Origin: Amoebophrya sp. A120
Taxonomy: Eukaryota; Protista; Dinoflagellata
Direction: 5' to 3'
Length of the DNA: 64,000 bases
Assembly (NCBI GenBank): GCA_905178155.1
Contig: CAJINV010000001.1
Span: forward strand, 7,075,794 to 7,139,793
Shown here: in pieces, positions 1-64,000 of the stretch
Position numbering within the stretch: the first letter of the stretch is position 1
How the letters are laid out: each line of letters begins with the position of its first letter
Position numbers and translations under genes: made by a program
The notes under the pieces: model-generated
What the model saw: the letters and a program-made list of their open reading frames with translations, nothing else
Told to the model about the DNA's origin: nothing
The model's database searches: none

Positions 1-93
1 TATCTGTTTCCGCGGTGGCTTTCGCTTGTCAATCTATGTGCTTGCACAACATAAGGTAAAACGAACGAGCTCTTGCACCTATTACCAACTCAG

Positions 94-2268
94 GTACAAA
101 GCCCGCGTGCAGGAACTGACCCGCGAGCTCCAGGACGTCAGGAAAGAGCAGCTGGAATTGAGCGACATGAAATCTCTCTACCGCACTCTAGAGGAGGAGA
201 ACAGGATTCTGAAGGAGCAGATCCGGCTCTTGAAGGACGAGCAGATAGAGATCGCGCAACAGCACGAAGCTGAGATTGCGAGATTAAAAGAGCAGGTGCG
301 GGAGGATTTTCAAGATCTGTCACCAGTCTACGCGGAAATGGCACAAGTGATCGCTGCGAGGGACGGGTTAGCGAGTGAAATCGAAACATACCGGCGCGAG
401 CTGTACTTGCTGCGGGAGAATGTGAAGGTGGAAGCGGAGCAGCATGCGAGCAAGTTGCGACAGCTAGAGGAGAATCTGGCACAAGCAGTCAAGGAAAAGA
501 CGGAGCTGGAGCACAGCCTGGAAAGATGGAAAAGTAGTTTGATTTTTTTTGGCGATAACTTTTTGTTTCTAGCTCTGCTTTTGCATGTGTCATCCTCAAG
601 CTTTCACCGCTAAATCAATGCGCTTAGTAGAGTCATCATGCACAACTGCTCCGTATTCGTTACACAGGAAAACTCAATGACGCCACACGTAAGTTTCGGG
701 AGCTGGAGCAAGAAAGCGAGCGCAACGCCGAGGAACGGGATCGCTTGCACGGGAAAGCCTTGGGCCAAATGCAGCAAGACCACGAGGTGGCGGTCCGGGC
801 CCTGCAAAGCGAAATTTCCACCCTGAAAAATCAGATTGCCAGTCTGAAAGACCACCTTTCGAAGGCGCAGGCTGCGGAAGACGAGAAAGCTTCTCTGGTA
901 AAGGGAGCAAAGGAGGAGTGGGAAGCGGAGAGGATAGGTATCTTTTCGACTTTGATGAGAGCCATAGATGATGAAGTTCAACAAGGTCAAGGCTGCAATG
1001 TTTTCGTTAGCAGTGGTTTCGAGAAGTACTAGAAGAAAAACCCCAACTGAACTTTTCAGCAATGGAGCACCGACACAAACTTGAGTTGCAGCACACGGAG
1101 GGGTTTTATGTTGACAAGCTGGATGGGAAAACGAAGGAATATGAAGCCTCTCTGGAGCAGCGGGACGTAGACACTGCGAAGATGCGCAAGGGCTTGGAGC
1201 AGAGGTGTCAGACCTTGGAAACCGAGCACAAAGAGCAGAGCAAGAAGCTCTACGGTACAGATTTTTTTGTGTGGAACTTTGTACGATGTGGTCTTGGTGG
1301 TCGTGTGCATGAAAATGTTCGGGACGAGCCCGTTCTTTTTGTGTTTTGCTTCTTTCGGTGAAAATAAAACGTCGCTGCACAACGAACACGCAGAAATGGC
1401 GTTGATGCACTTCCTTGCGTCCGCCCAGCAGAAGAACAAGGGCCCGGAGCAGAAGGTCGTTTTTTCCCTCTGGAAGGCCGTTGCGAGGGATCAAGCGGGG
1501 ACAAGGAGGGAATCGGAGCTGGCCAAGGATCGGGATGAGCAGATCAACGCGTTGAGAAAGCAAGCTGAGCGGGAACAAAACCAACTCAGGGTCGCCGTGG
1601 AGGAGGACAAGAAGAACCGCGAAACGCTGGATAGACTCAAGGAGGAAGAGGTAGGAATAACTTTACAAATACCTTTGCAATACATACTTGTGCTTCTCCT
1701 TTCTTATGTTGAAAAAATGCCAGGTAGTGGTAGTGCACTAACCTAAGCACAGAAACCGAAAAAATCACAACAGCGCAAGAAGAACCTTGTCGAGAAACTT
1801 TCCGAAACCGCGAGAGTCGAACGCGCGAAGTGCCAAAAGGAGCACGAGAAGCATGAGCAGGAGTCCAAGCGGGTCACTACTGCGTTGAAAGAACGGAACA
1901 GCGAATTAGAGGCCATCATTCGGGAATTAGAGGGCAAGATGGAGGAGCTGGAGAAAAACGTGCTGCAAAGAAAATTGCAACAGTCCATGAAACTGCAAGT
2001 CCTCGCTCCTCGTGTGTCCGTCACTATTAACGGCGACACGGTGAATATGATGGATGTCGAGGTGGCTCCGAGCAGTGAAGATTTGAAGCAGATCATGCAC
2101 AAGGAGGTTCTTCCCCGGTTCTCGAAGATCTTGCTGTCGGAAGATTTCGATGAAAGCCGGACGCAGGCCCGCGTGCAGGAGGTCATGAACAACATGGTAC
2201 AAGTGATCGAGAACAAACTGCAAGGAATTTTCGGCGCGAACTGTCTGCGGACCACGGCGGCAATTTGA
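94..2268 (+). CDS. Coiled-coil protein, 3' part of a spliced gene (5' end outside the window). Exons ~94-533, 668-985, 1060-1254, 1394-1650, 1774-2268
   Basis: E/K/Q/L-rich heptad-like ORF segments (26..613, 745..1032, 1062..1361, 1267..1746, 1885..2268) join in frame across GT-AG introns with matching phases. Stop TGA at 2266-2268. Confidence 0.8.
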
Positions 2269-3747
2269 GCGGTGGCAGCGATGGGGGGTTGATGTTGTGG
2301 AGAACAAGTTGAGTCTTTAACAGCAGAAGTTCGAAACAGTTTTTTGTCACATTTTGCATACCGAGAAAATAACAGCAGTAGTCTTTAAAACTACTTTTCA
2401 GCATCTAGAAACAACAGTATCTTTGATTGATTTTTCAGACATTTGCATCAGTATCGCATATTGATAACGGTTCACTTTAACTTTTTCTTTCGAATAGCAA
2501 GTACACACAGTCACAATCTCAAAATCGGTTTTTCTTCTTAACAGCAAATTACAACAGGTTTTTATCACATCTTTATCACGCACGTATCAAGCATTTGAAT
2601 TAGTGGTTTCCGCCTGGAGTTCAAATTCGCATTTGATTTTCCAGTGTAGCAGAAAGAGAAACGCAATAATGCCGATGCTGCAGCTTTGCAGCTTTCTCCT
2701 GGGCAACTGTAAACACTTTTCAACTTGTTAGCATTTGGATGGACTTTTGACACTTACAACTCGGTTTCACTTGAGAGTTTGCATGTAAAAATAAACTTTG
2801 AAGTTTGAAAGTAGCAAAAGCTGTACATGTAGCTGTAGGATGACGTTTCACAACTGTACTCTACTTACATTTGGAAAGCCTTCGAGGAAAACTTGTACAA
2901 AATTTAGCTGGAGCGATTTGCGCTCGGTTTGGCGAGACACACTAGACAGATGAGCTGCTGAACATCGGAACTCGTACAACCGTGCCAAAAGAAATAACTT
3001 CAATCGTACAACGAACAAGCAGATTGCAGAACATTCTGTGATGTCGGAAAGTACATCAGTTTGTGCCCAGGCTATCGCGAGAGAGCAACAAAAAAAACTC
3101 GGTTCGTTCATTTTGATGGCCTTCGGTCGTTTTTGTGCAAACACGTACAAAAGAGCGAGAGCGAGCGATTTTCGTCCAAATAAGAAACTTTTGCAGCTTT
3201 TGTCGTGTTTCCCGAAAATCCCTCCAACCTTTTGCAACCTCCTCCAACATCACATGGACCAAGTTGATAACACCCGTAGCCACAACCTCAAAGCGACTAT
3301 ACCTTTTCAAACCAAAATTTGAGCCTGTGCTACTCCAAGCTCACAAGTATACCAGTGCTGCTTTTTTTCAGTAATTTGGTAGTGAGCCGAGAGGTGTCTT
3401 ATTCTTTTTCAGCCTGAAGAACAATCTTGCATGCTTTTTCCATTTTTTTAAGCTCTCGCTTTTTTTCGAGTTTTTCATTCTTCGTGTTCGCCTCCTTGTC
3501 GATTCCCCCGCGGGTGAGTCTGAGGAGCATTTGAAAAACAGTGTCAAAAACCTCGTGTCTGTTGACTTGATTCATATATTCATCGAATACGCTCGTTTTT
3601 AACACTCTCTCTTTTTCCAACCCTTTTTACTACCTGCAGTCTTGACGGTAGAGTTCTGGAAAAGTATACAAATCCTGAAAAAGATATACCATTTTGATTC
3701 TGAAAAGAAATTGACAAAGATCGTATCGGTTTTAGTTGAACATCAAA

Positions 3748-6700
3748 ATGACGTCCTCGTCGTCTTCTACTGAGCCGCCTAAGGTGCTCGTCGTCACGTC
3801 CTTGGATTACTTCGGCGCCGCTATCCTGAGTAAAAACCTACCCACACCAGAGTCAGGATGGGGATTTTGCAACGCAAACCTAGGAGTTCTGTGAGTCACG
3901 CATGACAAGTTGCACTCTGCAGCGTAGTGCAGGTTAGCAAGTGCAGCCGCATCACAGATTCATCTGCTCATCCTGTTCACAGCATCACAAAGTCCAAAAC
4001 ACGATTGGAAATGGCTCTCATGCGGATGCGCATTACAAGTCTTCCTGTCTTTGCAAATCTGCATTACAACTCTGGTGTGGGTACGTTTTTACTCAGGATA
4101 GCCGCGGCTTTGTCAGTATTGAAGAAGAACGCATTCGAGAACGTTCTGTGTGTCGTCTGTGGGGGCAGCAAGGGACTGGATGTCATTGCAGAATGTCAGA
4201 AGCACGGGTAGGATTCTTTTCGAATGACTTGCCATTTGATGAATCCGTTTTCAGTTTTATTGTCAAGGTGGACAACAAGAAACTTTTGCAATGAGTACTA
4301 TTCTGTTGCGTAAATACAAGGTAGCAAGCTCGATTTTCATCCACATACTCAAAATCACAGGTATTCCAACTTCGTGTCTACCGACGCTGCGATGCTCAAA
4401 GCGGTCTGCGAGTCCTTCAAAGCCGACGTATCGATCGGTTTGGGACCGAATCTACCGACAACAAGTCTCTCGCTCACATTCACTTACGCGTCAGAAAGCA
4501 AATTCTCACCGCCAGGCCCCGCCTGGCCGGAGTTCGGCGCCATCGTGAGCGGTGCTACAGAATCGAAAATGACACTGGGCACCGAAACGACCGCTCTTAC
4601 CATCACAACCTCCGACACGGCAATAAGTCTGCGTTACAAGCACATCTCCGCGTTTTCCACCCTTCTACAAAAAGTGGTGGAGCAAGACCTCTCGGTCGGG
4701 GAGAAAACTGCGGCCTTTGACTTCTCCGCTGCGGCAGGAACCCGAGCAGAGGAGGGCTACTTTGTGGACCCCGACACCATGTCACTCGACGAGGCCGACC
4801 GGTTTGTGCGCGCGTGCAATTTACCGCCGTACGAGTGTGCGTTGGTCAAGTCAAAGTTGGACGGATTTGACTACTACGTGGATTCGTGTGACCACTACAT
4901 TCACTACCTGAAATCAATCGGACAGCACTCCGCTTCGAGCTCTTCCAGTGGGCCGAAACTGCTCGGCGACTGCGAAACCACGGCGACGAAACAGTACTCA
5001 GCAGATACGCACTGGTACTCAAATGTGGGCGGAACGATCGTGAAGGTGCAAGCGGAAACCATGAAACTGCGCAAGAGAAACGAAGTCACGCAGCTGATTC
5101 CAGGTACTTTTACGAGGGGTTTGTTATTGTTTATTGGGGGACGAAATGCTTCATCGGACTCGTTCCTTGCTTGTGATTTGTCTTGACCCAACAGACCAAA
5201 TATTTATTCATTTCTATTTCCAAAACAGGTCAAGCCATCGGTGCGCAGGCGAAAAAGCGACTGCGCATGAACGAGCCGTTGATTGGCCTTACCGCAATGG
5301 GCTACATCGAAAAAGCCCTTTCCAGCGGCTGGATCGGCGTAGAGGGCCCGCATATGAAGAAGTTCGAGGCGGCCATCGCACGGATTTGCTCGGTAAGGAG
5401 TTTTTACTGTTGCTAGGTAGCAGCGGCCACGTTGTTTGGAATAAAGCAATGTTTTGATGGCTATGCCGACATGTAAAAGAGGTGAGTCCGCACGTCGAAT
5501 AAAACTTCTGATTTTCATCATAACAGGTCGAAGCAGCCTGTGCGGTGCAGTCCGGAACAGCGGCGCTCTACGGGGCCATGAAAGCGCTCGGAGTCAGCGA
5601 TCAGTTGCACCACGTGATCGTGCCGACGTACACCTGCGCCGCCTGCGCAGACGCGATCGTGCACGCGGGAGGTAACTTTTTCTACCCTTTTCTTTCAGCC
5701 TTCTATACCAAAATGCGTGAGTGTGCAGTCTTTTGCGGACAAGAAGTTGAAGCTTTTTATTCGAGAGACGAATATTTTTTGGAAAATCAAAATGGAACAA
5801 CACAGGTATTCCTGTGGCAGTAGACTGCGAGTTGGACTCTTACGGTCTCTCCTTCGAGGCCGTCCGGGATACCATTTTGAATGACGAAAACATCGTGGGT
5901 GTTGTCATTGCTCCCTGCTACGGGATTCCATCACGCGACCACATGAAAATTCACGAGCTCTGCAAGGAGCAGGGTCTGTGGCTCTGCGAAGACAACTGCG
6001 AGAGTTACGGCGCTGTTATGCAGGTACATTATTTGAGGTTTAGCTTTGGCGGTGGTGAAAGGAGTAGATCCTGAAACACGGGTCGGATGTAACAATTCAG
6101 TATCACCGTATAGATTTTTCAGTATTGCAACCGTGTAGGCTCTTCTTTCATCTTGCTACGGGACCCAAAAAACAGATCGAAGACGACGCTGGGGAGTCCA
6201 AGACGTCCAGTAGCAGCGACACCGTACGCACGGCGAAGGTTGGCTCTATGTCCACCATGTCGGTCGTGTCCGTGCGGTCCGAGAAAATGGTCGGCGTGGG
6301 CGAGGGCGGCGCTATTCTGTCGAACGACGCAGCCTTGGTTTCCAAGGCGCGTTGGTGGTGCAGCCGAGCGCCGGTGCGGGGATGCGGGTTGTGGAGAGTG
6401 TACGAGCACGAGAACATCGGGCAGAACTTCCGGTTGCCGGAGCTGCTCGGTGCAGTCGGGTTGGCAGCTTGCGAGAACTTGCCGGTCATGATTGAGCGGA
6501 AAAGGAACATCCACAAGTGGTACCAGGAACTGCTTTATCAAATCTAAAGATGTCTGGGTCTGGAAGATTGCGAGGCTTGTCATGCTTGTCTGGCATGACC
6601 AAAAAGTTTGTCATGCGTGTCCAAGAAGAGACCCTTTTGCCTGTCATGAAAAAACGCAGTTTGTCATGCGAAAAACGCAACACAAAGAAGCGCAGGTATT

Positions 6701-7316
6701 TCTCATGCTTGGCTGTGCATTACAGAGCATTCACTATTCCCAACGCAGCATTACAAGTTTCCAGACCCCGACACTTTTGCAATGCATATGCTTGGGGACA
6801 TTCCATTCCTCAAATTCCAGCAGAACAAACCGCTGGACGAGCCCGTGTGGTGGCTCAACGCGCTCAGGGTACTGATAAATTTATGCTGTCGCAGCTTCAG
6901 AAAAGCAATGATTTTCTTCGGTATACTTCCTTCAGGTGGCAAATCCTTGAATTTTCCTTTCGGAGTATTGAACAATCGTTTATCCACCTCATTCATCACA
7001 AAAACATCAGATCGAAACCCCGGCCAACGGCAAGCCTTTGGCGGATAAGTTTTGTGGCGCCAAGCCGCAGGCGAATCTCGCTGAAGCCGTCGGCATGCGA
7101 CTGATGAAGCACCACCCGAACATCGAGATCAGGCCGGCGTTCTTCCCGCTCCACAAGATGAGCTGCTTCAGCGAACATGCGAGAACTTGCCCGAACGCGG
7201 ACATCGTCTACGAGAGATTACTTTGCGTGCCCTCCAGCGCGCAGCTGACGCGCGAGGACATTGAAGAAGTGTGCGCCGCGCTGCGAGACAGTCTACAAGA
7301 AATCGTAGTGGGCTGA
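3748..7316 (+). CDS. Fusion of a formyltransferase-like domain and a DegT/DnrJ/EryC1/StrS (perosamine synthase-like) PLP aminotransferase, ~734 aa. Exons 3748-3830, 4097-4207, 4361-5103, 5229-5392, 5527-5671, 5806-6023, 6176-6535, 6794-6868, 7011-7316
   Basis: The joined exons total 2205 nt, in frame. The C-terminal half has DegT hallmarks: SGWIGVEGP..FE, VQSGTAAL, VIVPTYTC.AC, LCEDNCES, SVRSEKMVGVGEGGAI (PLP lysine), GQNFRL, VWW, EIRPAFFPLH, LCVPSS. The N-terminal half resembles formyltransferases (GPAWPEFGAIVSGATESKMT; SLDEADRFVRACNLPPYECA). Two of the introns are non-canonical introners. Confidence 0.85.
3831..4096. mobile_element. Introner 1 (MITE-like non-canonical intron, 266 nt removed including one direct repeat)
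   Basis: TIR TAAAAACCTACCCACACCAGAGT (3831-3853) vs ACTCTGGTGTGGGTACGTTTTTA (4069-4091), 22/23 complementary. Flanking repeats CTGAG (3826-3830) and CTCAG (4092-4096). Removal gives ...AAIL-R-IAAAL in frame. Confidence 0.88.
6536..6793. mobile_element. Introner 2 (non-canonical intron, 258 nt)
   Basis: Direct repeat TGCTT at 6531-6535 and 6789-6793. Imperfect TIR TATCAAATCTAAAGATGTCTGGGTCTGGAA / TTCCAGACCCCGACACTTTTGCAATGCATA. Contains an in-frame stop. Removal restores the DegT-like WYQELL-GDIPFLKFQ. Confidence 0.88.
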
Positions 7317-8867
7317 AATGAGTAGATTTTGAAGCAAATAAAGGAAAAGAAACAAAAGGAAAAGAAACAATGTTTTTGGTTTAGAAATCTACCCCCAAAG
7401 AGTTCTTGTTGTAAAGTACGCAAATGTAAAGTCACAGACGCAGGTAGAAGAAATAATGTGAGAAAAGTCCCATGTGCTTTGACGTTTTGGAGCCGATTAC
7501 CGAGGTAAAATGCTTTTTTTGGTTAAGTAATTATCTTCCTCTGTGATCAAGTTGTGAAAACCCAAAGCAGGAACTGCTGCTAAGGAAAAACACAGACAGA
7601 GTCACAGAATTTATTTGCTAGGTAGAGCCTAGCGGAGCCCGGCACTTCCTGGCTGAAGTGGCGAAGGTTCGTCTTATTCGGAATTTTACACTATCAAATG
7701 ACCACAATTCATCCTCCTGGACCTGGTACAGTAGAGTAGCAGATTGAGTGGAAAAGCAACGACAGGACAAAATACTTTCGGATTTACAGTTCTTGATTGT
7801 CTTTAGTTCTTCGCGGGAGTTTTAGGGTGAAAACCTGCGCTACCTCCCGGAAGGTAGTTTCAACGCGGTCTCCCAGATCGGTAATTGGAAGAATCACAAC
7901 GGCAATATTCGTTTTTGATGGTTCTTTTTGCATGCAAGAGACAATGCCCTTTCAACCGCAAGACAAGGCTGCAAATAATTTTGTCTTCAACAATCAAAGC
8001 ATAAGATACCCAGCAGAGAATTCCACGGGAGTGGGACGCGTTCGCGTGTGCGAAACCTCCCCGCGCAGACATCGTTTGTTTTCGACTTAGCATGCTGACA
8101 TCGCCTTCACCGTAGCGGTAAAGAAAATAGAGAAAAATACACCTCGTGTGGGTCGTGTGACAGAAGCGTGAGTGACGTATTCTGAGGTTTTCGGTAACAT
8201 GCCGTCGAAAGATTTGACTGCAATCGTCTAGGTATATGAGGCGACACGCCATACTGGTACCTGCCTTGTAGCATTACCAGGCAATCCAGTTTCGGTCTTG
8301 AACTACGAGAATCGGTGGAGAAATTACGTATTGAGCGTCTTTGGGTCGTGGGAAGAGAGAGCCGTAATGAGAGATTTGCCTACTATACCTTTGTGTTTTA
8401 CCCTCGTATCTCATACATAACTCATCCGCACAGGACCCTCATCAAACACTTTTGCATGCCATCGTCGCAATTTTTGCGTTTATGCAGTTCAAGAGCTAAG
8501 ACATAGATACCCTTTATCAATCACGGTGCATGATTGTCGCGCTAACATACGAAAAGTTTGTTGCGCATACTCTTCTACCCAACCACTGCAATCGTTGAAT
8601 ACCCACGACCCCAATCGTTTACTACTCGTCCACACGCTTTTGTGATTTTGCCACAATTCGACCAACACCTATTTTACAATTCAGCAGGTTACGTTTTTGT
8701 AATTCAAGATTTTTTAAGAGCGCCACCGCCACGAGAAAATAGGGACGGCGTAGGATCACCGAATCGCTTGGCATAGAAGAATCCTCCACTTGTGTGCGGA
8801 AGCATAGGTGGAGCGATGGGTTTGTGGCAGCTTCCGTGTGACCACTCGTCGGGCCTCACAGTGGTGG

Positions 8868-11800
8868 ATGCGTAAGATCTCGCTCGCCCTTCTTGGGCTC
8901 ACCGCCCTCGAAACCAAGGGGCAGTCCTCGAGCTCGTCCAGCCGGCGAGCGCAGGAGGAGGCGGGGCAGCCTGGAACGTCGTCACATGGGAAAAAGGACG
9001 AGCAGGAGGATGCGGCGAACGGCAGATCTGGCGGGTCGTCCTCTGCGTCGTCGCACGCCGGAGAACAAGAACACGACCAGCACCAAGCACAACACCCTTA
9101 CAAACTTTTAGCCGATCACAAGGATGTTCCCGGCCGGGAAGATCGCGGTCTGTCGACCGCCCGGTTCCGGCGAGCCGCCCGGCGGCTCCGGGAGGATGAC
9201 GCGCGCGCCGGGAAAGAGGAGTCGTCAATACACACGGGTATAAGTGGGGAGGAAGCGAAAAACGCCCAGGATGTTGAGAGAACGTTGTACCAGGAGCACG
9301 AAGAACAGATCGACCCCTCCATTTTTTACGACGACAACGGCAACCTGCTGGAAGAGTCCGAGATTCGCCGGCGTCTCGCCACTCAGCCGTTCGAAAAGGA
9401 CTGGAACTGGCTCTCCGGGACGACGGCGCGAATCGGTACCGGTAGTTACGTGGCGTCCGGCTCGAGCATTTTCCTGAAAGCGACGACGGACATGTCGCTG
9501 GTGAACCGCGTGGACGTGAAAATGTCCACGGGAAACTACTTTTCCACCTCCAAACCGAACCCCACGATGAAGTTCATCGCCGGCACCGCCACGGCACGGA
9601 CGCAGTGCGTGAACGGCGCCAACGGGCGGAACGTCGTGCTGGGGTCTGTGGACACCAGCAACAACCCTTCCTTCGGTTCGGAGACCCATCCCTTGCCCTG
9701 CACCCTGAAAGACACCCCCGCGCAGCCGACCCGCGCCACCAACGAAGATACGGCGATCAACAACAAAATCTCCTTCATGCACGGCGGTACCTACCGACTC
9801 TGCTTCGCGCCGGACGGAAACTTCGGGACGCGGACGGACGACGTGACCAGTTACTGGCTGACTAACCCGGTCGTAGTGGAAGGGGTGTCCTCGACTTGTG
9901 CGACGCAGAACTGCTTAAAAGCAGAGCCATGGTACTGCTGGTCCGCGGGGCACGGAGAGTACGTGCAGGGTGCCGGTAACGTCAACCAGTACGTAGAATG
10001 CCAGATTTCCTTTGTTGTGGGAAACAAGCGAGCCGGGTGGGATCTGATGATGCTATCCGGTGCGACCTCGAAAATGACCTGGACCCAGCTGTTTGCCGGG
10101 GAAACCTACCACTCGGGGAACGGCACTGTTGACACGGTACTACTGCAATATTGTTTCTGTTTATGTTTTCCAGTTGAAAGTTCATTCTTGTGGGAATAGG
10201 TTATTGTATTTTGCATGTAAAATACTAAACTTTCCTCAAGAACGTCGGGTAGCTGCATGGTATTTTAGATTGAGCAACGCAACCCCTATCGCGCATAAAC
10301 GATGAAAAACGAAAAACATAAACACCAAAACAGCCCGCCACGGAACGCGCCTGCGCCTCCGGCGACCCAGAGGGTGGCATTTGGGACTACACCAGCATGG
10401 GAGGCTTCACTAATAACGGTTTCCTCGACGTCACTTCCAGCATTATTGGAAAGATGCCCCGCGTCGGCCACAACCGGTTTGGGAGTTACACCGTGCGTCT
10501 TTGCTACTGCCCGAACTACAAAGCCAACAACGCCGCGGCAAGCAACTGCGGGCTGCAGAACGACTACATCCAGTCTTTCGGGATCCTCTACATCTGGCGC
10601 ATGAACATTTGCGACAGTGGCAACGCGGAAACCAACGACGGGGCGGACTGCCGCGACGCGCCTTACTTCAGAGTGTTACCGCACATCCGGTTTGTGCCCC
10701 AACTCTCCTGCCCCATGGGAGGTGGCTGCCACGCGAACAGCTTTAACAGGATAGCCTTCGTCGACATCGCGCCAACGAACGACCGCAACTTCTGGGACAG
10801 CAACGCAGGGTGTGCGACCACCGGGCAGACGGAAAGCACCAAAGCGGTGTGGCCCGCCGCCGGGATGACCAGAACGCTCAGCGGCGGTTCGAGGCAGGAC
10901 TACAAGGCCTGGGCCACGTCTCTGCCGCGGTTGGATATTGCAACCAACGAGAAGCTCGATGTTTGCTACTGCAACGGGGCTACTGTCAGCGATTGCAACG
11001 TACTCTTACTCTTCTTTTTGATGTTTTGATTTCTCTGAGGGATATGGCTTCTTTCACTATCTTTGTTTGGTGCTACAACGAACAGCAGCACAGCTCCCCG
11101 TGAGCATGAATTTCTTTGCACGTAAGATAAGCAGTAGAAATGAAAAAACTTTCCGCACCCACAGACACCATCCAACTGGTTCCGGATTGGGCACGTCGTC
11201 GGCGGTCATTTCAACCTGGCTTTCAAGGGTGACAGCACCGGCAGTGGCACCGCTGCAGAGTCCATGTCCCTCATCCAAGTGGTCGGGAAGCAGGGCATGC
11301 TGGGTTTCGTCGGTGGTTACAAGACCGCGCCCTTCATCACGAGTACGAGTCAGGCAGCGACGTCCGAGGCAAACGCAAACCGGTATGTGTCCCGCGGGGA
11401 CGGGCCGCGGTATAGTGACATCGCGATTGTGAAGCTGATGAGTTACGACACCATCGGGATGATCAGCTACCAGGGAACGATGCGGACCATCGAGGCGTAC
11501 TACAGTTACGACAAGACCACGCCGAGCGACAAGAGCACGAAGCTGGATACCCACTGCCAGTCAAGCAGTTACTCCACAGACTTGGTAACGGGACCGGGCA
11601 CCTCCGCAACCGCGCAGACCTACCACGCGGTCGCGAACGCCACGGATGAGAATGAAGCTTCCGCGTATTTCAGTTTTACCGGTGCGAACAAAGACCTCCA
11701 GATGACGGTAAAGAAGGCTGGCACCATTGCGATTTGCTTTTGCGGGATCGTTAACGAGGCTGCGTCGCCCTGGAACTGCAACAAGAACTGGCGGTTTGCC

Positions 11801-14800
11801 GGGTTGCTCATGATCGCCGGGCCTCTGGGGACACAGACGTGGAATCTGCCCACAAAACTGGTATTGATGGTTTTTTTTTTCTTCTCCGTTTATTCATTTA
11901 AGGCTCGCGATTGAATTTTGAGTACCGAAGAAAGCTATTGCATGCCTGCATCTTCTGTCCAATATATTACAAAAACCTTCTGACCAGGTTTCGAAGCTCA
12001 CCGTTCGCGGCGCGGGCATGACTGCCGGCGATATTCTCCGTCTGGTCCCACAGGGCACCACTTGCGCCGGCAACGTGGCGCCCTCGCCAACGTATAAAAC
12101 CGGCTGCCCCAGCGTTGAGGGGACCGGCTGTATTACGGGAACCAATTGCCCAAACACAGCGGACGGGACGAGTTGCCGCGTCGCGGGCATGACGGGCATC
12201 AACGGCGGTTTGGGATCGTACCTCTCGCTGCAAAACATGCGCAAGAGCAACATGTCGCCCGCCACGGGGATTTACCGGGTGCGCGCGGACTACTCCACAA
12301 ACACCATGACGGTGTTGGAGTTCAATCAGGTGATCCAGGGCCGCGGACTGGAGAACGGTGACACGATCATTATCGACAAGGCGGACATCAAGTTTGTCAC
12401 CGACACCGCTTACACGTTCGCGCAGTGGAAGAGCAACTCGCGGATGCGGGAAGCGGCGGATGTTTTCACGAATGACTACGCCTTCATGGACAAGTCCGAC
12501 GCCACGAACTACGGCACCGCCACCAACGCGATGGGGTGGAAAATCACCTTTTTCGACCACACCGGCATCGCTGCCACCGATAAGGGAAAGTTCATTTCCA
12601 TCCCGCTACCGTGGTCGGGTGAGTTCGGCGTCGTCAGCGCTAACATCCGCTACCCGTTCGTGATAGAGTTCGCGGGCGGTTCGGGCGGCTGGAGCCGCAC
12701 GAACGTGATCCGCACGAACACGGAGATCAAGGGCATCGAGCAAACCGGGGATATCTCGGGACCCCTGAACGTGTGCTGGGGGCGGCTGAACTCGGGCACG
12801 CCCGAGTTCTACCAGTCCGCGGGCGAGGTGTCGTTCTTCCACCCCAACAACATGACCAGCGCCATGCTGTCCTTGACGAGTTCCGCGGAGTCGGTGACTG
12901 CGCCGGCGATCATCACGTTCCAAACCTCCGGGCTGCGAACGGAATACGCCACGTACTCTGTCGGGAAGAGCTATCACACAGAAAAAAGCTGGCAGGGCAT
13001 CTATTTGTAATGCAAAAATAAATACGCAAAAGATCGGCATTGCAAGTCCAAAACAGTATGCTATGGGGCCACCCATGACAAATTTTTGTGTGTTTTCATT
13101 TTTGCATTACAAATATGCCCTGCCAGCTTTTTTCTCTGGGATAAGAGCCACAAGCTGGTGCTGCGGTTCCTCGACACAATTAAGTTCGAGGCGTACCGCA
13201 ACTCGGAGCTGCCCAGTCACACCTCGGCCATCGCGGCGCTCGCCGGCAGCACGTTTGTTTACGAGGCGGACGCGAAGCAGAGCGTGTGCGGGCAGCTGTT
13301 CGTGGAGCTGTGGTCGTCGGATTCCGAGGGCTTTCCGTTCCCCAAGGGCTGCTACTACTCCGGCAAGTACACGGATCTGGAGGAGGGCGGCGGCGAGACC
13401 ACGTGGAGGGAATTCACCATCATCTTCGAGAAGAGCAGTGGCATCAAGCACATGTATATAGCGTCTTTGGATTTATTTTTGTTTCATCTCTTGACACAGC
13501 AACGCCAACGCATGTCCATGTCCATCTGCATCCCCACTCTGTAGTGTAATCTGTATGCATAGTTTTCGTGGAGTTCGAGTTTAGTAGTAGCGAGCCAAGC
13601 AATAGCAACATGAGCATTCAAAAATCAACAGCTGTCACGACGACTCGGGCGCTGCGATTGCCTGCGAATACCAGATGGTAATCTACGGGCAGCCCAAGCC
13701 CTCGCTGGTGCAAGGCGGCAACTACGTCGATATCTACACCAAGTGTGATGGATGTGCGACTGACGGCAGCGATATCATCTTCGAGTCAGGTAAGTGGAGG
13801 TCATGGACCATCTATTTTTTTCTCTCTGTCTTCCGATTTGAAGGAGCGTTATTTTATCGCGAGTTTAATCATGCAGTTGCGGGCTGGATAGCTGAGTGCA
13901 TATATCAAAAACAACAGGTGCCACGGTTCTGAACGTGGATGCGCCCCTCGTGGGCGGTGTTCCCTCCACGCAGCCGCAGGCCGGAAACAGTGACCCGGGT
14001 ATCGAGGAGTTCAAGGTGATCTACGACAGTGGTGCCGCCTTTCGCGACCTGGGTGTCGGCGGCCGGTACGCGACGTTTGACGTCCGCATGGTCGCAAAAT
14101 CCGTGCCCCGAGCGATCAAATCCGAGAACGTCATCCGGTTCTACCTCATGCCGTTGTTGCAGTGGTCCCTGTCCGCGACGACGTCCACCGTCAGGTGTAT
14201 GGACCACTTTTCCGGTTTGATCAGTTACAAGTGCGGCGCCATCGGGTCAGACGCGAACCCGACCCTTTCCGCAACGAATGTAGCCTTGGCCCCGCAAACG
14301 CAGAACCAGATCGACAAGAATCAGAACGCCCGGAGAAACAGTATCAAAATCGTGATGCCGGCGAACATGAAGGACTTCGTCACGGATCAGACCACGCACA
14401 TTTTGAAGTTCGTCGGGCTGGAAACCCCGAAATCCGGCTTCTTCAACAAGCGGTGGGGGATTCAACTGTCCAAGAAGGACGACACGGCGCCATCCTGGTC
14501 CTGGACGAACGGGTTTTTTTTGAAAGAGCCGGATGTCGGCCAGAGCAGCGGCCGGGTCGTGATTAACGGGCAGACGGGCTACGGTCCGAAGCCCTTCAAA
14601 GGGGAGTCGGGGAATATGGTGTACGTGCGGATGCAGTTGGGCGCGACGATCTGGAACAACGGAAAGCCGGATGCAGGGACGTTCACCTTGAAACTCCCCG
14701 CCGCGAGTGGGAAGGCCTACACTTGTTCCGTCGAGCAGGCCGCGGGAATGCGACGGGGCGAGGTGCCCACAGACTTACCCCCGTTCTACGATTTTGACCA

Positions 14801-17800
14801 GGACGGGTACCTGGATGCGAACTTCGGTGTTCTCGGAACCCACACCACCGAGGGGTACTGGGCGGCGCAATCCGGGCCGGATTGCGATTACTTCCTGAAC
14901 AGTTACCAAACGATCCACGCCGGACAGGTGTTCTACATCGCTTTGACGGTCAAGAACCCGGACAATGCCATGACCAAGGACGACCCGTCCAACGAGTGGA
15001 GAATAAAGATGCGCAGCAAGGGGGTAGGTGGCGACTCCGCCGTGGATATGCCCAACACCGGTGGGTACTCGTTCTTAACCACGGGAGAGAATTCCGTGAA
15101 CACCCCCGGAAGGCCGAAGCTGTGGTACAAAAACCTCGGCGTTTTAGACGAGATCTCGCAGCCGGTGCTGCAGCCTTTGTCGCTAATGGCGGGGACGGTT
15201 GCGGCGCCCCGGGAGACGCAGCTTTACGTGTTCTTCCAGACGATGTCGTTCATCGGGCGCATGGGCTTCGTGAAGCTGGACGCCCCGTGTGGGTACGACT
15301 TCGGCTCCGCCTGCAAGGTCGCGTCCCTTCCACCATTCTACTACGATTTCGCGGATGTTTCGGTCACCCCAACGAGGAACTTCACGCGGATTGAGAACTG
15401 TCAGGGCAAGAACCTCGTAGATTTCTGCGGCACGACCACGACGAAGTTCAACCGCGCGAGGATTATGGTTGGGGACAACATTGTGAAGGAGGCGAAGTAC
15501 GGGTTTCAAATCACGGTGACGGTGGGCACGGAGTACGTCCAGTCTACGCAAAACCAGTGGAAGCTGTTTTTGTCCGACAATCGCGATTACGCGATCGACG
15601 GTGTGAAAGACACCCTGAATCTGTTGCGAAATACTTTGGAATCCACCGATGTGGACTATGCAGCGCAGACAGATCGGGCGTTTGGTTTGTTCAAGTCCGA
15701 CTTTGGGCAGATGCCGCTGTCCATCACGATGAACTCCATGTTCCCCACCTCGTTGGCGGGAAATTTCGGGACCATGTTCACGTTCGACGGGCTCGTCACC
15801 GAAACGGCGATTGCAACCACACTGAGGTAGTGACTTCATAAATTGACCGATTCGTGGTTGCGTAAGTGTCAAACCATTTTTCAATTTGAAATGTTCGGGC
15901 ATTTATTTTGTGCCTAAACCTCTTAGCGACTTTTGATTTTGTGCAGCCTCAGAAATTCATTACCCCCTCGCAACAGGATCGTCGCTCCACCCGGTTTCAA
16001 GTTCAATGGTAAGCCAGCAGGGTTGGTGGACACTTTCATCGGGTTCCCGGACGGCACCGCAAACCGCGCGCTGTGGAAGTGCGACGCGCCACCGCTGATC
16101 AAGGACACGATGAGGAATCAGCTGCGGTTCTTCAACTGCCAGTTCGCGGCGAACGTGATGTACGGGTTCTCTCTCGAGGTCGAAGTCCCGGACTACAGTC
16201 CGTCTGACGCGACCAACACATTCATCGTCGAGATGGGGTTCCAGGGTACGGATATCACCGGTTCCGGTACCTCCACGCGGTTGCATGCAAAGATGATTGA
16301 CGCGCCGATGGTGAAAGCGGTTCGGAACACGCTCGTGGACTACAGTTCCAACCGAGCGCAGGACACGCAGAAGATGACCATCGACATGCGGCTGGTCACG
16401 GCGTTGACAACCTTGGACGACGGTATCGTGATTGTGGGCGACCAAAACGGGAACAACCAGTTCCAGTTCACCTGCTACTCGGAGACGTTTCCGTTCGAGG
16501 GGTATTTGCGGTTCCCGACCGACTACGGGTGTCAGTTCGCGAACCAGCGGTACACGCTGTACCGGAAGGACCAGGACTTTCCGGCCGGGTACTACAAGTG
16601 GCAGGTGATCGTCGCAAACCCGCTTTCCGCGATCCCGTCGCCGGGGAGCTGGCAGTTTGGCACCTACCATCAGTCGCACAACGGTGGGTACCCAAACAAC
16701 AAGATGGACAAGCCGGTTTTGACGTTGGGCTTCCCGACGAGGGACATGATGCCGGACGCGAAGCTCGTGCAATTCTCCTCGTCGGCAAAGCAGCAGCAAG
16801 TGAACGCAGCGACGAACCGGGACGACAGACCGGGTTACAAAACCAAACCGACGGTCAACTACCTGATCTTCCAATTCACGCTGAAGGACCGACCAGAATC
16901 CGAGGACAAGATCATCTTGCGGGGGCCGAAGGGCTTTGAAATTGCGGATGACTGCACTTCCGGCGTCGTCACGGACGAGAACGAGGTTTTCGGGCCGAAT
17001 TCGGCCGCAACCTGGGACCCGCAGTTCACCAAGTGGGCATCCGCGTATGCCCCGACCAAGTGCGAGGCCGAGGGCAACAGGGCAAACATCACCGTGCCGG
17101 TGGGGCTGGATGCGTCGTCGACCTATGTCTTCAAGTACTTTATTGCGATTGTAGTTGATCACTTTGATTTATGATTTCCCGGTAGCTGCGTCATAGAGCT
17201 GCAAGCACTAGAGATTGATGATTTCCTTTTGTGCTGTTCTACTTCATCTGGATGAAAGATTTTCCACAGCGTTGCAAACCCCTGCCCATATGATATCTTT
17301 CAGGTTGCAAATCCAGAATAATCCGAGCACCACTCCGGACCCGAACTACTGGACGTTAGAGTACAACGGCGAGTCATCTGTGCCCTTCGAGGGCTTCACC
17401 CTCATGACCGCCACCGGCGTTACCATCACACCGGTGTCTTTGTCCGTCCGATCGTCCGATTCTACGAACGTGTTCGTGAACCCAGTGGAATTCTCTTTCG
17501 TGCCCTTCCAGAATGTCCCGGCGAGAGCCGAAAACGACGCGTTCGGCGGTATGGTCCGCGTGCTCGCGCCCCCGGGGTACGAGTATGTCCCACTTGCAAA
17601 CACCAACAGCCGGCGGTTGGAATCGAAGTGCAACGAGGAGCTTGCGCTCCCCGACGTGCTAGAGGCGGACATGGAGGACCTGACACAAAACCGCATCTCT
17701 TCTCGCGGCGAACGCTACATGAACTGCCGGGACGCGGAACTGGCGGAACTGATGGAAAGGCAGGACAACGAGGCGGATGCGGAACGAAGAAGGCTGCAAT

Positions 17801-20800
17801 CCACCTGCCAGGTGGATCTCCGCACGGCGGACGGAACGCTCCGGTTCGTGTCCGGGACCGACGTGATTTGCGACATCACTGGGACGTTGAACGTCGGGAT
17901 GTACCTGTCGGCGAAGATCAAGAGTTCCACCAAGTCAATCATTGCCGGCACGGCGTACAAGATGACGGTCTATCTGTACAACCGGGTGTCCATCGCGTAT
18001 AGTGACAACGGTGGGGTGTTTGAGGTAGAAACGTTTCAAGACGCGGAGGCGAAGACCGCGTTGGACTTGACGCAAGTGCCCGGCTTCCCGACGGTGCCGC
18101 TGATGTACGAGTGGACGGTGCAAAACCCCGAGCAACAGTACATGGGGACGGAACCGGTGAGGAACGTTCTTCTGACGCTTCGTATGCCAGACGCGCTGTA
18201 CGACGGGGACGAGATCTGGATCCTGGCGCCACAAGGGTTTGTGCTGTCTGTCGGTACCACCGGGGCGTGCAACAACTTTCGCTGGGAGGGCGGTACCAGC
18301 CCGCTGCCGGCGTCGCACACCCGGGTCTGCGAGTGCAACGCCGCGTGGACCACGAACGGCGTGCCGCGGTGCGGAATGACCATGGTGATGAACGGGTATC
18401 CTGTGCAAAAGTATCGTTACTCGTATTGCAATCATGCATTACAAATCTGGAGAGACTTAGGCGCCACTTTTTAAGCAGCATCCAGCCCAAGAGACCACAG
18501 GACGAGAGTCCTGCAAGACCGGGCGACAAAAGTAAGAAAACAAAATCAAAAAAGATGGTATAAACGCGCTCTGCTTAACTGTATGAAAGGTGTCGGCCCT
18601 GTGTAACCTGCTGCGGCAGGCAGGTGAATTCGTAGAACTGCATCACATGTTAGGCAACGTCCACCGGCCTCCTAGCTTAGTGATGAATTTATATGCGTAA
18701 ATCGAGTTTCCTGATCGGACCTATGCGGCACGCACATCGAGTTTCCTGGCAGTGTCGACCTGCTGTACACGGCGTAACCCCCGCGAATCACGAGCGGAAT
18801 GCGCACATCCGAATCCGAATCCGTAAACAGAGCGGGGCCCAATGAAAAAAAAAAAAATCATGCATTGCAAATCTTTTTCTTAAGCTAAATCCGCACTACA
18901 AATTTTATCTCTCATGCTGAGAAAATTTGTAATGCATTTATACGAGTTGTGCGATACTTTTGCAGTTCATAACGGGTTGGGTTTGACGACGATTTCCACC
19001 GCTTTCAACGCGTTGAAGTTCCGAATCGACACGGCAAACCCGTCGAAGGTTGTGTCCGAAATCGGGAACTACTGGAAGTGCTCGCACATGAAAAACAAGG
19101 GGAACGTTCTGGTAAACGGGGTGGCACAATTATGACACGATTACAGTGGCGTTTTTGTTGATGCTTTATCGACGAGACCATTGATGCTGAAGAGATGATG
19201 GGCAAGTAAATTAGGTAGTGGGAATGAGTAGGCATGATTTATTGCCCTTGAAAAAATCAAGAAAACAGAAGCACATACTTGAAAATGAAAAATCATGCCA
19301 ACCAAAAACTACAAACTCAATGGAGACAAAACACCAACAATCACGCCCATTTTAAGGCGTCACAACAGACGCAGTACGAAGTAAAATCAGAGCACGCGTT
19401 CCGTTCTTGGACGGTGAAGCCGCAGCTGCAGAATGTTGGGATCTCGATCCACAACATGCAGCGCATGGCGGCGGAAGCGTACACAGACCTTATGTTTATC
19501 TTCCTGGCGGTGAACAACGCAGTTACGGTGAAGATTGAGGCCATGCAGCCCGCCGACTTCAAGTTCGACGCGGCGGTGGTGGAGGGGTTCCAAATAGACG
19601 GAGCGACGGGGAACAACGTGCTTGTCGTCAACAATGCAGACATCTCGAGCGGGCAAACAAAGCAGATTTTGGTGAAAAACGTGAAGCTCGGTGTGCAAGG
19701 TGGCCCAACGGTGTTCAACCTGCGCACCTTTGATCGCGCATTGCTCGGTATAAAGTAAGTTTTGTTGAAGAATAACGAGATGATCGTGCCATGCTAACTA
19801 CAACTAGAATGAAGTTTAGGTCATACCAGAAGATCTCGATTTCACTATCACTTTTGAGCTCGATACTCAAACAACTCAGGTGGCGAGATGCAAGACTCGT
19901 CGGATCTCCAGGACGAGAAGCTGTCCGCCCTCGGTTTCCGCATGCCCGGTCTGTTGTCCGTAACCCCAGGGAGCATGAGATTAGAATCCGACTTTTTGAT
20001 GAACCCGTCTGCCCACCCGGTAGAGTCCATGTTCCCCGCGAGAGAACAGGAGTTAAACACCGCGGTGATGGTGTTCACGGTGTCACAAACCGTATTCGCG
20101 CAGAGTCTCATGCTCGTCACCTGCGAGGGCCAAGACAGGTGAGAAAATGTTTGTCAAGAGGTGGCCACTTTTTTTACGATGGACGCATGTGGTGCATGGT
20201 GAAGAAAACATAAGCAACATCACTCATCAGGGGATATGGATAACATCTGTGTGACTTGAAAAATACAAAACCGAAACCAGGTACACCCTCGAAGCCAATG
20301 GCTTTTCCCTCACTGGAACTGGTAGCATCGAAATCGACGTCGTGCTGAACGCTGTCACCGGCGCGCTGGAAGTTCAGCTGAAGCCCACCGGGGCAAACAC
20401 GGTTTCTGTGCTCGTCCCCGGCGCCAAGTACACCATGCGGTTCCGCACTACCCCGAAGATCGGGCAGAGCAATTGGCGGATTGTGACGTACCAATCCAGA
20501 AGTAGCTTCCAACTGGGTGAGTTGCCGACTAACACGAACGACGGGCTGACCCCCCCGTTCGCGCCGGTGTACACCTTGGGTTTCTCGATCAATCTGATCG
20601 AATCCGCGGCAGGCGTGCCCCGATCACCACCGCAAGCGGAAATCGAGATCTCGTTGAACATCCAAACGAACGGAGCGAGCGTTATGGAGGTAAATTTGAG
20701 ATTATGATGTTTACTTGTTAGTCACGCAGCGGCCGAAGGCATGGTCTTTCTAAAGTTTTTTTTCACAACGTTCTTGTTTTGTTTGTTCTCTAAAGCCGAA

Positions 20801-22381
20801 AAACGAAAACCAAACCCTCAGGTCATCGTGATTGCCCCCGAGGGTTTCGATTTCCCATCCACCTGTGGCGCCACGTGCACGAAATACAACAACGTCGGTG
20901 TGGAAAATAGGAGATCGGTGCGACTGCGCAGCCCGCAGGCGAACGTGCCGCTGTACCAGCAGGACTTAAACAACGTGGTGATTCGAACGATCACTCCCTC
21001 ACTAACGCCGGCACAGAGGAATTGGTATGTACAAACCAGGTCTGGCAGCATGATCGCGGGCGGCATGCAGATCACGGGCTGGGGCAGGACGCAAAACGGG
21101 TTTGAAATCAAGCAGATGGCAAACACGAAACTGTGGTACCCGAGCAGGCGAGCGTTGCAGGGAACGCATTTCGCGTTCACGTTTACACTGGGCGTGAACA
21201 ACGGGCAGAGAATAGAAGTACTTACCTAGCTCTAGGCTGTTGGTGTCGTTTTTGTTTTGAAATTCTGGCCATGACTGTGTTTGTGTGCCCGAAGAGCTGC
21301 TCCATTGGTGCCACGCGATGGCAACCCAGCAAAAACCAAACAGGTCAATCCTCCGATTCTCTATGAGCTGTACTGCAGTACGATGCCCCAGACCGGTCTC
21401 CCAGCGTTATTGCCAATCTCGCTTCCCGGCGACCCCCCGACTTGCATCGACTCCCCGTTGACACTAATTCTTGCTTCCCCCCTCTACGCTGGCACCTACA
21501 GTTTTATGATTGGTGGCGACGTGCCGGCCCAGACACCACCTGTGGGACAGACGCAGTACTTCAGCTTGGTGATCAAGGACAACCTGGGAAAAGTTCTGGA
21601 CGCCGCGTACGATATCCCAGCGGTGAACCCACTGCAGGAAATCCCCGCGGTACGGGCCCACCTCACTTGGCAGGGCGCACCGGCAAGGCTACGGACTGTG
21701 GTCGTCACAATCGGGATCACGTTCGACATGGCAGCAAGAAACGTGGAAGGATTCTTGATCACGTTCCCACCAGGGCTGAGACACGACATCCAAACCAGCA
21801 CGGACGTGAAGAACTTGAACAAAGGTATAAAGTGGTTTGTTTGTTTTGGCGTTTTTTTTTTCACGATAGCAGGGAGTAGCTAAGAAGTTTCATGCGCAGC
21901 CGTTTTGCTTTCAATGAGAATTTATAAAAACAGTTCTTCAATCTCGATCAACCAAAATCACACCACAGCCTTCCCTGTTGCGCCTGCCACTTCCTGGGTA
22001 GACCACGGGAACGACATGTACCTCCGTATTCTGGTCGACCAGAGCGGCAACGTTGTGGCGACCATTCCCGCGGGGACCTACGAGTTCGAGTTTCCGATCC
22101 TCTTCCCGGCCGAGGTCCCGCCAGAAAACATCTGGTACTTCTCGTTGTGCGCGAACCGGCAGTGCAACAGCATCATAGAACAGTCCACGACCGTCATCCC
22201 CATGACCTTTCCCATTGGTGGGTTTCGGGAGGGCGAGGTGTCCATGAACGCGCAACGGACCAGCAGCGCCAGCGGGAGGTGGTCGAAGGTGGGAAGCTCG
22301 GTGTTCGCGACCCTGTTCCTCACGTTCTTCTTGTTTGCGGGCGGTTTTTTCGGCGTCGCAGCCGCTGAGAGACGTGGCTGA
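8868..22381 (+). CDS. Giant secreted/membrane-anchored Cys-containing, beta-rich protein (paralog A), ~3,570 aa, 16 exons: 8868-10136, 10334-10999, 11165-11860, 11988-12971, 13149-13453, 13632-13789, 13918-15826, 15977-17134, 17304-18396, 18977-19111/19120, 19369-19747, 19880-20138, 20281-20689, 20822-21217, 21344-21824, 21969-22381
   Basis: Signal-peptide-like start MRKISLALLGLTALETKG. Phase-compatible GT-AG junctions plus two introners. Recurrent P.GF/NP....N.W modules. Hydrophobic C-terminus VFATLFLTFFLFAGGFFGV. Colinear similarity with the gene at 57214 onward (e.g. FMHGG.Y..C.APDG.F, CYCP/CYCG, EGFP.PKGCYYS, PKLWY.N.GV). Confidence 0.85.
12972..13148. mobile_element. Introner 3 (non-canonical intron, 177 nt)
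   Basis: ~55-60 bp TIR (TATCACACAGAAAAAAGCTGGCAGGGCATCTATTTGTAATGCAAAAAT... / ...ATTTTTGCATTACAAATATGCCCTGCCAGCTTTTTTCTCTGGGATA). Direct repeat AGAGC at 12967-12971 and 13144-13148. Removal gives YSVGKS-HKLVLRF, which aligns without a gap to YSIGYQHQITLRF in paralog B. Confidence 0.93.
18397..18976. mobile_element. Introner 4 (non-canonical intron, 580 nt, carrying a nested insertion)
   Basis: Direct repeat ACGGG at 18392-18396 and 18972-18976. Imperfect ~50-bp TIR TATCCTGTGCAAAAGTATCG..TACTCGTAT..ATGCATTACAAAT / ATTTGTAATGCAT..ATACGAGT..CGATACTTTTGCAGTTCATA. Removal restores the frame MVMNG-LGLTTIS. Confidence 0.85.
18430..18874 (+). mobile_element. Possible poly(A)-tailed retro-insertion nested in introner 4
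   Basis: 19-bp direct repeats AATCATGCATTACAAATCT (18430-18448) and AATCATGCATTGCAAATCT (18856-18874), 18/19 identical. They flank ~400 nt that ends in an A13 run (18845-18857). Confidence 0.5.
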
Positions 22382-23943
22382 GCGATTTGCTGGAAAATTG
22401 CAAGAAGTAGAGATTTTTTTCAGCGGTCTGCTTGCAAAAGTCGCCGCAAAGTACAGCAGTGCAGTCGGAATTTCAGTATAGTGCCATTCTTAATCTTACC
22501 AATCTTAGCTTAATACACCATCCCGTAGTCGAAGTGTGAAAGAATTTAAAGCAAATATGACCAGATCATTGATGCCTTGCAGGTATCGTGAAGAATCTCT
22601 CTTATATCATTCAATTGCTAATAGTGTGTGAATCAGACCAATAACTTTCTTTCCAGTTGATTGCAGTAAATTACGAGCGAGATGATCCTCAATCGAGCTT
22701 TGTTTTCCTAACAGTTTAGCAGACGAGTTTGGTACCCAATCCCAAAAAATCGCACTTAATTCTGAACCTTACTGAAAGTGTCACGAAATAGGATACATTA
22801 GAAAGTATCGCGGGCACAGACTAAAGCAGTCGCGATGCTTTCCCCCCGAGCGTGTGGCGCCACTAGCGCTGCCTCGGCGAATTCGAGATACTCAGTTAAT
22901 AGCAGTTACTACCCAAGGACAGCGCATGGAGGGCGCTGTTTAGGTAGTTGGTTTTCGAACAGCAAACCAAAATCATCTTCGAGTATGTTAGATTTACAAG
23001 CATCAAGCTTTAACCAGCTGCGAGGGCTTAAATACGTAATTACTTAGACCCACCTTTGGTTCTTATCAATCTCTTAGCATGTTGACTATCAGCATAAAAT
23101 GCATTGTACGATACGGCCAGAAGAGCAGTGGTAACTTTTGTTGCCGCCGCCCTGCTGCAGGACCAGAAATGAATAGCAATGCTGTACAGAAATATGCAAC
23201 TGAGCTGTATAATAATTTCAGAAAGTGCGTGGAAGTGCTGCTTCCTGGCCCTGGGCTTGACGACGAGAGTCTATCTGATCAAGGAGATGGGGAAGTGTTT
23301 GGTGATGGAAGAGCAACGATCTCAGTCACGTAGAAGATCTATCCGCGGTCCTTATAGTTCTCCAGCTCAAGGTCTATCTTCTTGCAGTACCAATCCAATC
23401 AAAGTTTCTATTCGCTTCTTTGTCGATTGGGTCGGGCAGATGTGAATGGATCTAGCTGCCGGTTTTGCTGTGGCTGGTGTTAGGAAAAGGAATCTTGGAT
23501 GGTCATAGAAATTGTCGTTATCTGCCACGTCGTTCTCTTACGCTTGAACAAGTCACATGTAAACATCCTGCAGTCCGAGGCCCTGTTGAAGTAGTGCTAC
23601 TGGACGACGAGTTGAAAAAGAAGGCCATTCCACTACCAGAAAAATTTAATTCATAAAGCTACACTGCATTTTCATTTTGATTTTCGAAAATATTGAAGTG
23701 AATTGTTTTATTTTTCGAGGAGCAGGATTTGCCGTTTCGATTCGTCTCCATCGCTGCGATCAACCTGTGAATCAGTGCATGGCTGCTACGATCAGTATTC
23801 TTGAGGCTTTATCCGCCGTTATGGCTACATGAGAAGGTTTGCTTGATCGAAAACAAGCAAGAGCACCGCCCGCTAATAAGTTTCTCCATCCGTGGTGCCC
23901 ATGATGAGTTTATAACCTTTTTGCGATAGTGAATATATCGACC

Positions 23944-26900
23944 ATGGGGGGACCAAAGGGCATTCGGTTCCTCTGGGCTACGCGCGAGAAGCGGGAGAAA
24001 GCGCCCAAGCTAACGATCCGGGAGACGCACGGCGATCTCGAGAAATGGGTCTCGTCACCGTCTCAGGGGGCGAGTAGAGACAAGGAGCCTTTTTTTGTTT
24101 ATCGACAGCCTAGACATGGAGGCAGCAGCTCTGGGATTTGGAAGCAGGTGAAAGATACCTTCTCATTTATCTGGCAGCAAAAAGCATCAAGCAAGAGTGA
24201 CGAGGGCAACGTCGAGGAAAACGCCGAAACGTCTTCCGCAGAATCGATGAGTAACAAGTACGTGAAAGTACTCTGGTGCAGGTACCGCATGACCTTTACG
24301 CCCCAAGAACATGAAGACGAAAAAGATTATACGGTGTTGCTCCTCGATCGCCGATGGATTCGCAAGGGAGAGGACTTTGACACACAGAATCCAGTCGAGG
24401 AGGACGGGATAGCGGAGGAAGACGAAGAACGGCTGCAGGACATGATCAAGGATTATTTCCGGCTGTTGCTTGCGGAAGCGAAAGGCAAAAAGCAAAGTGA
24501 TCTAGCAGAGTTTCTTGATGAGTACCTGCAGCGGGTATATCTTCGTACGGGCGAGCGCGTGCTTGACAGGTTGACCAGTGCACTACACGAAAACGCGAAC
24601 CTCCGGAGGGAGCTTGACTCAATCGTGCAATTCAGTCCGGCGGTTACGTTTTGGGCAATCTTTCACATTCCCGGAGTGACAGAAATCCTAAGCGAAAACT
24701 TTGACTTTACGGCTTTGGTGCATCAGGTGTTGCAGCAGTCTGATAGTGACCTTCCGAGATGTAGAAACGCGGTTTTGTCTCGCTCTGGAACGGAGTTCAA
24801 TTTGTTTTACCGCGCTTTCAAAAGGTTCGAAAAACACCGCCTTGCGCTACTTCTTCTGGCTTTGAGATGGTCGGGTCTGGCTGGGCCAGACAAACGCGAG
24901 GCTATGGGAGTTGTGGAAAAGAAGGCGCTAGTGGATGTAATCCAGAATAGCATTCAGTGGAAGAGCAATTCCGCAGTGTCGGATGTGGATTTGGCACGCT
25001 ATCGCCCCGTTTTGGATCTGGAGACGGTGCACAAAGTTATCGGCTTCCAGGGGCTCTCTTACGAACCCGTACAGAAAATGATAACCCGCCTGTGCAGTTA
25101 TGACCAGCGGGCTTCGAGCAGTGGAGGCAAAAAAACAGCACCACCCGACTGGTCCGTGCCACAGCAGAAACACAGTATTGACTATGACCTGAAGCTATTC
25201 TTTATTCAGAAAGGCGTCCTTCGACAGCGCGAGTTTATGCTGGCCGCACGAAATAGCCGGGACTTTCCTGGAGACGAGTACCAAGGCCGTTCCTTTCCGG
25301 ACAAAATGATGTTTGATGTAACCGAGTCGACTCTTGTCAGCATCCAAGGGTTTCTCTCCCGACACGAGGCGGAGTTTGGCAGGCTTCAGGACAGCAAGGA
25401 ACTGAGTGAGTTGGTCGTTCATTTCCTGAACCATTACTACCTCACCGCAACTGGAGCTCCAGGGACAATAGGCAAGGACAACCCCTTTGTGCAACGTCTC
25501 ATCGGGTCCAGCGGTTGCGTCCCGCACTCGGAAAAAATGCTGAAATTTCTCTTGCGGAAGCTTGCGAAGATCTACCGGGTAGAGGCCCACGTGCTGACAC
25601 GCACCGTCATTGAACTGGCAGCGAAAAAACTCAAGCCTGAACACCGCTATGAACTCGATTTGAGTCTGCTGGAGTTTTGCCGGCCCCAGTTTGAAGGCAT
25701 CGGAATGTCTGCTCGAAACCGGATACAGATGTGTGCGGAGCTGCTCAAGCTTTCTCCGTCTCTGACCGACACGAGGGTCCTTGCAATCTTCCCGAATTTT
25801 GTTGAGTACGCGCTGACGCAAGGTTGCGGCGTGGATCATGCTGACCACAAGAAGAAGTTCGAAGAGATGGTACTCTCCGACGTGCTGGCTAATTTGACCA
25901 CCGCCCCGAACATGAAGGAAAGTCCGAACTTCTGGTTGGGTCCTGAAGGCAATGAGGAATCACGGGCAGCGGGTCAGCACCCTGCCGCCGAACACCAGTT
26001 GCAGAGCCTGGGTTCACGCATTCTCAGTAGCCTTTTCGACAGCACTTCAATCTCTGATCTCAGTGTGTCTCTCATGAATGAGCATCCGGAAGTTTTCTGC
26101 ATGGAACTCGAAAAGCGGTGGACAAAGGCAACTTGGTGGGCCGAAGGGAAATACATCTCCATCGACGACGCTGCGCAAATGCACATGTTGCAGTCTTTGC
26201 GTGGACGTGAGGACGAAGAAGATTCCGTGTGGCCAACTCTGTTCCAAGTAGAATCAAATGGCAGTGTCGAGGAAAGGAAGTGTATTGAGTGGGCGGTGCA
26301 GATGTTCGTCGCGCACAACCGTCCGTTGAGTGCTTTGTCAAGAAAAAACTACACCAGCTCCGCGTCGAGCTCCAGCAAAATGCTATGCGACGTTTGGAGC
26401 TACGTCTCGATTCTGAAACTTCTCGGGAACACAACTCCCGATAACATGCACACAATCACGGACAAAAGCTCCTCGTCGACGTGGGGGCTCGTATGGTGTG
26501 TTTTCGCTGTAGAACACAACACCGCGGAGTTTTTCCAGGTTGGATCCCTTCTGCATCCAGTGACATTTTTCAGGAACCAACTAAAGAAGGAGTTCGGGCA
26601 GGACTCGTGCATTCAGGCTCACCGCCATCAGGTGGAAAAGTTCCGGCGACACTTCAATTTGTCGAGCGTCCTCACCAAACACGCTCTCGCTGCTGGCTGG
26701 ATCTCACGGGGAGACGAGAGCGCCGGGTGTGAAAGCGGAATTCGGGAGTGGTGCGCCGGGTTCGAAAAGCGATTATCTGGTTTGAAATACCCCGAGCTGA
26801 GTTTTGAAGAGATGAAAGGCGACCACAGCGGCACCCTGTCCCGCCTCCAACTGGACTTCGAAGGAGCGGAATTCCAACTGCTTGTTTTCGCTCTAGAGTT

Positions 26901-29900
26901 GGAGCGCCAGAATGGGCAGCACCGCGCCGACTTTTGGAAAGCATTGAATTCGAGTTTTGAGCGCTTAAAGCGGTTATTCGCTGCCTTGCGAAGCGGTAAC
27001 CTTCGCCCGGACGATCCACTAGTGATAAAGATACGTGCAAAATTTGCGCAGAATTCCTACCGACTTGGCGAAGAGGCGCAGCACCTGTGCCGATTGATGG
27101 GCGAGGATCAGGAAGACCCCGTGATTCGCACACGCCTCCGCATCCTTGGGTCTACCCTAAGTGTGTGGCGCGAGCGCATCACTCTCCTGCGGCAGCTCGT
27201 TTCCACCAAGAGCCGTCATGCGAACCGGACAGGGGCGCAGGCCGCGGAAGTTGCGGGCGGAGGACCAGTTGGCCGGTCGGCTGACAGCACGCTGGATAGA
27301 CTCGCGATGGAGCTGGAAAACTCGAGCTTGTCCCTTTTTTCAACCTCGGACGGACGCTCCGTGGAGCAAGTTTTACAAGACCTGTCCGTTTTTCTCGGAC
27401 TTCGGGCAGAGGAACAGCGCGAGCGTCTGTTTCGTTTGCACTGGTCGCAGCTAAACTGCCTGGTCGTTATTGCAGAAAAGGTGTTTCCGAAGCTCGTTCG
27501 CTACTCGCATGCGCAGCGCGAATCGAAGCTGGACGCCATCCGGTCGATGTGCATCTATCGTCCGGAGCTGATGCTTCCGTGCAAACAGCTCGAGACCATC
27601 GTTTTGAATCGCAAACTGAAGCTGGTGTTGGACCAGCAGAAGGAGTTGAAGGAGGAGGTGGTAGGGCTTCTGGAGGACCGCTGGTGCACCATCTTGGAAA
27701 GTCTGGACGCGGCGGGAGCGCAGAACCTCGCAAAGGTGTTCAGCTCCGCGGGAAGCGAAAACGCCTCCGTGCGCGGGCGCCAACTACTCGACGAACTGCA
27801 GGCGGCGACGCTCACGTTGGACATCGGTTCCGTGACCGCCACTCTCAGCCTCGAGTTTTCGGAGCTCTCCGGGAACCACCTGAGCAAGATTGCAGCGGTG
27901 TGCGGCAGTGGCGGTCGTGTCCGCGACGCTGGGGGAGTAGCCCAGGCGAATATGCGGCGCATCGGCGGGGGACAGCTGGCACGTGTGCGCAGCGAGTTAT
28001 TCGCGTGCGGGCGAGCATGGAAGGACGCGGCACAGGACGCAACGCAAGAAAACCTGCATCAGGTGTTTCTGGAGAATGCGGACCACTTCTCGCAGCGGGT
28101 GGACTGCCTGTTGCTGCGGCTGCCGGTGCTGTGCCAACTGCTTGAGCGGGGCTGGCGTTTTCCCTCCGGGAACGCAAAGTTGAAATTCAGCGCGCTGCCC
28201 ACGGATCGCAATGCGTGCTGTGCCCCAATCGACAAAGACTTGGACATGGCGCTCCTCCAGAAAGAATTGGAAAAGCAAAAATCCTTCCTGCGACAGATTT
28301 GGTGCCGGTGCGCACTGTTTTCTCTCGTCGACCCGATGCTGGTGGAACATGAAAAGCAGGCTGTCGTACCTTTTCTTCGCAGCATCCCGATCCGGGAACG
28401 AGGGGAGGGATTCGATGTATTCTGTTCTATTTTCATCTCATGTGCCTGTGCGTTCACTTCTCTTCCTCTGAAATCGAAATACACTTGGAGTTAGAATCAT
28501 TTTGACAGAATGCATTCTATCGCTCCATTGCGTTTGCTTCCATCTTGCAGGTGTCCTCCGACGGCGTGAAGCTCGATATTCCAACGACACTGCGAAACAC
28601 CGACATCGCCTCGACGCAGAAAGGGTACCTGGACAAAGCTCGCGATGTCCACGAACGGCGCTTGCAGAGCGGTGTGCGGAGCGCTGACTATGCTGCGGCG
28701 TTGGGGAGCAAGGTGCTCAGGGATCCAGAAGAAGTGAAAAAACAAACCCAAGGTGTGTGGGACCAATTGACAAAAGACGACGCGCGATTCACCGTTCTGA
28801 AATGCGAACCAGCTGACTTGGGCACGGCTTTTGCCAAAGTTGTACTGGCGGTGATTTCGCACGCAGACGAGAACCTGAGGCTCACACCGGATGCGGTTTT
28901 CAACTGCAGCGAGACGACGCGGTCCGTTGCGATTGACGGTTTCTTGTTCCGCCTGGATGTGGATTTCTACGACACGGAAGATCTGGTCATCATCAGCACA
29001 CCCGAGTTGATGGATCCGGAGTTGCAGAACCTGCTCGTACGGCGGCTCGTCGCCTGGACAGAAGAACAGACAGTAGCGACCGTCCGCGGCCCGCGCATTC
29101 TGGTGCTCGTCGGCAGTGCTTCCTCTGCGTACTTCAGCTTATGTGCGTGGCGAAACATGGAGACGGAAAATGAATTGGCGTCGCTCTACGGTCCGGGCTC
29201 GGTGGCGCAGTTTCCGGTTTTGCGTGACAGCAACGTGACAGTCTTTTCTGGCGCTCCGCTGTGCGGAAAAACGGGCGACTTTGAAGGGCACGATTCCGTG
29301 CGGTCTCGCGACGCGGCCAAACGGCGTGTATTGGTGACACACGAGTGCGTAGAAGAAGACATCGCACAGCAGCTGCGGGAGCTCGTGGCAGAAAAGGACG
29401 GCGAAAGGATTCTCGTCGATTTGGGGCAGTGCGCGTTACCAGACAAGGCCTACCGCTTGGGTGTTTTTCTCGTATCGCTTTGCGTGTTCGGTGTCGCGTC
29501 CCACCAACTGTCGCGCCCGTGCGTGTGGCGGTCGCCGGGCTGGCCGCTCAACGCAAGCAGCAAGACAAAGCCACTGGCTTTCGAGATCTGCAGCGTGGCG
29601 CAATTTCCGGCGCTGGCAATGTTTCCGCAGAAAAACTGCGTCGCTAAGGCGGACGCCACCGCGGACACCGTGCGCCCCTCGGCAAGTAAGCTTTTTCCTA
29701 GTCTCGAAGCTTTGCGGGCTCGTGTCGGGAACGAGATTCTGAAAGACGAGAACGTCATCAGTGCGCTGTCCGTGGACTTGGGTGCTTTGGGTATGGATTC
29801 TTCGTGCGCCCAACGAAATGGAGACGTGAACGGCAAAGACACCACTGCTGCGCCGCAAAGGTCGGTGGAGCACCGGTCGGATTCGCCTTTTTCGTACACG

Positions 29901-32900
29901 GCCGACTCCCTGGAAAAAATGATGGAAATCCTGCAGCGAATGGTGACATTTTTTCAAACTCGGGACGAGAGAAGTAACACACAGCGCGATGAGCTGGTGA
30001 TGCTTGTGGGCGAAACCGGCACAGGGAAAACCTACACACTTCAGAAACTGGTCGAACTACTCTTGCGCACAGGCTTGCGAGAGATCCGGTGCTCGCTGCT
30101 GTCGCTCAGTCATGCTTTCTCCGAGTCTCAACTACACGAGTTTGCAAAGGACGTCGCCGAAATGCGGACGCGGGCAGCCATGCACATCATCATCTTGGAC
30201 GAAGTGAACTCAACGCCCGCACTAGATTTCTGCAAACAACTGTTGGTGGACCGCAAGTACGGCAGCGGTATCGAAACGCAGAATTTGCCGCGCAACGTGT
30301 TGTTTCTAGCGACGTGCAATCCCGCTATTGGAAAGGAATACAACGTCTACCAACTTCCTGGCTCGCTCGAGTGCGCTCGTCTGCAATTTCCAAGTCTTGG
30401 CCCGGAAAAGATGCAGCAGTACCTGTGTATGAAAGTTCGAGGCGATTTTGTCAAGGGCGTACAGGGGTGTCAGGCACTGCTCAAGTCCATAGCCCCGGTA
30501 TCTTTGCGTGACGCGACGCGCTGCATTGATTTGACGCTGGATCTGAAACGCGATCTCTTGGTACACTGCACTGACAAGCAGAATTGTCTACTACAAAGGG
30601 ACGCATTACGGGAGAAGTTGCAACTAGGTACCAGCAGCAGCGACGACGAGACGGACGAAGGTGCAGGCGAGGCCGGCTCAATGGACCTAGATCTGTGCAT
30701 CGCTGAGGTTCTGGCACTATTCCTGTCCTACGGTGTGCAGATCAGTCCGCGTGCGCGCTTCTACGCGCAGATGAACGAGATCTACGGCGAGGGATTTGCG
30801 GAAGCTACGGTCAGCGCGCTGGGCCGCGCAATCTTCTCGGAGATCGGAGCGGCTTCGTATGTGGTGCCGACAGAGTCTCTCCTGGAGAATTTAGTCATGC
30901 TACTGTGCTGCATCACCACGAGCTGGCCGTGTTTGTTGCTTGGCGACGAGGGCGGGAGTAAGACCATGTCAATCAGTCTTATCACGGGCGCAATGAAGGG
31001 GCCTTTGTCACAGACGGCGTTCTTCAAAAAGCTTCCAAGGTTAGAGATCTTCCGTCTCCAGCTGGGCGCTGGTACGACCGCATCGCACATCGAGAAGTTG
31101 ACTGACTGTGTCGGCGCGTGGTTGAGTCGCCAAAGTAGCGACGCTGAAAAAGAAGCATCCGAGCAGACCGAAACGTCGCTAGAGAACGTGACCCTCGGGC
31201 ATTCGCATCGTGCGCTGGTGATTCTGGAGGAGCTGGGTATGGCGCGGCTGTCTCCATCGAAGCCTTTGAAAGCCTTGCACCACTTGCTCGACCGCCCGAA
31301 GATTTACCCGCGCGAACCGAAATTTGCCTTCGTTGCCACCGCGAACTACTGTCACGAAACCGGCGAGGACAATACCGTCAATGCGTCGTACGCGAACAAG
31401 ACAGCGTCCACGTCCAAGCGAGCAGATCCGGTCGATAGTGCTTTGATCAATCGACTGATCGTGTCGCGCAGCGAGAAGCTCGAGGCAGTAAAGTTGGAGG
31501 ATTTCTGCATCAAGCTGGCGCAGAGCGCCGCGGGAGCCGAGGGATTCTCCGACCGGCGGCGAGAAATCGTCCGCACCGTGTGCAACCAAGAAACGGGAGG
31601 ATTTTCCTTCGTGCGCGACGTGATGGCTTTTTCTCGCAGCGTGGGCTCGAAATCTGGCGTGCACGAGCTCGGGGCTCTTTTTTGGACCCATTTGCAGAGT
31701 CTAGATTTGCGGCAAACCGAAGCACGCTGGGACAAGTATTCGGATGCCCTCAGTAACCTGTTTCGACATGCTACCAAGCCGTCCTTTCTGTGCCACGCGA
31801 CGCCCCTGGAGCAGAGCTTACGAGCTTTGCTGGCGGGAAAGGGCCAGGTGGTGCGGCATTGCCTAGTTCCCTATCGAACGCCGGAAGCAGCCGTCCGGGT
31901 CTTGAACAGGATTCAGGCCGCAATCTCTACTGCGTGCGAGGCCAAGCAACTGAAGCACGATGCCGTGCTGTGGTGCCGGTGCGATCCGTCGTTACAAGTG
32001 GTCGAAGCGGACATTTACGGGCACTTGCTCGACATCAAGACCGCTTTGGAAACGGGCATGATCGCGGTCATTTTCAACCCACCAGCGGCCATTCTGAACG
32101 CTCTCCATGCGGTTCTCAACGCGGACTATGCAACAGCAACGGCCGATCAGGGACAGCAGTCCATCACAACTACCATCAACCACGACTGCTTGTATGAGGA
32201 AGTGCCCATTCACCTGGACGCCAGGATTGTGCTGGTGTCCGAAGAAAGTGAAATTCGAAAGAACTATCACCCGGCGATTCTAAGTCGCGTGAGCATCCTG
32301 CATCCAAACGAAGCAATCGCACCCGCACGTCATGCAAATGCGAACGAGGGGGAGGGAGCCGCGACCTCGTTGGTTCGGTCGCCACCGCTGTCGCCGGAAG
32401 CATTACTTTTCCGTCACGCACAGAGCGAGAAGCTTGAAGGCGGTCACAGTAAAAATAGCTCTCCGGCTATTGATCTCACCGCTCTGATGCGGAACAGCAC
32501 CGAGGAGCTGCTGTCGGTTTTCTCCGCAATCGAAATGTCCTTAGACCAGGTGTTAGCCCGTTCCACAGAGACAAACCCCCTTACTTCGATAGTCGTCACG
32601 CGAGGATCGACGACCAGATACTTTGCGCAGCAACCGCAGGTTCAGTATCTCCAGGTCATGGGGTGCGGCAGCCGGGCCAAGTTTGAAAGTCGATTCCGCG
32701 AAATGCGATCGCAATCTGATGTTGTTGCGGTGGACATGTACGGCAGCTCCCTGCTGCGGACACTAGATTTCTTTCTGAGTCTCGGAGTGGGTGGCAAAGT
32801 AGGACTGAAAGATTCCAGCAAGAAGAACAGCGACGCCGTTGTCCTCCACATCAAGAAATTACCACGGCACCTGATCATCATCGTGCCGCCCATCTTCAGC

Positions 32901-35900
32901 CAGCGATTGGTGTGCCGGTGCATGGAGGCTTCTACTCGCGAAGTGGAGTTTTTCTGGATCGACGAAGTGAATCCCTCGTTCAGCGAGTTCGGCCCTCTTA
33001 CGGGAGTCCTGAAGCCCGAGAATATCAAGGAGTCATTGGTTTCTCCCCGCGTCAAGCACTGTCTGTCGTTGTACGGAGACGATAACGAAAACTTGGTGCG
33101 CATTATCATGGACCACTTTCTGAGGACTTGCGTAGATGCGAATCCGGAGGTGCAGCTGACTCCACAAGACGTGGAGCGCTCTGGATCGGTGCGGGCCATG
33201 CTACTGGGGTATCATGCAACATCTGCGCAACGTGCGGTATCCGCTGCAAGGCCGTGGTTGCAGCTGTGTGTCGATGCGAAGCAACGGCTGTTGCCAGGCG
33301 ACGAGGTTGCACTACACGGAGAGAAGTACGACAACGTGATCAGTGGCATTTTGAAAGATTTTCCATCAGCAACTGTGACCAGGAATCACCTCGACAAAAG
33401 TGCTGCGGCACATAATTGCGACACCAGTATGCGCCGTTTCCTCGCCTCTTGGAATGAATCGATAGAGCAGAGCTTCGTTGTCTCGGACGCCCGGCGCATG
33501 TTTCCCTTTGCGCCTGAAATTTTGCGGGTTTTGCGGTCGTACGACGCACGAAGAGGTTTAGAGAATCCGGAATCTGTCGCTGACGCGTTTGCGCTCGCAT
33601 TTCCGAGCACGTCGCTATCGCAGTTGGAGACACGTGAAAACGACGCGGAAGAAGCGCTGCCGAAGCAACTGGAGGACGCACTTGTTTTCTCCGTGGCGTA
33701 TCAAGTGTACCACAACGAAAAATCGGCTATGGAAGTACAGGCCGCAAAGGGTTCTTCCTTTGCTCTGCGACTCGTGGCTGGTTTGCTGCAGGGCCAGACT
33801 GAGGCGTCTTTGTGTGAAAAACTCTTTGATGTGTACCAGTCCGAAACGAGTTTCCACCTGTTGCAGCACGTCGAGATTTTGTCCTCTGAGCGCGAAGAAA
33901 ATGCTGCACCGCCAGCGAGAACCGTCGCACTCAAACGCGTAGAGTCCCTGGGTGCGTCCATCGCACAGGTTTTGGAGGCTCTGCTTTTCGAGGTGAACGG
34001 AGTTACATTTTTACTCAATGTTGGGCGGAATGCACTTGGTCCGTGTCGGCTCATTCCATCGGAAGAAGCACTGGAACACGCTTGGAACCGTCGCTCGGTA
34101 CGAGAGACGCAGGATGCAGTTGCGTCAGGCAGGGCGTCGAAGAGCGGCACGGCCGCTCTTATGGAGCTACGCTTACTGCGATTGTGGCGCGGACTAACGC
34201 GATGCATCGGGATGGCGGTCGAAGATGCATACGGGGTCGCAGTGGCAGCATTTTCGAACTTGACGGAGACGACCCCGCAAAGAATTCTCAAAGCGCTGCC
34301 GCATCTAGGTGCGGCGGATCGAATCGACGTGGCGAAACTTCTTGAAGTTGCGGACGCCGAGCTTGGCGGACGGGGCGTGCCAAGAATTTTGCGCAAACTG
34401 GTTACCTTGTCTCGGCGAGTGCAGCTGTACAAGACCAATCCCGCGCAACTGTCAGGCAGTAGCACTCTGTTGCGCGATTACCGAGAGCAGGCCGACTTTC
34501 ACCAACGGCGCGTGCAGAACTTGGTGCCTCTGCTCTGCAGCGCCCATGCGGCTCTGGAGTTTACGGACGACGAGCAAATGCTGCTGCTCTCCGAACTGCT
34601 CCTGGAAGACTTCGGGAGCGCGATTTGTTTTTTCCATTTCCTGTACTTCCAGGATCAAGTGCGGGCAAATGGGGGCACGAGCCGAGCGCAGGACAACTCG
34701 AGCAACAGTGACTGGATGAAAGAAATACTGATTCAAGTCGTCGACAAGGGCCGACAGCTGCTGCACTACCAATCGAAGCCGGATGATCAGCAGGACAGTT
34801 CTTCGTTGCTGCAACTACACCCGAGGAGCCACTTTGACCTCACCACGATGGAGAGCAGTATTTACCACCTTGTCGACGCAACCACCTCGCGGTTCCTGGC
34901 CGAGCAACTGAGGAAAAATCAGACGGATGACCAATTGCAGATCGTGGAACGGCTTGCCGACATGGCGCTTCCTGTCTTCCAGGAAATTTTCTCGAGCGAC
35001 TTCGACTGCGTCGGCACAGCAGCGCTTTTTGCGGTCGCGAAATTCGTTTTCCCGTCGCTCGTTCGCGGACTGCAAATCCATCAAAGCGCCGCCGTCGGGG
35101 TTTCGCTAGAGGGCTGTGAATCTCTCTGTAAGTTGCTTCGCTTGCTCTTTCTTAGCGCGGCTGAGCAGGAGGACGGCGAGACTCTTCTGCGTAATCGGGA
35201 GAACGTAGTGGAGCCTTTGCAAAACTATTTGCTGCGAACGTTTTTGTACTACTGCAGCGAAGCGGAGCTTGCACACCTGCACGGTATCAGCCGGATGTTT
35301 TTCGGTGATTTTGCAGTGCCGATGTTCGCTTACCTGGAGCAGCAGATTCAAGCTGAAGGAGACATCAGTGAGCGATTGCAGCATGGTTTGGCTTTCTTTC
35401 CAGGATACCAGAACGCGCTAGAGGAAAATTTGAATCGGCCCAAAAACGGGCACCAGCTTGGTGATGACATGCCTACCCCGTGGACGAGTGCGCTTTTTGT
35501 AGCCTGTGCGAAACGAGGTACCCGACTGCCCGTGGAGCTTCGGCTATGCAGCAACACAGACCCCGGGATCGATTTGCCGTCAGGGCTCGACTTCCTGTTT
35601 GTGCCCGCAATGCTTTGGCGGCTTCGTTTGCAGAGCAAGAAAACGAAAAGCAACTCGCCGCTCGTCGCGCTCTTTGCCTCTCCAGATTCGGCAGCCACCG
35701 TTTTTCTTCCGGGACAGCCGGAGTCGGACATGGAACAGCTTCGCCGTACGAACCTACGCGCACTTGGAATTACTCAATTGTATCGCTGTCAGTGCGGGTA
35801 TCACTACGGAATCGGTGATTGTGGCGAAGCCATGGTGACTGGAACCTGTCCGATGTGTGGGCGAGGCATTGGCGGCGAGCACCATCGCGTAGTCAACACA

Positions 35901-37916
35901 AGTCAGCGCGTCAATATTGCTGCTGGCGAAGGACCACTAAAGGTGGGCTTCGCCCCAGAGCTGTGTCCGGCGAATCTCGATACGCATGTGCGGAATTTCC
36001 GTCCGGCAACATGGCGGCTCTCGCAGATTCTGCTCTTTCTGTCGATTATTGTCTCGCCGAATCAAAGACTTTTCGTTGCCGATCGGGAGCGCTACGCACA
36101 GGCTTTGCGCGAGAATGTCCTTGCCTGGCAGCGCCTGTTGAACGCGTCCACACAGAAAGACGCAATGCACTTTCTGACAGTCTGTATCTTGCAACTTGCG
36201 GACGGAGTATTTGACCTTGCAGCCCCTGGCCACGTGACAGAAGTATCGCGGGCAAATTTCGAAGACTCCTACCGCAACGAGCTGCAGAGCTGTATGGACG
36301 AGGTCTCGACTGACGACAAACGAAGCGCGCTCTTGCGACAGATGGCAGCCGCGGAGTCAACCGCGGTCACTACACCGCTCGACAAGCTCCGTGATTCGTA
36401 CATCAGTAACTTGTCACCCCAGGAGCAAACGCGACAGTACGCCCCGGAGCGCCTGGCCCTTGGCGCACCCGAACAAGAAGATTGTAACGACAGGCAACTG
36501 AGCGAGTGGTGGGACACTCTACTCGAGGAGGAGCAGGCGGTGCTCCCTTTTGCGCAGATGCTCATGCGAGGGTCAAGCGACAAGTTCAATGATTACCAGC
36601 GCCTGTTCGCACATTTTCCGTGCTTGGTCGCGGGACTGCGAATTCTCCACGAGCAGGGATCGGGCGTTCTGAGAGCCGAAACGGACGAGGAGACTGAACT
36701 CGTAACACTGTTTGCCCTACATGGACGAGGGGTGCGGGAAGAAGCCGACGATTGTACGGAGCAGGTATCCTTCACGCAGTTTCAGACCGCGTGGAACGAA
36801 ATTAGCCAGTTGCATGTGCAGTTTGAGTGCCAAACCAATTTGCGTCCGCCGGGTATCGAAGGCACCTGTGCACCAGCAAAAAGCTTCGTGGTTTTCAACC
36901 CTTCGACGATTCTACCGGAGAAGCGCAGTGCGCAGAACCTGAGTTTCTCGCTCCTAGAGCATCTGGTGAAGCAACACAACAGCCTGTTGGACGAACTCTT
37001 TTTGCCCATGCGCCTTCCAGTCATCGATCTCTTCACGGGCGGTTTAGTTGGCGGCGGAAAGTTTGGGCTCGATAAGCCCACCGCTCGGATTGGTGCAGGA
37101 ATTTTGCATCGGCCGCACGTAGACCAGGCTCTGCAGCGTCTCCGCGATGAGCTGCTGCTGGTGCGACAATTGGAGAAACGGTGCCACAACGAAGGGCAAG
37201 AGGGGGACTGGAAGCGCAGTATCTTGGAGCGGTTTCGTTTTTTCGAGGAGTGCATGCGTGTGGAACTGTCTTCGCAGTCGCAAGTTTGCAAATTCTCGCT
37301 AAACTCCTGGCCGATGTTTCGCTTCGGAGAGGCGAGAACTGGCGGTAGTTCAATCGCGGGAAATTTGTGCCCCCATCTGTTTCACGTGGCACCGCAGGAA
37401 GATCTGTCTTGCGCAGCGGTGCAAGGGTTGGAGAAGTGGCTGCGCGAGGAGAATGGACGAAGTCACGAACTGCTCCAGAAGCTTCGGAACGTGGCCGCCA
37501 CGCATGATTCCGTGGAAGTTTCTGCCGAAGGCAAGCTCCCCGTTGTCGGCATTTCCTGGCAGGGGGTCTTGCGCTTGAAGCACTTCAACCACCTGAGTAC
37601 GGTGGTAGAGAAGGTTTTAGCGCGGGGCATCGATGTAGCGCAATTGTTGGGCTTTGGGTATGAGGAACCCCTGTCCAACATCCAGCAAGATCAGGTGGCC
37701 AAGTTTGCGGGTTTGCACCCCGTACATGCACAGGAGCTTGCAGCGCATATGCGAGAGGTCATGCGGCACCTTCAAGGCCAACCTCCGCAGGCTGCTGCGC
37801 TTCTCCGTGACTGGCTGATCGAATATGAAGGCATCTTTCTCGAGCAAGCCATTCCCGAGGATTGCTTGCTGACGCAGCTGCTTACTGTTTACAGAGTTTT
37901 TGAGAGAAGTCAGTAA
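23944..37916 (+). CDS. RNF213: RNF213/mysterin-like giant AAA+ ATPase with an RZ-finger E3 module, ~4,610 aa. Exons 23944-28416 and 28551-37916
   Basis: A phase-0 GT-AG intron joins ORFs 23929..28494 and 28545..37916. Ordered RNF213-like motifs: GETGTGKT, IIILDEVN, FLATCNP, VSLRDATRC, LLENLVMLLCC...GDEGGSKT, VILEELGMA..SP.KPLK.LH.LL, DSALINR, IKTALETG, LHAVLNADY, FLPGQPE, and the RZ finger YRCQCGYHYGIGDCGEAMVTGTCPMCGRGIGGEHH. The symbol denotes homology, not demonstrated orthology. Confidence 0.88.
35781..35885 (+). other. RZ-type (RNF213/ZNFX1) zinc-finger coding segment
   Basis: C-x-C-G-x5-G-D-C-G-x2-M-x4-C-P-x-C-x3-I-G-G-x2-H matches the RZ-finger pattern, including the catalytic-position Cys (GDCG) and His. 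Confidence 0.9.
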
Positions 37917-38769
37917 AAAGTTGGTCGCTGATGTTTGTGTTTTCAATCTGAAAGAATGTCAACTTATTCCATATCGTAGAAGGTCTTGCTCGAGATCTTC
38001 ATCTACACTTAGATTCTAGTACGAAGCAAGCCTTTGTTTGATGGTAATGAATTTTTGTACTACTCGCAAACGCAATCCCATTGATGTGCGACTTCGTCCG
38101 CCCTCATTCGTGATTCCATGGCGGATTTTTCTAGGGGAACCCATCGCCGGTGGCCCTCCCTTACTCATTCAAGTCAATATCGGCATCCTGATTCTGGATG
38201 GACGGCTACCAATCTTCGCCCGCAGTTGCAGTTGGCCATCGGAGGCGCAGCAATGAGACTGCAAGCCACTATAATCTTTGTCAATGTAGGTAGCAGCAGG
38301 TCAACAACGTCCAGGTCTACTCGATTCTCAAAGATCCTGGATCTGACATAACGACAAGATCTAGTATCGTGCTCAGTACTTCTTCACATGTTTTGGAAGG
38401 CTTTTGATCAGCGGTCGTGGACGTGGTTGTGTTGTGAATGTAGTAGTCTAGAAAAAGCTGTTTCAAGTTCAACGCTGTCGATGGAAGAAGCAAACAGAAG
38501 CTCAACTGAACCGCGCGAGAAGACTTTGTAGTATGGCAAGTTTTTTTACGCTCAAAACTGTGCAAGCCCGTAAGAAAAGAAAAAGCTAAACCCCACCTCT
38601 CTCCTACATCCTTGTTTTGTTGCTTCGGGTCTCTGTCTCTCGGAGTTAGATTCGCTTTTTTTCGACTCGTATGACGTGTTTGAATTTGAAGAGTTGTCAT
38701 CCACTATTTCCACAAGTCTTATCTTCTGGCCATTCTGAAACACGATACGCTAGAAACGAGAACTACAAG

Positions 38770-41700
38770 ATGACCTCCGCGATTCGGGGGCTTTTCCGTG
38801 CAGGGAAAGACGCCGAGTCCTCTAGTGACGATGAGGACGCTGCTGGGCGAAATTCCCAGACCGTGCGAGGCGGTGCTCCTTCGTCGGTGGATTTTGCATC
38901 CCAGTCCGCGACCTCTGCTGGGGTTGCTCTGCCACCGCTGTTGCCGGTTGAGCCCGGAAGTGGTGAAAATTCCACTAGCGGAGCGGGGCCCAACATGACG
39001 AAGCCAGCCACTGCAGATGGTGCCGCGAGTGGAAAAAAGCTTTCTGAAGAGAAGGTGAATCGTATTGCGCACGATTTGCATAGAAGCTTCACCATGAAGA
39101 TGCATCGCGAACAAACCCAGACGAAGCAACGTGATGAGCTGGTGCTGCTGCTGGACGAGTGGCAGCTCCAGCTGCAGCAATACCCTTGGTACGAGCAGGA
39201 CCTGTCTGTGATGCGGAAAATCCTGAGTCTGAATGGAATTTCTTCAGGCTTCCAGCAAAAGCAGAAAGTTATCAAGACCTACGAACTGCTGAGGTGCCTC
39301 GGATCTGGAATTTTCTACGCGGATGTGTCCAGCGCAGATGCGGATAAGAACAAGTGCTTCGAAAAGATGCTCGAGCACGCGACAAAGAACAGAAAATGCT
39401 GGCCTGAGAAGCAGGTGAACGTGGACGATGCACAGCGCGCGGACTTCCAGCAATTCCTTGTGGAAGCGCGCCCGCCCGACCAAATCCAGCACATGAAGCA
39501 AATTGAAATGCATCCTGAGCTCGGCTTTTCGAAGGAGTTCGCCCGACGTTCTTTCGATCAAAAAGACATGAGTTACTTGCATCTCGGGCGGCTGGCGACC
39601 TTCGTGCTCACTCTCTTGGATCACCACCTGCCTGCCGACTGTGGGGGAGAATTCTCTTCGCAGGAGCTCAAGAATGTGAGCGAGCTTCGGGAGGCTGCGA
39701 AAAAGGCGGAATTGAGCGTGCAAACCTACTACAATGCCCCGGAACAGGTAAGCAAGTTCAACAACGCCGCACAGCAGGCTGCCGATTTTCCAGAGGGATT
39801 AGCGCCCTACATCATTCCAGATTCTGCGGAGCACAAGCAGTATCTCTCCCTCTTCATGACTGTGCTAGTGGATTCCTTTGATGACTTTGTCCAAAAGAAA
39901 CGCGGGCGCCAGGGGAAAATGGACCAGGAAACGAAAACAGACCAGGATTATCGTGCGGTGTCCCGCCACCCACTGAGCTTCAGGTTTTTAGCCTCTCTCG
40001 AGCAGCAAACCACACAAGGAGAGGACGCCAGCAGAAACGAACCGCTCTTCGGTCCGGGAAGCCGCAAAGTAACTGCCACGCGGGCGAAAGACGCGCGCGA
40101 GCGACTATCTGAGAAGGAGTTGAAGGACCTAGCTGTGCATGCGCGGAAACTGGCCGAGTACGAGCAGAAAAGCATGGCGGAGCTGGAGGTCTTGTCGGTC
40201 ATTGAATTGGGCGATTTGGTCAGGGCGCTGCAGGAAGTTTGGCAGTTGCACTTGAAGGGCCTCGGCAAGGACGCGGGCGAGAGCCGGCTGCCGGAACCGG
40301 TGACGCGATGGCTGCAGAAGGACATCACGCCCGGGGATATCGACAACGTTGTGCGGGTGTGCCACAGTTTCTTCATTCGGAACCAGAAAGCAAAGAGCCT
40401 GGAGGTGGATGCCTTGCTGTGTAATTGCGTGAACCGGAGTGTGGAAAATCTTCCCGAAGACCTCTTAACCGCCACCGCCGACGCCAATCGCGGGTTTCTC
40501 ACCGCCGGAGCGGATGGTGGGGCTTCGCGCTCCGCGCTGGCCGCCGTCGGGGGTTCGCGAAAAATCGCGGTCTTCGGCCTGAACAGAGAGGGGAAAAAGC
40601 CGGGTGGGAAGGAGAATCCTGTTGTGCTGAAAACCATCAAGTTCCAGCCCACTTACGACGCCACCGACGATTCCATGCTGCACGCCGGCATCAACGAAGG
40701 TGTGGATTTCGAGTTGCGAGAAATCGGCCTCCGTTTGGAGGGCAGCTACCGTCGTTTCGAACCCGAACTGCAGATCGAGGCTTCCTACAGCCAGCACGGC
40801 CAGCACCGTCGCGAGGTTTACTACGAGTGGATTTCGCCGGACTTCGTGGTGGAGGACAGTGTTCCGCTACGACAAATCTTGGAGAACGAGGACGTGACGC
40901 ACTTGCGTCTGGCCTTACCCAGCACCAGCGGGGAGGACGAGCCGATCGAACTCAGCCTGCAGGATCCTGGCATGGTCCAGGCGGACTCGCTCAGTTACAA
41001 AGTGCTCGCAACGAAGCATCGCGACTGCGCGGACGAAGAGGGCTGCGGTTTTCGTCGCTTCATTGTGCAGGTCGGCCGCGACGTGGGGATCCCTCTGCCG
41101 CAGAACCTGACCCGGAACAAGGACGGCTTTATCGAAACCGGCGAGGTTCTGACGAAGGTCCTCAGCATCCTCTTCGCCTACAACGGCTACCAGACGCTGC
41201 CGACGCAGGCCCTCTGCAAGCACTTGAGTGAGAAGCCCGACCTTCTGTATTGTGCCTCGCTGCCGTTGCTGAATTGCGTGTCCGAGAACTTTCAGGACGC
41301 CATCAAGGAGCACTGGCACCGGGAGCTGTCGCTCGACGACCCGAAGTACAACATGAGCGAATTGGAGCGCGAGACGCGCTCGCTGCTCGTGAACCTGCTG
41401 TCCGCCAGCGAACAGGATCCGCACGTGGCTGTGCTGCCGCAGTCGCATCGCCAGGAGTTCGAGCACATCGTGTTCGAGGTCACGAAGCACACGCTGAAGT
41501 ACTTGTTCATCGAGCGGGCCAATTTCGAAGCAATGATGGCGGAAATCGACGAAATCCTGCAGGACAGCACCACCACTTTCGTTTGCGTCCAAGTCACCGG
41601 TCCGCTGGAACAGCGCCAGGTAGCGGAATTTGTTTGCCGAGCTTCCCGCGGTTGCTGCATCCGGGTCGTTTTCATCGAGTATGCGAGCCTGCTTCGCACA

Positions 41701-44700
41701 CTCAGCGTCACGCAAACCTTAGACCAAGTGCTGATCCCACCCTCGCTCGCAAAGAGTGCTGGCGATAACTTGCTGCAAAACGGAACGTTTTACAAAGAGA
41801 ATTCTGCTGTGGGAAGCATCGTGACACAACTTTCTGCGCTGTCGGAGGCGGCCGAGACGGATCTGTTTGACACGATTTTTCGGAATTCCGAGACAGCGTC
41901 TTTATTACGACCAGATAAGATGAATTTGCAGTTCGTAGAGGACGCGTGCATCCGAAGTGGGCGAAAGCGTTCGTTCAGGAAGGGAAAATTCAAAGACCAA
42001 GGACGGTCGTCGTCTGCGCACGATGCGGATTCTTGCGGTGACCGCGCTGGAGGAGCGGGTGCTGGTCGCGACCGGGGGTCGAAACGCCGTTCTGCGAGCT
42101 TCGCTTCTGAACGCTCTGATGGCAAGAGATCTTCTATCTCAGGCATGATGAGTTCCTCGGAAAATTCATCGAGCGGGGGCAGTGATTCGGATTCTCCCCA
42201 TAATTCCGAAAATGAAGCCGAGGACCAGCACTCTTCTGCGGCCGTGAAGGAAAGCAAAACTTCTAAGAAGCGCGGATCGCCTGCGAGAAAGGTCGAAGAC
42301 GCTGGGTTGCACGGAATGACTTCTGCGGCAGAGATCGAGAAAAATTGGCGTCGAGAGGAGGAGATGTGGCGTAGTCGTGCGGCATTGAAAGCGAGTGAGG
42401 CCTTCATGGTTTTGGTCGCACACGATGTGGAAGTGTTGCGTCGCTTTTACAGTCGCAGTGTGGATGGCGTACGGATCGTCGAGGCGAGCAACCCGAAGGA
42501 CTTCGAAGCTTTCGAGAACTACCTGGAGACTGTCGCTGCGGCTGGCGGCGTTGCCAAGCAAAACCGGACAGCGATTCCTGGAGCAGGCAAACGTGACGCG
42601 CAGCCCAATGCCACGATGATTGTCCTGCTGGACACGCGGTACCTGTCTACTGCGAAACTTGAAGACGTCGTGGCGAGGTGTTACTTCTACGGGTTGAAGC
42701 TTGCGGTCGTCGTCCCAGAGGTCGGCCCGGAATTTTTTCAAATCAATATCAAGGCGTCGTTGGTCGCGCTTCGCTGCAAAAGGACCTCTGCACTGCCGGA
42801 GCAATCCACCCTGACGCCCTTTGTGGTGCGCGTGCGGGTTACTGCTGCTGAGGTTACTGAGACCATGGGCGGCTACAGCACTGGGCGCCGCGCGCAGCAT
42901 GTCACGCTGCAGGCAATGTTTACTTCGTTGACCTTGATCTTTGGGCCTTCTTCCGTTAAGTGTAGTCTGCTGCAACAACTCGAACGGGCGCTGCAAAACG
43001 ATTTTGATCCGCGAGAAGATCAATTGCACATCTCGTGGGTAAAATTTCTGCAACTTCTCCCCGAGATAAGTGCCCGCGATGCCGTCGGGCAGCGTGGCGA
43101 CAAATCGAATACCGAAGGCGACCGCGAGCGGCACAAAAAGATCATTTGGGGCCTTCTCAGCGGTTTGAAAGTTCCAATGAAGCGCAAGCACGTGGATGAC
43201 AGTCCGCTGTTTGAGTTTGGAAAGTTGATGGGCGGACTCGTGGCGAAACTAGCGGAGTCGGGAAATCCAGATGGTTCCGCTAGTTTGAAGAGCTTCGAAG
43301 AATTTTTGTTGGACGACGCGAGCGCCGCTTTGCGGTGGCTTTCCCAAGTGCAGCGTGTGCGTGCCTGGTTTCGGTACTTGCAGCAAAAGGAGCAACAGGT
43401 GCGGGATCCTCAGGACCAGAGTCCAGCGGAGCAGCGTTCCGGGCTTGTCGCCACTTTTCTGCGAAAAAATGGAGCGCGCATCGTTTGCAACGTGCACTGC
43501 AACAACCTGATCGAGACTTTACTGCCCGATCTTGCTGACACCAGCTGGAAGCCTATCGTGAGCGGTGACGCGCCGTCGTACGTGGGAGTCGGCCAGCTCG
43601 ATGTCACGGTGAAAAAAGACGAGATCTACCTGGGACAGGCCCTGAAGGGCGGCGACTTGGACTGGGAGCTATTTGCTGACAGCTGGGAATCCAACTTCGA
43701 TCTGACCGTCAGGTTGCAACAAGATTTACTTTTTGCTTCCCGGGACCGATTGAAGTTTATTTTCTGTTTGTCGCCGGTGCAGATTACCAACTTGGGCTCT
43801 TCGATTTTGCAACCCGCGGAGGACGGAAGCGGTTGTCCGCTTCGGGAGCAGACTCTGCAGCGCATCAAACAGGACGCTTTAAGCCTTTGCTGCTTGTTTG
43901 AGGGGAATGCCTCTGCAGATGAGCGACAGGAGGAGGCGCGAAAGCCGGTGCAGTCTGCACCGAAGAATGACGTGAATGACGGTGCTCTCATCAACACCGA
44001 GAGCAGCACCGGCATTGGCGGTCTCGTCAGCCATCCCGAGGCGCGGAAGCGTTGGTGCGCAGTGAAATGGTTGCTATGGAGCGTGTTGCCGGGAAACTGT
44101 GATGCTTTTCGTTTGACTTTTGAAGAGTTGGAGCTGTTGATTCGATGCCACGTCAAGCTGTGCCCCCGGAATCGCCCTGACATTCTGCAGAAATTGGTCG
44201 AAATGCTAATCGGCTTTGATCTCCCCCGGAACGTACTGCTCGCGCAAACGGACGTACGGGACTACCTGCTCAAGGCAAAGTTCAAATCACTTGTGGTGTC
44301 ATCTTCGCAGCAGAAGGTGGGACAGGTGCAAAACCCTTTTGTGAGGAAGTACTTGCTTGGTAGCCATCTGTTTGGTTGTTTTGCGAGGTGTGAAAGAATG
44401 AAATGTGATCTTCGAACGTAGACTTTTCATCAATCACATCAATTTGTTTTAGGTACAGTCAGCTGCAGCTGCAGCAGCGCGCATTACCGAGCTGGAATCT
44501 TCAGACGAACAGGAGGCTTACAATTTTTGCTCCGCGGACGAGGGCGAAGTGGAGGAGCATTCTCGACCGGCTGGCACGCAAAACCAGTTGCCCGAGACAA
44601 TAGGTGTGGCATTGATCGAGTTCATTTGCTCCTCGCAGTACCGAACGGAATTCTGTCAGGGAAATCAAGGTGTCTCGCTCTTCCGGTTTCCTTTTTGTCG

Positions 44701-47700
44701 CGCATTGCTGGACTTTTGTCGCGGCGAGGAAAAGGATTTCCCCGAGGAGGCACGTCTGGTGTCGTCGCGTTTGACCCCAAGCGCTTTCGTGGCGATCGTA
44801 GCTCGTTCGACGAGCGCGAAGCAAGTCGCAATCACGGTTCGTGCCTTCCTAAGGCACACCCTGAAGGCTACTTCTTTTGCTACAAATCAGCGGCCCGCTA
44901 CTGTGCTGGCAAAGGTGCTCGAAGCACTAGTGGAGCAGAATATCACGTTAGTCGTGCCGTTTTTGGAGGAGCTTGTTGAGGAAGCAGAACGCAGTGTGGA
45001 TGAGCAAAACGATGGCGTTATAGACTTGTCTGCCGTCACCAATCCCGCAGTGTGCACGCTTTACGAGTGCCTGAAGTCGCGCAGTTTGGGAAAGTACATC
45101 GATTTGGCCCGCAAGCGAATCGATCGGGAAGCTCAACAGGCAGATGGCGACACGCCCATCATTCCCGTGTCTTGCGACACTTCCGAAATCATGCGGACCC
45201 TCTACATCGACTACTTTACGAAGCACTGTTCGTACGAAAAGTTGCCCGATGATCTCGATCTGCACCGATACCTACTCACGGACAACTCGCGTATCTCGAT
45301 TTTCAATGCTCTTGCGACGCTGGATAGCTTTGCAGGCGCGGAAGACGAGGAGCACACCGAAGCGCCAGGGGCGAAGGGCACTAGCAGACAGCAAAAAATC
45401 AAGAACAAATCCTTGTACTGGCATTGTTGGGGTCGTTTGCCCGACCGCCCTTTCGAAGACGCTTTTCTGCCGAAATCTCGCCGCGAAACCGAGTCTTTTG
45501 TGCAAACCCTGCAGCACGAGGCAACAAACTTCGTCGAGCAAGCTGCCCAGCAGGAGAATGTACTCTCGCAGACGGCACAGTTTCTCTTAAAGCCACTTAC
45601 GCTGAACAAGGGCCTCTACAACTCGGTATCCGGGAAGTTACCTTGGATCTACGTGCAAGATTTCGCTGGCGAGGTGAAAACAGGATCCCGAGTCGGGGCG
45701 GCTACGTTGTCCGAAGCGGACGCTGCTCGTTTGTTTGGGGATGGTGCGGATGATTCCGGGCAGGATGGGCCGAAAGCCGGTGGTCCAGGTTTTGCGGTTG
45801 CTGACAAGGTAGTTCCGAGTCACGAATTGCGAGAGGAGCTCTTCCTAATCGGCCAAGAGGATAACAAGGACTTCCCGCCGTACTACTTGATGTGGCACAA
45901 CCGCCCGCTTCCGGAGGGAATTGTCAATAAGTTCGCCTCCCAGATGCAAGATTCGGTGGAGCCTCTTAACAATGTCCGCCTATTCTTTCCCAGACTGCAA
46001 GATGGAGTGAGCGGAAGTAGCATTCGGCACAACCTAGAGGTTCTCCTTGCATTGGAACGTGGCAACAAATGCTATGTGAACCATATCGACACCACGGAGG
46101 AAACGGGGGCGGCCATGACGTCGCACGCGTACATGTTTGGTTTTACAATCGTCGCGTGGTTCTGCGCAATTGGATTCACTAGAGACGTGTTACGGGCACT
46201 GGTCAAGCCTGCATTCAAGGACTTGTTCTTGAATATCTGGCAGACCTTCGCCGCGGAGGGTGGCAAGAGACTCCGAAGGACATGTGCTTTGGGACCGTTG
46301 CCAACTTTGATCGAGATAGCGCTTAAGGACGAAAAAACCGGCGAGGTGCCACTGTTTCGGCGAACCGACCAGTCAGCTCGAGTCACGCTGCAGAAATTGA
46401 ATACGTTGATTGCGCATCTGGACATGGCAAGCGCCCACCAGGAGTACCACTTGACGGATTTTATGACGAAAAACGAAGCAGGCCGCAGCAGTGATGTGAC
46501 ATTTCAGCCACGCTACGAAAAGGCGCTCGAAGAGGTGGCATTTATGGTCGGTTATTCCTTCGCCCGTGACGCAGTGCCGGACGGTTCATCCGAATTTGTG
46601 CGGCTTCAGGCTCGTGATGTTGACACTAGACGATTGATCGAGCGGTACAGCATCGTCGCGGACTTCTCGAATCAACTTTGCTTGGGGCGAAACGCCTCTA
46701 CGAACAGTTCGTCCGCGTCCAACCACATGCTCGGAGTCTTCATGGAACATTTGACACAGGGACTGTCTTTCTTCATGCAGCAAAAGCTGTTAGACCCCAA
46801 TTGTGGCGAACGTGGCATGATTTTGGGCAGAATGGTAAGCGCGATTGTCTTCGACACCTGCCTTGTGCTGTACGGAATCACCCCGCTCAATTTCGGGGAG
46901 GAGATGTACATGCTTGCCGAGGCGTACGACCGTCGCAAGCTCTGCATTCCACAGCAAGTCAAAGCGGAGATTTTATGGATGATGCAAAACTACTACGAAT
47001 GGCACAACCTGAAGGCGCTTTTCAAGGAAACAATCGCCCGAATGAAAGCCATTGTGCAGATGTGGAGCGTCCATGGCGAGAAAGGCAGGACCATAACATT
47101 GAAGCGCAAGTTCTTCCAGGCGAATGTCCCCCACGTTGCCACGGTCATGCAGCATTGCACCAATGAGCAGGGTGGTAATGCGTTTGCTCGTCCGCCGTAC
47201 GACGGAGCCGCGCGCTTTCGTGACCTAGACAAGGTAAAAACTGAGATCGAGAAGCGCAAGCAGGAGCAGAAGAGCGCGGAGCACAGCGCTCCTCCAGACG
47301 AGCATTCCGGGGATGGAAAGACGAAGAACAAAGATCAATCGAAAGCAGAAGACGCAAACGCCGCATCGAACATTCGTAGCGCGCCCATGTACAGTGGCGG
47401 GAGTGTGGATCAAGGGAGAGGAAAGCAATCTGCGAAAAAGGAAGCGCGGTTTTTCATCGCTGGCATGAAACCGGATATCAACGTGCACAACGTCAATCGG
47501 GTTCATCGTAATGCGGGCGCCTCTACCGGAGTTCTTGCTTTGTCGGGAGGGGCTGGCGCGGCCAGTGGCACGGCGCAAATTTCGTGTCGGGAGCTGCTTG
47601 ACATTCAGACCTGCGACGAAATGGCCATGTACGGCACACTGCGTATCACCCCCGGCCTGCAACCACTTCTAGTGCACGTTGATGGTGAAGGCGCCGGCGA

Positions 47701-50700
47701 GACGCCCTATTTCAAGCTGTGGCACTCCATGAAGGGAGAGGAACAACAGCGGCGGCGGAAGAAGAACAGCAGCGGCCGTGCGAATAGTGAGAGCATCGTG
47801 AAGGTGTTTGCGCACAACGGGGATGCTTGGCGAGTGCTGAACGATCTGCCGTGCGGCTCGACACTACAGTCGAAGTTTTTCTATCTGCGCAAGGCGGAAA
47901 ACGGCCGTTGGATGCTGTTGCTCTCGTGTACCTGCGCATCGGAAAAGGAACAGCAAGCGCTTGCAACGGTTCCCGGAAAACTGAAGCAAGAAAAGCATTT
48001 GTTGAGTGCCATCCTGTACTCGCATCGCATGGCGGGACTCAATCTCGACCCTCGTGTGATGGAAGTGTTGCATTTGCTTTTCTGGGCCGCTTGTGAGGAG
48101 CTCGAGTACTATCCGAAGGGTAGCGAGCCCGGACAACCTAGCGAAAGGAGAAAGTGCCCAGACAACCTAGTGACGCACGCGCTGCAGCTGGAGCGCCTCC
48201 GGCAGATTTGTAACCACTCGCGCGAATTGCGGAAGTCCAAAGCTGGACGGCAAGACAGCGATCCCATTGACGAGTTGCACCAATGGTCGTTCCTGGTGTA
48301 TCAAGACACGGAGCGCGAGTACTGCAAATTACTGCTGGAAGCCCTTCAAGAACTGCATCGTCGTCAAGGAAGTAGCGATGAGTCCGTTCGGGGTGTCATC
48401 ATCGAGAAGTTCATGCAGCGGACCGGTTCCCCGCAACAAGAGTCCGCCGACGAGAGCCGCCCCGTGCGTGGCTGTTTCTTTCTCAGTACTGAAGAAACCG
48501 GGAAGCTGTCCCCCAGCGGCAACCGACTGGTGCGTGCGCTGTCCAATCTTGTGGGAAGCAACAACGTGGCGCCCATCCTCCCGTTGACAAGTATTCTGCA
48601 AGCGGTGGTGAAAGCCATGGAGCAGAGTCGGGACAAGACGATCGCGCGCAACCACCGAATCACCAAAACCGATTTTGCTATTCAAGGTGCGAAGCGGCTG
48701 GCCGAGGTCCGCCGCGGGAAGCCCGCACGAGGGAAAAAAATGGACTGGTTCAAGGATATCACCGACAGCGAGGAGGAGGACGAAAACGACTCCGACTCAG
48801 AAGACGAGGACTACGATGGCGGGGAGGGTCCTGCAGGCGGCTTTGGACTGCAGCGCGAACCGGCCAGGTTTCTAAAAATTTTCAACATGCTGATTTTAAA
48901 TCTTTTCTGATTTGAAGTGCCCTAAGTAGTGCCTACGAAATCGTGATCATCAAATTCTCAGGTCTTCTGGAACTACGGTGGCCCGTGAATCAGCTGGCCG
49001 GGATTTGCGGGAAACGGAGAACGCTTTGTATCGGGAGCGTGAATGTGAAGCCCGCACCTACATCGACACAGACGTGGATCGCGACCCGAACCGCGGCGCG
49101 ACCTTGTTTCCCTCCGAGGAAAATACGGGTTTTGGACGGGCGGTGAATTCCGTATCCACTGTGTTGTCACTGTGGAACGCAGACTTGCCGTTCTACCTGG
49201 TTCACCTGAATCATCACGAGCAAAAAATCAAGTACACCGCCGCGCGGGGTCTGCCGCTCGCCTACGTTGTTGACAAAGATCTGACCGCAGACCTGCTCGA
49301 CCGAACCTACCACAACTGTGCCGCGGGCAACGAAGACTCTGAGTCGGATCATGAGAGTGACAGCGACTCGTCAGGATCCGGCTCTAGCATGGACGACGAG
49401 TCGGTGGACGAGGAGGTTGTCGATAAGGCAGACGATGACTGGGCAGGAGGCTACTACGACGAATATGGAGAATGGATACCGTATTGGGATAACTACGACG
49501 AGAACGGAGAGTGGAACAACAAGGGAAACAACAACCACGGCGCGACTGATCAGCGTTCAACTTACCAGCCGACAAACAGACGCAAGCGGGAAAGCGCCGG
49601 CATCTTCACGAAGGAGGCAAAGGAGCGCCGACGGGAAAAGCAGCAAAGCCGTGCGAAGGCGAAGGAAGCTGGTCGTGACCGCGCGATTGATCGGGTCATC
49701 ATGCTCCGAGGCCAGCTCTTGCCCTGGATCGGCAACATTTTGCGTTCCCCCCTGGCCGCCAACGTGAAGGCGTGGCTCCTGAACATGATTCGCTGTGTCG
49801 GGGAAGCGACGGGGGCGCCGCCGCAGGAAACGTCCTGTACCAACTTGTCCATCATTCTGTACTCCCTCCTGCGGTGCTGCCCGGCGGACACCTTTCACGC
49901 ACAGCAGCTGCGACGGCATTTGGTGGACAGTTTCGTATTGTCCCCGGCGCTGGAGCGGTTCATCCAGCGACGCTCCGGCGGGTTTGGCGTGTATGTGGTG
50001 AAGGGTGGCACGCTGACCAAGTTGAAGCAGCTCGGGGTGAAGAACATCGCCGAACTGGACTACAGCCGTCAGGTGTGGCAGAGCTCCATGAACAACAGCA
50101 GCATGTACCTCGACATCATTCGTCGGTTCGAGTCCGACTACTGCTGCTTCGTCTACGTGCAGGGGCTGAAGAAGATCGACGACGTGCTGCTTAAGTGGCT
50201 GGCGGAGTACTCCCGCTACAATCCGTGGCGCTTTATCTACCTGGAGAACGTCGACCTGTCCTGGAACTTCCCGGAAAACCGGGACCGCTGCTACTTCACG
50301 TTTGCGCCCCCGAACCCGGCGCACCTGATCAAGAATGTGCAGGATTTGAACAACTCGCACGTCGGAGGGCTGCGCCCCAGTCACATCGTGGCGTACGAGG
50401 CCGACGCGCTGTGCTCCAGCGAAGTTGCGCGGAAGCCTCTTGAGTTGCGGAAGTGGTTTCGGGACAAATTTCAGACGCTGATTCGCGACGAGGAGAAGCT
50501 TGACGTCTTTTTCGGCAGCAACCACGGTGGACCCCGCTCTGCTAGTACGGCGAGAGGTACGTCTGCGGCGAGATCAACCCCGGAGCAATCGGCCTCCGCT
50601 CGTGTGACCGGGAAATCGCAACTGCAGGGCGACTTTCGGGACACACTGGATAAGTATTTGTTGCCCACCGGATCGGATAACGCTTCCTCCGTGTCCTTGA

Positions 50701-53217
50701 CGCTTCTGGTGAGCCCGCCCGGAGCTGGTAAGACCTACCACACGAAAGAAATGTGCCCGAAGCTGGAAGCGGCCGGAGACTCGGTGTACGACTTTGACGG
50801 ATCCAGTGATATTTTGGTCAAGGAAACTCTGTCGGAGCAACTGGACAAAACCATGCGGGGGGAGACGAATCTGCGCACTCGTCAGAAGAAGGTCGCCGAG
50901 GGCGAGCCCGAGCAGTCCAGCGCGTTGCAACAGCAGGGGGGGCGTCGCATCCTGATTCTGGACGAGTACCACTTTCTCTCCGAAGAACAGAAGACGGAGC
51001 TTTTCGATTGGTTGCGCGACAAAAGTAGTCAGGTGACAGTGGTCTTGATCGCAAACCGCATTGACGCCCGCGACCGAAAGAAGTTAACACAGTGCCGCCT
51101 GCTCCGCCAGGAGGGCGAACAGGATGTCGGGTCGTCTAAGAAACAAAGTTCGGCTGCTGGTGCCCCCGCGCACTCGTCGGTGGTCCTGTTGGAAACACGA
51201 TTGACGCAGAAAAAGATCAAGGAGGTGATGCCGAAAATTGTGTCGGCAGCGTGCAACGAGTTTGTGGAAACGTGCATTCTCAAGTGGTTTTTGGCTAGCC
51301 GCCTCGTGTTCGGCGACGAGTCCGTTTCGCTGCGACTGATTTCGGAGCTGTACCAAATTCTTATTGCAAACAACGAACGTCGCAGTCAGCACGAGAACCT
51401 CGAGGCGTTGTTGCTGAACAAAGTTCCCACTCTGTCTCGGTGCAGCGCGACCGAGTTTGTAGGTGCGTTCTTGAAGGATTGCAAGCTGGGGAACAGTTTA
51501 GGCGGCTCCTGTGCCGTCATGTACCAGGTTGCGCTGCTCGACACCAAGGACGAGCTGTGCCCCTACCGCGAATTCACCGAGGTACACATGCCGGAACTCT
51601 CGGCGGTGCCGCCCGTGGTCCGCATGCTGGCCTGGTGCAGCTACATTCTGGAACAGACGGGGCACTCGAACTCCGCTATTGACTTGAGCCCGATTCTGAG
51701 TTGCGAGTACGTGGATCAAGTCGGCTACCCCTTTCAGCTGCAGGTACAACTTGCTCTGTGTCTGTTTTTCAGAAGTAACCAAACGAGTGCGAAAAAGTAT
51801 AAAGCGAGCTCTGATTTATTGGATTTTCTCCTATTGTTGCCTGTATGCACCTACGAGGAACAGATAGAATATCAAATCTAAAACCCTACAGGATCCCGGA
51901 TTGAATCACGCACATGGTCGCGCGTTCTCCTGGGGCGGAGATTTTTCGAACTTGGATGCCATCACGGATGCGGTCAAGCGCGGGCACAGCGTCGACTGGC
52001 GAGATGTGTACCAGCAGCAGTGGTCAAAGAATGACGTCACGGATTTGGAGGCTTATTGCAGGCTGTTGCACGCGGACCGCCGGCCCAGCGCCATACTGAT
52101 GAATACGCGCGCTACAAACCTGCGAAACCTGATGTGCCAAGCAGGAAACACCGCGGATGCCTGCACGCTTGCGCGGTTCATTCTGCAGTACAAGGTTTGC
52201 CAGAAAGAGACGGGTGAACACGACAATCCTTACGCTTTGGCGGTGTGGATTTTGATTCGCGATGACAAAGAGGTAAATGAAGCAAAGGACATTCTTGCCT
52301 TGACCGACCTCAGACAGTCGACCGGCAGTGTTGACGGGTCTCCATCCGGGTCCCGTACGACAGGGAGGAACGCGGTTCCGACGCCGGGCAAAGAGAAGAC
52401 GAACAAAGAAGAAGCGGGAGCAGAGGACGATCAGAAGGATTTTGAGCAAAGCGACCACCCTTACAGTGGTACTAAAAAAGAAAAAGGCAATCAGGACCTC
52501 GGAGTCAAACATCCCAACATGCTTGCCGCCCTGCTGTGGGCGCAGCAGTATTCCTACCAGCAGCGCGTCACGTACGGCGACTCCGCGGCAAAGCGAGAAA
52601 AGTTGCTGCGAGCGTTGCTGAAGCTGGTCAGTACCGACCCGAAGATTTCGGATAAAAGCCTCGGGTGCCTGTGGTCCGGAAGTTTCGCCTGCCTGCTCGA
52701 CGTTCCGAAAGCGGAAGGCACAGAAAAGAAGCAAACCACGTCTTCGTCGAAAAACTCTGGATCCCTTTCTGGGACGAGCAAGCAGGACGACAGCGAGGTT
52801 TCGGTGCAGGTTTTTCGGCGCATTTTGCTGTCGCGGGCGGACAAGGAAACGGACTGGAGCAGCGACGTGCGAGACATGTGGGATCTGTTGCACTATCGGA
52901 TCCAGAGCACCGTGGTGAACCAGATGTGGGAGAGTTCGCGCTTGCGGCACCTGTTCCTGAAGGACCACACCAAGGGACACCAGCTTGACCCAACCGTGAC
53001 TCTCGGTCTCATGCACGTTGTCGGGGGGCGCTTGTCTCTTGCGCTGCAGAAAGCGTTGCTCACCACGGGCAGCGAGATTCCGCCCGTCATCACGATCGAC
53101 AGTTTTTTGCGAACCACCGAAGACCACCTGCGGGTCGTGGAGGCCAAGGACGTTCATTTGGAGCATCCGGACCATTCTTTCTTGCCCAAAATTCTAGAAG
53201 AAATCGAGCAGCGGTGA
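38770..53217 (+). CDS. Giant uncharacterised P-loop NTPase, ~4,690 aa. Exons 38770-44316/44325, 44453-48867, 48962-51743, 51892-53217
   Basis: Four long ORFs (1916, 1453, 967, 438 aa) are linked by phase-compatible GT-AG introns. Walker A LLVSPPGAGKT (~50703-50735), Walker B ILILDEYH (~50949-50972) and a sensor-like VVLIAN. An internally duplicated module is visible by eye. Confidence 0.78.
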
Positions 53218-54047
53218 ATGGAAGGCAAGACGCTGTGATAGATTTGAAAAACATTCATCTTGGCCTCAGTTTCACAGAAGATCTTCTTTTTTGTCTGTCT
53301 TTCGCTTTCCACGCTTCCTTGTCGTATCCTTACTTTAGGTAGTTCTCCTCTACTGGCACAGAAATGGATGCGAGAAATTGCAATATGTCGATTCGAAAAT
53401 CAAAGGACCAAGCACGGAACTTTGGCATTACGGGAAAAGACAAAGATAGATTTACTATTTTCTAGTTTTTAGCAGCTTTCTGCGCAACTCCCCGTTTTAC
53501 CTAGAGACTAGGCTTTGTACATCGCTTGCTCGCTCTTCCGGCTCATTCATCAACATCTATCGGACACTCCCTTATTCCTTTCGAGCGTCCCTGGAAAGAG
53601 AGCACAGTCGATGTTGTCTCGCGGACACCTATTCAACATTTGTGAAGAAAAGATTGAAGCATTTTTCATAGCAAGGACTCATTCTTACCGCCAACGCCAT
53701 TGGAATCGAGAATATCTAGTGTGCTTGTGTACTTACTAGGTTCTGAACCACGTCGCTCGTGTATCCATTGTCGCGACGACTAGTGTGTTATCCTCCTCTC
53801 TGCTTCTGACAGAGAAAACATCGCCGTGGCTCCTTGACCGCTGAAGAAGGTGCAAACCAAACTCATACGGCACTGTGCTCCAGCTGAAATCGAAATCAAT
53901 TTATCCTTCAGGGCACGACCATGATTTGTCAAAACGATCCAACAAAGTTGTTTGCAAAACGTCGACTTTGTTTTCGTTTTTTCATGCATCGTTGTTGTTT
54001 GCATCGTCGTAATTTGAGGAGCCTTTTCATGGAAATATCCACAAAAA

Positions 54048-56345
54048 ATGGCCTCCACGACCACGAACAGTGCCGCCAGCAAAACGCAGAAAGAAACAAA
54101 AACTCCGTCCGAGACCGTCGACGATGAATTTCGCATCGTGCGGCTTTCCGACCTGAGATTTTCGCAGACCTCAATTTCCCGTACTTTTAAGGAGAAAAAT
54201 GGGCCGATCACGAAGCTCCGGGACGAGTTGCGCCACCGGCACCCGGACGACGTTCTGGCTGACTCTCCGCTGGAAGTCGTGTGCCACAAGCGCGAGCTCG
54301 TCAGCATGGATAACAGGCGCCTGTGGTGCATAAAGAATGCTGTCCCCGAGTACCTGCACCACAAAATGCAGCTTCGGGTACGCTACTATCCAAGCGCAAA
54401 CGCCTTTGACGCGAAAAACGGCCCGAAGGCGTTCGATAGCAAGTACAGTTCCCTTACGGGCGGTCGTAGTGTCGTTCTGACCGAGACGCACACTCGTGGC
54501 ATGAATGCGAGAAAGTTCGGAGTTTCCTGCGAGGAGCGGTACATTGTTTGCAGGCCCGAGGTTGCGCGTACGGCTGAGGCGCGCGCTCTCGTGGAGAGCC
54601 TGAAAGAGGAGCATGGGCTGGAGAAGGCCTGCTTCGTAAAAACGAAGAAGGACGACCAGCCTGGTCCTCAAAAGGATGTTTGCGTCGTGACTGGACGGCG
54701 GCAGGACGTGACGATCGCAGGCACAATTCTGCAGAAGGAACTCGGGGAACTCCCGCGACCGGAGGAAGCCACAGTGGCATCGGAAGATGATGAACCAACG
54801 CCGGCCGTCCGACCCGTGCGCAAGCGAAGTGAGGACGCTAGTGGCATTCCCTCAGGGACAGGTGCTCCAGCCGCAAGTGATACGGAAGATCCCTTTGGAC
54901 TGTTTTCACGCGGTGCAAACTTAGGTGCACATAGAGAGAAGGCCGGTAGCGTGGACGTGACCGCTCCACCGGAAAAATCGTACTCTCTATCGTCTTCAGA
55001 TACCTGTGAAAAACAAGATGAGGCGAAATTTGAAGATGACGACTGGGGTTTGAGCTCCGACAGTAGATGGGCGACGGATGAGAACTGGTACAACGATTGG
55101 TCTGGGGAATTTTGGCCGTTCGCGGCCTCCTGGGATGACGCGACCGGTACCGAAGGCGGAGACGGAAGCGCGTCGCTTCTGCAGCAGAGCAGCTGCCCTG
55201 AAGGAGCCTGGCCGTTGTCTACCAGTGCGGATTGTCCACCATCTGTTGAACGTGAACCTGATGAGGCTGCGCGGCCTCAACAGTCAATACCCCAAACAGC
55301 CGCGCCGAGCAGAACGTCCTCTGCCGGTAGTGCTGCATCACTGTCATCTTTTTCAGCGAAGAAGCGTTCGCCTGCACGAGATCACATAGGCAGGCCATCT
55401 GTGGCTGCACCAGCCGCGGGCCTTCTTCCGCGCGCAGAAGATGCTGGAGCTACTATCGCTGGTAACCGCTCGTCCGGAAGGTCGTCAAAGCCTTCTTCTG
55501 AGCCAAACTCACCGCAATCCACCGCTTCCGTCGTAACGCCGCTTTCAAAGAGGAAGCTGTTTCAACAGCCGTCGCAAAGGCGAAAACACGAAGCAGAAAT
55601 AGGAGCTCCAGAGACTTTTCTCGAAGTGCGATCGTTTTTCCATGAAGAATCGGTTATGGTCGCAGTGCTTGCGCACTTGCAGAATGGCGGCCTTGGACAC
55701 AGCTGTGATGGCGCATTGCGTCCCATTCAGAAGTGCGCGCTTCCCCTGCTGCTCGGTCCGGCGCCTATGGGGTGTTCTGCGGAAAGAAACAGAGTATGCT
55801 TGCAAGCGGGGAACCACAGCGGAAAAACCCTGTGCTTGCTGTTGTGCGTTTTGAAATTCCTTACGAACGGTGGTACACCCATGGCAAAGGTGATGGTCGT
55901 CACCCAAGATAGGAAGAAAAAGTGCAACTTTGCGCAGCAACTTTGCAAAGTTTTGACCGCTGTGCGGTTTTGGGATGCGGACGCAGCAGATGCCACCATG
56001 CACGCAATGAGCGGTTCTACGCGCAAGACAGAAGCGTTTAGAAGGGCCCTCATGAGGGACGACCAGAATTTTGTGCTGATCGCAGAAAGTGCTGAGATCT
56101 TAGGCGACATCATGGACCGACGTGGGCAGCTGCGATCCCTGCAACGCAGCTTTGATTTGGTTGTTTGCGACGATTTCGACTTCTATGCGCAGCCGTCAAT
56201 TTGGTTGCGAGCGCTACTGAAGGAATCCGCGTTTCGGGATGTCCGCATGGTGTTTGCGACCGGTAGTGAGGGAAACAATAGGAACAGAGACGCGCTGCCC
56301 GATGGTGTTTGTTTTGTGAGTCAGAAAGGAGTGTCGATATCTTGA
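54048..56345 (+). CDS. Intronless 765-aa protein: N-terminal ParB/Srx-like domain, possible KH-like domain, S/P-rich linker, C-terminal degenerate DEAD-box-like RecA1 domain
   Basis: LRFSQTSIS..F...PLEVV.....VSMDNRRLWC resembles the ParB-like (RFSQ...DNRRL) family. The C-terminus has a Q-motif-like LRPIQKCALP, motif I AGNHSGKT, motif II-like LVVCDDFD and motif III-like FATG. No second RecA domain precedes the stop. Confidence 0.7.
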   Translation: MASTTTNSAASKTQKETKTPSETVDDEFRIVRLSDLRFSQTSISRTFKEKNGPITKLRDELRHRHPDDVLADSPLEVVCHKRELVSMDNRRLWCIKNAVPEYLHHKMQLRVRYYPSANAFDAKNGPKAFDSKYSSLTGGRSVVLTETHTRGMNARKFGVSCEERYIVCRPEVARTAEARALVESLKEEHGLEKACFVKTKKDDQPGPQKDVCVVTGRRQDVTIAGTILQKELGELPRPEEATVASEDDEPTPAVRPVRKRSEDASGIPSGTGAPAASDTEDPFGLFSRGANLGAHREKAGSVDVTAPPEKSYSLSSSDTCEKQDEAKFEDDDWGLSSDSRWATDENWYNDWSGEFWPFAASWDDATGTEGGDGSASLLQQSSCPEGAWPLSTSADCPPSVEREPDEAARPQQSIPQTAAPSRTSSAGSAASLSSFSAKKRSPARDHIGRPSVAAPAAGLLPRAEDAGATIAGNRSSGRSSKPSSEPNSPQSTASVVTPLSKRKLFQQPSQRRKHEAEIGAPETFLEVRSFFHEESVMVAVLAHLQNGGLGHSCDGALRPIQKCALPLLLGPAPMGCSAERNRVCLQAGNHSGKTLCLLLCVLKFLTNGGTPMAKVMVVTQDRKKKCNFAQQLCKVLTAVRFWDADAADATMHAMSGSTRKTEAFRRALMRDDQNFVLIAESAEILGDIMDRRGQLRSLQRSFDLVVCDDFDFYAQPSIWLRALLKESAFRDVRMVFATGSEGNNRNRDALPDGVCFVSQKGVSIS

Positions 56346-56727
56346 TTCTTGTGAGGTCGTCTCAAAGAAGCCGGTGTGTCGGACTTCTGACTAATCTTGC
56401 AGCGCTGTGATTTCGACGGTGCACATCAACTGTGCTCATTTTTCGATCGTTGCGGTTGATATTCCACATACACAGTCACGCATTTTTTATCTAACCTGCT
56501 ACGGATGAACGCCAAGCCTTGCTATATCTATGGGAGTGTTCGTGTCGGAGACCTGATTTTGAGAAGGCAAGTCCGCTGGTTTTGAACATTTTACTTACTC
56601 GGTTTCTTTGTCGCACTCTGCGAGCGAATGTGATTTGCTATTCGTGCAAAAGCATGCGAGTGATCATTCTTGCTCGGAGCGAGAAGCACTTGCAATTTCG
56701 AAAAGAATTTTACTGGCTGAGCATGAG

Positions 56728-56792
56728 AGTAGTGAGACAGAGTCAGAGACGTGCGTGAGTGTCAGAGACGCAGAGAGAGAGAAGTAGAAGAG
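56728..56792. repeat. Low-complexity GA/AG-rich tract with a duplicated GTCAGAGACG unit
   Basis: gtgagacagagtcagagacgtgcgtgagtgtcagagacgcagagagagagaagtagaagag in the intergenic region. Confidence 0.5.
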
Positions 56793-57213
56793 ACTGCCTG
56801 GGGTACATCAGTGTTGAATTAGCGCAAATAGCCGTTTTGGAATTCGAATCTTCGCAGGACCCAATTTTACTCTTTTTGCATGTGACTACACCTATTCGGT
56901 TTCACTTTATGCGACTACTCTAGCTACCCGCAGAACTACCTTTTTGTGTCCAGAACTTCGTCATAGCTCGTCTCTAGCTCTTGCCGTCTACCCTCAAGTT
57001 CCTTTCTAAAACGTCATTGCCAACCGAAAGGCATCCCGAATTATACGAGTGCACTTTGCAACCCGTAGCGAACAGATACAGAGATTTTTTTAAAAAAAGG
57101 AGAAAAAAAAAGAAAGCACACGCCTGGTGTCGTGGAAAACGCATCAGGGCGGGTCGATGAGTCTCATCGGTTGATGATGGGCGAAGACAGCATCGGACAG
57201 TTCGCATAAGAGT

Positions 57214-60200
57214 ATGCGACGGTTGCTTCACACTGGTCTCGCCGCGTTCAGTGTCGGGGGTCAGTACCAGGAAGGCGGATCCTCCTCCAGTCGTTCGACG
57301 CGCTTCATCCCGCCACGGGAGAAGCAGAAGCCGGAGAGCGATGGCAAAGATCCGACCGGAGCGCAGCAGCAGTCCTCTGGTGCGGAGGACGGCAGGAGGA
57401 AGACTTCTGCTGCCGAGGAGGGCAGTAGATCCACCGACGTTAAAAACCAACACTTAAACGCGGCCGCGGACGCGGAAGACAAACGGGTATTGAAGGACTC
57501 AATAAAGCAAGACCAAGAACCCCCGCTTCCGAAGGACCCCGGGAAACCCGGCAACTTCCGGAAGCCGGACCCGGATTCCGACATCCGAGACCGAAAACTA
57601 TTGCATGCCAAACGAAGAAGAACTGCCGATGAACAGTCGTACCGCCCGGAAGGAGCCCTGCCGGGTGTCGAGGACAGTAATGTTGATCGATACCAAGATG
57701 CACTACCACCATCTCCCGAAGATTATGTCGACGCCGAGGAGGCGTCCCCCCTTTCCTCCGACGAAATGCTCGACCCTGGAGCAGACTACTGGGCGGAACA
57801 GGACCGCATCAGTGGCACCTTGCCCCACACCAAGAAGTTCAACCACGTGGCGAACCCGGAAATCCACATCAGTGGGGATCTGGACTCTTTTTCCCACGGC
57901 CAGCGGATCGGCATGGCACGCATGCTCGCCCAGCGGGCAGCGGACGAGCAGCGCGTTACTGTGCAAGGAGAGCCCGTGGAGTTGTTCTTGGGCGTTGGCC
58001 AGTACAAAGATCTGGACCTCTCAAAATCTTCCCGCTGCGCCAGCGAGGACGAGCACTGCGAAGCGAATAAACAAGCGGCATCAACAGCACCAAGTGCAAT
58101 GTCGCAAGTAGCTGGCGCGGCCGCGGCAATATCCGCGTCGGCGGACAGCGAAGAAGTGGACGACCCAGTAGAGCCACAGAGACAGTTGCGCGACTACCAC
58201 CCAGCGTTCCAGCAGGAGCTGCAACGGGAATACGAAAAGAAGAAGCGCGCAGATCATGACCAATTGCTTGGAGGTCAATCCGCAGCAAAACAGACTTCTG
58301 AAAAAGCCGAAGCTGCTGCCTCTCCCCGTCAACTTGCAGCGCAGCCGTCTGGATCCACGTGGGACTGGATCAATCTGCAGGGAAACGTGCCGACGACCAC
58401 GACCATCAATGGCCCGGACATCGTCGGTACGCCAACGCTGAAGGATGTACCCATAATTGGGTACGCGAGCACCAATCTGTGGCTGCAGAACGAGATCATC
58501 GTCAACCTGCAACAGCCGAACAGGTTCGGGTCCGGCGCGCATCCGGATCCCAAGATGAAGTTCGTCGACGGCGAAATCAGTGCGCGCGAACAGTGCCAGG
58601 ACTTCCAGGGCCGGGACGTGCGCATGGGCGTGACGGACTTTGCCGGGACGGTGTCGTTTGGCATCTCCGGGCAGTACGCCAACCACACGAAACTTTTCGA
58701 CGCCGATTTGAACGTGAACAATCCAGAGCTGCTGCAGGGCAGCAATCAGAACTTCGCCTTCATGCACGGGGGGAATTACAAGGTGTGCTACGCGCCCGAC
58801 GGGGATTTCGTCAGCACGTCTCCGCGAACCACGGCACTGATCACCTCCTTGTGGCTGCCGTCGCCGATGCTGGTGTACGGGGTCAGGTCGGATTGCTTGA
58901 ACAGCCCAACCTGCATCAAGGACGAGCAGTGGCACTGCTGGTACCCCGGACTCAGCGACCAGGCAGCGGACTGCAACTTCGCATTTACAGGTAGAAACTT
59001 TATTTGGTTGAAAGTTTCGCAATCTGCTTGTCATCAAATACAGTCATGTTTCGTGGTCAAACAATGTCATCAATCAAAGCGTAGTACGCATAAAAATTAT
59101 CGGGATTACGGAAACTCTGTTGTCTAATTCATTTCAACAAACTTCAAAATTGCACAACAGGTCAGAAATTCCGTGTCGGGTTTTCTCTGTTCGCTAGCAC
59201 GGTCTCGAAGATGACGTGGACCGGGCTGTACAGTGGGGAGCAGTATGACAACAACGGTACCATCACAACCCCCGCGACGCCGACGGAGTGCCGAGCGTCC
59301 GAGCCGGTGAGCACCATTTGGCAGCCGTACCCGTCGACCTTCGTAGAGATGACGGGGGTGAAGATCGCGACGATGCCCAAGGTCGCGCACGACCAGACCG
59401 GCACCTTCACCATGCGGGTGTGTTACTGCGGCGACTACGCGGAGTCCGGCAACAAGTGCGATGGCCGGGCGGAGTTCATCCAGGCCTTTGGGCGGCTGTA
59501 CTTCTGGCGGATGAACGTCTGCGACTACGAAAACGCGTTAAGCTCGACTTGCATCACCAATCCGTACATTCGCGTGATCCCGCACCAGAAGTTCGTGATC
59601 CAAATCACCTGTCCGATGGGCGGCGCCTGCAAGCCGGACGACAACAACCGCATCGGGATTCTGGCGACGCAAGACTTTAACGATTTCCCCAGCTGGGACC
59701 CGTCTGCGGGCTGCATGGGCACGGCGATCGACGACAAGTTCGTGCACTGGCCGAACCGAGCGACGCAAATGCGGAAGCTGGGGGGTGGGGCCCGCATGGA
59801 TTACAAAGTCTGGCGCGACGTACAGCCGAGGCTCGACTTCGCGCCGGGCGAGAAGAAGGACATCTGCTACTGCCAGAACGACTGCTCGCAGCAGGCCAAC
59901 ATGAACTGGTTCAAGATTGGCCACGTGATCGGCGCGAACTTCGCACTGGGTAGCGCCGAGGGCGCGGACGGGACGGCTTTAGCGGCAAACCATCTGCTTC
60001 GGTACACGGGAAAACCAGGCGCAGTCGTGTTTTACGGTGGCACAACGACGCCGTTCTACATGCCCGCGAACCCGACCACGAATGCGCAAAAGGAACTCTG
60101 GAAGAACGACTACCCGGCCTACGGTGATGGACAAAGGTACAGTGGCACCGCGAAAGCGAAGATCTTTCCCTACGATTTTGGCCAGGTGCCAGGCACGAGT

Positions 60201-63200
60201 CCGGCAAAGACGGTGGAGCAGTACTACGGCTACGACACGGTCCACGTGGAGCAGAAAAACCGACAGGAGCAGATGGACATCTACTGCAACAACGAGAACA
60301 ATGTGCCGGTGACCTTGGATACCACGTTAGCAGACCAACTGCCGCAAGCGTCGGATAACATTGCGGGAGATGCAAACGCGGTTTCCAGGTACCACGCCTT
60401 CACGAACGGCGGAACGCAGCGAACCACGATGAAAAAACCGGGGATCGTCGGCATTTGCTACTGCAGCATTCTGGCCGCGAACGGGAGCTGCGACAAGGGC
60501 AACGACGTCAACTGGCGGTTTGCAACGCTTTTGATGATCAGTGGGCCCTTGCCGAACCAAGTCTGGTCGCTCCCCATCGATGCAGTGTCTAGAATCATCC
60601 TGCAGGGTATAGTGAAATACCGCTTCACACTTATCGTTTTTCTCTTTATCTTTTAACAAGCATGCCTTTGCATCAAAGGCCTCCTGAAAGTGGCCACAGC
60701 CTCGTCAAAAATGGACATCAGGGAAGCGAATTTTCGATCATAAAACTCCTTCAGGTTCGGGTTTCGATGAGGGTGACGTTCTTCGCATAGTACCGAACAA
60801 CGTGCAGTGCACCGACAACAGCAACAATCCCGCGCCGGACACAAGTTACAAGATTGGCTGCCCGTCTGTGGAAGGAACAGGCTGTATCACCACGAACGGT
60901 TGCCCCGCGACGTCCGGTATCACCTGTCGATCGGCGTCGGCTACCGACGGACAGTACGGAAGTTTCATCTACCTGCAAACTCTCGGCAAGAACCAAATTA
61001 CCCCGCCAATAGGGATCGAGTCCGTCGCAACGCAATTCTGTATTTTTTACTTTTGCTTGTTTCCGATGTGCGCATGCTCTCTCATCAATCTTCAGGTTCA
61101 GCTCCGCTTCATATTCGCTCTGAAATTGAAAATTTGAATTTTCTTCCCATGTTGCCACAAAAAAAAATCAAAACTCCTAAAATCACGAACAGCCACGAAA
61201 GACTACACGGTGCTGAAGTTCACCGGGAACATTCAGTTTTCCGGCCTGAAGGAGGGCGACACGCTGCTGATTGACAAGAATGATTTGATCATTAACGACA
61301 AGGACGCCGCCGCGCAGGACATAAGTCTCTGGAAGCTGAACAGCCGCATGCGGGAGGTCGCGAACGTGTTCACCAACAACTTTCAGCCGGAAGATGTTCC
61401 GGACCCGACCATCAGCGACAAGCGGACGAACCCGATCGGTTGGAAGGTGAAGTTCTACGGCGCGAACGACGTTAGGATTCCGGACGTGGACAAGGCGAAG
61501 TATCTCTCCATCCCTCTCCGCTGGAACGAGTTCATGGGGTCGGTGACCGTTGCGGGGCAGATCTACTGGTACCAGTACCCCTACACCATCAGCTTCAAGG
61601 ACAACTCCGGCCGCTGGCTGCGCTCTTCCGCGACGCAGTCCAACGCCGAGATCAAGGGGAAAACGGTGACCAACACGGCCGCCCCGCTCCGCGTATGCTG
61701 GGGCCGGCTGGAGGGGAGTCAGCCGAAGTTCTACGCGGATGCCGGGCAACTCACCTTTTTCCAGGCTCCCGCGATGGCCAAGGCGCACGTCAGTTTGACC
61801 AGCACCAAGCAGCAGGGGTACGCGCCGATCATCATTTCTTTCGAAACCTCCTCCACCGCAACGACCTACAAGCAGTACTCGATCGGGTATCAGCACCAAA
61901 TCACGCTGCGGTTCAAGGACCTGGAAAAGATCGACCCGCGGAAGAACACCGACCACTCCCCCGTCGTTGTGCCTCAGCCCATGGACAGCGGCGAGGTGCA
62001 AGAGCTGGACGCGTTTCAGGGTATAGTTTTTTGGAAAAATTTATCTTTTTCTTCGTCCTCTGTGTGGGATAAAAGAAATCCACAATTATTCGCACAGCTA
62101 GAACAAGCCTCTCCCGATTCCAAAATGTTAAAGAAGATCATGCCTTGCAAAATAACTCAAAAACAGACATCTGCGGTATGCTGTTCGTGGAGATGTGGAG
62201 TAACGATCGCGAGGGCTTCCCGATGCCTAAGGGCTGCTATTACAGCCGGAAATATCGAGACGCGTCAGAGGGGAACGCAATCAACCTGCAGTGGCGCGAG
62301 ATTTCCATCGTCTTTCCCTTCTCGAACGGCCTCAAGCACATTTGCCAGAGCCACGCCAACCAGGCGATCGCGTGTCGGTACCAGCTGGTGTTGAACGCGT
62401 ACATTGGCGCGCAGTCCATCCTGGTCGCCAACGACAACCTGGTCGACGTGTACACGAAGTGCCCGCGGTGCGGCGCCAACGGCCGCGACGTGATGTTCGA
62501 GCGAGGAATCACCACACTGAATGCCGACTCCCCGACCGGCGGCTCTCTGGCGCCGGGTGACAACACGTCCCCCAACTTGGAGCAGTTCATTGTGCCCAAT
62601 CCCGCGACGAGTGCGGTGAAGGACGCCACCTGGGACGTGTTTGATTTGACTTCGAACACCGTGGTGGACGCCCAGCTCGTCGCGGGCGACGGCTTGCAGA
62701 GCATCAGTGCGGGGAACTACCTGCGGTTGTACCTCTTCCCGCTTCTGATGTGGGAGGTCCCCACCGCCGCGTGCTCGGTTCTGTGTGTGGATTACACGGT
62801 GGCAAACACGGTGTACAAGTGCGGGACGACGGACCAGGTGAACCCCACTTTGGAGGTGGCGATCGCGTCGCTGACGCCGTTCGCGAGGAGGAACTACCTA
62901 AAAATCCGCATGCCGGAGACCATGACGGACGTCGTGTCCACCACGATAAAACACGGGATCCAGATCTCCTCACTAGACTTCCCCCCCGGCGGGTTCTTCA
63001 ACGTGCGCATGGGCGTGCAGCTCACGGACTCAGCGGATTTGAAGCCGGTGTACAAACCCTCTACCGGATTGATGTACAAGGCAACCGGGACCGGCGGACA
63101 CACGACCGGGCGGATCGTGATCAACGGCGCCACCGGGTATGGGATCGCCCCCTTTCACTCCGACATCCGGAACGAACTCTACGTGAGGTTGCAATTGGGC

Positions 63201-63776
63201 GCGACGCTCTTCCACAACGGCCAGACCGATGCGGCGTATTTGGAGATCAAGGCGCCGTCCGGCACGAACAAGAAGTACCAGGGACGGTGCGAGCAAACCG
63301 CGCCGGCGCCGTCGAACATCCCAAATTTCTTTGACTTCGACCGCGATGGGTACATTGACTACAATCACGGGACACTGGGCACGAGTACGAACGAGGGGAA
63401 GTGGGGTTTCGGCGAGGCTTTGAACTTTTGCAAGTACACACTGTACCCAAACCAAGCGATCTACGCCGGGATGAGCATCTACGTGAAGTTGATCATGGAC
63501 AACCCGACGGAGGCGATGACGAAGCACGACGTGGACAACGTGTGGGGCATCAGGATGGTGTCGCGCGGCGTCGCTGGTACGCCAAGCACGGCCAGACCGA
63601 TGGGAAATCCGAACATCTACCCGTTCAACCCGGCTTACACAAATAACGTGTTGACCGCCGAGGCCACCTACCAGCGCCCCAACGAGCCCAAGCTGTGGTA
63701 CCAGAATGTCGGGGTTGTGTCGCCTCTGGAGCAGCCGGTCTTATCGCCGACGCACTTCAGGCTGTCGACTTCTCTC
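57214..63776 (+). CDS. Giant secreted protein (paralog B), 5' part; the gene continues beyond the window. Exons 57214-58990, 59161-60606, 60755-61039, 61193-62020, 62167-63776
   Basis: Phase-compatible GT-AG junctions. Colinear with paralog A, e.g. YKIGCPSVEGTGCIT vs YKTGCPSVEGTGCIT, NSRMREVA.VFTN, VCWGRL, QLGAT...NG..DA, DFD.DGY.D.N.G.LGT.T.EG.W. Confidence 0.85.
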
Positions 63777-64000
63777 TATCAAAAGGAAAAATCCCTCCTC
63801 CCCATATCGAAACGAAATTTCTGATGCTGGATTTGGATACACAAATCAGATTTGTGTTGCAGAAAGGCATTGCGGCCAGATCCCCAGGCTAGGTGGGGGC
63901 GTATGGGTCTAGTTGCTCAGCATGGCAAACGGCCCCCCTTTAGGCCCAACAGCATGACAAATCGCCTCCATAATATGGCGGAAGCTTCTGCCCTTGTCTT
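63777..64000. mobile_element. Probable left end of a fifth introner (truncated by the window edge)
   Basis: Similarity to paralog A stops here and no GT donor lies at this point. The sequence starts TATCAAA like introner 2 (introners 3 and 4 start TATC) and contains GCATGACAA (63952-63960). Confidence 0.55.

What the first reader, a model, noticed from the sequence alone, without database searches (positions are those of the whole stretch)
3826..18976. One introner family with a shared grammar: TA...TA ends, 5-bp target duplication and a GCAT[T/C/G]ACAA motif
Seen: four introns with otherwise dissimilar TIR sequences all begin TA (three TATC), end TA (three ATA) and are flanked by 5-bp direct repeats. 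All carry several copies of GCAT[TCG]ACAA or its complement: 3900, 3982, 4030, 4061; 6577, 6608, 6661, 6748; 13005, 13104; 18436, 18927; also 63952. Removing the element plus one repeat restores the frame each time, and no GT-AG or GC-AG register exists. Established: Amoebophrya has many non-canonical IR/DR introners whose excision mechanism is unresolved. Inference: the 9-mer is a binding site for a transposase or a splicing factor, and the junction is defined by the hairpin plus direct repeat rather than by consensus dinucleotides.
Basis: partly seen in the sequence, partly recalled or inferred. Interest (0 to 1): 0.78.

Follow-up and report, generated by a model that had tools for sequence, protein, structure and literature searches.

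The report
Amoebophrya hairpin introners share transposase-type motif
These inserts are copies of the already published transposon-like introns of the plankton parasite Amoebophrya, missing to the base from the messenger RNA although they lack normal splice signals, and they share a nine-letter motif that lies in either orientation and so is likely a DNA binding site for the enzyme that moves them rather than a splicing signal.

Summary
Observation confirmed. Four elements (3822-4100, 6536-6788, 12972-13143, 18397-18971) and a fifth cut by the window end (from 63777) start TATC, end ATA, and have 5-bp duplications. All 13 GCAT[TCG]ACAA hits lie inside them (1.7 expected). Transcript contigs lack exactly element plus one repeat at all four sites. 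No exact register is GT-AG or GC-AG, and nearby in-frame canonical pairs are not the assembled form. They are the Amoebophrya A120-type introners of Farhat 2021 (TAT-N7-AAA ends); '5-bp TSD, TA/TA termini' is noted in Gozashti 2025. They form at least five sequence families, not one. Not found in print: the 9-mer. In 235 elements from a close relative it occurs in every family, often as 31-33-bp doublets, and is blind to gene orientation (246 sense, 243 antisense). That argues against a strand-specific splicing signal and for a subterminal transposase site. No transposase was found. Target sites look random, so the symmetric ends probably carry the excision signal. A remodelled spliceosome is slightly favoured over a nuclease-ligase route; this is untested.

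The parts
3817..3821 (.). E1 left target duplication GCCGC (right copy 4101-4105)
3822..4100 (+). Element E1, 279 bp, about 30-bp TIR, 9-mers at 3900, 3982, 4030, 4061 all on one strand; in the first coding exon of gene 1
   Evidence: RNA joint 3816->4101 skips 284 = 279+5 in X6 and X8; 95-97% identical full-length copies in the metagenome loci; RNA fold z -9.06
6531..6535 (.). E2 left target duplication TGCTT (right copy 6789-6793)
6536..6788 (+). Element E2, 253 bp, imperfect TIR, 9-mers at 6577, 6608, 6661 (minus) and 6748 (plus); directly after the exon that carries the DegT/DnrJ aminotransferase match
   Evidence: RNA joint 6530->6789 skips 258 = 253+5 in X6 (79 letters on the short side) and X8 (23 letters only); Pfam PF01041 on 6176-6532; fold z -1.28
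12967..12971 (.). E3 left target duplication AGAGC (right copy 13144-13148)
12972..13143 (+). Element E3, 172 bp, near-palindromic, 9-mers at 13005 (minus) and 13104 (plus); in gene 2
   Evidence: RNA joint 12965->13143 skips 177 = 172+5 in X3 and X6, none in DNA-like X1; fold z -10.04; paralog at 61138-62020 aligns without a gap across the site
18392..18396 (.). E4 left target duplication ACGGG (right copy 18972-18976)
18397..18971 (+). Element E4, 575 bp: a member of the about 150-bp family carrying a nested insert; 9-mers at 18436 (plus) and 18927 (minus); in gene 2
   Evidence: RNA joint 18390->18971 skips 580 = 575+5 in X3, X6 and X8, none in X1; alignment to a 163-bp relative
18449..18855 (+). 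Nested poly(A)-tailed insert inside E4; its flanking near-perfect 19-bp direct repeats start at 18430 and 18856, 426 bp apart (likely retroposed)
   Evidence: no Rfam match
63772..64000 (+). Element E5 (repeat CTCTC 63772-63776; element from 63777, cut by the window end), about 320-bp family, 9-mer at 63952 with a one-mismatch copy 32 bp before it; interrupts the paralog of gene 2
   Evidence: not covered by any read lay
3748..7317 (+). Host gene 1, 728 aa, C-terminal DegT/DnrJ/EryC1/StrS aminotransferase domain; 6 GT-AG introns plus E1 and E2 in the coding part
8432..22381 (+). Host gene 2, large protein without a Pfam match in the ORFs scanned; holds E3, E4 and several GT-AG introns (3' end read from the sequence; RNA was laid only to 19400)

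Best explanation
These are non-autonomous terminal-inverted-repeat DNA transposons (MITE-like introners of the Amoebophrya A120 kind) that sit in coding exons and are missing, together with one copy of their 5-bp duplication, from the transcripts; the GCAT[TCG]ACAA 9-mer is likely a subterminal DNA binding site of the transposase, and removal from RNA is likely directed by the symmetric ends through a remodelled spliceosome. Steps. (1) Shown: repeated elements, TAT-N7-AAA ends, 5-bp duplication of an apparently random target (confidence 0.97). (2) Shown for four elements: exact absence from transcript contigs while present in DNA contigs. (3) Shown, on strands inferred from a codon model: the 9-mer has fixed places and polarity inside each family but no polarity relative to the gene. 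Inferred: it is read as double-stranded DNA (0.85), most likely by an integrase-type DDE transposase of the IS3EU/Ginger neighbourhood that is not encoded in the elements (0.65-0.7). (4) Inferred: because both orientations are tolerated and the target is random, the signal for RNA removal must lie in what both orientations share, the TIR: a stem from about position 11 inward plus the terminal UAU..AUA. (5) Weakly inferred (0.5): a U1-independent spliceosome makes the cuts, reading the element's first UA as +2/+3 of this organism's GUA donor (cut one base inside the 5' repeat) and placing the 3' cut by distance.
For: RNA joints equal to element+5 at all four sites in contigs of run X6; X3 shows the two in gene 2; X8, an environmental RNA run of another study, shows three (E1, E4, and E2 with 23 letters on one side); 0 joined contigs in DNA-like X1 at E3 and E4. 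235 elements in 49 loci of a relative (Prp18 93% identical to the A120 protein). Where 4-8 bp was allowed, the longest repeat was 5 bp in 48 of the 52 rows visible for L050-L060; with 5 bp presupposed, 188 of 235 are perfect and none extends to 6-9 bp. Removing element plus one repeat keeps the frame in 80 of 81 elements with both flanks assignable (127 of 208 unclear); 46 of the 80 would shift the frame if kept. 9-mer relative to gene: 246 sense, 243 antisense in 212 elements; 170:170 in 143 with a local strand call; 86:90 in the 80 frame-checked, 19 of which have no exact sense copy. The E1 family has 130:1 internal polarity yet lies 20 with and 15 against the gene. 177 of 195 elements not matched by the search pattern carry an exact copy. 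A 30-33-bp doublet (one mismatch allowed) is in 156 of 221 elements and in all 5 families; motif columns are better kept than other interior columns in all 5 (0.81-0.95 against 0.65-0.83). 0 of 13 RNA-confirmed GT-AG introns carry an exact copy, 1 has a one-mismatch copy. Strand calls agree with Pfam hits in 9 of 10 loci, 1 uncalled. For step 5: 13 of 13 canonical introns start GTA; the 5' TA is intact in 230 of 230 while position 3 departs 12 times at the 5' end and 2 times at the 3' end (p 0.012 uncorrected); Farhat's Table S4 lists NT-xx borders as commonest in A120 and TT-xx in A25, whose elements start TTA; U1 was not found in A25/A120 but was in a strain with canonical introns.
Against: No transposase found: 0 transposase or integrase families in the 150 longest of 270 ORFs of the loci or in 20 window ORFs; Farhat found no transposase in A120. 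Binding is untested, and a host DNA-binding protein would look the same. 251 of 767 motif hits in the loci fell outside called elements; they cluster and 71 unpaired ends exist, but I did not resolve them one by one. 15 of 212 elements have no exact 9-mer. The largest family leans 52:32 to one orientation (p 0.038, one of five tests). Against a spliceosome: no excess of GT-AG registers (6 of 171 against 7.8), no excess of G before the element (80 of 230, against 77 after it), and in-frame canonical pairs are bypassed. The position-3 asymmetry does not survive correction for 16 positions. The register test on imperfect repeats faded from 8 against 0 to 9 against 2 (p 0.065) and 4 against 1. RNA support is from assembled contigs, which drop minor forms; splicing of antisense copies is inferred from frames, not seen.
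Confidence: 0.55

Rival explanations
1. Same transposons and same DNA-level 9-mer, but RNA removal is spliceosome-independent: an endonuclease cuts on either side of the TIR stem and a ligase (RTCB-like) joins the exons, as in SOS splicing or as proposed for euglenid nonconventional introns.
For: Random target, no GT or AG preference, both orientations tolerated; 5' and 3' end logos nearly identical; A11-13 pair in register with the 3' T run in 194 of 206 predicted folds; SOS splicing is triggered by TIR pairing and is independent of the spliceosome (PMC12779559); euglenid introns with TIR and TSD leave as full-length circles (review PMC11282704).
Against: SOS splicing cuts at many sites and leaves indels, whereas one exact joint is assembled at each of the four sites here. 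Terminal TAT and A11-13 are kept at 0.95-1.0 identity, so sequence may matter, though transposition alone could keep them. E2 has a weak hairpin with unpaired ends and is still removed exactly; the terminal 3 bp are not predicted to pair in 42 of 206.
Confidence: 0.3
2. The 9-mer is a splicing signal (branch site, since its core reads U-n-A-C, or a site for a single-strand RNA-binding factor).
For: In the window, E1, E2 and E3 each have a sense copy ending 32-33 nt before the 3' end; the core fits the loose yUnAy branch consensus at four of five places (consensus recalled, no call).
Against: No strand bias in 212 elements; 100 of 212 have no exact sense copy in their last 80 nt and 61 have none at all; the polar E1 family lies both ways; canonical introns lack it.
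Confidence: 0.07
3. The joints are reverse-transcriptase template switches across a hairpin between direct repeats, or the elements are excised from DNA.
For: Hairpin plus direct repeat is the classic substrate of template switching (own knowledge), and all RNA data here are cDNA based.
Against: Each element has an in-frame stop 9-75 nt inside; the whole-gene contigs lack the elements at the depth of the flanking exons; the weak hairpin E2 is skipped too; DNA-like X1 holds element ends joined to unique flanks at depth 40-43 and has no joined form at E3 or E4.
Confidence: 0.05
4. The 9-mer is bound by a host DNA-binding protein (chromatin or transcription factor) or is a relic of a 31-bp tandem unit, with no role in transposition.
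For: No transposase found; orientation-blindness fits any double-strand binder.
Against: 0 copies in 62,497 window bases outside elements; kept at set distances from the ends and better than neighbouring columns in five families that do not align in their interiors.
Confidence: 0.15

Closest known systems
Introner elements (IEs) of Amoebophrya sp. A120 (Farhat et al. 2021, PMC7789003; seen: abstract, passages, sections 11, 12, 16, supplement part 3 and legends)
   Same: IR starting TAT + 7 variable + at least three A; direct repeats of 3-5 nt (Fig. S19 legend: 5 bp); non-canonical borders; about 240 nt mean length; tens of thousands of copies.
   Different: In the parts read, no internal motif, no orientation test and no single 5-bp rule are given; the paper splits them into 1,954 families and argues against general transposase-mediated movement. 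Figures could not be seen.
A120 introner family 38 and other TIR families (Gozashti et al. 2025, PMC12130899; seen: passages, supplement file 8 parts 15-17, searches of files 1 and 3 and of all 14 files)
   Same: [quoted passage not shown]
   Different: Other families are left 'Unknown' with automated TSD calls of 2-6 bp; no 9-mer in the rows or passages seen.
IS3EU/GingerRoot DNA transposons (Kojima and Bao 2023 by recall of authors; PMC10045372; seen: passages)
   Same: TA..TA termini; integrase-type DDE enzyme fits the fam38 homology.
   Different: Their duplications are usually 6 bp; here 5 bp. No transposase in hand.
Ginger1 / Ginger2-Tdd (PMC2836005; seen: passages)
   Same: TDD-4/5 make 5-bp duplications; integrase-like enzyme.
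   Different: Termini TGTNR, not TAT.
SOS splicing (PMC12779559; seen: abstract, passages)
   Same: DNA transposon removed from mRNA, TIR-dependent, not GU-AG.
   Different: Imprecise, leaves indels, rescues only sometimes; here one exact joint per site.
Euglenid nonconventional introns and Polarella ILEs (review PMC11282704 passages; bioRxiv 10.1101/2020.10.14.339549 passages)
   Same: TIR hairpin and TSD at non-canonical borders (euglenids); insertion in both orientations (some Polarella classes).
   Different: Polarella classes recruit G[ACT] and AG from a constrained TSD; here the TSD is unconstrained. Euglenid ends have another consensus.

Membership tests
Amoebophrya A120-type introner elements | IR begins TAT, seven variable bases, then three or more A | tested here: met
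   4 of 4 window elements and E5's left end; logo of 470 ends: T at 3 in 0.97, A at 12-13 in 0.98-0.99; positions 1, 2 and 11 were fixed by the finder
Amoebophrya A120-type introner elements | Direct repeat of 3-5 nt at the borders | tested here: met
   5 bp in 4 of 4; 188 of 235 perfect
Amoebophrya A120-type introner elements | Removed from mRNA at non GT-AG borders | tested here: met
   4 of 4 joints; no canonical register
Amoebophrya A120-type introner elements | Repeated across the genome | tested here: met
   summed contig depth 4e5-7e5 at element ends against about 42 in unique DNA in X1 (not a copy number); many copies in the relative
Amoebophrya A120-type introner elements | Sequence match to a published family | not testable with these tools
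   family sequences are not in the text or tables seen; no whole genome held
MITE / non-autonomous TIR transposon | TIR, fixed-length TSD, short, no transposase gene, many copies | tested here: met
MITE / non-autonomous TIR transposon | Autonomous partner with the same ends | tested here: inconclusive
   none in 323 kb of loci or in the window; too little of the genome was searched
IS3EU/GingerRoot | TA..TA termini | tested here: met
IS3EU/GingerRoot | 6-bp target duplication | tested here: not met
   0 of 235 extend to 6 bp; 0 of 52 visible rows had 6 where it was allowed
IS3EU/GingerRoot | IS3/IS481-like DDE transposase | not testable with these tools
   no transposase sequence in hand
Ginger1/Ginger2 | TGTNR termini | tested here: not met
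   termini are TAT
hAT | 8-bp target duplication | tested here: not met
   8 bp per PMC3517528; here 5. A 5-bp hAT5 subgroup and hAT subterminal repeats are recalled only; the paper read names hAT5_DR without a TSD length
U2-type spliceosomal intron | GT/GC donor and AG acceptor | tested here: not met
   0 of 4 in the window; GT-AG possible in 6 of 171, chance 7.8
U2-type spliceosomal intron | Lariat intermediate, spliceosome dependence | not testable with these tools
   the raw RNA reads laid (X13, X14) did not cover the elements' junctions
SOS splicing substrate | Excision at many sites leaving indels | tested here: inconclusive
   one exact joint per site in contigs, but contigs drop minor forms
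SOS splicing substrate | Dependence on AKAP17A, CAAP1, RTCB | not tested
   no genome held to look for the genes

The most novel reading that the evidence does not exclude
Amoebophrya has an exact, orientation-blind RNA excision machine, not the standard spliceosome, that recognises the symmetric ends of one transposon lineage and restores the target to the base. That lineage, published as nearly 2,000 families, is moved by a single unidentified integrase-type transposase (TA..TA ends, 5-bp duplication) whose footprint is the GCAT[TCG]ACAA doublet spaced three helical turns apart.
Probability: 0.3. Interest if true: 0.85.

Novelty: already known. Interest (0 to 1): 0.42.

Why it matters
The elements and their unexplained splicing are published. 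What this adds is a separation of their two grammars. The 9-mer doublet appears to belong to the DNA (mobility) side and gives a bait for finding the missing transposase and a marker that unites many published families. The RNA side must work from the symmetric ends alone, on a random target and in either orientation. That narrows the open question of how about 60% of this parasite's introns are removed to two testable routes, and it gives gene finders a simple rule: delete TAT-N7-AAA..TTT-N7-ATA plus one 5-bp repeat.

Tried and rejected
Whole genome not held; the loci's records are not searchable by handle. Exact 32-mer of the E1 end in metagenome contigs: 0. Viral contigs: a 16-mer gave 10 hits taken as chance and not examined; two longer patterns gave 0. 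Prokaryote genomes: 0. Locus L049 (26% GC, other assembly) was dropped as a chance hit before all counts; L001-L010 were not used; duplicate elements from overlapping loci were counted once; L060 was left out of the ORF list. One false call of the first finder in the window (5870-6158, spans a canonical intron) and 1 and 0 calls in two shuffles show a small false rate. Raw RNA reads X13 and X14: 1 and 526 laid, none across an element junction, so junction heterogeneity, lariats and circles were not seen. Branch-point reading of the 9-mer: rejected by orientation. Cut register from imperfect repeats: inconclusive. Left-right compensation at TIR positions 4-10: 4.81 matches of 7 against 4.68 in within-family shuffles (p 0.012), too small and confounded by subfamilies to show selection on pairing. 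End pairing of canonical introns: -11.7 against -10.2 +/- 4.0 kcal/mol for crossed pairs, no signal. Transposase hunt: Pfam on 150 of 270 locus ORFs and 20 window ORFs, none; a 62-aa part of the ORF in the 644-bp element L050:2566-3209 had no homologue, the Atlas gave no answer, and the representative search was still queued at submission. Rfam on E4: 0. Literature: six searches; the motif-string search found 38 papers, and the 15 listed are unrelated by title. PMC13326754 has no passage on Amoebophrya, MITEs or hairpins. Figures (Farhat Fig. 3, S19-S25; Gozashti S8-S9) could not be seen and may show the motif.

Full report
Observation. Four complete elements are bounded by 5-bp direct repeats: E1 3822-4100 (GCCGC), E2 6536-6788 (TGCTT), E3 12972-13143 (AGAGC), E4 18397-18971 (ACGGG). 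All four start TATC and end ATA, and all eight ends fit TAT-N7-AAA. The thirteenth 9-mer lies in a fifth element that starts at 63777 and is cut by the window end. Outside the five elements there is no copy in 62,497 bases. The four elements align with each other only in short patches, so they share a grammar, not a family.

Removal from RNA. Contigs of run X6 (RNA by guess; they also lack all 13 GT-AG introns listed) join 3816 to 4101, 6530 to 6789, 12965 to 13143 and 18390 to 18971; X3 shows the last two. Each skip equals the element plus 5. An environmental RNA run of another study (X8) shows the joints at E1 and E4, and at E2 with only 23 letters on one side. With these joints gene 1 reads as 728 open codons with a DegT-type aminotransferase domain. 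A paralog of gene 2 in the window aligns without a gap across the E3 site. None of the 6-8 equivalent registers is canonical. In-frame GT/GC..AG pairs do exist near the ends of all four, including GTAAAA at 3830 with AG at 4101 in E1, and are not the assembled form. Raw RNA reads did not cover the junctions, so minor forms are unseen.

More copies. A pattern for the right-end grammar found 50 loci in metagenome contigs, 49 from one assembly; the fiftieth was dropped as an AT-rich chance hit. A Prp18 protein in these loci is 93% identical to the Amoebophrya sp. A120 protein, and E1 has 95-97% identical copies there. From 323 kb I called 235 elements (268 in the union with a second finder). Where repeats of 4-8 bp were allowed, 48 of the 52 visible rows had 5. 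With 5 presupposed, 188 of 235 are perfect and none extends to 6 bp or more. They cluster into five main families of median length 151, 211, 262, 279 and 321 bp, plus small groups. Host strand was called with a codon model trained on the window and agreed with Pfam hits in 9 of 10 loci. Removing element plus one repeat kept the frame in 80 of 81 cases with both flanks assignable; 127 were unclear. Target repeats show no strong base preference, and a GT-AG register is possible in 6 of 171, against 7.8 +/- 2.8 with shuffled flanks.

The 9-mer. It is in 177 of 195 elements that the search pattern did not select, and with one mismatch in 239 of 239. It sits at set distances from the ends, and a 30-33-bp doublet (three helical turns) occurs in all five families, in 156 of 221 elements; other spacings (18-20, 39, 48-49, 85) are family-specific and not all in phase. 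Its columns are better kept than other interior columns in every family. The main test is orientation: 246 sense against 243 antisense copies, 170 against 170 with local strand calls, 86 against 90 in frame-checked exons. The E1 family, whose copies point one way inside the element (130:1), lies 20 times with and 15 times against the gene. 61 of 212 elements have no exact sense copy. A branch site or single-strand RNA signal cannot behave so, and in the E1 family the copies cannot pair with each other. A double-stranded DNA site near transposon ends is most simply a subterminal transposase site, as known for hAT and CACTA elements (recalled, no call). Against this: no transposase was found, a third of motif hits in the loci lay outside called elements and were not resolved, and one family leans 52:32.

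How the RNA cut is set. Both orientations and any target are tolerated, so the signal should be the symmetric TIR. A11-13 are predicted to pair in register with the 3' T run in 194 of 206 elements and the terminal 3 bp in 164 of 206; E2 has unpaired ends and folds like its shuffles, yet is removed exactly. A stem plus terminal sequence or a ruler therefore fits better than a perfect hairpin. Hints for a remodelled spliceosome: all 13 confirmed canonical introns start GTA and end A-rich without a pyrimidine tract; the elements' 5' TA never departs while position 3 departs 12 times at the 5' end and twice at the 3' end (not significant after correction); the published commonest borders are NT-xx in A120 and TT-xx in A25, putting UA at +2/+3 in both (this may be an aligner effect); U1 was not found in those strains but was in a strain with canonical introns. 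Against it: no preference for G or AG, and the register test on imperfect repeats was inconclusive. I give about 0.5 to a modified spliceosome and 0.3 to a nuclease-ligase route like SOS splicing, which is TIR-triggered but imprecise.

Comparison with print. Farhat et al. 2021 describe A120 introners with IR starting TAT, seven variable bases and three or more A, direct repeats of 3-5 nt, 29,850 copies in 1,954 families, and an unknown mechanism. Gozashti et al. 2025 note '5-bp TSD, TA/TA Termini' and a Ginger-like label for A120 family 38, while saying it lacks Ginger termini. By termini the nearest superfamily is IS3EU/GingerRoot (TA..TA, but 6-bp duplications); Ginger has TGT ends and hAT 8-bp duplications. 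None is met in full. I found no mention of the 9-mer in six searches or in the text and tables read; figures were not visible.

Verdict. Real, and a known system. The added value is the motif, its orientation-blindness and the random target, which split the mobility grammar from the splicing grammar and make both testable. Interest 0.42.

Noticed in passing
window 18449-18855: Poly(A)-tailed insert inside E4, with near-perfect 19-bp direct repeats 426 bp apart; looks like a retroposed piece nested in an introner, which is still removed exactly. Lower repeat depth than the element ends; no Rfam match.
   Followed up: partly
window canonical introns, e.g. 4208-4360, 5104-5228, 10137-10333: 13 of 13 RNA-confirmed GT-AG introns start GTA, are 125-197 nt long, T-rich at the 5' side and A-rich before the AG, without a pyrimidine tract.
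   Followed up: partly
L025:535-813, L057:5793-6071 and others against window 3822-4100: E1 copies are 95-97% identical in a relative whose Prp18 is 93% identical to the A120 protein; recent activity on both sides or exchange between close strains, although the elements were published as strain-specific. The window's own distance to that relative was not measured.
   Followed up: no
loci L011-L060: Insertion phase is skewed 45/21/14 among 80 frame-checked elements (chi-square p 5e-5) although the target repeat looks random; unexplained.
   Followed up: partly
window 6776-6785 (minus strand) and many loci ends: One common end type, TATGCATTGCAAAA, holds a one-mismatch 9-mer at positions 4-12; in family 1 the next copy starts 30-31 bp further in, so the terminal site may be part of a doublet.
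   Followed up: no
window 23908-37916, 48930-51881: Very long ORFs with AAA+ domains and an RZ-type zinc finger (RNF213-like by recall); no element was called between 18971 and 63777, so introner density is very uneven.
   Followed up: no
window 61138-63824 against 11922-15830: A paralog of gene 2 lacks E3 at the matching site and has E5 at a site where gene 2 has none.
   Followed up: yes
L059:9747-10584, L033:1606-2094, L015:571-1051, L050:2566-3209: Longer elements carry nested inserts, one a GC-rich palindrome; the 644-bp element has a 103-aa ORF, a 62-aa part of which has no homologue.
   Followed up: partly
window 7310-7500: Run X14 has many reads starting at 7310 with a template-switch adapter, right at the stop of gene 1, and almost none upstream; possibly a 3'-end fragment or a separate short transcript.
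   Followed up: no

What the first reader, a model, noticed from the sequence alone, without database searches (positions are those of the whole stretch)
23944..56345. Candidate protist innate-immunity block: RNF213-like E3, orphan giant NTPase and ParB-like/DEAD-like protein, between two paralogous surface-protein genes
Seen: three co-oriented genes, two of them >4,500 aa, with only 4 introns in ~32 kb and no TIR introners. The flanking genes have roughly one intron per kb. The block sits between two copies of the same giant surface-protein gene. Established: RNF213 is an AAA+/RZ-finger E3 that ubiquitylates intracellular pathogens (including LPS), and ParB-like, P-loop NTPase and SF2-helicase domains recur in biological-conflict systems. 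Inference: this may be a clustered sensor/effector defence module, acquired or relocated as a unit. I know of no description of such a cluster in dinoflagellate-lineage parasites.
Basis: partly seen in the sequence, partly recalled or inferred. Interest (0 to 1): 0.85.

Follow-up and report, generated by a model that had tools for sequence, protein, structure and literature searches.

The report
RNF213 relative beside unnamed giant ATPase
In the marine parasite Amoebophrya, three neighbouring intron-poor genes encode a relative of the animal immune ubiquitin ligase RNF213, a 4,700-residue member of an unnamed protist-wide family with four predicted ATPase-like modules of which likely only one works, and a protein with a predicted bacterial-toxin-type ParB domain; they are likely native neighbours rather than an imported defence cassette, and a shared immune role is untested.

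Summary
The layout is real: three + strand genes (about 4,595, 4,692 and 765 aa) with 4 GT-AG introns in 30 kb of coding DNA, between two ancient paralogues of a surface-protein gene. Gene 1 is a RING-less RNF213 relative that keeps AAA3/AAA4 and the RZ catalytic Cys/His. Gene 3 has a Tox-ParBL1-like domain and half of a degenerate DEAD-box. Gene 2 is not an orphan. It belongs to an unnamed 3,000-4,900-aa family (193 clusters; choanoflagellates, Bodo, Kipferlia, Entosiphon, Symbiodinium, Amoebophrya A25). It is internally duplicated, with four AAA+-like modules, one intact site and an invariant arginine finger on the dead module before it. The 'imported cassette' reading is not supported: co-orientation is the genome norm, GC matches the genome, gene 2 groups with its own lineage, and a close relative's copy is followed by housekeeping genes. 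Linkage in A25 and co-induction could not be tested. The intron deficit is real and unexplained. The scan noted protist RNF213 relatives, and probably this giant ATPase family, before on other DNA.

The parts
23944..37916 (+). Gene 1: RING-less RNF213-like AAA+/RZ-finger E3 ligase, ~4,595 aa, 2 exons (intron 28366 or 28417 to 28550, inferred)
   Evidence: run contigs cover parts of the 3' half, e.g. 34970-38206 in one piece
29997..31346 (+). AAA3 and AAA4 of gene 1: Walker A lysines K1967 and K2278 kept; Walker B DE in AAA3, EE in AAA4; both following arginine fingers kept; IR3 loop missing
35787..35885 (+). RZ finger: catalytic C3898 and H3919 kept; the Zn-ligand His position is Tyr, with a Cys two residues upstream (likely four-Cys variant)
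   Evidence: Pfam PF20173 E 5.5e-14; alignment to RNF213; residue roles from PMC11549300 passages
38770..53217 (+). Gene 2: member of an unnamed giant protist AAA+ family, ~4,692 aa, 4 exons (introns ~44326-44452 inferred; 48868-48961 and 51744-51891 seen spliced)
41356..41754 (+). Gene 2 N-terminal degenerate AAA+ module (no P-loop motif), preceded by a beta-rich domain and a helical bundle
   Evidence: AF2 model pLDDT 83.6; VIA Z 9.2, rmsd 2.9 A, 116 aligned to RFC 2chg; the 50 rows shown are nearly all AAA+/P-loop proteins
49941..50492 (+). Gene 2 dead AAA+-like module with an invariant arginine (R3766, 28 of 28 rows), likely an arginine finger
   Evidence: (tandem match to NVL/Rix7 over model residues 97-640)
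50625..51422 (+). Gene 2 intact AAA+ module: Walker A K3914 (28 of 28), Walker B D/E, sensor-1 N and lid R (each 27 of 28)
   Evidence: (Z 12.9, rmsd 5.3 A, 194 aligned, RFC 2chg)
54048..56345 (+). Gene 3: 765 aa, intronless; Tox-ParBL1-like domain (about 54120-54491), low-complexity linker, degenerate DEAD-box RecA1 domain only (about 55719-56267)
   Evidence: one run contig covers 54382-56467 unbroken
8868..22381 (+). Flanking paralogue A: giant surface-protein gene (signal-peptide-like start, hydrophobic C-terminus), about 15 introns including TIR elements
57214..64000 (+). Flanking paralogue B, 5' part, 31-54% identical to A; runs off the window

Best explanation
These are three real, transcribed Amoebophrya genes that likely sit side by side as native neighbours in an ordinary co-oriented gene run, each likely working on its own: an RNF213-like ligase predicted to be ATP-gated, a giant ATPase predicted to act as a one-site switch, and a ParB-type protein predicted to act on nucleotides or RNA. 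Gene 1 mechanism (inferred from RNF213): ATP bound at AAA3/AAA4 would activate transfer of ubiquitin from an E2 to RZ Cys3898 and then, with His3919 as base, to a target surface. A RING is not needed for this. Loss of the IR3 wedge would weaken one autoinhibitory brake. Gene 2: the motifs and the internal duplication are shown, the fold is predicted and the action is inferred. An ancient duplication gave two halves, each with two AAA+-like modules and a helical part. Only the last module keeps Walker A/B and sensors, and the dead module before it keeps an invariant arginine. The pair would form one composite ATP site, as the catalytically dead clamp-loader subunit does for its neighbour (recalled). 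The protein would then be a nucleotide-switched scaffold that grips and releases a large substrate, not a processive motor. The vWA tail of some relatives would be the grip. Gene 3 (inferred): the ParB/sulfiredoxin-type domain would carry out phosphoryl transfer or nucleic-acid attack, aimed by a half DEAD-box module that cannot unwind alone. A surveillance or defence role is likely for gene 1, plausible for gene 3 and open for gene 2.
For: Co-orientation is the norm. Gene 2 groups with A25 P0017, L001 and P0015 (SH-aLRT 99, quick tree), inside a clade with Symbiodinium (93). No relative was confirmed in prokaryote genomes (0 of 12 pattern matches) or viral contigs (0 of 15). Block exon GC is 54.7-57.9% against a genome exon mean of 56.3%; the flanks, at GC3 0.78-0.79 against 0.58-0.68 in the block, look like the outliers. 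None of 18 relative loci matched gene 1, six RNF213-like proteins, gene 3 or six surface-protein exons at E<=1e-3. L001 is followed by a PP-loop gene (E 4e-8) and a gene with a weak DHX29-UBA hit (E 0.18). L001's own copy shows only three breaks in 12.7 kb, at other positions, so few introns is at least partly a trait of the gene. Internal duplication: profile N3 against C3 probability 95%, E 3e-8; N2 against C2 E 9e-4; N1 against C1 only E 0.096 but supported by the fold. Motif conservation. RNF213 mechanism: passages of PMC12075652, PMC7311170 and PMC11549300.
Against: Three adjacent genes all resemble conflict or immunity proteins and all are intron-poor (4 against about 18-43 expected), which is odd if they are unrelated. 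Unchecked scan notes describe other giant genes of this genome with about 60 and 149 introners, so size does not explain it. The linkage test is weak: most of the 18 loci hold little beyond the gene, only L001 is a close relative with downstream DNA, and none shows the upstream neighbour in a close relative. The tree is the unfinished 'quick' one (SH-aLRT only, seven long branches). Vertical descent was tested for gene 2 only; gene 3 has no close relative (1 hit, itself, of 1,404 candidates) and gene 1's best hits are 20-29% identical. The genome's exon GC probably includes UTRs, so the block may lie slightly below the coding mean. No activity was measured, and the model coordinates could not be inspected to see where R3766 points.
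Confidence: 0.58

Rival explanations
1. The three genes form a native, selected defence cluster: gene 2 senses an intruder (virus, bacterium or host-derived membrane), gene 1 tags it with ubiquitin, and gene 3 is a nucleotide- or RNA-attacking effector.
For: RNF213 is a pathogen-coating E3 in mammals. Gene 3's domain matches toxin tips of RHS, HINT, VENN and MafB proteins by predicted structure (TM 0.59-0.68). Gene 2's family is multi-copy in Bodo (2 named records), varies at its tail (vWA in 3 of 12 scanned) and is divergent. The three genes share an intron deficit and lower GC3.
Against: The gene 2-gene 3 link is absent in L001. Gene 2's core motifs are near-invariant across eukaryote supergroups, which fits a constant job as well as an arms race. 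No defence-family profile passed convincingly (best PADLOC rows are P-loop-only, E 1e-4 to 0.04).
Confidence: 0.22
2. Gene 2's family is a housekeeping remodeller of flagellated protists (for example a midasin- or clamp-loader-like assembly factor), and the whole block has nothing to do with defence.
For: The family occurs in choanoflagellates, a kinetoplastid, a euglenid, a fornicate and dinoflagellates. Closest folds are RFC, ORC/Cdc6 and p97-type proteins. AAA+ plus a C-terminal vWA recalls midasin (recalled).
Against: No animal, fungal or plant name appeared among the family representatives I looked up (23 of 150; many are unnamed). The modules are split into two pairs about 1,800 residues apart rather than a contiguous six-module ring. 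This rival does not account for genes 1 and 3.
Confidence: 0.15
3. The block was recently acquired or moved as one unit between paralogues A and B.
For: Few introns, no introners, lower GC3 than the flanks, and a position between two paralogues.
Against: A and B are only 31-54% identical, so the duplication is old. No edge repeats or mobile genes were seen. Gene 2 groups with its own lineage. The introns are ordinary GT-AG, AT-rich ones like those of the flanks.
Confidence: 0.05

Closest known systems
Mammalian RNF213/mysterin (PDB 9jwg, 8s24, 6tax; PMC7311170, PMC11549300, PMC12075652)
   Same: Size, order AAA3-AAA4-AAA5-RZ, Walker A lysines, both arginine fingers, RZ catalytic Cys/His.
   Different: No RING (a single CxxC in the whole protein, inside the RZ finger), IR3 loop missing, Zn-ligand His replaced, AAA4 Walker B reads EE, and the N-terminal 1,474 aa have no detected match.
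Clamp-loader (RFC), ORC/Cdc6 and tandem AAA+ ATPases NVL/Rix7, as folds for gene 2
   Same: AAA+ alpha/beta core and lid (Z 12.9 and 9.2 to 2chg); two modules in tandem.
   Different: One 4,700-aa chain, internally duplicated, with three of four modules dead; sequence identity to these is 2-20%; the beta-rich domain and the middle ~1,800 residues are unassigned.
Midasin/Rea1 and dynein-type concatenated AAA+ proteins
   Same: Several AAA+ modules in one giant chain, most inactive; a C-terminal vWA in some relatives.
   Different: Two separated pairs rather than six contiguous modules; the active site is near the C-terminus; this member has no vWA hit; the RNF213-like core profile matches only the Walker A strand region (38 columns).
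Tox-ParBL1 domain (Zhang et al. 2012, PMC3482391)
   Same: N-terminal Ser and the N-R-R motif; predicted-structure neighbours are polymorphic-toxin tips and eukaryotic domains; sulfiredoxin/ParB_N appears by features at 0.75.
   Different: Here fused to half a degenerate DEAD-box domain; dinoflagellates are not among the eukaryotes listed in the passages I read; no secretion signal and no immunity gene seen.

Membership tests
RNF213 | Intact AAA3 and AAA4 nucleotide sites with arginine fingers | tested here: met
   K1967, D2024/E2025, K2278, E2367/E2368 (EE also in P0001 and P0183), arginine fingers aligned
RNF213 | Six contiguous AAA+ modules in a dynein-like ring | tested here: inconclusive
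   Profile matches at AAA3, AAA4 and weakly AAA5 in order; AAA1, AAA2 and AAA6 not resolved; this region was not folded
RNF213 | RZ finger with catalytic Cys/His | tested here: met
   PF20173 52 bits, cut-off 27; C3898 and H3919
RNF213 | RZ zinc site of three Cys and one His | tested here: inconclusive
   Three Cys kept; the His position is Tyr, with a Cys at 3889; a similar extra Cys is seen in P0003 and P0001
RNF213 | RING domain | tested here: not met
   No RING hit in either exon and one CxxC in 4,595 aa. So filed as an RNF213-like relative, not as RNF213 proper
RNF213 | IR3 autoinhibitory loop in AAA3 | tested here: not met
   About 7 residues where 8 of 8 homologues have a longer loop
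RNF213 | E3 activity and coating of pathogens | not testable with these tools
   Needs biochemistry
AAA+ ATPase (gene 2) | Walker A, Walker B, sensor-1, helical lid | tested here: met
Midasin/Rea1 | Six contiguous N-terminal AAA+ modules | tested here: not met
   One intact P-loop near residue 3914; modules found at about 860-1000, 1200-1420, 3650-3835 and 3880-4145
Midasin/Rea1 | C-terminal MIDAS/vWA domain | tested here: not met
   No hit in the last exon; present in 3 of 12 relatives scanned
STAND/NLR-type immune NTPases | STAND NTPase with winged helix and sensor repeats | tested here: inconclusive
   nSTAND5 hits in 2 of 12 relatives are below cut-off; Avs5 rows at Z 11.0-11.3 lie below RFC at 12.9; no repeat family hit
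Tox-ParBL1 | Conserved N-terminal Ser/Thr and [NT][RT][RT] motif | tested here: met
   Ser in the motif at residues 38-44 and N-R-R at 89-91, against the definition in PMC3482391
Tox-ParBL1 | ParB/sulfiredoxin fold | tested here: inconclusive
   Atlas features 0.95 to an unnamed cluster and 0.75 to sulfiredoxin; TM 0.59-0.68 between predicted models, whole-protein pLDDT 0.52; no Pfam hit
DEAD-box helicase | Two RecA domains with intact motifs I, II and III | tested here: not met
   Only the first domain, E 2e-4 and below cut-off; motif II reads DDFD; the protein ends about 30 residues after motif III
Mobile or horizontally acquired gene island | Foreign composition, edge repeats, mobility genes, discordant tree | tested here: not met
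Conserved defence gene cluster | Linkage kept across relatives and co-regulation | tested here: inconclusive
   0 of 18 loci show a partner gene but only L001 is informative, and only downstream; no expression test was possible

The most novel reading that the evidence does not exclude
A parasitic dinoflagellate keeps a clustered cell-autonomous immunity kit in an introner-free island: a RING-less, wedge-less RNF213, a toxin-derived ParB effector, and a member of an undescribed protist-wide class of giant, internally duplicated AAA+ sensor-switches with one composite ATP site.
Probability: 0.2. Interest if true: 0.85.

Novelty: new variant of a known kind. Interest (0 to 1): 0.5.

Why it matters
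Even without the cluster, two things are worth having. First, an unnamed family of 3,000-4,900-residue AAA+ proteins spans choanoflagellates, excavates and dinoflagellates with near-invariant catalytic residues and an internal duplication; Bodo saltans and choanoflagellate members make it testable. Second, a natural RNF213 relative that lacks both RING and the IR3 loop but keeps the RZ dyad points to the minimal ancient core of this immune ligase. If linkage and co-induction were shown, it would be a clustered innate-immunity locus in a protist parasite; my six literature searches found no such description.

Tried and rejected
No genome is held for this window, so genome-wide intron-versus-size statistics and the A25/AT5 gene order could not be computed. 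No listed holder run is on record as RNA; X3-X6 are guessed RNA, and their contigs skip GT-AG introns. Contig cover differs between runs (paralogue A bridged in X6, the block best covered in X3), but contig depth cannot rank genes, so co-expression is untested; the 5' parts of genes 1 and 2 have little or no cover. A search for an A25 orthologue of gene 1 by the RZ region found none of 65 candidates, and the whole-exon search listed no Amoebophrya protein. Supplements of PMC7789003 (1 file), PMC6176090 and PMC9478091 held no neighbouring gene ids; bioRxiv supplements could not be seen. L019-L021, bacterial 'hits' to gene 3, are matches of one short word in unrelated frames and were rejected. 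Alignments A4 and A5 spread the N-terminal query over the homologues' C-terminal motifs and were discarded; A6 is in register for about residues 61-400 only. NCBIfam, PADLOC and PHROGs gave only P-loop-level hits. The Atlas gave only generic AAA clusters below 0.9 for gene 2's tail. Foldseek gave no E<=0.001 match for the N-terminal model, so its beta-rich domain is unassigned. Viral scans with P0001 and P0023 were empty, as were a plasmid search with gene 3's domain (one row, E 0.4) and PDB sequence searches with gene 3 and a paralogue A exon. The careful tree did not finish. Self-association of gene 2's ATPase half remains untested.

Full report
Source. The last 1,452 residues of my gene 2 model are identical to public record P0008, which its source lists as Amoebophrya sp. 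A120, CAD7925071.1. The public model thus covers under a third of the gene. No whole genome was held.

Observation. Seven long + strand frames between 23,908 and 56,342 join into three genes: gene 1 ~4,595 aa, gene 2 ~4,692 aa, gene 3 765 aa. Two introns are seen spliced in run contigs. Two are inferred; for gene 2 the join is also supported by a homologue alignment running across it (P0015, residues 1479-3439). No 100-nt window inside the block exons falls below 42% GC, against 33-45% for the four introns, and contigs covering 34970-38206, 49121-53697 and 54382-56467 show no further intron, so hidden introns are unlikely where tested. One DNA contig covers 18942-38499 with no difference at even depth. 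Paralogues A and B are collinear at 31-54% identity. A has about 15 introns in 13.5 kb, six bridged by one contig, and TIR elements lie at 3816-4106 and 12972-13143.

Is the layout special? Co-orientation is not: 98.5% of A120 genes lie in co-oriented blocks (PMC7789003, section 5 read). The intron deficit is: 4 in 30,156 coding bases against 1.42 per kb (section 10). The deficit is partly a gene trait, since L001's copy of gene 2 has three breaks in 12.7 kb and several relatives are on record as 3,600-4,900-aa proteins from 20-50-kb contigs; that sample is biased towards intronless copies, and other loci (L014, L018) look intron-rich. Codon use differs from the flanks (GC3 0.65, 0.68, 0.58 against 0.78, 0.79; 0.71 in 671 codons of other genes), but total exon GC equals the published exon mean.

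Gene 1. The best PDB matches are 9 RNF213 sequences (E 7e-13 to 9e-11). Seven relatives were found among 7,983 candidates scored, 20-29% identical, including two vertebrate RNF213 records and a Physarum protein. A profile of 8 homologues matches AAA3, AAA4, weakly AAA5, and the RZ region in order (E 2e-46). Both Walker A lysines and both arginine fingers are kept; AAA4 Walker B reads EE as in P0001; the IR3 loop is missing. The RZ finger keeps C3898 and H3919, the equivalents of human C4516 and H4537 (passages of PMC11549300). There is no RING. In mammals ATP binding at AAA3/AAA4 activates the RZ ligase and RING is dispensable (passages of PMC12075652 and PMC11549300); IR3 is proposed as autoinhibitory (passages of PMC7311170). 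The RZ domain is already traced to unicellular eukaryotes (passage of bioRxiv 10.1101/2025.10.14.682297).

Gene 2. A search with exon 3 gave 193 clusters at E<=0.001, 111 at 1e-10 and 34 at 1e-30. Named members come from Amoebophrya A25, Symbiodinium, Salpingoeca, Barroeca, Bodo (2), Kipferlia and Entosiphon. Similarity runs along most of the chain for the closest relatives. An AlphaFold2 model of residues 3555-4251 (54 sequences, pLDDT 86.9, pTM 0.88) shows a helical domain, an alpha/beta module without P-loop, and a full AAA+ module with lid; best match RFC (Z 12.9), with tandem matches to NVL and Rix7 spanning both modules at high rmsd. Walker A K, the arginine R3766 and E3762 are present in 28 of 28 aligned rows; Walker B, sensor-1 and the lid arginine in 27 of 28. 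A second model, residues 596-1030 (22 sequences, pLDDT 83.6), has a beta-rich domain, a helical bundle and another P-loop-less AAA+ core (Z 9.2, rmsd 2.9 A; Z is modest, but nearly all 50 rows are AAA+/P-loop proteins over the same span). Of 45 region pairs compared, the two best are N3-C3 (E 3e-8) and N2-C2 (E 9e-4), in register. So the protein is likely an ancient internal duplication with four modules, the second of which rests on profile evidence alone. Three of 12 relatives end in a vWA domain. A quick tree of 40 core rows (38 of the 57 aligned segments plus L001 and P0015; near-duplicates and short fragments left out) groups gene 2 with A25, L001 and P0015 (99), within a clade holding Symbiodinium (93).

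Gene 3. Pfam gives only a sub-threshold DEAD hit. The Atlas places residues 20-160 with unnamed, mostly eukaryotic clusters (0.93-0.95), sulfiredoxin (0.75) and, by predicted structure, proteins of the RHS, HINT, VENN and MafB toxin classes. The motifs fit Tox-ParBL1, which is described in many eukaryotes as an acquisition from polymorphic toxins (passages of PMC3482391). The C-terminal domain is one RecA-like half with altered motifs.

Linkage. Of 172 pattern matches in metagenome contigs, 18 loci encode a gene 2 relative. None matched gene 1, gene 3, six RNF213-like proteins or six surface-protein exons. Only L001 is both close and long enough downstream; there the next genes are a PP-loop protein and a likely helicase. 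Its upstream side is missing. This weakens a fixed gene 2-gene 3 link and says nothing on gene 1-gene 2.

Verdict. The parts are real and interesting; the cassette is unproven and, as an imported unit, unlikely. I put native unrelated neighbours at 0.58, a native defence cluster at 0.22, a purely housekeeping block at 0.15 and a moved unit at 0.05.

Literature. Searches for protist or dinoflagellate RNF213, for immunity in Amoebophrya and for a giant AAA+/vWA family (listings only) returned no description of this locus or of gene 2's family; the library lacks most subscription papers. PMC12130899 was read in passages; PMC6176090 and PMC9478091 only by supplement search. The roles of the dead clamp-loader subunit and the midasin layout are recalled. 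Earlier scan notes report RING-less protist RNF213 relatives and a giant protist AAA+ family with occasional vWA tails that is probably this family; I could not compare sequences.

Noticed in passing
window 3749-7317: DegT/DnrJ-type sugar aminotransferase gene (Pfam E 5e-17) with a TIR element at 3816-4106 and an unassigned N-terminal part; a bacterial-type enzyme family in a dinoflagellate parasite.
   Followed up: partly
window 18412-18970: Composite repeat inside paralogue A, at very high copy in DNA run X1 (hundreds of contigs; bin depth 40,309 against 42.7), next to telomere-like loose ends at 18717.
   Followed up: no
window 19130-19368: A TT..AG non-canonical intron, spliced in run X6.
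   Followed up: partly
window 12970-13145: Non-GT-AG intron with nested inverted repeats in paralogue A.
   Followed up: no
window 8868-22381 and 57214-64000: The two giant surface-protein paralogues have no Pfam hit at E below 0.08 in nine exons tested and no PDB hit for one exon; their family is unidentified and their GC3 is high.
   Followed up: partly
window 28679, 35733, 38413, 49428, 54220: Run contigs leave the genomic sequence at these points, most in two or three runs; possibly short overlaps with other transcripts, unexplained.
   Followed up: no
window 1-2268: 3' end of a coiled-coil protein gene, no family assigned.
   Followed up: no
window ~49890 (gene 2 residues 3630-3631): A Cys-Pro pair is conserved in most relatives (Cys in 22 of 28 rows) in the helical domain before the dead module; role unknown.
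   Followed up: no
P0016 residues 34-78: One gene 2 relative has a weak N-terminal bacterial SH3_3 hit (E 5e-4, below cut-off).
   Followed up: no
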